A DNA stretch of 42,550 nt. Origin: a virus (Duplodnaviria; Caudoviricetes). Every line of letters starts with the position of its first letter. Position 1 is the stretch's first letter. Below, piece by piece: positions 1 through 42,550 of this stretch. Below the pieces are notes generated by a model. The model ran no database searches and was not told the origin of the DNA. It was given only the letters and a program-made list of their open reading frames with translations. The DNA is taken from positions 1 through 42,550 of IMG/VR virus record IMGVR_UViG_3300024232_000025; one strand, 5' to 3'. A program made the translations under genes and the position numbers.

Positions 1-297
1 GAGCCTGAACAGTGTACCGTTAGCAGAAGCATCGGGGGTCTGGGTAGCCGCGTCCTCCGTCTCGCACACTGTATCACTGGTGACAGAGACGATGACAGTA
101 CGCAGCATTCCATTGTCATCAGTGCTGGGGTCGATAGGATCAGTGGCCCCAATGATCCAGATAGGAGAGCCCACGTCAGCCGCAGTGAAGTGCATCCTAC
201 CCGCGACATCCGTAACAGTAGTGCCCGACATCGTGCAAGTAGACACCACACCAATTCTCACTTGCGCTAAGTCGATCTGTGTCTTTGGCAGGCTCAT
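1..297 (-). CDS. tail protein downstream of tape measure (partial, runs off window start)
   Basis: ATG at 297 on the minus strand, open to the window edge (MSLPKTQIDLAQVRIGVVSTCTMSGTTVTDVAGR...). Position directly after the tape measure gene. Confidence 0.6.
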   Translation of the reverse strand, partial: MSLPKTQIDLAQVRIGVVSTCTMSGTTVTDVAGRMHFTAADVGSPIWIIGATDPIDPSTDDNGMLRTVIVSVTSDTVCETEDAATQTPDASANGTLFRL

Positions 298-323
298 AAT
301 GGCTCAAAGTGTAATTATTACGG

Positions 324-3300
324 TTATCGCGGCCAAGTGCCGGGACGGAAAGCGCCTGATCTCTTAGCCCTATCTATCCCTCTATTGAAGATAGCATCCA
401 CCTGGGTATCCGTAACCTCACCATTGAAGGTAGAGCCCCTCAGGTCCACATTGACACTTGCATCAGTGCCAAGGTTAAGACCGGCATCAGTGACTACATC
501 CGCAGGGCCACCGCCAGCCACAGCCAATTGAGGTTGCAGAGTGATTCCAGGCATACCGCCATGGCCAATAAGGGCGTCCAACTTCTCACAGATCTGCTGG
601 TAGTAGTTAGTGGCTACGCCCCAGTTCCAGGCCATGAAGTCTGTCAGAGTATTGCGGATAACATGGCTGTCATTCAGGAGAGAATCACCCTGTTCCACAA
701 GTCCAATCTTCAGGTAACGCGTGTAGTTCTCGATCAGATCGAGCGTCTTATTCATCCCGGCCATCTGGAAGTTGCCGATCACTCCCGAGATAGCCGATAC
801 CACACCGGATACCATGCCCACTATGCTCGTGATGCTGGTGCTTACAGCCTTAGCCGCCGTACCTGCTACATCCGCAGTGCTTTTAGCTGCTGTGGCCGCA
901 GCATTAGCGGCTACTGTCGAAGCCTGAGTAATGCTGGCCGCTTGCTGCCCAGCACCAGCCGCAGCCGTGGCCGCTGAAGTGCCAACCCCACCCAGACTGA
1001 ACACCTTGCCAAGGGTGCTGGCCACCCCAGGCAGGGATAGTATCTCATCCTTGAGGGTCTTGAGCACCCCGTGGATAACTGTCTTGAGCATCTCGACTTC
1101 GAAGTCGTGCATGATGCCGCGCCAGAATGCCCAGAATTTGCCACCAGCTAAGATAGCCTCACCCACCTTGTCACCAAACTCATTCCAGAGCTTGGATACA
1201 TTCTTCTCAGTCTCCTTGAAGACAATGCCAAGCTCATGCTGCTTGTCAATCAAGGCTTGCTCCTTGACCTTCAGCATCTCAAGAGCAATCATCTGAGCGC
1301 TGTTAGACTTGCCCATCAGAGTATCAAGCTCCATCTGAGCCTGCATACGGCGGATGATCCTGTCAGTCACCGATACAATGCCACCACCATACTCACGCTC
1401 AAATTGGATCTTGTTCTGAAGTTGGCGGATCTCCTCTTCCCCACCATGGAGAATCTGAATCTGAGTCTTGAGAGAGCGTGCGGCCCTACGATCGGCCAAG
1501 TCAGCAAGCTGATTCTCCAGTGCCTCTTTCTTGGAGTAGTACTGGTTATCATTGCCACCCTTCTTGATGAGGATGTTTAGCTCTCGCTGGACTGCCTTCT
1601 CCTGGATATCGGCAATCTGATCATCGAGATCCTGTTCCAGCTTCAAGCGTTGGCTGGCGCTAATGGCCCCGATGCTTTCCTGGTATGCAATCTTCTGACG
1701 CTCAAGCTCTATCAGATTAGTCTGATGCTTGGCCTCCCCAGCCTCTTCAATCTGGATGGCCTTGAGCTTGTCATCGGTGATCTCTTGATTGCGCTTTGCC
1801 TCTTCCTTGTCGAAGTCAGCAAGCCCCGCAGTCAGGTTTTTCTGATACTCGTCATAGATCTTCTGCTGTTCTTTGAGAGACTTGGCCTCGCGGTTCTCCC
1901 TGTCAAAGGTGGCCTTCTGATCCGCCGCAGCCCTGCGAGAATTGGCAGCAGACATCTGGGCCTCAACCGTGGCCTCATACACTGAGGACTTCTTGGTTGT
2001 CTCAAGTGCAAGCTTCTTTAGCTCGTAGTTCTCCTGAATCTTGAGAAGCTTCTCGTTCTGTGCCAGCAGTTGGGCCTCAGCATCCTCAGCGCTGATCTTG
2101 TGGAGATTCTCCTCGTGCTTGATAGATTCAATCTCCATCTGCACCAGTGCCTCCTCTGCCTTCTTGGCAGACTCAAGCCGGATCTCCTGGATGCGGTTAC
2201 GCTCCTGTGCAGCACGTTCAGCCGCCGCCTTGCGCTTAGAGTCCGCGTCAGGATCTTCTACACTACCACTGCCCTTGAATCCCATCGCAGGGGCAGGAGG
2301 GGGCTTAGGTGGTGCTGGAGGAGTGCGCTGCCCTGTGAAGTACTTGTATGCAGCTTCGGCCAGAGCGATATAGCCCTGACTCAGATCGTGAACCGTGACA
2401 ATGGTATCCGCTATGACACCAGCAGACGCTTTGGCAGCGGGGGCAAGCACAGTGCCCATATCAATAGCTGCCAGTCTCGCAGCCTCACCCAGCTTATTAA
2501 ACTCCGTCTTGGCCGAGTCCATGCGGATATCGGCTACCTTCTGAGTGGTGCCAGCCGCATTCTTTAGCTGAGTCTCATAGTCCTTTAGAGTGCTGGACAT
2601 CCCCAGCAAAGCCTGAATGGACTGGTTAGTGCGGCTATTGAGATGCAACAGAGCTAGATCGTGCTGGATAGTCTCAGTGGACGCGCCATTGAACAGAGTC
2701 TCAAGCTCTCCCAGGATGACTGAGAAGTCCTTCATCGTGCCCGTGGAATCGTACAAGAGTTCCTTGTACTTCATCTGGTGGCCGTTAAGGGTGATTAGAA
2801 CGTCTTGGTACTTCTCGGCCTCACGGGGCAAGTCACGCAGGATCTGGATAAGCGCTGTCTGCTGCTGAGCCGCAGGGATGCCAGCCTTGGCCATAGTCGC
2901 CAAGATTGCCAAGCCTTCCTCAGCGGACTTACCAAGAATCTGGATAGCGCCCGCACCTTTGCCAGCGAGAGCCTTGGCGAACTGCTCACCTGTGCCCTGC
3001 GCAATCGTATCGGCCTTGAGCAACAGGTCAGAGATATGCTCGATGGACCCGCCAGAGCCCTTGAGAGCATTGAACACACTAGTGAGAGTCTCAGCCGCAG
3101 TGCTCACCTTCATGATGCCGTCAGCACTCGCAGTAAAGGCGAACTGCACTACAGCGGGCATGTCCTTGAGCGCTTCCTCTGTGGTTCTGCCCGCAGACTC
3201 CAGAGTGTAGAAGGCGTGTGCAATCTCAACAGAAGAGATGCCGTAAGCGACAGACAGGTCTTTAGCCGTCTTGATCATCTGAGTCTTTTGGAACTCAGTG

Positions 3301-4211
3301 ACATCCTTCATGATCGAGAGGGACTTGTTAATGGCGTCATCAAACTCTGCGAACTGCTTAACTGCCTCATAGCCTACAAAGGCAGCAGCCGCTCCCGCAA
3401 TAAGTCCACTAGCGCCAGTGCCAATCGTGGGGTTGAGTCCACTTGTGCCCGCACGCAACCCCATACGGACAGGGATAGAGTCTGCCGCCTGAGCTTCCTT
3501 GACTATTGCAGCAGCCCTAACCTCGGCCTCAGCATATTGGTTGGCCAGTTTGATGCGCTCAGCTACAGCAGCAGCCTGAGCCTCAGTCTGCATGGCTTCT
3601 GCTCGGGCCGTGCCGATTGCTATCTGATTAGCGAGAGCAATACGGGCATCTGCTATCTCGGCTTCCATGGCCAGAGCACGGGCCTCACCCTCAGCAACCA
3701 AGTTAGCCGCTGCCACCCGCTCATCTGCGAACTGCTTATTGAGAGCGGCTGCACGAGCCTCACCTACCGCGATCTGGTTAAGCTGTGCAATCTTCTTGTT
3801 GGCGATCTCCTGCTCAATTGCAGCAGCTTGGATCTCACCCTGAACCTCTTGATGCGCCCTGATCTTGACATCGAGAGCGGCTTGCTCAGCCCTGATCAAC
3901 TGCTCAAGAGCGCTCTTCTCTGCCGCCAGTGCCGACACCTGAGCCGCTGTTAACTGGGTTGCATTACCCGTAGAGACACCCAAGCTCTGGAGTGCCGCTT
4001 GATATGCAGTGGTGGCCTCAGTGCCCTGAGTGAGAGAAGTGATTACTTGCTGGTAGCGTGACTGGAGAGCACCCAAAGACAGGGACATGTCAGCCCCGGC
4101 CTCTTTGATCATCGCTTTAGATTCAGCGAGAGAAGCACTCAGCGGGCCTACATCAAGCCCTAGTGTTGCAAAGAGATCAGCGACAGAACCAGTGATGCTA
4201 GGGCTTGGCAT
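324..4211 (-). CDS. tail tape measure protein
   Basis: 1295 aa, Ala-rich and helical, with a TP901-like core (AEFDDAINKSLSIM...EIAHAFYTLESAG) and coiled-coil stretches. Follows the tail tube and chaperone genes. Confidence 0.93.
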   Translation of the reverse strand: MPSPSITGSVADLFATLGLDVGPLSASLAESKAMIKEAGADMSLSLGALQSRYQQVITSLTQGTEATTAYQAALQSLGVSTGNATQLTAAQVSALAAEKSALEQLIRAEQAALDVKIRAHQEVQGEIQAAAIEQEIANKKIAQLNQIAVGEARAAALNKQFADERVAAANLVAEGEARALAMEAEIADARIALANQIAIGTARAEAMQTEAQAAAVAERIKLANQYAEAEVRAAAIVKEAQAADSIPVRMGLRAGTSGLNPTIGTGASGLIAGAAAAFVGYEAVKQFAEFDDAINKSLSIMKDVTEFQKTQMIKTAKDLSVAYGISSVEIAHAFYTLESAGRTTEEALKDMPAVVQFAFTASADGIMKVSTAAETLTSVFNALKGSGGSIEHISDLLLKADTIAQGTGEQFAKALAGKGAGAIQILGKSAEEGLAILATMAKAGIPAAQQQTALIQILRDLPREAEKYQDVLITLNGHQMKYKELLYDSTGTMKDFSVILGELETLFNGASTETIQHDLALLHLNSRTNQSIQALLGMSSTLKDYETQLKNAAGTTQKVADIRMDSAKTEFNKLGEAARLAAIDMGTVLAPAAKASAGVIADTIVTVHDLSQGYIALAEAAYKYFTGQRTPPAPPKPPPAPAMGFKGSGSVEDPDADSKRKAAAERAAQERNRIQEIRLESAKKAEEALVQMEIESIKHEENLHKISAEDAEAQLLAQNEKLLKIQENYELKKLALETTKKSSVYEATVEAQMSAANSRRAAADQKATFDRENREAKSLKEQQKIYDEYQKNLTAGLADFDKEEAKRNQEITDDKLKAIQIEEAGEAKHQTNLIELERQKIAYQESIGAISASQRLKLEQDLDDQIADIQEKAVQRELNILIKKGGNDNQYYSKKEALENQLADLADRRAARSLKTQIQILHGGEEEIRQLQNKIQFEREYGGGIVSVTDRIIRRMQAQMELDTLMGKSNSAQMIALEMLKVKEQALIDKQHELGIVFKETEKNVSKLWNEFGDKVGEAILAGGKFWAFWRGIMHDFEVEMLKTVIHGVLKTLKDEILSLPGVASTLGKVFSLGGVGTSAATAAAGAGQQAASITQASTVAANAAATAAKSTADVAGTAAKAVSTSITSIVGMVSGVVSAISGVIGNFQMAGMNKTLDLIENYTRYLKIGLVEQGDSLLNDSHVIRNTLTDFMAWNWGVATNYYQQICEKLDALIGHGGMPGITLQPQLAVAGGGPADVVTDAGLNLGTDASVNVDLRGSTFNGEVTDTQVDAIFNRGIDRAKRSGAFRPGTWPR

Positions 4212-4551
4212 ATATCTTCCTCTTCTTTATTTTACGGGCTTTATTGGCTGTCACACCCTTAAGAGCCTGCTTCAATTCCTTCCAGTTTCCGCCAGCCCCT
4301 CTATCGGGATCAGGTGTAATTATTACGGTTTTCTTCTGCGGCGGGTACTGCTGGAGCAATAGGTCTTCAGCCGTGAACGCCTTGTCACTGGTATTGGTAC
4401 GGCCTCGGTTAAGTTGATAGGACGCAGATTGAGCGACAAAGAAGTCCCTTGTTCTATCCCAGGTAAGCACCCTAACACGATAAAGGGCTGTGACCCGCGC
4501 TAGGGTTGACTTGTCAAACTCCTCAGAAGTCAGCCCCAAACACCGAGCCAC
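4198..4551 (-). CDS. tail assembly chaperone C-terminal extension (gpT-like, probably expressed by -1 frameshift)
   Basis: Lies between the chaperone and tape measure genes. Its frame is -1 relative to the upstream chaperone and stays open back to about 4596 (SWLQYWAVARCLGLTSEEFDKSTL). Confidence 0.75.
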   Translation of the reverse strand: MARCLGLTSEEFDKSTLARVTALYRVRVLTWDRTRDFFVAQSASYQLNRGRTNTSDKAFTAEDLLLQQYPPQKKTVIITPDPDRGAGGNWKELKQALKGVTANKARKIKKRKIYAKP

Positions 4552-4583
4552 AGCCCAGTACTGTAACCACGATTTGTTTGAGG

Positions 4584-5006
4584 CTAAGAAGGGTCCTCAG
4601 CCTCTGTGGGTAGCGGGGGACGTGCACCTTCGATCTGCACATCCGACATGTCGGGCAAGAAGAGATCAAGCGCAACCTTGAGCCGCTCCAGAATGTAACC
4701 GTAGTGGCGATAGGTGAACAGCTTGTCAACATCGTCCTGGGTAAGCTCAGGGTGATGCTCCTTCAAGGCCCAGTACAGCGTGGCTCCCATCAGTTCAGGG
4801 CTCTGCATTTCCTTGAGCCCGAACCCGATAGCCAAGAGATTATGCCCAGTATCCTTGTAGATCCCCTTTACCGCGTAGTTATTAAGCTCCATGGTAAAGG
4901 TCTTGCCCTTCAGGGTAATAGTCGTCAGAGGGTCAAGCTGGAACGTCTCCTCGATGCGCTTCTTGCGAAGCTCCTGGGCCTCTTCAATGCTGATCACCTT
5001 CACCAT
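4584..5006 (-). CDS. tail assembly chaperone (gpG-like)
   Basis: 140 aa, directly after the tail tube gene, ending ...EAEDPS. Confidence 0.75.
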   Translation of the reverse strand: MVKVISIEEAQELRKKRIEETFQLDPLTTITLKGKTFTMELNNYAVKGIYKDTGHNLLAIGFGLKEMQSPELMGATLYWALKEHHPELTQDDVDKLFTYRHYGYILERLKVALDLFLPDMSDVQIEGARPPLPTEAEDPS

Positions 5007-5010
5007 AGGC

Positions 5011-5436
5011 TTAGCTCCACTGCGGCTGGCCAGTCACCTTGAGGGTACCGGACGCCATCAGGATCGTCCCAATGTCGGCCTTGGGGGCAATGGTCTGAAT
5101 ATAGGTGGCGTAGTCCACCGTGTTATCCGAGTCATCGGGGAAGATCGTCTCGAAGTTGGTAAGCGTACGCGCGTAGCTGTTGGTCCGCAAGTCGATGTGA
5201 ATCTGATTGCTGGGCCTCCAGTTGCAGTCGAACGCCACATTGTCACCGTCAGCCAAGCCAGGGATGAACTCCCTGAAGAAGCCCTCGGAATCGTGACTGG
5301 TCGCATCCAGCAAGTCAAACTTGATGGACGGGCCAGACAGTTTGGTAACTTCTGGGACGGTGGTGAACTCTTCGGGAGAAGCCCCATCACCCATCTTCAG
5401 AAGCGTGCCGTTTGCGATAATCGCGATTGTTGCCAT
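5011..5436 (-). CDS. major tail tube protein
   Basis: GTLLKMGDGASPEEFTTVPEV...DATSHDSEGFFREFIPGLADG...TLKVTGQP matches the pattern of lambda/HK97-like tail tube proteins. GAAGGAG RBS. Confidence 0.88.
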   Translation of the reverse strand: MATIAIIANGTLLKMGDGASPEEFTTVPEVTKLSGPSIKFDLLDATSHDSEGFFREFIPGLADGDNVAFDCNWRPSNQIHIDLRTNSYARTLTNFETIFPDDSDNTVDYATYIQTIAPKADIGTILMASGTLKVTGQPQWS

Positions 5437-5448
5437 TGTGTTACTCCT

Positions 5449-5688
5449 TCAGTAAGAGGGATCATCGTACTGTCTGACTTCGCCCTCTGGAATCGGATTC
5501 TGTCCTGGGAAAGCCCAAGGGTGATTGTCCTCCGCTTGATGCTTCTCCATCTTAGCAAGCCACAGTGTTGAGTACTGACAGTAAATGCACTTGTAGTTCT
5601 TAAGTGCTTTCCACTTGCCAATCGAGTAGCCCCTCAGTTTGTCAAGCTCGTCCTGAGTGGGCTCAACTATTAGCTTTTGGTCCGACAT
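5449..5688 (-). CDS. small C2H2 zinc-finger-like protein
   Basis: YKCIYCQYSTLWLAKMEKHQAEDNH motif. In-operon position. Confidence 0.6.
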   Translation of the reverse strand: MSDQKLIVEPTQDELDKLRGYSIGKWKALKNYKCIYCQYSTLWLAKMEKHQAEDNHPWAFPGQNPIPEGEVRQYDDPSY

Positions 5689-6715
5689 ACCATTCCGCCT
5701 TAGGTAACTGCTGCCCTTCCAATAACTTAAGTATACCAGTGTCCAGCCCCCGCTTCTTCCACTTCTGTATCAGGTAGAGCTTACGGGAGACGAACATCTT
5801 GTCCAGGTCAATGCCCATGGCCTTAAGCTCAGGCCAAGACGAGTGGAGAGCGCGGTGCAGGTACCGCATCCCGCCAAAATAGCGGTTTTTGTAGCCTGCT
5901 TCTACAAGCTGGTAGTGGAGATCATCATCCTCATAACCCCAGCCCAGCCCGCCGAATGGCCCATCCTCATCGAAGCGTACGCCTTTCTGGAACATCTCAC
6001 AGCGGAACAGGCCGTACTGAGTCCAGGCGCACCGGATATCATTGCGGGTGCGCGACTCTGGGATCTCTACAAGATTGTGGGCACACTCCTCTCTCTTCTC
6101 CGAGAAGTTAGCAGAGTAGGCACCGATGACGCCTACGTCCCAGTGGCACTCCAGATAGCGAGTCATGGTATAGGCCGACAGAGGAACTATCTCGATGTCG
6201 CCGTCCATGAGCATCAGGTACTTGGAGCCCACCACTTTGACCGCAAAGTCGATGATGGCGTTACGCGCCTTGCATATCCCCTGATTGGTATTGAACCTAC
6301 CCAGATGGACATTGGATGGTAGAGTCTCACCGAACAAGCCCCGGATAGCTTCCCACGTGCCATCAGTAGACCCGTTGTCCATGATGCAGATATAGGGTAC
6401 AAGGCCGAGCTTGATAAGCCTGTTGGACTCTTCCACCAGTGCCATGACCCCCTCAACACTGATGTCTCGTGTGTTCCAGCACAAGTAGCCAAGTGTAATT
6501 ATTACGGTTTTTGGGGCATCCCCGTTCTGACTGTCCATGTACTTCTGGATATCCCCCTTGTATTCAGTGGTGATGCCATGCCCCTTGGCCTTGCAATGCT
6601 CCAACATCTTGACAATACAGCCCGCTCCAAGAGTGTCATAGGCACAGTCCACACACATACAGTGAGTCAGGCCCTTCCTCTGGCTTGTGTTCCAGGTGTA
6701 TTCTAGCTGCCCCAT
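5663..6715 (-). CDS. family 2 (GT-A) glycosyltransferase with N-terminal Cys/His module
   Basis: ICIMDNGSTDGT, NQGICKARN, LMDGD (DxD) and GWGYEDDD motifs. Confidence 0.88.
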   Translation of the reverse strand: MGQLEYTWNTSQRKGLTHCMCVDCAYDTLGAGCIVKMLEHCKAKGHGITTEYKGDIQKYMDSQNGDAPKTVIITLGYLCWNTRDISVEGVMALVEESNRLIKLGLVPYICIMDNGSTDGTWEAIRGLFGETLPSNVHLGRFNTNQGICKARNAIIDFAVKVVGSKYLMLMDGDIEIVPLSAYTMTRYLECHWDVGVIGAYSANFSEKREECAHNLVEIPESRTRNDIRCAWTQYGLFRCEMFQKGVRFDEDGPFGGLGWGYEDDDLHYQLVEAGYKNRYFGGMRYLHRALHSSWPELKAMGIDLDKMFVSRKLYLIQKWKKRGLDTGILKLLEGQQLPKAEWYVGPKANS

Positions 6716-7086
6716 GCGATAGACACCCTCGTAACTCCTTGATGTAGGGAGCGGACGCCATCATGTAGCATGGAGTCCACAACCGGATTGACGCCTTGAA
6801 TGAACCTGGAACCTGCTGTGCCACTGAAGCCGCACAGGTACGCCTTGGCTGAGTCGCGCATGGTGCCAGCAGACTCAAAGTCCTTGGCCCACACGTTCAC
6901 CTGGATGACAGTGAACTGCACACCGCTCAACCCCTGCAAGCTCTCCACTTCCTTGACAGTGATCTCCTGCACTGTGACATAGGGGAAGGCGGCAGAAGGG
7001 GGCAGCGGGACAGGCGAGATTCCACCCAAGCTAGATGTGAAGTGGTTTTTGAGTAGCTGTATCACCTCTGCGACAAAAGTGTTCAC
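6703..7086 (-). CDS. tail terminator / tail completion protein (DUF3168-like)
   Basis: P...PPSAAFPYVTVQEIT...IQVNVWAKD pattern and synteny. GTG start. Confidence 0.75.
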   Translation of the reverse strand: MNTFVAEVIQLLKNHFTSSLGGISPVPLPPSAAFPYVTVQEITVKEVESLQGLSGVQFTVIQVNVWAKDFESAGTMRDSAKAYLCGFSGTAGSRFIQGVNPVVDSMLHDGVRSLHQGVTRVSIAWGS

Positions 7087-7538
7087 GCCAGCAGCCCCCT
7101 GATTAGTGCGGCTACTCCAGCATGGACATCAGCCCTTATCTGACGGTCATTGCCGAAGATTGCATTACTGATAGCCCCCTGCCCTCTGCCTGTCGGAGAG
7201 CCATTGAATTCGATATAGGGGGCATAATCCTTGCGGGAGACATTGCGGGGATCTGCTATCAGCTTCTCACCGCCCACTTGTAGCACGGCCCTAGCATGAG
7301 TTGGGCCTATCTCGGAAACAACAGTCTCCATCGTAGAGATGCTAGCACCCGTGAGAATGGGCCACTCACTCTTAGCATCCGCAAGTGCAGGCTGTAAAGC
7401 CTCAAGAAGTATCTCCGCAATTGCCTCTCCTGTCACCCCTGCCTGTAGCTTGGACAGGCCAAAGGTATTCACCTGCATCCCAACTGTAGTGCCGGGTTCG
7501 CGGGACCTTCGACCTGTGGTTACTCGTACCTGTGCCAT
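7083..7538 (-). CDS. neck / tail completion protein (HK97 gp10-like)
   Basis: AKSEWPILTG and YAPYIEF motifs, plus synteny. Confidence 0.65.
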   Translation of the reverse strand: MAQVRVTTGRRSREPGTTVGMQVNTFGLSKLQAGVTGEAIAEILLEALQPALADAKSEWPILTGASISTMETVVSEIGPTHARAVLQVGGEKLIADPRNVSRKDYAPYIEFNGSPTGRGQGAISNAIFGNDRQIRADVHAGVAALIRGLLA

Positions 7539-7918
7539 TAGGGGGCTATTAACTCCAGATGAAGTCTGGTGCTGAAGTGGGAGCCGTCATGTTCAACGCC
7601 CACGATCTTGAAGTTGATACCGTCGATGAGAGCATACATGTCATTGACGATTGTCGGCTGATAGCTGTTCAGCTTCAGATTCCGCCGATTGAGATTCTCG
7701 GTCACAGCCTGATCACGGATCTGCGTATCATCAGGGCGCAGGGTGATAAACGGGGCCATACGACACTCCAGGTCAACCATAAGAGGCACAGGAGTGTAGC
7801 CTGTAATCACAGGTTGATTGGCCGCATTCAACGTAGTAGTGGCCGCGCGGATTGTGCACCGCGACGGCCACACTTCGGGTATTGCGATTCGAAGACGGGA
7901 GTCAATTATCTGTCTCAT
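7538..7918 (-). CDS. head closure / head-tail joining protein
   Basis: ATG at 7918 overlaps the upstream stop. C-terminal IDGINFKIVGVEHD pattern and synteny. Confidence 0.6.
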   Translation of the reverse strand: MRQIIDSRLRIAIPEVWPSRCTIRAATTTLNAANQPVITGYTPVPLMVDLECRMAPFITLRPDDTQIRDQAVTENLNRRNLKLNSYQPTIVNDMYALIDGINFKIVGVEHDGSHFSTRLHLELIAP

Positions 7919-8481
7919 GTGCTGGTTCGCTCCCAATCCTTCCAGATCTTCTCGCACCAGCTAGGACGGTCGTAGACCATCTCAACCATGTCAAACACGT
8001 TCTCCTCAAGCACTAAGTCACGCATAGCCTTAGCTGCCGCCCGCATCTCCTTGGCCATCGCGGGGCCGTCCGTCTGGAGATCGAGGATCTTGATCTTCTT
8101 AAGGATCAGGATCATGTTGACTGCCATAGCGTCTAGGCAATCGGCTGCAATGACTTTGGCATCGGCAATGTTACCGTCACTGTCGGTATTCACGTCGATG
8201 ATGTTTTGAATGGTCGAATCGAGAAGGATCACTTGGTCATACTGGAATGTGTAGTTTCCAGACGAAGCACCAGCGCCAAGTGTGATACGACCATTCTGAG
8301 GATCGGTGAGGGTAAATGCAGGAGCCGAGCCGCTTGGAGGTGTAATTATTACGGTTCCATCGACTACGGGGAAGTACACGGTCTGGAACGTCAGTTGCCC
8401 CGCTACCGCTACGATGACATCGCTATGGTACAGGGGCTGGTCCTGGATCAAGGATCGGATTTGGTCAATGAGAGACATCAC
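7915..8481 (-). CDS. head-tail adaptor protein
   Basis: IDQIRSLIQD...AADCLDAMA...LDLQTDGPAMAKEMRAAAKAMR pattern. First long gene after the capsid gene. Confidence 0.6.
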   Translation of the reverse strand: MMSLIDQIRSLIQDQPLYHSDVIVAVAGQLTFQTVYFPVVDGTVIITPPSGSAPAFTLTDPQNGRITLGAGASSGNYTFQYDQVILLDSTIQNIIDVNTDSDGNIADAKVIAADCLDAMAVNMILILKKIKILDLQTDGPAMAKEMRAAAKAMRDLVLEENVFDMVEMVYDRPSWCEKIWKDWERTST

Positions 8482-8681
8482 TTTTTCCGTTGGGCCACTG
8501 GTTCTTTAACGCGAACATCATCCAAGGTACGCATGTCAGGGGGTTTGGGCTGGGTGCTGGCCACCACTACATCCTTGATTTCGGTCAGCACCTTTACCAC
8601 ATTACGCAGTTCTTCTACCGCCGCTGCCATGAAGTGGTCTGACACCGTTTCGGGTGCCAGACCACGGTCAGGAGAAGCCAA
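8478..8681 (-). CDS. hypothetical protein
   Basis: Short ORF filling the gap between capsid and adaptor genes. Start uncertain. Confidence 0.5.
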   Translation of the reverse strand: MASPDRGLAPETVSDHFMAAAVEELRNVVKVLTEIKDVVVASTQPKPPDMRTLDDVRVKEPVAQRKK

Positions 8682-8683
8682 GT

Positions 8684-9889
8684 TTAAGAGGCTCCGAAAG
8701 ACGCGACCGCAGCCTTGGGGTCCACCTGAGTGGCGCCAAAGATGTGCCGGATCTTGTAGTTAATGCCGTCATTGTCGAAGTTGCCTTCGGCGACAGACGA
8801 TACGCCACCGCCCAGCATCATGGCATCGGGGTCCTTCACGAACAACTGAGGACTGCGACGGCCACGCATGAAGGCAAAGACGAAAGCGGGACGACGGCTA
8901 ACGTCGTTGGGATTGGAGATAAGGAACCACGGATTGGTTGCGCAGGAACTGGCCACATACGGGATGTACGGGTTGACTTCCAGCTTGAGCTTGGCCTTCA
9001 TCCAGTTATCCGTATACAGGAACTGGTCCGAATCGCCGCCGCCGGAAGCAGCATTGATACGGAGTTGGCTTGCGCCCAGGATGTTACGGGCCGTGATCTC
9101 GTCGTTGGGAGTGACCAATAACGTGGCCGCGTCCACCATGATGGGCTGACCCTCAGTGTCCGTCTGAGCCGCCAAGACCTTGAACGCAGCTTGCAGGTTC
9201 TTGATCGTAAGCGGACCAGTAGTCAGATTGGCGTTACCACTGGAGAAGAACGTGGCATCGGGGCCGTTCACATCGCAGAGCTTGGTGGTAGCCAAGTACT
9301 CTTCGGAACGGCGGGCACCAACACCCATGAGCACGGGACGGTCATTGAAGGCGTTGAGATCGTCCTGGATGATCATCTCGAACGAAATGCCATACCGCTG
9401 GCCGTACTTGAGTACGGACACCGAGTAGTGGCCTTCCGTGAAGGCAATCTCCGGATAGGGCTCATGTTCCTTCACCTGAGGCAGGATACCCTGCCCGCCG
9501 TCGATGGTGTACAGGTTGAGGGCGCGGAAGTCCTTCACGTCCACAACACGCATCCACGACGGATAGGTGACGGGCCAGGGCATGTAATTGCCCAGGAGTT
9601 GGCGGTACAGCAAATCCCCGAACAACAGCGGGAAGTCGTCCGTACCCATGGCCTCTTGCAGGTGGTACTCGGGCACGCGGCCCTCTTTCACCCCTGCGAT
9701 CAATTCGGCCAGCATCATGCAATGCCGCATCCCCTCTTTCGAGCGAAGGCGCACCACACGGTCAGACCGAGACATGCCAGCGTGCTCATTAACGGTGGCA
9801 TCCTTACCAGTGACAGGGACGATACTGAAGGAGCTACGCAGCTTCGCAACGTCCGATGCCACCATCTTCATCTTGTCGGCAAAAAGCAT
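8684..9889 (-). CDS. major capsid protein (Mu gpT-like, HK97 fold)
   Basis: 401 aa with TDDFPLLF, VKDFR, KYGQRYGISFEMIIQDDLNAF and DGINYKIRHIFG motifs. AGGAG RBS. Confidence 0.9.
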   Translation of the reverse strand: MLFADKMKMVASDVAKLRSSFSIVPVTGKDATVNEHAGMSRSDRVVRLRSKEGMRHCMMLAELIAGVKEGRVPEYHLQEAMGTDDFPLLFGDLLYRQLLGNYMPWPVTYPSWMRVVDVKDFRALNLYTIDGGQGILPQVKEHEPYPEIAFTEGHYSVSVLKYGQRYGISFEMIIQDDLNAFNDRPVLMGVGARRSEEYLATTKLCDVNGPDATFFSSGNANLTTGPLTIKNLQAAFKVLAAQTDTEGQPIMVDAATLLVTPNDEITARNILGASQLRINAASGGGDSDQFLYTDNWMKAKLKLEVNPYIPYVASSCATNPWFLISNPNDVSRRPAFVFAFMRGRRSPQLFVKDPDAMMLGGGVSSVAEGNFDNDGINYKIRHIFGATQVDPKAAVASFGAS

Positions 9890-9899
9890 TGTAGTCTCC

Positions 9900-10313
9900 T
9901 TAGTACCCCACCTGTACGTCGATAGAGGTGGTCGTGGAGCCAGAAGCTACCAGTTCCACACCCGAATCGCCGACAGCATAGCCGAAGCGCACCCCGCCAG
10001 CCCGCTTGCTAACCGGGGGAGTCTTGGCTTGGTCGAAGTAGAGAATGTCTCCACCGTTTACGGCCACATTGGCGTCCGCGCCAGAAGTGCCGCTGGAATC
10101 CTTACCCGCAACGAGTAAGGTGAAAATCCCGTCCTTCTGCATACGGGTCTTGCCGTCCGAGTCCGCGTTATCCAACGCAACACCCGGAACCGAGCCGCAC
10201 ACCACAGGATCATTGGCCAAAGCGTGATTACTGGTGCGGTTGGCAGTTTGCGCAATAACCGCAACGTTAGGCCAAACATTGTTGGTCTGCGCGTACTTTC
10301 GATTCGTTGCCAT
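9900..10313 (-). CDS. capsid cement / head decoration protein (DUF2190-like)
   Basis: MATN...DPVVCGSVPGVAL...GDILYFD...FGYAV pattern, directly upstream of the capsid gene. Confidence 0.7.
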   Translation of the reverse strand: MATNRKYAQTNNVWPNVAVIAQTANRTSNHALANDPVVCGSVPGVALDNADSDGKTRMQKDGIFTLLVAGKDSSGTSGADANVAVNGGDILYFDQAKTPPVSKRAGGVRFGYAVGDSGVELVASGSTTTSIDVQVGY

Positions 10314-10363
10314 CGTTTGTTGCCTCCAAAAGTGTAATTATTACGGTCCCGAAGGCTTCCGCG

Positions 10364-11761
10364 CTACCGGAAGTCTCCCAGAGCGTACTTCAGACCAGCT
10401 TCGGGGACTCCAAGCGTCTGCAACGACTCGCTGTAGCGCTTCTTATCCGCTTCCTCGGCCTTCTGGGTGTTGCTCTCACGTGCATTGAGATGCTGTTCGC
10501 CCAGTCCGGTGACTGAGCCGCCAGCTTCGGCCACGCCCACGAGATCCTCTTTAACCGACTTGGCCCAGTCCAAGTCAACCTTGCCCTCGGTGGTCATCTT
10601 GGGATTGCCGCATACCCGCTCCAGCAGTGATGCCTTCACGGTAAAGCCAGCCTCCCGTACCAAGGTCCCGACAGTGGCGACAGCAAGAATCACGTTCTGC
10701 TGAGCCTCCATGACCTTGTTCTTCGCCTCTGCCGCGTCCAGTCTATCGCGCAGGGCTTGCACTTCTGCGTCCGTTAATCCAGGCATATTACTCTCCTTTA
10801 CATCGGTGATAGGGGCACTGCCCCGCTGCGATTCTGTAACTGGGACGATTGGGGCACCGCCCGCGCCCGCCTTGGTTACATAGTCTACTGAGTAAGCCTT
10901 CTCGAAGGACTGGGCAATCATGCCCGTGCGACCATCGACAGTGCCTGGGGCTGCCTTAATCGCGGCGTTAATGCTGCACCCGATGTAAGGCCCCTTACTC
11001 ATAATCTGTTCTTCGTGGTCAGGGAACACCATGGCCTCAGAGTAGAGGCCAGCACCCACCGGACCATTGGCATTCCAGTATGCATCACGGTCAAGCACAC
11101 TGGCCAAGTCGTTAACGTCGCCCTCAGGCCGCTCAATCTGCTCCGTCTCGGTGGCATGATTGAGGAACATCTGAGTGCCTTTCTTGAAGGCCTGTGGTCC
11201 AGTGGCCTTGATCATGGCTTCACTGTAATATGCCATCGAGCCCCATCCCGGCTTGATGATGCAGACAGGGATACGGGTCTTGCTGGCCTCGGTGACCTTG
11301 ATCCCCTCTGTTACGGCTGGTTCGCAGAAGGTGACCGACTCCCTGACGAGGGTGAACTCCTCCGCAGTCTCAGGCTTGTGAGTCTCGCGCACGGCCTTGA
11401 ACCAGTCCATATCCTCCACGAGGCCTTGAGGAAGATCAAATAACGCCCGCATCGACTCAAGCGCTTCTGTGGCGGAAGATACGTAGGCGACATGCACCTT
11501 TTTAGCCGCGCCAACTGTGACGGTTGGGTCACTTCCAGCAGCACCTTGAGTAGCTGTGTATGAGCGTTTGTAGTTCTGCCCCTTGTGAGAGTAGACAACA
11601 TGCCCAGGAAATACATCATTAACCCACGGACCCTGTTCATCATAGGTGTTGTTCACCCCGTGAGCCGCCATGAGCGCAGTGCGAAGATGACCCCTGAGCG
11701 CATCATGGGACTGATTCATCGGCAAAGCCGCCTCAGCGACTGTCTTATAGAAGGGAAACAT
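10364..11761 (-). CDS. capsid maturation protease / scaffold
   Basis: Likely start MFPFY at 11761 behind AAAGGAG. IIKPGWGS, MFLNH, GCSINA and SVDYVTKAGAGG motifs, with a coiled-coil C-terminus. Confidence 0.8.
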   Translation of the reverse strand: MFPFYKTVAEAALPMNQSHDALRGHLRTALMAAHGVNNTYDEQGPWVNDVFPGHVVYSHKGQNYKRSYTATQGAAGSDPTVTVGAAKKVHVAYVSSATEALESMRALFDLPQGLVEDMDWFKAVRETHKPETAEEFTLVRESVTFCEPAVTEGIKVTEASKTRIPVCIIKPGWGSMAYYSEAMIKATGPQAFKKGTQMFLNHATETEQIERPEGDVNDLASVLDRDAYWNANGPVGAGLYSEAMVFPDHEEQIMSKGPYIGCSINAAIKAAPGTVDGRTGMIAQSFEKAYSVDYVTKAGAGGAPIVPVTESQRGSAPITDVKESNMPGLTDAEVQALRDRLDAAEAKNKVMEAQQNVILAVATVGTLVREAGFTVKASLLERVCGNPKMTTEGKVDLDWAKSVKEDLVGVAEAGGSVTGLGEQHLNARESNTQKAEEADKKRYSESLQTLGVPEAGLKYALGDFR

Positions 11762-11786
11762 TACTTCTCCTTTGTACCACGTAAAG

Positions 11787-13580
11787 CTAACGTTTCGCCC
11801 CCGGTAAAGGGGCACCTGAAGGCTTCGGAGTAGGCTTAGAGGCTGTTTTCATAGCTGCATCTGCCGACTTGAGAGCCGCATCTCCAAGCTCTTTCTTACC
11901 CTGAGCTACCAGATGCTCATCGTCCATCTTGTCCGCCGGATCAGCAAAGCCTTGCAGCACAGAGTCAGGATACAGCAGTTCTGTCATCCGCTGCGCATCC
12001 TCGCGGCCAAGAGCCTCAAGCAGCATCTCACAGACCACTTTACGGTCAGGGATGATACCCTCAGCGGCACTACCACCTAATGTTACAGCCTGGACAACCG
12101 AGCGAACACGATCGGTCACGTCGCGCTCAAGTATATTGGGGAACTCGATCTTGACGTTGGTGGTTTCACCTTCAGGTGGAATAACCGTAATTATTACGGT
12201 CCCGTCGAAGGAATCCCGTGTCATCTCGGCACTGTAGCCAGCCTTGTTGAGAACACCACCTGGAGCCTGAGCAGACCACTCAATCAATCGGGTGCAAAAG
12301 GCTTGTATGACCCCAGCCCACATGTCTTGACGAGAAACCATCTTAAGCTCAGTAGGACGATCAAGGGTGGTAGATGTGGCGAAGTTGCCAATGTCGGAGT
12401 CCCCGAGGAAGTGTTCAGGGGTATCTGACCCAGCCGCGACCATTGACCTGAGTGCGCGTGCCTCATCTGGACCTGTCGTAGATCCCGCTGTTTTAATCGG
12501 CTTGACATCTGCGGCCCCCGATAACAAGGCCCAAGATGCTGTATTAGTGGGCGGATTATTGTCAATCGCCCGCCCATTCTGGACCCCTGTCTTCATCCTG
12601 TTCTTGCTGGCAGCGACACCAGCTTTCCCAGGCAATCCCGATATTTGGTACGCGAGTCTGGCATAAGCGGCCAGAATTGTGGCAAAGTTCTCCAGAATGC
12701 GCTTGTAGCCCGTGGCCCAGCCAAATGCTGAGATAAGCTCAGGGCACCCGAAGCGCATCATGTCCAGCCCACCCGTCTTGAGATGGTAGGTGCAAGTGTC
12801 CCAGGCTATACGAGTGCCGTCGATATCGTACTTGCGGCGGGTAACTGGGTAGTAGTCCCAATCCGGATACAGGGTGTTCTCCTGTACAGTGTCCTGCATC
12901 ATCTGATCTTGGAGAAAGAAGCCCCCATTCGGGCCTCCAACGTTAGACACACGAGCATAAAAGCGGGGCTCTTTGGAGTCTTCAGGGTTGTAAATGATAC
13001 CTTGTATTTGGTCAAAGGGGAGGAGTCGAACGCGGGCAGTGCCGTTTTCCTTGTTCCGATAGAATATGAAGAACTGATTACCGTCAACCCGTTGCTGTCG
13101 CTCTCGCTCAGTCCAGGCATCCCCGATAATGCGTTGATTCTTCCTGTTATTGAAAAAGTCATCAAGCACCTTCTGCACATTGGGGTTCTCAGCGGTGATC
13201 TGCACGCCTCTGCCCCAGACATATAGCTCCTGCACCGTCACGACACGCTTGATTAGAGGATTGATCATGTACATGACACGGGAGAGCCCCACGATGCGCC
13301 TGAGAGTGGTACGGGTGAAATTGAAGGTAGCGTCCGCGCCATTCGCAAGCCAGCCACGATCCTCACCGGAGAAGGTGGCCTCAAGCTCACCAAAAGCAGA
13401 TTCCAGGACTTCCACCATCTTGCCCTTGAGCGCCTCTTGGGACGGCATACCTGAATCGCCATCCTTCACCATGAGAGCCTCTTCGGCCAGATCAGCAGTC
13501 GCAGTCATGTGATTTGCGCCCAATGACGCGCCAGCCCAAGCCCCTACGAGCTTATCGCGCAGTTGCTTTCCGAATGTCAT
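11787..13580 (-). CDS. portal protein
   Basis: 597 aa between terminase and protease genes. NPLIKRVV, VDGNQF and PEHFLGD-NFATS motifs. Confidence 0.85.
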   Translation of the reverse strand: MTFGKQLRDKLVGAWAGASLGANHMTATADLAEEALMVKDGDSGMPSQEALKGKMVEVLESAFGELEATFSGEDRGWLANGADATFNFTRTTLRRIVGLSRVMYMINPLIKRVVTVQELYVWGRGVQITAENPNVQKVLDDFFNNRKNQRIIGDAWTERERQQRVDGNQFFIFYRNKENGTARVRLLPFDQIQGIIYNPEDSKEPRFYARVSNVGGPNGGFFLQDQMMQDTVQENTLYPDWDYYPVTRRKYDIDGTRIAWDTCTYHLKTGGLDMMRFGCPELISAFGWATGYKRILENFATILAAYARLAYQISGLPGKAGVAASKNRMKTGVQNGRAIDNNPPTNTASWALLSGAADVKPIKTAGSTTGPDEARALRSMVAAGSDTPEHFLGDSDIGNFATSTTLDRPTELKMVSRQDMWAGVIQAFCTRLIEWSAQAPGGVLNKAGYSAEMTRDSFDGTVIITVIPPEGETTNVKIEFPNILERDVTDRVRSVVQAVTLGGSAAEGIIPDRKVVCEMLLEALGREDAQRMTELLYPDSVLQGFADPADKMDDEHLVAQGKKELGDAALKSADAAMKTASKPTPKPSGAPLPGAKR

Positions 13581-13606
13581 GACTGTAATTATTACGCTTT
13601 TGGCGA

Positions 13607-13996
13607 CTAAGATCTGTGGTTTGTTTGGTTATTCAATCCATGAACCATACCCCGTAATTCGGCAATCAGAGAGGCGTGAGACTCCACTTTCACACATAAG
13701 GAGTCCAGCGTTTTGGTGCTTATGCTATTCACCACACTCTGTGATTGCCCTGCCGTCTGAATAGCAGCAGCTGCTGTGATCAATTCCCGAGCGGCGGTCT
13801 TCATATCAGCCGCAATCTCGGCAATTGCCTCGTTGGTTGTGCGTTTGAACTCAGCCAAACTGGCCTCACTGGATAGAAACTTGTTATCCAGGACAGCCAG
13901 CTTGATGTCCATGTCGTGAGAGGACTTAACTGAAGATAAATATGCAGCGATAGCAGCAGAAAGGAGTGCCGCTGCCACCATGCGAACCCATTCCAT
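13607..13996 (-). CDS. membrane-anchored coiled-coil protein (possibly lysis-related)
   Basis: One N-terminal hydrophobic helix followed by a heptad-rich region. Confidence 0.5.
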   Translation of the reverse strand: MEWVRMVAAALLSAAIAAYLSSVKSSHDMDIKLAVLDNKFLSSEASLAEFKRTTNEAIAEIAADMKTAARELITAAAAIQTAGQSQSVVNSISTKTLDSLCVKVESHASLIAELRGMVHGLNNQTNHRS

Positions 13997-14097
13997 GCAT
14001 ACAGGGTACCAGCATAGTACTAGCGTTTCACCCCATTATGTGCCTTTTTTCACCAATCAGTACTAAGGTGAATCCCCTATTTCCGTAATTATTACGG

Positions 14098-15498
14098 TCA
14101 GAAAGGTGAAATATCTATCCCCCCTGTGTAGACCATCACGTCTTCAAACTCTTCCGGATCGTCTGCAAGGCTGTCGATAAAGGCCACCATATAGCGCAAA
14201 GCGTCCATACCGTGATTGTCCTTATCAAGCGGGATCTCATCTTTCTTACTATTTGCCTTCTCATTCTGCCTCTTATCCCACACGTAACCGTCAAACTCGC
14301 CCTCAGTGCTATACGGGGCTCCCCTGTCCTTAAGCTCCTCATCCACCGAGATTAGAGCATCCCGCAGGATCATGATCCCAGGACGGCCCTCCCAATCAGG
14401 TAAAAGCCGCTTTTGGACACCTTGAACACCCTCTTGGATGCTCTTGTATGCCGCAAATGTCGGATATCCCGTGTGTCTCTGAAATACGGCCCTGCCCTCT
14501 GCGTCATGATCACAAATGATGGCCTGAGGGGGAGGTTGGCCCTCAGTGATGCTCATTATCTCCCTTGCTGCGTCCTCAACCAGCATCTGAGTGCGGTATA
14601 GTTCACGGTTGAGGTAGAGACGGCCTTGCGGGTCCTCCATCCAATCCTGCCAAACGAAAGGATGAGTAAAACCAAAGTCCAAGGACCAGTAATGAGTCCA
14701 TTCTTCCCAGCCAACAGGTAATTCAGCACGAGAAATGAGATGAGTGTGAGTGTCCCAAGTGTCATAGACTATACCCTCCGCAGCGGCCCACTCTCCTTTA
14801 TATAAGCGCTTGAATCGCACACCGGAGAGCCGTTTGAGCTTCGCCATGTAGCGGACGCCCTCCGGAGTCCAGCTTTGGCTACTTTGATCGAAGAATTTGG
14901 GGTTGTCCTCATGAAAGGACAGGTACATCTTGGTCAAGCCCTTGTCGCAGCGCACTTTTAGCCAATGAGTGGGCTTGTCTGGGTTGCAATCGCCCATCAT
15001 TTGCTGATAGGGCACGACTCCATGGCGGATACAGGCCGTGCAGATTTCCCAGTCATTCTCAGTGGCCTCAGTGGCCTCCTGCATGTATCCGATGTCCCAT
15101 TCGGACGAGTTTAGGCGATCTACGTCATCCAAACCGATGACCGCGCACATGGACTTGTTGGGATAGTTGAAAACTTGGTCCTGTTTGAGGAAGTGTACCT
15201 TGTCCTGGGGCTTGAGGATGAACTCCTGGTACATAGCAAGGCAGGAATTGGTCATCGAGGTGCGGGTTTTGCGGGACATGAAGCCCCTTGCGCCTGGATA
15301 TTTGCTCAGGACAAGGTGAAGTTTATGTAAAAGTCCCAGAGACTTGCCAGTACCCTTTGGACCCGCAACAAGTATCTCGTCAGACTTATCGAGAAACACC
15401 TCTTTCGACGCGCCATAGGGGGTGTATTTGATCTTGTAACCAGAAGCGGCGACTAGCTCAGGTTGGGCAGTTGCGGGGACTACCTTCTTCCTGGGCAT
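14098..15498 (-). CDS. terL: terminase large subunit
   Basis: Walker A GPKGTGKS, Walker B-like YMQEATE, coupling motif DCNP, nuclease motifs SLDFGFTHP and NHGMDALRY. Confidence 0.95.
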   Translation of the reverse strand: MPRKKVVPATAQPELVAASGYKIKYTPYGASKEVFLDKSDEILVAGPKGTGKSLGLLHKLHLVLSKYPGARGFMSRKTRTSMTNSCLAMYQEFILKPQDKVHFLKQDQVFNYPNKSMCAVIGLDDVDRLNSSEWDIGYMQEATEATENDWEICTACIRHGVVPYQQMMGDCNPDKPTHWLKVRCDKGLTKMYLSFHEDNPKFFDQSSQSWTPEGVRYMAKLKRLSGVRFKRLYKGEWAAAEGIVYDTWDTHTHLISRAELPVGWEEWTHYWSLDFGFTHPFVWQDWMEDPQGRLYLNRELYRTQMLVEDAAREIMSITEGQPPPQAIICDHDAEGRAVFQRHTGYPTFAAYKSIQEGVQGVQKRLLPDWEGRPGIMILRDALISVDEELKDRGAPYSTEGEFDGYVWDKRQNEKANSKKDEIPLDKDNHGMDALRYMVAFIDSLADDPEEFEDVMVYTGGIDISPF

Positions 15499-15500
15499 GT

Positions 15501-15968
15501 CTATACCGCATCCACGTCAACGCCTACATAGATGCGGATTGCCGTCTCCTGTTGATTCTTTTCTTCCGGCTTGTCAAGAGCCAGCAACTTACGGCGGCGA
15601 TCAGATATTTGCAGGCTAAGACCAGCCGCAGCAAGATTGCCAGCCTCTGCCAGTGGTTGGTAGAAGCGTAGGAGAGCATCATACCGTTCGATCTCCATTT
15701 GGCGCATCTCTTCGGTAGTTTCGGAGAACTCCTTGATGGCCATACCCATCACCTGCTTGGCGTCCTCACTGGCCGTGACCGTGGTGCACCCTAAAGTGCG
15801 GGCAATCTCCTCGTACGAGTAGCCTTGACGCCTCAACTCGACCACTTTATACCGTCTGTCCACTTGACGTAGCGTCTGGACCGAATTAACTACATTCGAG
15901 CCCCTGGTTTTCCCCTGAGTGCGGAGGGCCTTGACGGGAACAGCCTTCTTGGATCTCTTAGTCGCCAT
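15501..15968 (-). CDS. terS: terminase small subunit (HTH)
   Basis: VVELRRQGYSYEEIARTLG helix-turn-helix and RRRKLLALD, directly upstream of terL. Confidence 0.8.
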   Translation of the reverse strand: MATKRSKKAVPVKALRTQGKTRGSNVVNSVQTLRQVDRRYKVVELRRQGYSYEEIARTLGCTTVTASEDAKQVMGMAIKEFSETTEEMRQMEIERYDALLRFYQPLAEAGNLAAAGLSLQISDRRRKLLALDKPEEKNQQETAIRIYVGVDVDAV

Positions 15969-15986
15969 AATCAGTTGCCATAATCT

Positions 15987-16018
15987 GTAATTATTACACT
16001 CTGCTATTCTAGTGTCAA
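15987..16018 (-). promoter_or_regulatory. putative sigma70-type promoter of the packaging/virion operon, with the -10 region inside a palindrome copy
   Basis: Minus strand reads TTGACA (16018-16013), then 16 nt, then TAATAAT. Confidence 0.55.
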
Positions 16019-16088
16019 CGGTACTAGTACCCGCAGTCCCGTTACTCTCTTGCGGGCTGCGATTGGGGGGGAGGTGCGGGCCTTCCCC

Positions 16089-16364
16089 TTAGTCGTTATC
16101 GTACGAGATGGTTAGCGTAGTTCCATTCGGGACGTACGCATAGAGCCCACCCAGACGATATCCAGGCAGGGCAGGTTCCTTGGGTGGCAGGATTGTCATC
16201 TTGCCCGTTTCGAGACTGGCCCCGTGCGATGAGTCTGTAGTGGACCCGCCCAGTCGAGCAGGACCCCCAACAGCGCAGATATACACCGCAGTGGCCATAA
16301 TCTGCGCATCAGTGGTTAGCTGGTGCGTAGCATTGTTACCGGAGATGTCGGCTAGTGATTTCAT
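16089..16364 (-). CDS. hypothetical protein
   Basis: 91-aa ORF with AGGTG upstream of the ATG. Confidence 0.6.
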   Translation of the reverse strand: MKSLADISGNNATHQLTTDAQIMATAVYICAVGGPARLGGSTTDSSHGASLETGKMTILPPKEPALPGYRLGGLYAYVPNGTTLTISYDND

Positions 16365-16385
16365 GCACCTATTATACGATTAAGT

Positions 16386-16694
16386 ATGGAAATCACCATT
16401 TACTGGTCAGACAAGCTCGGAGCCCCGCATAGAAAGTTCCGAGAGTTTGTGCAAGAGATGGCCAACCGCATCAATTTTGGTCATGCCCGCCATGGATTCC
16501 CCAATTTCAATGATGATTACTGGGGATCACTCAAGAAAGAGATGGAAGCCTACAATCACACAGGCAATAAAGAGCACCTGTACAATATCGCCAACTTCGC
16601 CGAGCTTGAATGCCGTGTCCCTTCACACCCCAAGCACCATTATGCAGCCGTCAAATCTGTGAATCGCAACGGCAAGAGGAAGATTGGGGAGTGA
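16386..16694 (+). CDS. hypothetical protein
   Basis: 102-aa ATG ORF. The MANR...Y..TGNKEHLYNIANFA pattern is protein-like. Confidence 0.65.
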   Translation: MEITIYWSDKLGAPHRKFREFVQEMANRINFGHARHGFPNFNDDYWGSLKKEMEAYNHTGNKEHLYNIANFAELECRVPSHPKHHYAAVKSVNRNGKRKIGE

Positions 16695-16742
16695 GGACGG
16701 GAGAGGTGGCAGGAACCCGTTGCTTGAGGTGGCCTCTCCCGC

Positions 16743-17144
16743 CTATTGCATTGGCGTTTTATTCACCTTATCACGGTTTCTGTCCCACCAGATAGCCGCT
16801 GAGGTGCGATTAGCGTGACCTGTTTTGCCCAGCACCTCACTCACATAGGCTTTAATGGTTCCAGTGTCCAGTTTCAGCTTGAAAGCTATTTCCTTGTTGA
16901 GCAGGCCTTCCACCAAGCAGTCCAGCACTTGGTAGTTGCGCACGGTGAGGGGTTCCCCTAGCAACTGCTCCCTAGTTCTGCGCGTTTGGTACAGTTTCCT
17001 GCGCTCTGGAGTCTGGCGGCACGCATGGCAGATCTTGGCTTTCGCGTTATTGCAGATGTAAGCGTGGAAGTCCTTGCCGCAACGTGCGCAATTGTTCATC
17101 TCAAGCTGTGGAACATCATCTCGAATAGGGCCTTTATATGGCAT
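16743..17144 (-). CDS. LuxR/NarL-type HTH regulator with N-terminal CxxC...CxxC zinc ribbon
   Basis: LTVRNYQVLDCLVEGLLNKEIAFKLKLDTGTIKAYVSEVLGKTGHANRTSAA matches the GerE/LuxR HTH pattern. CARC...CHAC at the N-terminus. Confidence 0.88.
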   Translation of the reverse strand: MPYKGPIRDDVPQLEMNNCARCGKDFHAYICNNAKAKICHACRQTPERRKLYQTRRTREQLLGEPLTVRNYQVLDCLVEGLLNKEIAFKLKLDTGTIKAYVSEVLGKTGHANRTSAAIWWDRNRDKVNKTPMQ

Positions 17145-17358
17145 CCAGGGTACCTACCGTAATTATTACAGTACTGGTACCCGCTCGGACAGCCCGCTTC
17201 GCGTGCAGTCCTCGCTCCGCTCGTCCAGTACAGGGCTCTGGGGGATTGCGAAGATCCCGGTATTTGCTGCGTAAGCAGCAAAGAGGGATCGAAGCGGGAG
17301 GTATCGTGTGAATCCCCCCTTCCCTCTCTCTTGGAACTCTCTCCCAACCCCCCTTCTT

Positions 17359-17387
17359 ATTATATTGTCAAATTCAACTTCTGTCAA
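17359..17387 (-). promoter_or_regulatory. perfect consensus sigma70 promoter facing the LuxR-type gene
   Basis: Minus strand: TTGACA (17387-17382), 17-bp spacer, TATAAT (17364-17359). Confidence 0.85.
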
Positions 17388-17531
17388 GAATTATTATTTT
17401 CTGGGTATTTTACGGTTGAAAACCGTAATAATTACAGTGGTTTAGGGTATTTTGGCCTATTTCGTACGGATTCTGGTCGATTTTTCTTGCAATTCTCTGA
17501 ATTTCGCCTTACTCTTGGATCAGGAGGCGAT

Positions 17532-17780
17532 ATGAACACTGGATTACAGACCACTCTCTGCCCTTCTTGCAGCCGGAACACTCCACGCGAGACGCATGTT
17601 TGCGTATTTTGCGGCTGCTCCACCTCCACCAGTACCTTTGCCGAGATCGCTGAGACTCCCGAAGCGCCTATTTGGCATCCTTGGGTGGTCATATACACCG
17701 AACAGGGCAGCGTTCCTTATGTTCTTGACAAGATTGAGATGGATACACGACGGGAGTTAACCGCGACGCGGGATAACTGA
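17532..17780 (+). CDS. small zinc-ribbon protein
   Basis: CAGGAGG RBS and ATG at 17532. CPSC...CVFC motif. Confidence 0.6.
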   Translation: MNTGLQTTLCPSCSRNTPRETHVCVFCGCSTSTSTFAEIAETPEAPIWHPWVVIYTEQGSVPYVLDKIEMDTRRELTATRDN

Positions 17781-17981
17781 CCCCGGAGGAGAGAGTGAGA
17801 GAGCGCTTGTCGCCTCAAGGTCACGAGGGAGGGGAACTTTCTCCAGAACTCCTCTAAATCGTAGACCACTCAATATCTTCACCTGTTCTTTCGATCTGTG
17901 CGTTTCCTCAGTAGACCTACTTCCTGTCTATCTCTCAAAAGGGGCAGTTCAAACCAATTCCCATGCTGCCCCTTCCTTCAT

Positions 17982-18122
17982 TTACCTCATCATCTGGCTC
18001 AAGAACCAGAAGAACACCCCTAACCATCCCAGGCTTAGCCTAGACGGGGCTGTTGGTAAGCCTACTGCCGCGCAAAGCACGCATATAACCGCTATCACTT
18101 GCAGGATCAACGTTGGATTCAT
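17982..18122 (-). CDS. small two-helix membrane protein (46 aa, not in ORF track)
   Basis: GGAGG RBS. Translation MNPTLILQVIAVICVLCAAVGLPTAPSRLSLGWLGVFFWFLSQMMR. Confidence 0.6.
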   Translation of the reverse strand: MNPTLILQVIAVICVLCAAVGLPTAPSRLSLGWLGVFFWFLSQMMR

Positions 18123-18558
18123 AGAACCTCCGATTCGATCGTACTGTAATTATTACGGTTTTGCTGGATATTGGTTAGTCTGAAGATAACCTCCCCCTCA
18201 CCTCTTTTGCGCTGGAGTCCCGCCCGCTTTCATGTGACTCCCAAAACATCTATTAGGAGATTCCCTGATATACGTACTCGGGGCAATCCCTTATTACCAA
18301 CTGTAATAATTACACTTCATACACGTGTACATTTGCGAAGTGGCCGTTTACGGCCACTGAGCACCCAGGCACCCGGATATATGCGGAGCGGTGCACCGTG
18401 CGCACCTACCGACCTCTGCGTCACAAGAAACGGCACTCTACGGTGACTCAGTGCGGAGTGTCCGCACCACTTTCCGCACTTGAGACACACTCCTATGCCG
18501 AGTGGACAGTAGACTAACAGCTAGAAAAATCAGAAAAGTAGCACCACAGAAAAGTGTG

Positions 18559-18641
18559 TGTGCATAACTTTGTGGAAAACCACTAGTCTCCTGTGGAAAA
18601 CAAATCAATCCTGTGGAAAACTCGTAGTATTCTGTGGAAAT
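18559..18641 (-). promoter_or_regulatory. cluster of five co-oriented DnaA-box-like 9-mers (putative origin)
   Basis: TGTGCATAA at 18559, TGTGGAAAA at 18571, 18592 and 18612, TGTGGAAAT at 18633. Four reverse complements match TTWTNCACA exactly and the last has one mismatch. Confidence 0.6.
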
Positions 18642-18719
18642 AAAGGCGAATAAAAAGGCGAATAGACCAGTATGGCCGTGTGCATCACATGCCAAGTGCG
18701 CATAGTATGAGAAGCAAAA

Positions 18720-19345
18720 TAAACAAAACACGCAAACGGATAGAGGCACCCTAAGGGCAGGACTACTCTTAGGGACACTAACGGTAAGGGCGGGAGACGA
18801 GATTCGCGCCACGCGCTAGGTACAGTGGGGAGATAAGCTATGGGCTCCTCTGCGCGATACATACACTACTACCCTGTGTGGAGAACTAACCCGAACGGGA
18901 CCACAGGGTACGGTGTCAAATACTACCAAGACGTGCTACCGAGTCTGATACGGTGGATGGACTAGTACCGAGAGATCCTCTTACGCTTAAGCGTGGGGAT
19001 ACCAGCGTGCGTAGAGCGGGTGTTTAGACTACGCATAAATCCTAGCGATGAGTTAGGTTTACTGAGAGCACGGGGCGAGAGCTTAATTAGCCGTGCACAC
19101 AGAACGCGGGGATACTAGAGATCATGACTTGCTGATTGATTAAATGGGCAAGGTAGTGGAATAGTGAACGGATCAAGTGACTTGGTTGCATTGAACGCCT
19201 AACACCTGCAATGACAGTCTACAGACTGAGCACGCGTTAGGGTAGTAGACAGGCCAATATCGAATAGATCTAGGAGACAGCCACGATAAAGATAATCGTA
19301 ATTATTACACTTTGAGCGAGGGCGCTAGTAAAGGCCCTCGCTTGT
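18720..19345 (+). ncRNA. candidate large structured non-coding RNA (about 620 nt)
   Basis: No credible ORF. Dense run of stems with G-U pairs, ending in a terminator-like hairpin at 19314-19343. Confidence 0.5.
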
Positions 19346-19352
19346 ATTTATT
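19314..19352 (+). terminator. putative intrinsic terminator
   Basis: GAGCGAGGGC / GCCCTCGCTT stem followed by GTATTTATT (weak U-tract). Confidence 0.4.
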
Positions 19353-19602
19353 CCCTTTGGCGGTAGACCTTGGACTACTTCATAAGTCTGGGGTCGTATG
19401 AGCTAAGCAGTGCGTACGACTGCTCTTATACGCTTAAACTACCTAGCCCTAGTAGCAGAGAGATAGACTAACTCGCTTTAACCTTCGGCGATATGCGTAA
19501 CCAATGTGAGTCTTGATGGCCACTGGACACAGCTAAGCCAACTACGCGACGTTAAGACTACCTGATCTAAATCTAAGGTCTACCACCTGGGGGAGTAAAC
19601 AT

Positions 19603-19710
19603 ATGACGCCAGTCGATTCGATCGCCGCTTTTGCTGTACTCATGGCAGTCTACTGCATTGGACGTGCCATACGGGTGGCCTTTCCACCTAAGACAAAGAT
19701 GTACCGCTGA
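19603..19710 (+). CDS. small hydrophobic peptide (35 aa, not in ORF track)
   Basis: GGGGAG RBS. Translation MTPVDSIAAFAVLMAVYCIGRAIRVAFPPKTKMYR. Confidence 0.5.
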   Translation: MTPVDSIAAFAVLMAVYCIGRAIRVAFPPKTKMYR

Positions 19711-19785
19711 GTACCTCAGGTGCTATCGCTCAGTGACAGAGTGATAGCTCTTGTCTATTCAGAGAGTAGACCAACAGGAGAGAAT

Positions 19786-20175
19786 ATGGAACATATGCAA
19801 CGGGCACTGGTACACTCCAGCGCCGATAACACAGAGAACAATGAGCGATTAGAGTATCTGGGGGATTCAGTCCTTCAGCTAATTGCCTCAGAGTATCTCT
19901 TTAACCTGATGGCTAGATCTACTGAAGGTCAGCTATCCCAGGCTAGGGCGCGGTACGTATGCCGCGCCAATCTTGTAGCCGTGGCTCAACGTACGCAGCT
20001 CGGACTGAGATTGGTACTCGGTAGATCAGAGTTAATGGATGGAGGGCGCAATAAGCCCAACATCCTAGCAGATGCAGTAGAGGCGCAGATTGGAGCCATG
20101 TATCTCACGTACGGGATGCAGACTACAAGACAGTGGGTAGTGGATAACATCATGGCTCGGCCAACAGTTAGCTAG
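19786..20175 (+). CDS. rnc: ribonuclease III, nuclease domain only (no dsRBD)
   Basis: Signature NERLEYLGDSVL and second acidic motif LADAVEAQIGA. CAGGAG RBS before ATG 19786. 129 aa, ending before any dsRBD. Confidence 0.93.
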   Translation: MEHMQRALVHSSADNTENNERLEYLGDSVLQLIASEYLFNLMARSTEGQLSQARARYVCRANLVAVAQRTQLGLRLVLGRSELMDGGRNKPNILADAVEAQIGAMYLTYGMQTTRQWVVDNIMARPTVS

Positions 20176-20203
20176 CCGTAATTATTACAGTTTGGAGGAT
20201 TCA

Positions 20204-20464
20204 ATGCAGGACTATAACAAGAAAACATATGTGGACTTTGGCCAGCACGTGACTATGGAGATTGGCTGGAGTGAAGCGGCCATGCACTTGCAGATTGCAG
20301 GCAAGGTGCTGGAAGTTGAGCTAAGACTTACAGCCCCTGACAAGTCTGTATGTGTGGCTCAGGTCTACAAAGACGGCGCAGAGTACAGCTTCCCAATCAC
20401 CCCAGGAGAGGCTGGATTCTACTGGGATTCTGACGGGTATTACTACTACCCGCCGAAAGAGTAA
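20204..20464 (+). CDS. hypothetical early protein
   Basis: GGAGG RBS before ATG 20204. Confidence 0.75.
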   Translation: MQDYNKKTYVDFGQHVTMEIGWSEAAMHLQIAGKVLEVELRLTAPDKSVCVAQVYKDGAEYSFPITPGEAGFYWDSDGYYYYPPKE

Positions 20465-20518
20465 CCTACTAGGCTAGGCTTGACAGTATTGTGAGTCTAG
20501 CCAATGGAGGATAACTTA

Positions 20519-20887
20519 ATGAAAGCATCATTCGACCCAGAGTATGCGTATCATCTGGGTTACCATGACGGACTAGAAGACGGCCACAAAGACCCCAAGA
20601 GGGACTTTGACAGGGCTAAGACAGACCCACGCACTGTAGCCTATTTCGCAGGGCTCAAGGCTGGTGTGGCTCAGGCGCAGAAGGAGGGCTTAGATATGCG
20701 CTGTTTAGTGCGCTGGGATAAGCCTGGATTCGATACTCCTCAGTGTGAGAGTAAGTCTCACTATCTGGCTTTCGCTTACGGCCACGTTATACCGCTGTGC
20801 ATCAGACACGCTTTCAAGATATTCCTTGACATCGAGGGCAAACCTGATGCCAATCAGTGGACAATAATTCCCAAAGACTGGGTGTAA
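20519..20887 (+). CDS. hypothetical early protein
   Basis: GGAGG RBS at 20506-20510, ATG at 20519. Confidence 0.75.
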   Translation: MKASFDPEYAYHLGYHDGLEDGHKDPKRDFDRAKTDPRTVAYFAGLKAGVAQAQKEGLDMRCLVRWDKPGFDTPQCESKSHYLAFAYGHVIPLCIRHAFKIFLDIEGKPDANQWTIIPKDWV

Positions 20888-20935
20888 GTAACCCGCTAGG
20901 CTGTGCTCACGAGTACAGCCGATGAGGTGCTGCTT

Positions 20936-21175
20936 ATGACAGTGATTTACGACGATCTACTAGCTTGTCAGGACTGTGTGACAGCCATCGCCAATGATGA
21001 CTATTCAGGCATGGATGACAGACAAGAGGCCAAGACTCGTAGGGGCATAGAGTCCTGGAGTAAGAAGGGTTATTTGGTTGTGGGTGATGAGGTAGGCTTC
21101 ACCCGTGATGGCTGCGACATCTGCGACGATAACCTAGCAGGTGACAAGCACACGGTAAGCCTGTTAGGCGAGTAA
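20936..21175 (+). CDS. hypothetical early protein (CxxC...CxxC)
   Basis: GAGGT RBS, ATG at 20936. CQDC and CDIC motifs. Confidence 0.7.
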   Translation: MTVIYDDLLACQDCVTAIANDDYSGMDDRQEAKTRRGIESWSKKGYLVVGDEVGFTRDGCDICDDNLAGDKHTVSLLGE

Positions 21176-21222
21176 CTCGCTTGCTAGCCGTAATTATTAC
21201 GGTCTAGCACTGAGAGGTGCTT

Positions 21223-21456
21223 ATGAGTTTTGATTTAACTGCCGCTGTGTATGTGTTCTGTAGCAACCACCACAGCGGGCAGTGGTCTCGGGGTTACAGA
21301 ATCATGAGCCGAATAGCTAAGCGAGGGCTAAGGCTCACAGATAACGCCTGGGAAGCTATACAGTACGGCACGGGCAGGGGTAAGGCAGAGTGGGAGTTAG
21401 CCCACATTTATTACCTGAATCTGGAGGGGATGACTCGATGGAGAGAGCATCTCTAA
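21223..21456 (+). CDS. hypothetical early protein
   Basis: GAGGT RBS, ATG at 21223. HHSGQWSRGY motif. Confidence 0.7.
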   Translation: MSFDLTAAVYVFCSNHHSGQWSRGYRIMSRIAKRGLRLTDNAWEAIQYGTGRGKAEWELAHIYYLNLEGMTRWREHL

Positions 21457-21511
21457 TCATCAGGCTACGCCCATGCGGTGTGGCCGAATGAGGTGGAGGG
21501 CCTATCCGAGG

Positions 21512-21616
21512 ATGAGCAGACAACACCCGTACACTCCAACATGCAGATGCCAGCGCTGTAAGGCGGTAAAGCGTATGGTAGAGAATCTACCGCTGAAGAA
21601 AGGGGGTAAGGCATGA
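21512..21616 (+). CDS. small Cys-rich peptide (34 aa, not in ORF track)
   Basis: Translation MSRQHPYTPTCRCQRCKAVKRMVENLPLKKGGKA. Stop overlaps the next start (ATGA). Confidence 0.45.
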   Translation: MSRQHPYTPTCRCQRCKAVKRMVENLPLKKGGKA

Positions 21617-21762
21617 GTGACGCTATGTTGCTGGGGCTAACAGTCGCCATGGTCATAACCGTGACGGTGATAGTCGCCAATGAATGTATCAAGGGCCTAC
21701 AGCGCTGGAATCGGCGGCGCAAGGCTAACGGCCTGATCCGTATGATTGACTGGCCGAGGTAA
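21613..21762 (+). CDS. small membrane peptide (49 aa, not in ORF track)
   Basis: Translation MSDAMLLGLTVAMVITVTVIVANECIKGLQRWNRRRKANGLIRMIDWPR. Its TAA begins one of the intergenic hairpin elements. Confidence 0.55.
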   Translation: MSDAMLLGLTVAMVITVTVIVANECIKGLQRWNRRRKANGLIRMIDWPR

Positions 21763-21806
21763 TCCGCTAGGTCTAGCCGTGAGGTTAGACCAATGAGGTA
21801 CTGCCT

Positions 21807-22001
21807 ATGAACTTGAAGAAGTTAGATGTACATATCGAGATAAATGCGGACACTCTAGAGAGGGCTGTACGCACTGGCCATCCCAGGCTGCTTACCAACG
21901 TCCTCAAGGGCACGGCCAAGGGAGTTATGCAGGGGCTGGAGATAGGCAAGATAACCCTTAGCCCGTGGGAGGGTTATACAGACTATGTGCCTGATGAGTA
22001 A
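21807..22001 (+). CDS. hypothetical early protein
   Basis: GAGGT RBS. Flanked on both sides by hairpin elements. Confidence 0.7.
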   Translation: MNLKKLDVHIEINADTLERAVRTGHPRLLTNVLKGTAKGVMQGLEIGKITLSPWEGYTDYVPDE

Positions 22002-22048
22002 TCTACTAGGCGTAGCTGTGAAGTTACGCCAATGGAGGTAACAAACGA

Positions 22049-22303
22049 ATGGCAACACCTACGCTGAAAGAGATGCAAGCTGAGATGGAACGTCTCAAGG
22101 CTGAGAATGACAGGTTGAAGAAAGCGGGTGACCGCAAGCTATCGCTGAAGGTAAGCGAGAAAGGCGCACTTTCGCTATACGGTCTGGGTAGGTTCCCGGT
22201 AACGCTGTATCACGAGCAGTGGACCAAGCTGCTGGAACTGGGGCCGCAGATTAAGGACTACATCGAGGAGAACAAGGGGGCTCTGAAGTCCAAGGGCGAG
22301 TAA
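22049..22303 (+). CDS. conserved phage hypothetical protein
   Basis: N-terminal coiled coil plus LKVSEKGALSLYGLGRFPVTLY.EQW, a motif I recognise from phage hypotheticals. GGAGGT RBS. Confidence 0.75.
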   Translation: MATPTLKEMQAEMERLKAENDRLKKAGDRKLSLKVSEKGALSLYGLGRFPVTLYHEQWTKLLELGPQIKDYIEENKGALKSKGE

Positions 22304-22346
22304 CCTACTAGGGTGTGCTCGTGAGGTACACCCGATGGAGGTAACT

Positions 22347-22598
22347 ATGCCGAGTGAGAGTTTAGAAGATCAGTTAAGAAAGTCACTCAAGCCTGTGCTG
22401 GACAAGCTGCGTAAGCACAGGGACAGTGAGATGAAGAAGTGCCGGGATCTCAGGATCAGGGCGCAGCAGCATCATACCAATGCCACCGAAGCGGACAGGC
22501 GTATACGCGAGACTGAGAGGGCTATGGGGATTAAGACATGGACTCAGCGAAAGATGGCAGAGTTGGAGGAGCGGAGCGACGTAACCCCGAAGGGGTGA
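22347..22598 (+). CDS. hypothetical basic coiled-coil protein
   Basis: GGAGGT RBS, ATG at 22347. Confidence 0.7.
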   Translation: MPSESLEDQLRKSLKPVLDKLRKHRDSEMKKCRDLRIRAQQHHTNATEADRRIRETERAMGIKTWTQRKMAELEERSDVTPKG

Positions 22599-22683
22599 CG
22601 GAGCGGGTACCAGAGTTACAGGCTAGAGGGCGCTGAGAAGTGGCCCTCAATGACTGTAATTATTACGGTCGAAAAGGAGAAGT

Positions 22684-23874
22684 ATGAACAGACAAAAGAC
22701 GGCGCGAAAGACAAACCTCGCGACGGCAAGCAGAGAATGGGCTACACGCCCAGCAGATCAGCGCTTCTGGACCCTCCAAGATTTACTGGAGAAGGCCAAG
22801 AAGTACGCGGAAGAGAGCTACACCCACTCGGTGAAGCTGTCAGATTGCGAGGTAATCCCCAATGGTGAGGATCTCGTGATTGACATCGGAGCCAGTGATC
22901 CGGCTACCTTCCAAAACTACAGCTTTGGTCAAGTCTGCAATATCGCCAAGGCCCCTGCTGGGTATCTCCGAGAATTGCCCGCTGACCTAGCCGCTCAGAA
23001 CCTGAATCACGGTTTACAGCAGTTGGAGGAAGGTGAGCAAATGCTGATGCTCCACAAAAACGGCGATCATGTCCTCAGGTGTGTCACGGGTAATGAGTAC
23101 GGGCGCATCTGGAACTACCAAATCGCTGAGATGGCATTGGCTCTGGAGGAGAGCGAGGGCTGGAAGGTTCCACCAGCACGGCCCTGTGGGGTTGCTGGAG
23201 TTCCCGAACGTCGCGCCACTGAGGCCGATGTGCTGAAGCGGGCAAGCCATCCCACTCTGGGCATCCATGTGGGTGATCTGATCTCGCCTGCTGGCCTGTA
23301 TTGCTCAGACCATGACTCGTTCATCTTTCAGATCAACGAGGACAATCCAATCGACGCTGGTAACGGTGAGATTCTCTACCGTGGCGTGATCTGGAAGAAC
23401 AGCGAGGTTGGGGATGCACGCTTCACCGGGACCATGTTCCTGTTTGACAGCGTGTGCGGCAACCATATCATCTGGGGGGCTCGTATCTGTGCGGAGATCA
23501 CCATCATCCATCGCAAGAATGCCCCGCTGGAGTTCCTGCCCGCTATGGCTCAGGCCACTAATCTGGTACTGGCCCCCGCAAGCGAGGACGAGGACCGCAT
23601 CAAAGCGGCCAAGATGTTCGAGCTAGGTTCAGGCCGTGAGGAAGTGGTCAAGACGGTATTCACCAAGTTCACCGGACAGTTGAGCCGAGTGGACGCCAAT
23701 AATGCCTATACGCTGGCCGAACGCCACGCGGAAGAACACGGGACAGAACCTAACACAGCCTGGGGTTATGCGGCTGGGTTGACGCGGCTGTCTCAGGGCC
23801 TGTTTGCGGACAAGCGAGACGCTATGGACCGCATTGGAGGCCGTATCTTGGAAATGGCTAAGGTTCGCTCCTAG
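22684..23874 (+). CDS. DUF932-like protein
   Basis: 396 aa with WKNSEVG...VCGNHIIWG...H and NTAWGYAAGLT motifs typical of DUF932-type phage/plasmid proteins. AAGGAG RBS. Confidence 0.7.
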   Translation: MNRQKTARKTNLATASREWATRPADQRFWTLQDLLEKAKKYAEESYTHSVKLSDCEVIPNGEDLVIDIGASDPATFQNYSFGQVCNIAKAPAGYLRELPADLAAQNLNHGLQQLEEGEQMLMLHKNGDHVLRCVTGNEYGRIWNYQIAEMALALEESEGWKVPPARPCGVAGVPERRATEADVLKRASHPTLGIHVGDLISPAGLYCSDHDSFIFQINEDNPIDAGNGEILYRGVIWKNSEVGDARFTGTMFLFDSVCGNHIIWGARICAEITIIHRKNAPLEFLPAMAQATNLVLAPASEDEDRIKAAKMFELGSGREEVVKTVFTKFTGQLSRVDANNAYTLAERHAEEHGTEPNTAWGYAAGLTRLSQGLFADKRDAMDRIGGRILEMAKVRS

Positions 23875-23929
23875 TCACTCCAACAGGGGATGCCTCAAGA
23901 TGTCCAGGTATCCCCGATTGGAGGTGCTA

Positions 23930-24109
23930 ATGTTCAAAGCGGTCATAGGGCTATACGCGGGGGCTTTTATGTTGCTCCTAGCCCCCTATGTGCTCACTGA
24001 CCTATTCCGCAACCGAGTGGTGAGGTTGATATTCTTATTGGCTGTGCTGGTAAGTCTGCTGATCTCTACCACTCTAACCGTAATAATTACAGGGAGGACA
24101 AAGAAATGA
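23930..24109 (+). CDS. small two-helix membrane protein
   Basis: GGAGGT RBS, ATG at 23930. Two hydrophobic segments. Confidence 0.6.
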   Translation: MFKAVIGLYAGAFMLLLAPYVLTDLFRNRVVRLIFLLAVLVSLLISTTLTVIITGRTKK

Positions 24110-24300
24110 AGTGCAGATGTGGGCATGGTCCTGACGACCATATTGAGGATGATGACTACTCGTGTTGTGTGGGGGCTGTAGTGGATAGCACAGTGCTGCC
24201 CTCTCTGCATGTAGGTGGGGCATCTCCAGGGTATACAACCTACGAGCCCTGCCCCTGCAAAGCTTACAAACCTGAACAAATCCCGCAAAGAGTCAACTAG
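24106..24300 (+). CDS. small Cys/His-rich protein
   Basis: CRCGH...CPCKAY motif. GGGAGG RBS. Confidence 0.6.
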   Translation: MKCRCGHGPDDHIEDDDYSCCVGAVVDSTVLPSLHVGGASPGYTTYEPCPCKAYKPEQIPQRVN

Positions 24301-24359
24301 GTAGGCTTCGGGCCAACCGTAATTATTACGGTGCGGCCCCGTGGCACACTCTAAATACA

Positions 24360-24707
24360 CTATGCCTTAAGTGGCTTGGCCTTAAAGTGGTGTCTTTTGT
24401 GGCAAGTAAAGCAGGTGACCCAAAGATCCTGATCTAGTTCATGTCCAAGGCGGACATATGTCTTGTGGTGGACTTGGTATACTCTTGCTGTGGTAGTGGC
24501 GCATGACTGGCATTTTCTGCCACGTTCCGCAATGATTCGGGCTGACAGGGCTCGCCATTCGGGTGAATTGAGATAGGCGTAGTATTCTGCCCAGGTCCAG
24601 GGTTTCTGATAGGTGGGGGTTGTCTTAGCTCCCGCATCATCAGATTTGTTAGGCCGTCTGCCACTAGCATAGATCAAGGAAAGCTTGCGGATTTCGTCTA
24701 TCGTCAT
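24360..24707 (-). CDS. HNH endonuclease
   Basis: YLNSPEW...KCQSC...VHHKTY.RLGHE...DL..TC..CH pattern. Confidence 0.85.
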   Translation of the reverse strand: MTIDEIRKLSLIYASGRRPNKSDDAGAKTTPTYQKPWTWAEYYAYLNSPEWRALSARIIAERGRKCQSCATTTARVYQVHHKTYVRLGHELDQDLWVTCFTCHKRHHFKAKPLKA

Positions 24708-24760
24708 TACACTTCGCCTTAAGTGGATGGGTTAGCAGGGGCATTCTGCCCTCTGCTTTG

Positions 24761-24790
24761 ATTGTACCAATTGATACCACTGTCTGTCAA
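24761..24790 (-). promoter_or_regulatory. sigma70-type promoter for the HNH gene
   Basis: Minus strand: TTGACA (24790-24785), 18-bp spacer, TACAAT (24766-24761). Confidence 0.6.
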
Positions 24791-24808
24791 GTATTGTCTA
24801 GGAGGAAT

Positions 24809-24946
24809 ATGCTTAATTTACAAATCTTTACAAAGGGTCTGTCAGGGCTCTGGTGTCGCTGGTTCCATCGAGGTAGCATCTCATGGCCAGTGCAGGGGCA
24901 GTATAGGTGCTGGAAGTGCCTGCGTGAGTATCCCACCAAGTTCTGA
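24809..24946 (+). CDS. small Cys/His protein (45 aa)
   Basis: AGGAGG RBS, ATG at 24809. WCRWFH...WPVQGQYRCWKCLREYP. Confidence 0.6.
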   Translation: MLNLQIFTKGLSGLWCRWFHRGSISWPVQGQYRCWKCLREYPTKF

Positions 24947-25023
24947 TCAAGTTTGACTCATAGGCACAGGCGTAATAATTACACTTTTTTGCTAAAGTGT
25001 TGATAACGCTCTGTCGATTTCTG

Positions 25024-25052
25024 TTGACTCCGGGTCACCATGCGGCTAGACT
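25024..25052 (+). promoter_or_regulatory. sigma70-type promoter upstream of the ParB-domain gene
   Basis: TTGACT, 17-bp spacer, TAGACT. Confidence 0.55.
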
Positions 25053-25100
25053 GGGGTTAACGGCAACAAACTAGCCGATACGAAAGAGAGAAAAAAGACG

Positions 25101-26390
25101 ATGAACACTCAAATTATCAATCTTACGCCCGCTGACATTCTGGCGAATAGCAATATCCGTTTCGGTCTGAAAAAGGTCCGTGTAACGGGTCTGGCCGAGG
25201 AGATCAAGTCCTTGGGCTACGTTCACACCAATCTCACGGTGGAACCGTTGGCCGAGGCTGGACCGAACGGTGAGTCCTATTTGCTAGTGGATGGCCACTA
25301 CCGCCGCGCATCGGTGGAACTGCTGGCCAAGTCGGGACTGGCAATCGAGTTGCCCTGTGAAGTTGTGGAGATGGGCACGGCTAACGCTCGTGTCGCGCAT
25401 CAGATCTCCAAGAACTACAGCAACGAGCAGATGTCACCCATGGATATGGCGGTAGCCATTGACCGCTTGCTCAACCCCCCCGAGGGTGAGGAGCCCATGA
25501 AGAAAGTGGAGATCTGCGCCCTGTTCCCCAGGTCCGGCGGTCGCAAGGGTATTGCCACTACCCAGCCCTTGAGCAACTCCATGCTCAACATCTACGTGTC
25601 TTTCCTCAAGTTCCCGAAAGACATCAAGACCCTGATTCACGAGGGGCGTATCGGCGTGGCGGACGCCTACAGGCTCACCAAGAAGGACAAGAGCGAGTGG
25701 CCCGCTCTGACCAAGAAGGCTGAAGAGGCCCTCGAAGCTTCGGCGGGTGAACTGGAGAAGCTGGAGGAGCAAGTCCAGGCCGAACAGAAGAAGGCCGAGG
25801 AAGCCGAAGTCAAGGCCAAGCAGGACGCTGAGGCTCTCACCAATGCTCAGAAGGTCCTGGAAGCTGCCAAGGCCGAGCGTGACGCCAAGGTCAATGCCGC
25901 TGCCGAAGCCTTCAAGGCCAAGGCTGCTGTACCCGCTACCGACAAGGACAAGCTCAAGGTCGCCGTGGAGCACTTCAAGGCGGCTGAAGCCGAGGCCACT
26001 GCTGCCGACAAGGCCGCAACTCAGGCTAAGAAGGACGCGGACAAGCTCCAACAGGCCGTGGAGCGCAATCAGAAGCTTGCAGCCGAGCGCAAGGCCAAGC
26101 TGGAACAGGCCCGCAAGGATCAAGCGGCCAAGACCAACGGTAAGCTTGCCGTGGGCAAGGCCATCGAATCCGCCGAGAACAACGGCAAGGTACCGCTGAA
26201 GGGACCGCAGATTGTCGCTCTCCTCAATCAGTTGGCCCTGCCGGGATTCCCCAAGGTCCAGAAGATCTTCATGGCCGTGCAGCGTTGCATTGCCAGTGAT
26301 ATCACCGATGCCCAGTTGACTGCTGAACTGGCCTACATCACCGGGGAGCGCAAGGAACGCCCGAAGCACATGCCGAAGGAAACGAAGTAG
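25101..26390 (+). CDS. ParB/Srx-domain protein with long Ala/Lys/Glu coiled coil
   Basis: NIRF...LAEEIKSLG...YLLVDGHYRRAS...N.SNEQMSPMDMAVAI matches the ParB N-terminal domain. An HTH-like segment follows, then about 170 aa of coiled coil. Confidence 0.8.
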   Translation: MNTQIINLTPADILANSNIRFGLKKVRVTGLAEEIKSLGYVHTNLTVEPLAEAGPNGESYLLVDGHYRRASVELLAKSGLAIELPCEVVEMGTANARVAHQISKNYSNEQMSPMDMAVAIDRLLNPPEGEEPMKKVEICALFPRSGGRKGIATTQPLSNSMLNIYVSFLKFPKDIKTLIHEGRIGVADAYRLTKKDKSEWPALTKKAEEALEASAGELEKLEEQVQAEQKKAEEAEVKAKQDAEALTNAQKVLEAAKAERDAKVNAAAEAFKAKAAVPATDKDKLKVAVEHFKAAEAEATAADKAATQAKKDADKLQQAVERNQKLAAERKAKLEQARKDQAAKTNGKLAVGKAIESAENNGKVPLKGPQIVALLNQLALPGFPKVQKIFMAVQRCIASDITDAQLTAELAYITGERKERPKHMPKETK

Positions 26391-26705
26391 GTTCGCCACT
26401 AGGGAGCGCTCTACGGAGTGCCTCCCGCTGGGGCTAGCCGTATGGTAGCTGGACTACCTTCCCGTTCTGGCTGAGTATACGCTGGCTGGGGGTGACCGTA
26501 CCGTGTGTGCGGCTTGCGGTGATGCCCATGTGTAGCCGCGTGCACTAACGGGGCCTACAGGGGGTAGCTTCGGTTGCTCCCTTGTACGATACTCTAGACT
26601 TTGGGCGAAGGATATACCACCTGTCGCTCATTTGCACTGGCGTCTCGTCAGTGGAGGGGCTGTAGGCTTCGATGGGAAATCACCACACGGTGAGCCACAG
26701 CCCCA
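26391..26705 (+). ncRNA. candidate structured RNA / structured 3' trailer
   Basis: ORF-free region with consecutive stems, e.g. 26556-26586 (UUCG loop), 26635-26653 and 26656-26704. Confidence 0.4.
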
Positions 26706-26745
26706 TTAAACTTCAAGTGTAATTATTACGGTTATCTTTAGGCAC

Positions 26746-26775
26746 AAAAAAGCGGAGGGCCGAAGCCCCCCGCTT
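26746..26775 (-). terminator. intrinsic terminator of the minus-strand operon
   Basis: Minus strand reads GCGGGGGGC-TTCG-GCCCTCCGC-TTTTTT. Confidence 0.8.
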
Positions 26776-26816
26776 GCAGTCAGTCAGCAGAGAATCAATC
26801 TGCTAACAGTATACCT

Positions 26817-27833
26817 CTAGTTGGGTCGGGCAGCACTGAACACCACGTGTATGGAGTCCTGTGTTGACCAATATGCGGTCACCTCGGCTTCACTCTTGCT
26901 GATGGAGATCGTCCCACCTGTTGGGGTGTACATAGCGAACCCGCCGCCAACATCGTACAGGGCGTCTACAAACGCTGACCACAGTATGAAGAACTGTTCG
27001 GGTGAGGTTGTCTGAAACACTGGATTCTCTATGTCCCAGTCATATCCGTCCCTGTACTTCTTGTTGGGCCTGAAGCCCCACTCGAATAGCATAGGGCTGG
27101 TACTGTGAGCCCCAAACTCGCTGTCGCAGATTCCGCCCCACTTACAGGCCCCATGCATGGTTATCAAGGGTATATGGGTTGGGTTGCCTGGGGCATTCAT
27201 GTAGGCGTGATTCATTGCGGCTAGACTGAACCTGGACAGGTCTGTGCCGTATCGGTCCTCCCCAGGTTGTCCACTGTCGGTCTTGTGCCGGAAGTCCTGG
27301 TAGTATACGCTGAGCGGGTCATAGAGTCCCTCTGAATCGTGCAGCTTGTCCAGAAGCTTGTCGTTCTGTCCGTTGGAGGGGTTCACCTGTTTTACGAGCA
27401 CCCTGTGCTTTACCCACTTAGAGGCCGTAGAGAGAGTGGGATTTTCAGGTTTCCAGATGAAGGACACCTCACCAGCAAACTCGGTAAGCTGGAACACAAA
27501 GTCTACACAGCCCGTTGGGCCTGTCCTCTGCCTGCTCACCGTCTCACCTGGAGTACCGCCGAGGGTTGTCACAAATTCTCCCCTAGCGCGGGTCATCCCG
27601 CCTATCTCGTGGGTGTGTCCTCCTGCGCCCTTCACATCTATGTCTGTGGCATTGATCCACTCGTTTGGAATCGGCACAGGAATATACCCGTTGGGGCCAA
27701 GCACTTGGGTTGTCAGGCAGGTGTGCTGTAGAATCTTCTCTCCTGGGTAGTAGTCCCTGCCGTCCTCTGGTTGAGCCTGCAATGCCAATACGAGCAACAG
27801 GCATAGAAACGCTGATGTAAGTAGACGTGTCAT
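26817..27833 (-). CDS. exported protein of unknown function
   Basis: Sec-type signal peptide MTRLLTSAFLCLLLVLALQA-Q. Confidence 0.7.
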   Translation of the reverse strand: MTRLLTSAFLCLLLVLALQAQPEDGRDYYPGEKILQHTCLTTQVLGPNGYIPVPIPNEWINATDIDVKGAGGHTHEIGGMTRARGEFVTTLGGTPGETVSRQRTGPTGCVDFVFQLTEFAGEVSFIWKPENPTLSTASKWVKHRVLVKQVNPSNGQNDKLLDKLHDSEGLYDPLSVYYQDFRHKTDSGQPGEDRYGTDLSRFSLAAMNHAYMNAPGNPTHIPLITMHGACKWGGICDSEFGAHSTSPMLFEWGFRPNKKYRDGYDWDIENPVFQTTSPEQFFILWSAFVDALYDVGGGFAMYTPTGGTISISKSEAEVTAYWSTQDSIHVVFSAARPN

Positions 27834-27875
27834 TTTTCTCTCTCTCTCTCTTTTCCTGAAGTGTAATAATTACGG

Positions 27876-29558
27876 TTACTGTGCTGGCCAAGGTGAAGCG
27901 GGTACGCCTTGCGAGTTCTGTGACCAGTACGGCACTCCATTGACAAAGTTGTCCTTGGGCAGAGTCATGATGAAGCCGTCAGATGCGGGGCCTGTTGGTT
28001 CACCTGGGTTACTGGGTGGAGTACCTCCTCCATTGGTGCCCATGTTCCCCACATAGACCAGCACCGAGAAGGAGCCGAAGTATTCAGCGCCCATGTTGAG
28101 TGAGAAGTTACCCTGTGAGTCGGTATTGCCCACAAGCCAGCCGCCAGTGAGATTACTGCCAGACGGAGGGGAGTAAAGGGTGATGGGGGTGTTGGCAAGT
28201 CGTGGCTTGATGTACTGGTAACGCTGCGCGGGCACAGACCAAGGAGCTTGCTGCCAAATCCTAGCCCAAACCTGTTGGTTAGGTGTGGCATTCTTGACCA
28301 CGAGGGTTAAGGTCTGCCCAGCCTGAACTATTCGATACCCACCCTGCAAGTAGGCTACCTGCTTGGGCCTGTCGCTGGTGGCTATAGGCCTGTCGGTTCC
28401 AGTGTATTGGTCAGGTCCGTACACAGGAGCCGTAGAGGAGCCCGCTGTATAGGTGATGTTGAGCGGATTGGATGGCGGCGCGTATTGTGTAATCTCGAAG
28501 TTCACAGAGTATATTCTACCGCCACTCCACGACGTTCCATCATTGAAGCCGCTGAAGTCATAGGAGGTGGTGAAGGCTTGGTTGATGCCTGGGTAGTGTG
28601 ATCCAGACATCAGAGCCGTGCCGTACTGCGCTGTTGCCCTGTCAAAGGAGATAGTACCCAGGCTGGTGTTAGTGGCCGAGCCGTCATACCAACCCCAGTA
28701 GGTTGAGGTGGTAACCGCTGAGGTTCCAGCCACAGGTTCAAAGGCGTATGTGTTGATGCCAGTCGCCTGAATGGTACGGGTTGTGCCCACTCCAGACACT
28801 ACCCAGCTAGCCCCTGATTTGGTCCAGAGCACGGGGGTGATGGTGTGGCCTATCATGCCAGAGCTACCACGGGAGCCAGCATAGAAGCTCCAATTGCCGG
28901 CATAGCCAGAGGTTGCAAAGGGCTTGTTATTGGCCCACAGCAACCCGCTGGAGGTGTCGGTGATCTCCCGCTCCACAGGCTGGTACTCGCCGGGAACGTT
29001 GGGGCCAGAGGGGGCGTTAACCGTTATGTCGCCGTTTTGGCTGTGGAACCATCCAGTGGTGCCATCGAGGTTAGTTCCTGATTGATAGTTCATGTCCTGC
29101 AACAGTCCATACACGGTTCTCACGCCGTTGTACAAGGGCTTGAACGCAAGATTGGCCTTCAGGAGTGCCCCCGTTGTGCCCTGGTACACTTCAGAGGTAT
29201 TGAACACTTCTAGCTTACAGCGGCTGTTCTCCACTGTGTTGTTAGACCCTACAGGGAATCCACCAAGCCACTGCGTGTAGTTGTCATCCAGGAGATAGAT
29301 GACAGTGTGGAATTGCACCAGCACTACACAGTTGTTATTCCACACATCTGGACGGCCAACAACAATGAATTGGTTAAGTAAGTCATTCATGCCCTTGGGC
29401 GCCACGCCATTTAGCTCAAAGTGGGCATAAGCCCCACCTTGGCTGCTTACCCATGTGAGGCCGTAAACTGCGGGGGGTTGCGGGCCGATTTGCGCTACCG
29501 CCACGAACGACAAGAGCGTGAGCAGTAGAGCGGAAACTATCTTAAACGTTTTGTGCAT
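27876..29558 (-). CDS. exported beta-rich multidomain protein
   Basis: Signal peptide MHKTFKIVSALLLTLLSFVAVA-Q. Gly/Ser/Thr/Tyr-rich extracellular composition. Confidence 0.75.
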   Translation of the reverse strand: MHKTFKIVSALLLTLLSFVAVAQIGPQPPAVYGLTWVSSQGGAYAHFELNGVAPKGMNDLLNQFIVVGRPDVWNNNCVVLVQFHTVIYLLDDNYTQWLGGFPVGSNNTVENSRCKLEVFNTSEVYQGTTGALLKANLAFKPLYNGVRTVYGLLQDMNYQSGTNLDGTTGWFHSQNGDITVNAPSGPNVPGEYQPVEREITDTSSGLLWANNKPFATSGYAGNWSFYAGSRGSSGMIGHTITPVLWTKSGASWVVSGVGTTRTIQATGINTYAFEPVAGTSAVTTSTYWGWYDGSATNTSLGTISFDRATAQYGTALMSGSHYPGINQAFTTSYDFSGFNDGTSWSGGRIYSVNFEITQYAPPSNPLNITYTAGSSTAPVYGPDQYTGTDRPIATSDRPKQVAYLQGGYRIVQAGQTLTLVVKNATPNQQVWARIWQQAPWSVPAQRYQYIKPRLANTPITLYSPPSGSNLTGGWLVGNTDSQGNFSLNMGAEYFGSFSVLVYVGNMGTNGGGTPPSNPGEPTGPASDGFIMTLPKDNFVNGVPYWSQNSQGVPASPWPAQ

Positions 29559-29642
29559 GTTTTCTCTCTTTCGGAAACTGTAATAATTACGGCTGGGAGC
29601 CCGTTACAGCCCCCAGCCACGGGACCAACCAACTCCAACTAA

Positions 29643-30179
29643 CTACACATTCGGTACGAATTCGCCGAACGTCACTTCACCGATCGCCGCGCCCTGAGCC
29701 GGATCGTAGATGTCCAGTATCCCAGTGTTAACGATGTCGGTCTTGCCTTCACCCAGGTCACCATCGGCGTCAACCGTAATAATTACGGATTGCACCGGGG
29801 TGTCTTCGGGAACAGCCGCAGTCACGATCCCGCAACTGAGGCCATCGGCCGAAGGGGTGAGGGTTACAAATTCGGCGGGTTCTGCGGACCAAGTGGGCGG
29901 ACCATCGGTGCGGCCCTTGCCACCAGTCGCGTTCTTGTAGGCTACCGTTGCGGTGCCCGTAGAGTTCATCGGTACTTTCATCTGAACGTTTACTCCTTCT
30001 TTTGTGATTCCCTCGAACGTTACCACCAGCACTCCACTTACGGCTGGCGGCAGGGTAACAGCAGCTAAAATCTCGTCTAACTTGACAGTGTGCTCAGCGA
30101 GGATCTTGTCCACCTGATCAAACCGCGCCATTATCCGATCTTCCATCTGCTGCATAGCTTCAAGTAACTCAGCAAACAT
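29643..30179 (-). CDS. acidic protein with N-terminal coiled coil and Ig-like domain
   Basis: PTWSAEPAEFVTLTPSADGLSC...ITVDADGDLGEG pattern. GAGGTG RBS. Confidence 0.6.
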   Translation of the reverse strand: MFAELLEAMQQMEDRIMARFDQVDKILAEHTVKLDEILAAVTLPPAVSGVLVVTFEGITKEGVNVQMKVPMNSTGTATVAYKNATGGKGRTDGPPTWSAEPAEFVTLTPSADGLSCGIVTAAVPEDTPVQSVIITVDADGDLGEGKTDIVNTGILDIYDPAQGAAIGEVTFGEFVPNV

Positions 30180-30205
30180 GCTAATTCACCTCTTCTATTC
30201 TATAC

Positions 30206-30427
30206 CTAGTACGGCCCTAACCCTCCTTTGTGTTTACGGGATAGCCTTATCCCATCTTTGAGGAACTGGCGTATCACGGCTGCTGCGGCTGCGTTGATCT
30301 CGCCCAGCTTTGCCATGCGGTCCAGTCTCCCCCTGAGAGCTTTACGCGCTGCCTGAGCCCCCAGATTCTTGTAGTGCCGCTCCACATCGGGCGGCAGCTT
30401 GTATCGTTTAATATCCTCTGTCGTCAT
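30206..30427 (-). CDS. hypothetical protein
   Basis: In-operon ORF with overlapping start/stop. Confidence 0.6.
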   Translation of the reverse strand: MTTEDIKRYKLPPDVERHYKNLGAQAARKALRGRLDRMAKLGEINAAAAAVIRQFLKDGIRLSRKHKGGLGPY

Positions 30428-30639
30428 ACTCCCCCTTTCAAACCTGTACAGCGCTTGAGCCTTGAGGCTTCCAACCAGTTGTGTCTGAGCGCGTTTCTAA
30501 TATCTGGTCCACACACACTCATGGACCGCTCATATGCGTCTTTAGCCTCTGCTACTTCCAAGCAGTTCTCGCACTTGCCGCAGTCCTTCTCATTCGCCAC
30601 TGACCACCGCGCGGCCTTAGCTTTGATGGTGTCTCTCAT
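30424..30639 (-). CDS. hypothetical protein (CxxCxxC)
   Basis: In-operon ORF with ATGA overlaps. Confidence 0.6.
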   Translation of the reverse strand: MRDTIKAKAARWSVANEKDCGKCENCLEVAEAKDAYERSMSVCGPDIRNALRHNWLEASRLKRCTGLKGGV

Positions 30640-30821
30640 CCATGCACCTGTCCTAATGCCTCTTTCAGCTTGTGCCTTAGATCTGCTGGTAGTCTGTCTG
30701 TGTCGATAATCAGTCCACGGGGGCAGATAGCCGAGCCTGTTATTGACTTGTTTAGTTCGGCCTTATCCTCCTCCGTGAATTGTTCTCTGATGCGTTCCCA
30801 AATCATGTCACGTAAGAGCAT
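30636..30821 (-). CDS. hypothetical protein
   Basis: GGAGGT RBS. In-operon position. Confidence 0.6.
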   Translation of the reverse strand: MLLRDMIWERIREQFTEEDKAELNKSITGSAICPRGLIIDTDRLPADLRHKLKEALGQVHG

Positions 30822-30824
30822 TTG

Positions 30825-31196
30825 TCACCTCCACACTGACCCAAGCACGCGTACCAAGCGGCTGATGCTCTCACCCTTACGGATCTTGAGTGCTGAGTTG
30901 GACATGTTGAAGACGTAGGTGAACAGGTCCCCGTCCTCTACGGGACCAGCCTGCACGATGAGGTTATGGCTCACCATCACCAGAGGCTCAGCGACAAGCA
31001 TCACAAGGCTGTGGGCTGTGTCCACCTCTGCCCCATTACGTAGGGTATAGGAGGAGGTAAGCGCCATCCCGTGAGGTATGCGGGCTTGGCAGAGTGCCGG
31101 GATGTGGACACTGTGAACCGCTGCAAGCCTATAGGGTTCATGGTCCATCTCCACGAGCGGGGATACTTCTGTTGTGCTAGCTAGTACATGGAACAT
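30825..31196 (-). CDS. degenerate dUTPase-like protein
   Basis: C-terminal GDLFTYVFNMSNSALKIRKGESISRLV resembles dUTPase motif 4. Catalytic motifs are not recognisable. Confidence 0.45.
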   Translation of the reverse strand: MFHVLASTTEVSPLVEMDHEPYRLAAVHSVHIPALCQARIPHGMALTSSYTLRNGAEVDTAHSLVMLVAEPLVMVSHNLIVQAGPVEDGDLFTYVFNMSNSALKIRKGESISRLVRVLGSVWR

Positions 31197-31882
31197 TATT
31201 TCACCGCCTCTATATTGAAGTGTCGCCCACCTGGAGAGGCAGAGTACCTGATAGCCTTGATCTTGAGGTTAGCCGCCGCCAGAAGTTGGAGCACCTCCTC
31301 ATACGAGTAGTGCCAGATATGCTCGTCCTTCCACTCGTCTAATGCGTGGTGACGGTTGTATACGGGAATGTCGATGAGCCTGGAGTAGTGCTTAGTGAGC
31401 TTGCCCCAGCTTGTCTGATCGGGCGTGGAGAGGTATAGAGTGCCATTGACCCGCATAGACTCCTCAATCTTCATGAGGGTGAGTAGTGGGTGAAAGTTGA
31501 GATGCTCCAGCACTTCCGTAATTATTACGGTGTCATACGTGTTGGGTGCCAGTGTCGGGCAGTTGCGCTCCACGTCGCCCTCAAGGGCAATGAGCTTGTA
31601 CTCGTCAATCACGGCCTGAGAGATAAAAGGTACACGGTCGAGCGTGGTCACCGAATTAGCGCCTAGCTTGGAGGAGTAGCAGGCAAGCGTACCATAGCCA
31701 GGACCAATGTCCAGCACATCCCCCAGACCGCCTACATTGTTCACCCGCAAATAGTACAGCCATACTGGAATAGAGCCAATGTAGCCGCCCTCTTCGCCTG
31801 AGTACTTCTGGGTGTAGTAGTGCTCCTGTCCATATAAGGTCACTAGTCTCTGTTGCACTTTCCTAAACAGCCTTGTCATCAA
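31196..31882 (-). CDS. class I SAM-dependent methyltransferase
   Basis: VLDIGPGYG, YDTVIITEVLEHL, GTLYLSTP and HIWHYS motifs. Confidence 0.88.
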   Translation of the reverse strand: MMTRLFRKVQQRLVTLYGQEHYYTQKYSGEEGGYIGSIPVWLYYLRVNNVGGLGDVLDIGPGYGTLACYSSKLGANSVTTLDRVPFISQAVIDEYKLIALEGDVERNCPTLAPNTYDTVIITEVLEHLNFHPLLTLMKIEESMRVNGTLYLSTPDQTSWGKLTKHYSRLIDIPVYNRHHALDEWKDEHIWHYSYEEVLQLLAAANLKIKAIRYSASPGGRHFNIEAVK

Positions 31883-32078
31883 ATAGCCCTCCTTGATTTG
31901 GGTCAGTTGTGGGAAGCACCTCCTCTACGATCACACTGGAGATTTCATCCGCAGTGACCGGAGGTAGGCCCCCATCATGCTCCTTGTATCGGATCTGCTC
32001 AAGTGTCCACTCTGCTGGCAGATCCAGGATCTTGGTGATCTTAATCTTACGTCTTTGATTCATCCGTGGTTCCGACAT
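31863..32078 (-). CDS. hypothetical protein
   Basis: In-operon ORF with GGAGG RBS. Confidence 0.55.
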   Translation of the reverse strand: MSEPRMNQRRKIKITKILDLPAEWTLEQIRYKEHDGGLPPVTADEISSVIVEEVLPTTDPNQGGLFDDKAV

Positions 32079-32325
32079 ACGCTCCTCCCTTGACCATATC
32101 TGGAATTAGTCCCGCTTCCATCAGAACCAAGTAATTGATTTCCACAACATGAGCGGCACACGCCTTCGCCAAAATAGTGGGGCTGGGGATCTGCTTGCCG
32201 TCGAAAGGAAAAGTAGGCCCAGGCTTGAGTGGGTCATTATAGCTGATGATGTACTCCACGGGGGCCTTGCAGTCCTTCACGAGGCATCTGGCGGGGGTGA
32301 TCTTTTTTACCTTTATCTGTCGCAT
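32047..32325 (-). CDS. hypothetical protein
   Basis: In-operon ORF. C..C...C..H motif. Confidence 0.55.
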   Translation of the reverse strand: MRQIKVKKITPARCLVKDCKAPVEYIISYNDPLKPGPTFPFDGKQIPSPTILAKACAAHVVEINYLVLMEAGLIPDMVKGGAYVGTTDESKT

Positions 32326-32371
32326 AAGTGTAATTATTACGGTCAGTCCAGGATCGGGGTCACCTCACCCC

Positions 32372-32851
32372 TCACGCTACAGCCTCATCCTCGTCCTCTG
32401 AGCCCTCCGCTGTGATACGCAGGGTGTAGCTGGGCTTCTCCGAGTAGCAGTCGTTGATCTGCGTCAGGGTCAGACCAAGAGCCTTGAGCTTCTCGATGTC
32501 CAGGTACTTCTTTGGTGCATTGTAGTAGTTAATGCGCCAGTCCCCACAGATGGCCTTGCCGATTTGGGCCTTGCCCACGATCTTCTTAATCTTCTCGGTC
32601 AGAGCCTTCTGCTCCTTCTCCAGTGGCCTCTTGGCGTCTCCAATCTCGCCATGCCGAGCCACCAGACGGGCAAGCTCTAGCTTAGTCTTGGCGTCCTTGA
32701 TGATCTCGGACACTTGGGGGATAGTCTCCTCCTCCTTCTCCGGGGGAGGCGCAGGCATCTCACGGGGCTGTGGGATGAGCGAGACGTTGGTACTGTTGGC
32801 AATCGCCCTGATGCGTTGGGCCACTGTCAGAACTTTCTCTTTAGGCGGCAT
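32372..32851 (-). CDS. hypothetical protein (coiled coil, acidic tail)
   Basis: GAAGGAG RBS before ATG 32851 (MPPKEKV). Confidence 0.65.
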   Translation of the reverse strand: MPPKEKVLTVAQRIRAIANSTNVSLIPQPREMPAPPPEKEEETIPQVSEIIKDAKTKLELARLVARHGEIGDAKRPLEKEQKALTEKIKKIVGKAQIGKAICGDWRINYYNAPKKYLDIEKLKALGLTLTQINDCYSEKPSYTLRITAEGSEDEDEAVA

Positions 32852-32879
32852 ATAATACACTCCTTCAATATCTAGTGTA

Positions 32880-33050
32880 TCAAACGTTTGTCTGGTTGTC
32901 AAGAGGTCCAAAAGTATGGTCTGGGGTTTCTTCGACCGTAATAATTACAGGTGTTGGAGGGCCATTCACGATTTTTTCGAGACGGTAGTACTCATCCAAC
33001 AGGTGCCGTATGCTGAGAGGCTCCCCAGCTTTGTTAGACATGTCGCTCAT
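32880..33050 (-). CDS. hypothetical protein
   Basis: ATG at 33050 overlaps the polymerase stop. Confidence 0.45.
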   Translation of the reverse strand: MSDMSNKAGEPLSIRHLLDEYYRLEKIVNGPPTPVIITVEETPDHTFGPLDNQTNV

Positions 33051-34540
33051 TTCGGTAGATCTCCCCATGTGTCCGCAGTGACGGCAGCGGCCACCAGCGG
33101 TACATCTTCATTCAGTCTGCAAACTGTTTCCATCCTGTAGACGCACACACCAGCCACATCATCCACGGTATCCTCCCGCGCCTCAAAGAGTAGCTCATCG
33201 TGGATCTGTAGCTCAGGATTGCATATCTCCCCGTACATCCCAGCCGCTATGAAGTCATCGTCAATCGCGGCCATGGCCAACTTGAGTGCACCCTGAGCCC
33301 CTCCCTGCATAGGCAGATTAGAGCCCTCACGTAATGCTCCCTCACATACCCACGGCAGCACTGAGCGTGCCGCAGTGATGTGCTGGCCCCGTCCCCAGCT
33401 ATCGCACATCATGGCCGTGCTCCGCATGTAGCGGTGATCCTCCAGGCGCATTTTCACCAGACCTGAGTACTGGAGGTAGAAGGCGTTAATCAGGTCTTGG
33501 CATTTGTTCTCACCCCACAGTGGGCGGAACTTGTAGCAGTTGTGCTTGACACACTGGGCGGGTACTGTATGGGGCTTGTCGGCCTCACAGAGCGGGCATA
33601 CAGCGGGCCTCTCACAGTTGCCACACATAACGGGCATCTGCTCCTGTAGCCCCCCAGCGGTCACGTCATAGATGGAAGCCAGTACGCAAGTCTTGGATGC
33701 TCTCCGCTGATCCTTGCTCACTCCTGGGTAGTGCCAGCCGCCCTCATCCTTGTACCGCTTGTCGGGTATGCGGAACGCAGACGTAGCAAAGTCGCTGTAC
33801 ACGTCCTCAGCATTGCGGTACACCCTGCACAGGTTAGGGTCCTTGCTCCTGTGTGCCGCCCAGCGTGGCTCAATCTGGGACAAGTCGATAGACACCTTCT
33901 TGTAGCCCTTGCGTGCTGGGAAGCCACATCGCACCTGACGCCCTCTCTCAGTGCGGGATGGCATAGCCAGCAAGTTAGGCTCGATACAGGACAGACGGCC
34001 AGAGGGTACCTTGGTGTTGCGGAAGTTGGGCATCATCCGCCGTTCACCGAAGGCTGTACGTATGGCCAGTTTGGGCATAGGGTCTACATAAGTGCCCTTG
34101 AGCTTCTCGTACTCCTTGTACTCCAGGCAGAGGCCCACGACAGGATGCTCGTGCTGGATGGCCGTGAGTACTTCGTCCTCCACCGACTCGCGGGAGCCTG
34201 AGTCTGTCATCTTGAGCTTGGCTTGCTTGAGGCCCATCTCCTTGAACAGGAGATTAGCAACCTGATCCCCCGAACCTGGGTTAATGTACTTCCCAGTGAC
34301 GCCGTGAATGTCCTCTATGACTCTCTCCATGTCCCTACCCAAGACGATGCTCATCTTGGCAAAGTGGCTCAGGTCAATGAGTAGTCCACGCTGAGCCATG
34401 CGCTTGATCATTGGCATAGCCCCTGCGTCGATCTTGTACACGTTCTTGGGGAACAGCCCCGATCGTTCTGGCAGTAAGCGCACGCCGTTATAGCACCGCT
34501 GGTATCGCGGGAGCCTAGTCTTGGAGATAACCGTGATCAT
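33047..34540 (-). CDS. polA: family A DNA polymerase, polymerase domain only
   Basis: SGRLSCIEPNL, motif A IDLSQIEPR, motif B RRASKTCVLASIY, motif C LQIHDELLFE. Confidence 0.92.
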   Translation of the reverse strand: MITVISKTRLPRYQRCYNGVRLLPERSGLFPKNVYKIDAGAMPMIKRMAQRGLLIDLSHFAKMSIVLGRDMERVIEDIHGVTGKYINPGSGDQVANLLFKEMGLKQAKLKMTDSGSRESVEDEVLTAIQHEHPVVGLCLEYKEYEKLKGTYVDPMPKLAIRTAFGERRMMPNFRNTKVPSGRLSCIEPNLLAMPSRTERGRQVRCGFPARKGYKKVSIDLSQIEPRWAAHRSKDPNLCRVYRNAEDVYSDFATSAFRIPDKRYKDEGGWHYPGVSKDQRRASKTCVLASIYDVTAGGLQEQMPVMCGNCERPAVCPLCEADKPHTVPAQCVKHNCYKFRPLWGENKCQDLINAFYLQYSGLVKMRLEDHRYMRSTAMMCDSWGRGQHITAARSVLPWVCEGALREGSNLPMQGGAQGALKLAMAAIDDDFIAAGMYGEICNPELQIHDELLFEAREDTVDDVAGVCVYRMETVCRLNEDVPLVAAAVTADTWGDLPK

Positions 34541-34731
34541 GCGTGCTCGATCAATTCGACTTGGATCTCTAGGCGCTCAGGGTGAGCACAGAGGAACACC
34601 CCCATGTGTGATTCATGGCAGCTTGGACAGAGAAAGGCCACATGTAAAGGCTTTTGCTCTCTTATGGCCTGTAGGCGACTGCCCATTAGCCCAAGCCAAG
34701 CCTGATAGGGCACTTTGACAGTGGTAATCAC
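34537..34731 (-). CDS. hypothetical protein (CPSC)
   Basis: In-operon ORF with overlapping start/stop. Confidence 0.55.
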   Translation of the reverse strand: MITTVKVPYQAWLGLMGSRLQAIREQKPLHVAFLCPSCHESHMGVFLCAHPERLEIQVELIEHA

Positions 34732-35168
34732 CGCTCGATCTCCAGGTACCCACGGTTAGGTTGCCAGCCAAGAGGACGCCAGTGAATGGTAAGCAAGTGG
34801 GGCTCAGGCACGACATATCCCCGCTCCCTGCCCGCTTCCTGGATAAGCCGCCAGTCCTTAGGCTGGAACCAGTCAGTGAACTTGTAGGTTTTCTGATGGT
34901 TGACGCACAGGGGCACACCAATGAGGTAGGTGGGTTTGTCGGTCTCCACCTGTTTGTTGACGTTGGCCTTGTACTCGTCAGTCATGCGCTCGTATTGATC
35001 AATGATCACGTTGCGGTTAAGCTGAGCCTTGCTCATGATCAGTGGGTTATTGACAAGCTCACGGTTGATTGTGGGCTTGTGGAGCCCCACCGTCCTGTAG
35101 GTGGGGATAGCGATTACGGGCACTACGCTAGCTTGGAGTCTGCATGTGGGGTACTCACAGACGGGCAT
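34728..35168 (-). CDS. hypothetical protein
   Basis: AAGGAG RBS. 146 aa. Confidence 0.65.
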   Translation of the reverse strand: MPVCEYPTCRLQASVVPVIAIPTYRTVGLHKPTINRELVNNPLIMSKAQLNRNVIIDQYERMTDEYKANVNKQVETDKPTYLIGVPLCVNHQKTYKFTDWFQPKDWRLIQEAGRERGYVVPEPHLLTIHWRPLGWQPNRGYLEIER

Positions 35169-35295
35169 TTAGCTCTCCTTGATATCCCGCTCAAGCTGGG
35201 TGATAAACACATCCGCCGTGGTGTAGCAGTTAGACACATCCCAATTGCCAAATCGCAGCCTGAGGATAAAAGCTAGCACGCTGCGTATGTATGGC

Positions 35296-35592
35296 TTACC
35301 CTGCTTTAGTGTGGCTAGATCTACTTCTTTGTTCGTGGGCACTTTGGATCTCCTTTTTCGTAATTATTACGGTTTCTGCTGCTTCAATGTCTGCTTTCAG
35401 CTTGTCCCAATCCAGCGGGACCATGCCATCCCAGCGCAAGGCTGGGCAGAAGGTAAACAGACAATACCCTTCCGTGTGGATGATGGGGTACAGTAGGCCG
35501 AGCTTACGGAGAGCATACCAGCGTGCCATCATCTTGCATTCGGCTTCTGTCCACTCTCCTAGCATTGTCTTGCGTGGTAGCTGTGACTTCAT
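35296..35592 (-). CDS. hypothetical protein
   Basis: ATG at 35592 overlaps the upstream stop. Confidence 0.55.
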   Translation of the reverse strand: MKSQLPRKTMLGEWTEAECKMMARWYALRKLGLLYPIIHTEGYCLFTFCPALRWDGMVPLDWDKLKADIEAAETVIITKKEIQSAHEQRSRSSHTKAG

Positions 35593-36962
35593 GCCGCATC
35601 CCTCCACTGCTCCTGAGGCTTACGTCTCACTACTCGCTCCATGGCCCTAATGATGGGCCGTAGCCTTAATGTGGCGTCCGCGTCACGACAGGCATAGAAC
35701 AGCTTCTCGGCAAAGGGCACGTGGGTGATACACTTCCCAGGCCAAGGACCTTGCACCTTCTGTACCTCCTCGTGATGCATCTCCCAGTTCTTAGTCCACT
35801 GCTCAAAGACATCCTTCTCAGGATTCTTGGCATAATAGGTCCAGAATGTCTTGAGCTTGGTCCTGAAGCCCTGTGGCTTGTAGGTTTTCCAACTGCCGTC
35901 ATCGGCCCTGACAAGTTCCTCGTTTGGCTTACTCCACTCCTCACACATGGCATTGCGGTAGTAGTCCAGGACGAACTCACGGGAATATGGAGTCACGAGA
36001 TCATCGAAGTCCTGCATTTTCATGCCAAGCTCACGCCACGCTAACGCCTTGAGTCCTTGCGGCAAGTTACCCAAGTGGAACACCTTGACCATAGTGTCAA
36101 CAATCCGCTGGTAATTGAACCTAAGCCCCATCTCTTCCACCACTTCACCGTCGAACAGCCAATTGTGGAAGAGGATTTCTCCCTGCCAGATGTCAAGCCA
36201 CTGCTGGAATCTATCCAGGACCACACGGTTTTCCATACGTATAAGCCTGCCAGTACCAGGACGCACAGATAGAGTAAGGCAATCAGGGCCACCTCCACGG
36301 CGAGTCTCAGTATCCACCCCCATGGGACCAAGACTATGGCCAGTAAGATAATCATCAAGTTGCTGAACATTCTCAACCTCCAGATAATCGGGATCAGGAT
36401 ATGGATCAGTTGGGAGCCTTAGCTCTCCCGCGAACATCTTACGTAGCTTGGCCCAGTCAGTGCGGATGTGCAGCATCTTCTTGGGCTCATGGATGCCCCC
36501 CGCTGGATGCCACATGGGGAAGGCAGTACCAAAAGCCGTCTCATAGGGCTGGCCGTGGTGCATGTCCAGGTCAATGTTCTTGTCCAGTGCGAGACAGGCG
36601 AAGGCTCCCATGGGCACCAGCAGCTTGGGCTTGCTGCGTTCTATCAGCGGGTACAGGTGGTGCTCAGCGCAGGAGAACAGCAGATCCTTATGAGGCTGCT
36701 TGTCCATCTTGAGCTTGTGCTTGGGCGTGTCTGGGTAGCATTGGATAGCGTTGACTATCCTCACCTGAGGCCGTCTGATGCCTGCCAGAGGCATGTAATG
36801 GTCATTGACTTCCCGCCCAGTGGGGCCGATGAAGACTTCCCGCTTGTCGTTCTCCTTGGCTCCAGGAGCCTCACCAATGAACAAACCGTAATTATTACAC
36901 TCTGGGCCTGAGCCCTTCACGCAGGCGTACTTACCGGGACACATTGGGCAGCGTTCACTCAT
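35589..36962 (-). CDS. uracil-DNA glycosylase-like domain fused to PolA 3'-5' exonuclease domain
   Basis: FIGEAPGAKE...FIGPTG and MWHPA are family-4 UDG-like. GVDTET, FHNWLFD and YACRDADAT match ExoI-III. Likely start MSERC at 36962. Confidence 0.85.
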   Translation of the reverse strand: MSERCPMCPGKYACVKGSGPECNNYGLFIGEAPGAKENDKREVFIGPTGREVNDHYMPLAGIRRPQVRIVNAIQCYPDTPKHKLKMDKQPHKDLLFSCAEHHLYPLIERSKPKLLVPMGAFACLALDKNIDLDMHHGQPYETAFGTAFPMWHPAGGIHEPKKMLHIRTDWAKLRKMFAGELRLPTDPYPDPDYLEVENVQQLDDYLTGHSLGPMGVDTETRRGGGPDCLTLSVRPGTGRLIRMENRVVLDRFQQWLDIWQGEILFHNWLFDGEVVEEMGLRFNYQRIVDTMVKVFHLGNLPQGLKALAWRELGMKMQDFDDLVTPYSREFVLDYYRNAMCEEWSKPNEELVRADDGSWKTYKPQGFRTKLKTFWTYYAKNPEKDVFEQWTKNWEMHHEEVQKVQGPWPGKCITHVPFAEKLFYACRDADATLRLRPIIRAMERVVRRKPQEQWRDAA

Positions 36963-37134
36963 CGTAGTAGTCCATAGGAGCCCATGCTCCGCAGTGCTTA
37001 CAGGTGGGCCATGAATGCCCGTGATTAGCAAACTGGTGATCCTCGCAGTGATCCTCACACACTGCCCTCTCTGGCGGATAGGGAGCAATATCACATTCCT
37101 TACCGCAGACCCTACAAGTAAAATCCACACTCAC
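36955..37134 (-). CDS. small Cys-rich protein (59 aa, not in ORF track)
   Basis: GTG overlaps the upstream stop. FTCRVCGKEC...CEDHCEDH...CKHCG. Confidence 0.5.
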   Translation of the reverse strand: MSVDFTCRVCGKECDIAPYPPERAVCEDHCEDHQFANHGHSWPTCKHCGAWAPMDYYDE

Positions 37135-37514
37135 AGCCGCACCTCATAGATATAGACTTTCCTATTCATCTCTGTAGCTACTCTGATCATTTGTGCTGTG
37201 CCTCTACTCTTGCCATCCCATACCGCAATTAGTCTGTCAGCATAAGCCGCCATCTCTTTATTGCGGGTAAATCCAGCTGTAGGGCCTAGGCCTTGCCAGT
37301 CCGCACGCATTACCTTGAGCCCTAGGCGGAACTCAACGGCTAGCCTCTCTCCCAGACGATCAACGTTATCCACCCAGACTCCATTGACGTTAGTGCGGGC
37401 AGCATGGCCTGATACTATCTCGGTCACCTTAAGGGCGAAGCCGGATAGGATGAAGGCCGCAACCACTACGCGGTATTCGGTGATGGTTCTACTGCCCGCA
37501 ATGATGCACTTCAT
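37131..37514 (-). CDS. SLOG-superfamily (YspA/DUF2493-like) protein
   Basis: MKCIIAGSR, IVSGHA, ADW...AGFTRNKEM and AVWDGKSRGTAQMI motifs. Confidence 0.82.
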   Translation of the reverse strand: MKCIIAGSRTITEYRVVVAAFILSGFALKVTEIVSGHAARTNVNGVWVDNVDRLGERLAVEFRLGLKVMRADWQGLGPTAGFTRNKEMAAYADRLIAVWDGKSRGTAQMIRVATEMNRKVYIYEVRL

Positions 37515-37515
37515 A

Positions 37516-38079
37516 TCAGAACCACCGAGATCGGGCGAATCCGCAAATATCCGTAATCTCTTCAGCCGTGGCTGGTCTAGGCTCTGCACTGACCCAGGAT
37601 TGTCCGAGAGGCCAGAACACACTAGCATGATCAGGGTCTGATTTGACAGTGCGCTTGACTAGCGTGACTGTGCCACTTTCCGGTATAGACCTGTGAATCT
37701 CGTGGGCTTCCTGATGGTATGATTCACCCTCCGATAAGGACTCAGAGCCGGAGCAGACTAGATATTCACGCTTTGGAACTCCGCACAGCCCTCCACCCTC
37801 GCCACATTTGATGATTTGCTCCATGTGGCTGTTGCTATTATCGTTCCGCCGCTCATACCGCAGATTTATCATGCGGCCAGCAACCACGGTAGAGTCAAAG
37901 TTCCAGGGGTGCGTGTGGATATCGGACACATTGGGCACAGAATACCTACTGTCCCAGATGTGCAGTCTATGGCTGTGTCCTATGTAGGTCCTCAGCATCC
38001 CAAAGCCTTGCAGTGTCCAGGTGAATGCCAGTGCATTCTCCAGGATGTACCGCACAAATGTCTTTGTATCTACTTCCAT
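37516..38079 (-). CDS. cupin-fold (cysteine-dioxygenase-like) protein
   Basis: RLHIWD...IHTHPWNFDSTVVAG...GESY...EIH motif. Likely start MEVDT at 38079. Confidence 0.6.
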   Translation of the reverse strand: MEVDTKTFVRYILENALAFTWTLQGFGMLRTYIGHSHRLHIWDSRYSVPNVSDIHTHPWNFDSTVVAGRMINLRYERRNDNSNSHMEQIIKCGEGGGLCGVPKREYLVCSGSESLSEGESYHQEAHEIHRSIPESGTVTLVKRTVKSDPDHASVFWPLGQSWVSAEPRPATAEEITDICGFARSRWF

Positions 38080-38840
38080 CCTCGTATCTCCCTTACAACT
38101 TTCTTGGCTGTGGCTGGCCCAACGCCTGGGAGAGTGAGCCAGTCTTCCTCTGTTGAATTGGCCAGAGAGAACCCAGTCTTGAACAGCTTCTCCGCTTCCT
38201 GACTGTGCACCACACCGATGCCAGTTAAGTCTGTGGCCCACTTGCGCACCAGCGTGGCCTTGCCCGCAAGCGTAGGGATTGCGAACTTCTGCAACTCCAA
38301 CAGGCTTGTATGCTGGTGCCACGGCTTCTGGAAATACTGGTACATCTCACAGATGTTGTAGGCCGTGCCGAATAGATCGTTGGAATACGTAATAATTACA
38401 CCTGAGATCGCAATACTCATCAGGTAGCGGTACAGCTTGGAATAGAGCACCTTACGATTCCCAGCAAGCTTGAGCGGTCCCCAAGACTGCCCACTGCGGT
38501 ATCCCTGCATGAGGGTGCCATCGTAGCCGTTGCCATTCCCAGGAGCCCACATCCCCTCCAGGCAGATGTAGGCGCAACCCCTGGAATACATGCCGAGCAT
38601 CCCCGTGCGCTGGTGATCAGAGAAGCGGGCATCGTCAATGCAGTTAAGCATGTCATTGAGAGTCTTGCGCTCAATGCCAATGGCTACAGGGCCGTCCTTG
38701 CCCTTCCCCTCAAAGCAGACATCCCCATAGATGAGATCAGCAGTCTCACAGGGGATGCCCAGCTTGCGGATGATAGGCTGTAGTAGCTCATTGCCTTTGC
38801 CGTCACTGCCACTGCCCCGCTTGTAGTCGATATAGATCAC
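38070..38840 (-). CDS. ERCC4/XPF-family nuclease with C-terminal HhH
   Basis: GDVCF...IERKTLND motif and LPGVGPATAKK HhH. Confidence 0.82.
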   Translation of the reverse strand: MIYIDYKRGSGSDGKGNELLQPIIRKLGIPCETADLIYGDVCFEGKGKDGPVAIGIERKTLNDMLNCIDDARFSDHQRTGMLGMYSRGCAYICLEGMWAPGNGNGYDGTLMQGYRSGQSWGPLKLAGNRKVLYSKLYRYLMSIAISGVIITYSNDLFGTAYNICEMYQYFQKPWHQHTSLLELQKFAIPTLAGKATLVRKWATDLTGIGVVHSQEAEKLFKTGFSLANSTEEDWLTLPGVGPATAKKVVREIRGWK

Positions 38841-39124
38841 TCAGAGATCTCCTCAAGTCTGTAGTGGCTTGTACCTCTGGCCTTGAAAACAATCCTGCCA
38901 TATGCGTCGAAGTAAGCCCTAGAACCTTTCTTCACCTCTCTACCAACCTCAATAGCCCTGTATTTGCGACACACCTCAGGATTGATGATAGGGGGTACAG
39001 AGCGATCTACAAAGCTGTGGCTCTCTGGCATCGTGGCGTGATCCTTGACGGTGGTGTACACCCGCTCCCCATTAGGCCGAACTACACACACAGTGCGAAT
39101 ACACTTCTCCGGATATTTACTCAA
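38837..39124 (-). CDS. hypothetical protein
   Basis: In-operon ORF. Probable TTG start at 39124 (uncertain). Confidence 0.5.
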   Translation of the reverse strand: MSKYPEKCIRTVCVVRPNGERVYTTVKDHATMPESHSFVDRSVPPIINPEVCRKYRAIEVGREVKKGSRAYFDAYGRIVFKARGTSHYRLEEISE

Positions 39125-39575
39125 GTTCCCACACCTCCACGTTATCCGGCAGTGGTTGAAGCAGGGGCAGCACGTCCTTGCGGCGTAGGCGACCATTGCC
39201 GATGCCCGGGAAGTTGACAGCAAATCTGGTGAGAGGGCTGTGCGTGGCCCATATCGATAACTGATGCACGCTATTGATTATGAGATCAGGAGAAGCCTCA
39301 TCACGGAAATGGTGCTTGACCTGGAAGATTCCAAGTACAGGCTTACATGGAACCTCAGCCGCGACGAGAATGCCATAAGGTTGATTGGGGTATCTCACAG
39401 CCCAGCCTGTAACCAGCTTCCCAAATGTCTTGTGGGTCCAGGGGTATAGCTGAGTCATTTGGTAGGCAGCACCACGGCCCATGACCAAGCAGCCATCGCC
39501 CCGCACAAAGGCATTGGTGGTCACGAACAGTACGTCCACCTTAGCCTTGAACATATCGCCTGTCTTGAGTATCAT
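39117..39575 (-). CDS. macro domain (ADP-ribose binding/hydrolase) protein
   Basis: KTGDMF...TTN...MGRGAA...FQVKHHF...PGIGNGRL motifs. Confidence 0.82.
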   Translation of the reverse strand: MILKTGDMFKAKVDVLFVTTNAFVRGDGCLVMGRGAAYQMTQLYPWTHKTFGKLVTGWAVRYPNQPYGILVAAEVPCKPVLGIFQVKHHFRDEASPDLIINSVHQLSIWATHSPLTRFAVNFPGIGNGRLRRKDVLPLLQPLPDNVEVWELE

Positions 39576-40252
39576 AAACTCCCCTTTGATAAAAGTCTGT
39601 GACCTGTAAATCCAGCAGCCTTGCGATAGCGGTACAGGGCTTCATCTTTCTCCCAGTAGGCTGTGTACAACTCGTCCGCAAAGTCGGGCTTGGCAATGCC
39701 GTACCGACTCCAGTGCTTGTGCTCCTGCTTGATGTCAGGACGCTGCCAGAAGCACTCCAGCGCAGTGGCCACATCCTGCAACTCAGTGTCGGCGTAGAAG
39801 TGATGGTATTCCGCACAGAATGGCCCATGCCCCTCATAGGCTCTTTGGGCGAACTCCAGCCCCACCCAAGGGGAGGCCGCAGCGGTGTCTATATAGCCGT
39901 CGCCGTACCTATCACCTGTGGGCTGCATCACGCCGAGAGTGCCACCGAAGTGACTCTCAGTTGTAACGCGCACCTCTTCAGCACTCCAGCAAGGATCAGG
40001 CCAGTAATCATCCCCACCGAAGATGAACCAAGAGGCGCGGACATCTATCTGCCTCACTGTTTGCAATAGACGATTGTTACTGATCCCCCAGCCTGCATAG
40101 AACGTAGCTGGATACTCCACCACTTTGGGTATCCACAGCTTGGGACCTTGACGGAGAACCATCACCTCACAGCCGAACTCAAGCCACGCCTTGAGACAGG
40201 CCGAGGCTTCCTCTACAGGTCTTGCGGATGGACATAGATACCAGATACTCAT
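39572..40252 (-). CDS. GT-A (family 2-like) glycosyltransferase
   Basis: CPSARP, FIFGGDDYWPD, YHHFYADTEL and EHKHW motifs. Confidence 0.7.
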   Translation of the reverse strand: MSIWYLCPSARPVEEASACLKAWLEFGCEVMVLRQGPKLWIPKVVEYPATFYAGWGISNNRLLQTVRQIDVRASWFIFGGDDYWPDPCWSAEEVRVTTESHFGGTLGVMQPTGDRYGDGYIDTAAASPWVGLEFAQRAYEGHGPFCAEYHHFYADTELQDVATALECFWQRPDIKQEHKHWSRYGIAKPDFADELYTAYWEKDEALYRYRKAAGFTGHRLLSKGSL

Positions 40253-40458
40253 AACTGCTCCGCGTAGTTTCTCATGGACTGCTCTGCTTCCTCTTTGGTG
40301 CAGAAGCCGCCGAACTCATCCACCTGAATCTCGTCTGTAAACCACCACAGCCCCCCTGTGTGCTGGTGCACACCCAGAGCATTACCAGCCACACAGTCAC
40401 ATCTGTGGTCCGGATCTTCCGAGCCCCAGTGCAGCTTCATCTTGAATTTGAAGGACAT
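40249..40458 (-). CDS. hypothetical protein
   Basis: AGGAG RBS, ATG at 40458. Confidence 0.6.
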   Translation of the reverse strand: MSFKFKMKLHWGSEDPDHRCDCVAGNALGVHQHTGGLWWFTDEIQVDEFGGFCTKEEAEQSMRNYAEQL

Positions 40459-40481
40459 GTGATCTCCTAAAACCGTAATAA

Positions 40482-41366
40482 TTACGCTTTGAAGCCCCAC
40501 CGCTGTGGCGGCACACCGGGAAAGATGTTGTCCACCAGACCCCTGAAGTTGCAGTCACTCCCCCAAAGCTCCAGCCCCACCAAGCTCATATCATGCTTGC
40601 ACTTGAGAATCTCGATGCCCCACTCCATGGGGAAGCTCACCATCTTGCCGCCCACCTTCTCCACTCGGGCGGGCTTGAACTTGTGACGTAGCTGCAAGTC
40701 GAACAGGTAGCCCTGATCCTTGAAGCCCTGCCGCTCCTTGCGCCCTGTCTTAGTCCTGAGATCATTGCCCATCTCATCCTTGGCCTTGGTGCCATCGGGC
40801 TTGAGTACGTCCTCGTACTCGTCCTTGACCTTGTTAGAGAAGAACACGATCTTGCCAGAGTCCCAGGCGCGGCAGATCTGTGCCCGCTTCTCAGCGTACG
40901 GCGCAGCGTAGCGAGTCTGCGGGTAGATCTGTGTTGTCTTGCCGAAGTGGGCAAGGATGTGAATCTCCCAGAAGTCAGAGTCACCATCCATGAAGACCAC
41001 GGTGGAGTCAGGACTGGCCAAGCAATCATAGAAGCTATCCCGTATGCTGGCGTAGTACTTGCCGTATTCTGTGGTGTTGGCAGTGCCCTGCATAGGCACA
41101 TGGAACACCTTAACGCCCACTCTCAGGTTGCGGGCCTTGGGCGCGTTAGGATTGTCAAACACTCCCTGGAAGTTGCGGTCAACTGAGAGCATGTGAATCG
41201 TGCCTGGAGTGGACAAGGCGAACTCAGTCTTACCGGAGTCCGTCTCACCCTCCTGCCCTATGAGTAGGGGCTTAAGAAGATAGCCGCCGGGAAGCATAAT
41301 CTTGCCCCGTGTCTTTGAGGGCGACACAAAGCCCGCTCGTTCGAATGATGCTGGTAGTGATCCCAT
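40482..41366 (-). CDS. P-loop NTPase (AAA_24/Sak4-like)
   Basis: Walker A GETDSGKT and Walker B VVFMD. Located near an exonuclease. Confidence 0.7.
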   Translation of the reverse strand: MGSLPASFERAGFVSPSKTRGKIMLPGGYLLKPLLIGQEGETDSGKTEFALSTPGTIHMLSVDRNFQGVFDNPNAPKARNLRVGVKVFHVPMQGTANTTEYGKYYASIRDSFYDCLASPDSTVVFMDGDSDFWEIHILAHFGKTTQIYPQTRYAAPYAEKRAQICRAWDSGKIVFFSNKVKDEYEDVLKPDGTKAKDEMGNDLRTKTGRKERQGFKDQGYLFDLQLRHKFKPARVEKVGGKMVSFPMEWGIEILKCKHDMSLVGLELWGSDCNFRGLVDNIFPGVPPQRWGFKA

Positions 41367-41372
41367 AGCTCC

Positions 41373-41825
41373 TCAGAAATTGGTGAATATACTGTCGTCC
41401 ACTTCGGGCAACTTGGTTACTGTCATTGCGTGCTTCTTGCGCCACTGCTTAACCCTGACTGCCTCTAGCTTTGTCTCGAATAGCGCGGTGCTGGCAGTGG
41501 CCCCAGCATTAAGGCGCAGCACACTGAGCACCTCGCGTACAGGATCAGAGCCTAGAATTGCTTGCAGGGCTATGCGCTGTAGTGGTCCAAGAGCCACATC
41601 CAGCTTGATGTACTCATGCTGGTTCCCATTCTTGCTTCGAGTAGTGAGAGTGGCTTGCACTCCCCACCCGTTCTGCTCCAGCACTTCTAGCACACGCCCA
41701 CGCTGGGTGCTTTCCTTATCCAGGTCCAGGAATAACTCCTGAGATTCCGGCAAGAAGCACACCAGCCCCATTGAGGCTGCAATGGCCTCAACCTCTTCCG
41801 CGTTACGTTGAATCACCTCACTCAT
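41373..41825 (-). CDS. hypothetical protein
   Basis: LFLDLD...SKNGNQH...RIALQAILGSDPVRE. In-operon position. Confidence 0.65.
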   Translation of the reverse strand: MSEVIQRNAEEVEAIAASMGLVCFLPESQELFLDLDKESTQRGRVLEVLEQNGWGVQATLTTRSKNGNQHEYIKLDVALGPLQRIALQAILGSDPVREVLSVLRLNAGATASTALFETKLEAVRVKQWRKKHAMTVTKLPEVDDSIFTNF

Positions 41826-42498
41826 AAATCTGCCTCACTCTATGCTCCTCCTCCAGAGCCAGCATGTATTCAAAGTCTCGCTTGTAGTCCGCAAGCAGAG
41901 TCCAGTTCTCATCAAGTTCCTCCTGGGTGAACTCTATTTCCCATACAACACGCTGGGGCTTGATAGGGAACTTGTAATCACCGCAGAGGAACCAACAGTG
42001 CATCACGGCAAACCGTGTGCCAATAGCAATGCAGTACGCCTTAAGCTGGGCCAGCCACATCCATTGGGAGGATAGATCCCCCACAGTCTTGGTGCTCTTG
42101 TAGGTGGCCTTAACCTCGTGCACTCTCCTGCGCAGCTTTCTGCTGAGGTTATACTCAGAAAGCGTAATAATTACGGATTCATCCTCCCCGTCATGCGTCA
42201 TGTACACGCCATCGTAGTACTTCTCTCCTGGGTGATCCACCACGCCGTAGTGGAGTAATATCTCTGGGATGTAGTACTGCTCAATGGCGAGTCCGATACT
42301 GATACGGAGAATAGCGGTAGGGTCTGTAATGGTGCGGACATCCACAAGGGATAGCTCCTCTGCCCATTCAGGCTTAAGGATGCCCGCCTCAGTTGCGATA
42401 CAACGGATGATGCTGGACACGTGCGTGCCCTCTGACCGAGGAGTCTTTGACGGCGGAAGGAATAGCGGATAGCTATCTGTGTTTACGGTGACTATCAT
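41818..42498 (-). CDS. PD-(D/E)XK exonuclease-like protein
   Basis: HVSSI, THDG, HEVKAT and QLKAYC motifs. Confidence 0.72.
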   Translation of the reverse strand: MIVTVNTDSYPLFLPPSKTPRSEGTHVSSIIRCIATEAGILKPEWAEELSLVDVRTITDPTAILRISIGLAIEQYYIPEILLHYGVVDHPGEKYYDGVYMTHDGEDESVIITLSEYNLSRKLRRRVHEVKATYKSTKTVGDLSSQWMWLAQLKAYCIAIGTRFAVMHCWFLCGDYKFPIKPQRVVWEIEFTQEELDENWTLLADYKRDFEYMLALEEEHRVRQIYE

Positions 42499-42550
42499 AA
42501 TATCCCGATACCCTGTGCTCGTCTCGTGCCGCCAACTCCCTTAACTCCTC

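Follow-up and report, generated by a model that had tools for sequence, protein, structure and literature searches.

Palindromic sites dispersed over a phage genome and an orphan ParB-family protein as their likely reader

Introduction

Which protein reads a short palindrome that recurs from one end of a phage genome to the other, and what would it do there? The question is raised by a viral DNA of 42,550 nucleotides, analysed here over its whole length and called the window below. Its initial annotation had described the array as a candidate undescribed system, which is overstated, as a 34-copy dyad repeat in Cluster O phages (PMC4351075) and the KorB/OB system (PMC13768133) precede it. KorB binds a 13-bp palindrome of 6-1-6 layout at sites dispersed on RK2 (PMC13768133). 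The Cluster O (Corndog) repeat, as described in PMC4351075, is a 17-bp dyad whose arms do not vary; its 34 copies lie between and within genes, are unoriented and keep their place. The account given there of these phages includes an orphan ParB-like gene, and no integrase, parAB or stable lysogens. Its authors regarded gp90 as one of three candidate binders, thought a role in genome stability unlikely and did not commit to a function. Phage genomes with dense palindrome arrays were thereby on record in 2015, with neither reader nor function assigned (PMC4351075), and orphan ParBs are common on mobile elements and phages, with a DNA target that is mostly unknown (PMC12704722). The clade studied here connects the two, and predictions at the level of single residues result. 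A literature search, in which subscription journals were thinly covered and supplements lay outside, found no published assignment of a dispersed phage array to a phage ParB; KorB, N15, a ParB-fold survey and Cluster O surfaced.

Results

An exact scan of the window confirmed the 32 copies of GTAATWATTAC first noted, which span 311-42174, and 100 dinucleotide shuffles of the window yielded none (mean 0.00, maximum 0). A recount on the + strand reproduced the split into 21 copies with central T and 11 with central A, and the two 17-mers that had been quoted as examples, at 12184 and 24316, are correct. Conserved symmetric flanks had also been proposed. This holds for the bases bordering the 11-mer, which are Y/R in 32/32 copies, making the 13-mer YGTAATWATTACR the invariant site; the longer ASY...RST flank is preferred rather than fixed, with A at -3 in 48/64 half-sites and S at -2 in 61/64. 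A single one-mismatch variant occurs within the window. Thirteen terminase-related records outside the clade defined below contain 0 copies of the GTAATWATTAC motif. Gaps between sites average 1350 bp (CV 0.59), and the spacing is more even than random (P about 0.001). Orientation of the central base does not follow the direction of transcription: leftward regions contain 15 T and 7 A, the rightward region 4 T and 2 A.

About two thirds of the sites are intergenic; 11 of the 32 lie in annotated open reading frames, and 10 of these 11 encode the peptide V-I-I-T. Among the virion genes (coordinates are those of the unstranded 13-mers), site 1 (310..322) directly follows the tape-measure stop, a place at which the relative G001 also has a site, site 5 (10333..10345) separates the head-decoration and protease genes, site 7 (13584..13596) is immediately ahead of the portal start, and site 8 (14084..14096) directly follows the TerL stop. 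Sites 2 (4315..4327, in ORF 4198-4551), 3 (6494..6506, in the glycosyltransferase gene), 4 (8341..8353, in ORF 7915-8481) and 6 (12186..12198, in the portal gene) all read VIIT. Site 9 (15986..15998) shares bases with the -10 of a leftward promoter predicted ahead of TerS, and site 10 (17158..17170) is immediately ahead of the LuxR gene. Sites 11 (17424..17436), 12 (18145..18157), 13 (18302..18314) and 14 (19297..19309) follow; the last three fall in non-coding regions, and the G001 counterpart of site 14 is a variant with a changed arm. Beyond site 15 (20177..20189), directly after the RNase III stop, come intergenic sites 16 (21189..21201), 18 (24079..24091) and 19 (24318..24330), site 17 (22655..22667) ahead of ORF 22684, site 20 (24971..24983), and site 21 (26718..26730) at the convergence of the early and replication operons. 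Sites 22 (27862..27874), 23 (29579..29591), 26 (32329..32341) and 28 (35359..35371) are again intergenic. VIIT is read once more at sites 24 (29775..29787, in ORF 29643-30179) and 25 (31517..31529, in the methyltransferase gene), both missing from G001, at site 27 (32937..32949, in ORF 32880-33068), at site 31 (40474..40486, in the 5′ end of ORF 40249-40500) and at site 32 (42163..42175), which falls in the part of the conserved nuclease-like gene (41818-42498) that encodes a variable loop. Site 29 (36887..36899) lies in another frame of the UDG/exonuclease gene and is translated C-N-N-Y-G, and site 30 (38388..38400) is within the span of the ERCC4-like ORF 38070-38840.

Across eight genomes with the GTAAT spelling, V-[IM]-I-T peptides are encoded as a site in 81/81 cases, against about 2.5% predicted from codon usage; the peptide is absent from the two genomes with other spellings. 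At the nuclease loop, 8/12 clade members have the site, G046 has its own mixed spelling, read V-I-F-T, and the site is lost in G045 and G048. Coding sites sit in the gaps between intergenic ones (P 0.004 in the window genome, below 0.05 in 8/10 genomes), as would be expected from a coverage function. Evenness did not reach significance against a coding null in G044 and G045, nor against a simple null in G003, G042, G044 and G048. Positional conservation was confirmed in the relative G001, which has about 75% nucleotide identity: of 24 alignable sites, 21 keep their place there, and the base at their centre varies.

Two predicted sigma-70 promoters lie next to sites. The first, at 15990..16018 on the - strand, belongs to the terminase/head operon and is a consensus match only (11 of 12); the second, at 17359..17387 on the - strand between sites 10 and 11, matches 12 of 12 consensus positions, with site 11 about 36 bp upstream of its -35. 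G001 also has a 12-of-12 predicted promoter, 26 bp from a site. Over 10 genomes most strong predicted promoters are more than 100 bp away from any site. In 13/15 genomes the parB start has a site no more than 270 bp away, compared with half-gaps that average 500-1100 bp; in the window this is site 20, a candidate autoregulatory site 118 bp upstream of the start. Palindromic sites dispersed over the genome, with one ahead of parB itself, correspond to the layout of the KorB/OB type.

The gene in question, the likely reader of the sites, is an orphan of the ParB/KorB family at 25101..26390 (+ strand, 429 aa). A single-sequence search with its N-terminus returned nothing from PDB sequences or viral contigs and one unannotated record among GenBank phages, so that a profile was required to find its relatives. 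Pfam ParB_N matched 4/37 clade members, none above the cut-off, and is therefore useless as a measure of absence. Profile A1, from an alignment omitting P0024, matched Spo0J, ParB, Noc and KorB in PDB, with a best E of 2e-11 (KorB, 5e-4), and the AlphaFold model (pLDDT 90.6) matched Noc, ParB and KorB in Foldseek (E 4e-8). At a 50% identity threshold the family comprises 232 clusters with E no higher than 1e-30, and a search of the ESM Atlas returned ParB clusters only.

By profile alignment, residues 1-125 (25101..25475) form the ParB N-terminal nucleotide-binding domain. Model and alignment place a helix-turn-helix with a GGRKG wing at residues 135-170 (25503..25610), with helices 135-141 and 159-170, the alignment spanning Spo0J profile positions 29-206; the G002 orthologue has an HTH_ParB match. 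DSSP of the model then gives two very long helices (197-276 and 282-344, about 150 aa, 25689..26132) between the DNA-binding and C-terminal domains. The protein is predicted to dimerise through the helical C-terminal domain (363-417, 26187..26351): the complex prediction scored 0.58, versus 0.00 for the best control, with the interface at 363-417, at least 30% of contacts agreeing in the dimer runs and pLDDT of at least 70. The mark set for this score is reached by 20/30 solved homodimers and 1/23 single chains. Taken alone, the C-terminal domain gave no clear fold match (best Z 4.7). From a reading of its sequence, the protein begins directly with the ParB fold and has neither an N-terminal extension nor a copy of the (L/F/I)G(K/R)G(L/F/I) motif by which ParB proteins bind ParA (motif as given in PMC12704722). 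Residues N18, R20, G65, R68 and N105 are kept in 40/40 family members. The window copy, which reads K104 and N108 where the family has E104 in 31/40 and R108 in 37/40, appears to have a worn CTP motif. Since, in addition, the family reads G-H-Y-R at the G-E-R-R of Spo0J, a CTP clamp is putative.

Array and ParB were found to occur together, the association that the initial annotation had proposed to check. An array of the same family (7-44 sites, spaced one per 1.3-3.0 kb) is present in each of the 15 viral records that encode a close homologue of ParB, while 15 near-complete outgroup records show neither a match to A1 nor, in their 11-21 kb loci, a family array. Near-complete clade genomes have 25-48 sites each, and ParB is present in 8/8 clade records at least 90% complete. 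Two distant ParBs pair with other palindromes (16 sites in G005, 4 in G049). When loci were recruited by PolA, at least two family sites formed the top palindrome in 27/28 close loci, the lone miss being a 1.8-kb locus, and in 0/23 distant ones; when recruited by the nuclease, the top palindrome was of the family type in 30/30 close and 0/15 distant loci. These two sets overlap in contigs, and both alignments were built from ParB-recruited genomes. Eleven clade fragments (15-59% complete) contain sites, ParB being absent from the part covered. G004, 77% complete, has 24-28 copies of another palindrome and an integrase, with no ParB detected. Orphan or long ParB-HTH genes occur without an array in Kiko, ctl617 and Adler, as do weak ParB-HTH matches in G014 and L342. 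In a motif scan of viral contigs that covered 23 of 64 parts, the matches listed were mostly single chance matches.

The array marks a clade of soil and sediment phages that share a replication module and ParB, not virion genes: most array phages have none of the window's virion genes, yet share ParB and the replication genes, and in G047 portal and coat are P22-like. The co-occurrence is that of one clade, by shared ancestry. ParA (PF13614) was found in 0/12 records, including 0/9 near-complete ones, where a control matched 14/14, and the same 12 records (9 near-complete) gave no match to a tyrosine integrase or a resolvase. The clade polymerase was found on one contig among 185,579 prokaryote genomes (GTDB); this contig, in a Patescibacteria MAG, is probably a binned phage. 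Protein-cluster look-ups for a host returned no taxa. The sequencing runs listed with matches are soil metagenomes, with no RNA run among them. The best TerL match in cultured relatives is 46%.

Within the clade the spelling of the site varies (GTAAA, GTAAC, GTAGT, GTAGC, GTATA, and forms with 2-bp spacers) and shifts along with changes in ParB. All ParB columns of 32 proteins were scanned for co-variation, columns being chosen post hoc; the scan omitted G005, G049 and G072 (distant), G057 and L242 (2-bp spacer) and L215 (1-2 sites), and the near-duplicates L228, L238, L221 and L229 and the fragment L246 were dropped from the counts. For GTAAA half-sites the best column is residue 161 in the recognition helix, His in 4/4 versus 0/28; for C at half-site position 5 (GTAAC) it is residue 155, Glu. 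For the central W, residue 145 in the wing ranks third, and the top column, 355, falls outside the helix-turn-helix. Permutation-corrected support is 0/150 for the GTAAA column if L239 (one AAA half-site of 10) is counted and 10/150 without it, and 8/150 for Glu155. On a tree from which the helix-turn-helix was excluded, independent pairs agree in 2/2 cases for His161, 1/1 for Glu155 and 3/4 for residue 145, with none opposite, and no sign test on them reaches 0.05. Exceptions are G046, G047 and L245, without Pro145 yet with central S, and G054, with C but without Glu155. As spelling shifts with the DNA-reading part of ParB, ParB likely docks on the sites.

Discussion

The proposal that the palindromes are sites for a dimeric protein acting genome-wide is supported, and among the candidates first named the ParB-domain protein (25101) has become the clear lead, by co-occurrence and co-variation. 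Judging from sequence, we consider it very likely that the 32 palindromes are bound by the phage's own ParB, as its loading sites. That ParB slides out from them under nucleotide control, coats the genome and damps some promoters is a further proposal, which we somewhat favour. A ParB dimer, joined by its C-terminal domain, would recognise each half-site through the helix-turn-helix and spread outward from every site until the whole phage chromosome is covered, promoters close to sites being damped by the spread protein. From gene position only, ParB may be expressed early in infection. The coat could serve a KorB-like mixture of genome organisation and repression, a purpose we favour over timing, organising or shielding alone.

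The closest likeness is KorB/OB of the IncP-1 plasmid RK2, where, in the descriptions of PMC11790492 and PMC13768133, a ParB-family dimer with an N-terminal nucleotide domain, a helix-turn-helix, a long linker and, at its C-terminus, a domain for dimerisation acts on 13-bp 6-1-6 sites along the roughly 60 kb of the replicon, partly at promoters and partly distant from them. Unlike RK2, the replicon here is a phage with its own PolA, without ParA/IncC or an N-terminal ParA-binding tail; sites come evenly, one per 1.3-3 kb, and are written into proteins; long helices totalling about 150 aa make up the linker, and the helix-turn-helix has a GGRKG wing. The clamp-locking partner, CTP use and repression are properties of KorB, with which the phage ParB is compared by sequence and model. 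N15 likewise combines a phage ParB, SopB, with multiple inverted-repeat sites, and SopB spreading silences a nearby promoter (PMC7205306); as presented there, the N15 sites number four, SopA serves as a partner and the prophage is a plasmid, whereas the present phages have 25-48 sites per near-complete genome and no ParA. The stoperators of Cluster A are also many repressor-type sites distributed genome-wide, in and between genes, but according to PMC4351075 they are asymmetric and oriented with transcription in temperate phages, in contrast to the unoriented dyads found here.

Could ParB instead be a static repressor or roadblock at each site, stoperator-like and without sliding, timing or silencing transcription site by site? 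The operators of phiC31 are conserved inverted repeats. The window copy lacks E104 and R108, site 9 lies on a predicted -10, site 11 has a perfect promoter 36 bp away, parB is preceded by site 20, and about two thirds of sites are intergenic, all of which fits such a network. However, most strong predicted promoters in 10 genomes are more than 100 bp from sites, coding sites fill gaps, sites are unoriented with respect to transcription, and most family members keep E-N-x-x-R; moreover, near-complete genomes give no integrase match, and therefore offer no obvious prophage state to silence. We regard this alternative as unlikely. It is more doubtful still that the grid is a distributed centromere or tether, whose long helical arm would bring in a host partner, be it ParA, SMC or one in the membrane, so as to position or partition a non-integrated genome in a carrier state. 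The four inverted-repeat centromere sites of N15 SopB (PMC7205306), nine near-complete genomes without integrase and a 150-aa helical insert free of an assigned role speak for it; against it, none of 12 records encodes ParA, the protein lacks the N-terminal extension and the (L/F/I)G(K/R)G(L/F/I) motif, 185,579 prokaryote genomes yielded just one contig with the clade polymerase, and a single cluster of sites would be enough for partition.

Readers other than ParB were also weighed. A small helix-turn-helix protein of the XRE type, whose gene (G001:43086-43472, beyond the window) precedes the helicase, is improbable as the reader in the role of a multi-operator repressor: this Cro/C1-type protein is present in 8/9 large clade genomes, but its recognition helix varies widely among genomes of the same spelling, where S158, N159 and N163 of ParB are nearly fixed, G045 has 41 sites and no XRE match (a small protein, ribbon-helix-helix by eye, stands instead), and spelling tracks ParB residues. 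The XRE protein could be a KorA-like partner. A host protein in general is unlikely because spelling changes with phage ParB residues. Among such proteins a Fur/Zur-family regulator comes to mind, as the Bacillus-group Zur box is described as holding the same 13-bp core (PMC2706843). Its AT-rich outer arms, in an inverted repeat of about 20 bp, are however not conserved at the sites, whose own arms are invariant, with near-matches almost nil. Regulon sites are not known to be of this invariant-arm, near-match-free type, and in relatives both spellings and 2-bp spacers change with the phage ParB; we give this regulator very little credence. Least credible is a role of LuxR (16743-17144) or the small terminase (15501-15968) as the reader, whether in late transcription or in packaging. 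Both have helix-turn-helix domains and adjoin sites 9 and 10, but TerS homologues are restricted to G001, G002, G003 and G006 and LuxR orthologues to G001 and G006, a LuxR/GerE match is missing from 4/7 near-complete clade genomes, and the same site persists in array phages whose head modules are unrelated. The distribution of homologues led us to reject the packaging-site, TerS and LuxR readings.

Returning to ParB as the reader, its clamps, if the proposal is true, have a partition-free role during phage infection, and the natural protein-site pairs of shifted specificity would make a new set for the study of DNA recognition and for locus labelling. We also suggest, as a speculation, a ParB-based "chromatin" of non-integrating phages, in which a long-armed dimer on a lattice of sites, held at even spacing by selection to the point of writing V-I-I-T into proteins, would coat or condense the infecting genome without ParA, a residue code (145, 155, 161) would mark the DNA of a lineage as self against host defences or co-infecting relatives, and the same principle might explain the Cluster O repeats. 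With the latter the likeness, as far as PMC4351075 describes them, extends to about 30 unoriented copies with invariant arms, intergenic and coding, placed alike in relatives, and to an orphan ParB-like gene without integrase or ParA. The Cluster O sequence is different (7-3-7), as are the ParB subfamily (19% identity) and the C-terminal half, and here residue-base co-variation indicates ParB as the reader. Corndog, a cultured phage, is a possible in-vivo model: 29 dyad sites were counted in the 40 kb examined, and gp90 aligned with A1 over the N-terminal domain and helix-turn-helix (hhalign 96%, E 3e-9; Spo0J, E 9e-9).

The site array

All 32 exact copies of GTAATWATTAC listed in the initial annotation were borne out, against none in 100 shuffles of the window. 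The bases flanking them are Y and R in 32 of 32 copies, so that a 13-bp 6-1-6 palindrome is invariant, and the window holds only one single-mismatch variant of the site. Gaps between sites (mean 1350 bp) are evener than random (CV 0.59, P about 0.001). Eleven sites lie within annotated ORFs, 10 of them being read as V-I-I-T; the third reading frame of the site would result in a stop codon.

In G001, a close relative with about 75% nucleotide identity, 21 of the 24 alignable sites were found in the same place, the central base being free. With mechanical gene calls, 81 of 81 V-[IM]-I-T peptides are encoded as a site in eight genomes using the GTAAT spelling, and no such peptide was found in two genomes of other spellings. 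One loop of a conserved nuclease-like gene holds a site in 8 of 12 members; in the G046 genome this site is in the genome's own mixed spelling, and it is lost from G045 and G048, whose sites are spelt otherwise. Coding sites even out the gaps, with P 0.004 in the window and <0.05 in 8 of 10 genomes. The array is real and strongly selected.

The window is the entire available record of a siphovirus-type phage, which encodes tape measure, capsid, portal and terminase proteins as well as a split family A polymerase. As a 53,556-bp contig on record also encodes proteins of this phage, the window probably lacks about a fifth of the genome. Within the 2.5-kb non-coding region, TGTGGAAA(A/T) occurs four times between sites 13 and 14, at intervals of about 21 bp (18571-18641); the repeat is one base off the DnaA box and marks a candidate replication origin.

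Distribution of the array and of ParB

The site or variants of it (TGTAATSATTACA, TGTAACSGTTACA) recur in terminase relatives (57-100% identity). The orphan ParB, a 429-aa ORF at 25101-26390 (+), gave 40 homologues in a first search, and 232 ParB clusters were counted at 50% identity (E at most 1e-30). Co-occurrence of motif and ParB, raised in the initial annotation, was then found in whole records (n=30): all 15 with a close ParB homologue carry the array, the density being one site per 1.3-3.0 kb. A distant ParB is encoded in two of the 30, both with other palindromes, and the 13 lacking a ParB match comprise one fragment of the window phage, two genomes with unrelated palindromes (G004, G026) and ten without array. 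No ParB was found in the near-complete records of the outgroup.

Array phages have in common the genes for ParB, polymerase, UDG-exonuclease, helicase, and ERCC4-like, AAA-like and nuclease-like proteins, and none of the window's virion genes is present in most of them. Recruiting loci by polymerase or nuclease produced the same split, the array being present in close loci and absent from distant ones. Since the array phages form one clade, co-occurrence alone cannot single out ParB.

Several genes of these phages deserve mention. Clade-wide, the family A polymerase is divided between two genes, one for the polymerase and another for UDG-like plus 3′-5′ exonuclease domains (33047-34540 and 35589-37130 in the window). 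The early region of the phage opens with an RNase III catalytic domain (151 aa, 19720-20175), which is also found in G001. Of the ORFs at 5663-6715, 31196-31882 and 39572-40252, the first encodes a GT2 glycosyltransferase within the virion operon, the second, outside that operon, a methyltransferase, and the third is glycosyltransferase-like by eye; such genes are also reported from the head operon of Cluster O phages (PMC4351075). The sole GTDB contig with the clade polymerase, L419, has 9 family sites in 15 kb and belongs to a Patescibacteria MAG; it probably represents a phage contig binned with the MAG, and does not prove the host.

The initial annotation had presented the array as an undescribed system. 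Arrays of this type have been published for Cluster O mycobacteriophages by authors who left reader and function open (PMC4351075). Corndog, a member of this cluster, is described as having 34 repeats, 29 of which lie in the 40 kb examined here; its gp90 and the window ParB are homologous in the N-terminal domain and the HTH. Our literature search for a genome-wide phage array assigned to an orphan ParB found no such paper.

In general, an orphan ParB does not imply an array, nor an array a ParB, because Kiko, ctl617 and Adler have long ParB-HTH genes and no array in the DNA fetched, and G004 has an array and an integrase with no ParB detected. The link is therefore claimed for the window's clade. 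Besides its integrase, G004 (loci L187-L189) encodes a sigma-70 factor and several small HTH proteins, and it carries 24-28 copies of CCTTGCAAGG. ParB and array are paired a second time, independently, in G005 (L190-L193), an unrelated phage of 62 kb in which 16 copies of ACCGAAAWTTTCGGT accompany a distant 396-aa ParB. Of two distant polymerase relatives, L341 has five copies of TTTAGANTCTAAA, a palindrome similar to the KorB operator, and L359 (from G072) has three of TTCTGASTCAGAA next to a distant ParB. G026 (L300-L301), a complete phage lacking ParB, has ten palindromes of a looser kind, CGCCA-N4-TGGCG, some of which form pairs with a distance of about 30 bp; they look like ordinary repressor operators.

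The reader of the sites

The profile of the ParB homologues matches Spo0J, ParB, Noc and KorB. In the predicted model, the ParB fold is joined to an HTH that bears a GGRKG wing, and two very long helices separate these from a small C-terminal domain. Residues 363-417 form the predicted dimer interface (complex prediction score 0.58, versus 0.00 for the control), which would correspond to the canonical ParB layout. In G001, a stand-alone 74-aa copy of the C-terminal dimerisation domain is encoded 1 kb upstream of parB (L180:2868-3092). It could poison ParB dimers or tune them; no such copy was found in the window.

Two other HTH proteins, LuxR (16743-17144), proposed as a reader in the initial annotation, and TerS (15501-15968), were ruled out by their distribution among array phages. 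A small XRE HTH protein, whose gene precedes the helicase (G001:43086-43472), is found in 8 of 9 large clade genomes and might read the sites instead. This is unlikely: its recognition helix varies though the site spelling is constant, and G045 lacks it yet keeps 41 sites.

The initial annotation's other candidate, ParB, is the best supported, through co-variation of its residues with site spelling. When all ParB columns were scanned in 32 proteins, the best column was residue 161 (His) for GTAAA half-sites and residue 155 (Glu) for C at half-site position 5, residue 145 ranking third for the central base. His161 genomes (G045 among them) have A in 82/84, 6/6, 13/32 and 1/10 half-sites, Glu155 genomes (among them G003) have C in 34/34, 4/4 and 10/30, and where Pro145 is lost the centre is W in 32/32, 34/41, 6/6, 3/3 and 14/14 sites, with three exceptions. 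Independent pairs are too few for significance, and the columns were picked post hoc. Carriers of the co-varying residues lie on separate branches, with 0 independent pairs in the opposite direction. A site is located at most 270 bp before parB in 13 of 15 genomes. From these sequence comparisons, the phage ParB is very probably the reader.

Clade members L242, L329 (G057) and L389 have sites with a 2-bp centre (14-bp palindrome), and in the two of them that encode ParB, the recognition helix is preceded by S-P-M-S-N-A.

A possible function for the array

KorB is described as loading at OB, closing with CTP, sliding and repressing at a distance (PMC11790492, PMC13768133). By analogy, ParB would be loaded at every site and extend some 0.7 kb in either direction, so that the genome would be covered and promoters close to sites damped. 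Site 9 (15986..15998) overlaps a predicted -10, and a perfect promoter lies 36 bp from site 11 (17424..17436). The window ParB is not a member of a ParABS system, as it has neither ParA nor a ParA-binding tail. ParA, tyrosine integrase and resolvase were not found in 12 records, 9 of them near-complete, and ordinary partition or prophage silencing is therefore not indicated.

The main rival is a static repressor, with ParB sitting on its sites without sliding. Putative nucleotide use is the weak point of the sliding mechanism, as the ParB family has G-H-Y-R for G-E-R-R, and the window copy K104 and N108 in place of E and R; other family members, such as that of G038, keep E-N-x-x-R intact. Against a static repressor, the coding sites are placed so as to even out gaps, which a protein covering DNA outward from each site would need and a pure promoter-operator network would not. 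We infer that the array serves coverage of the genome by ParB.
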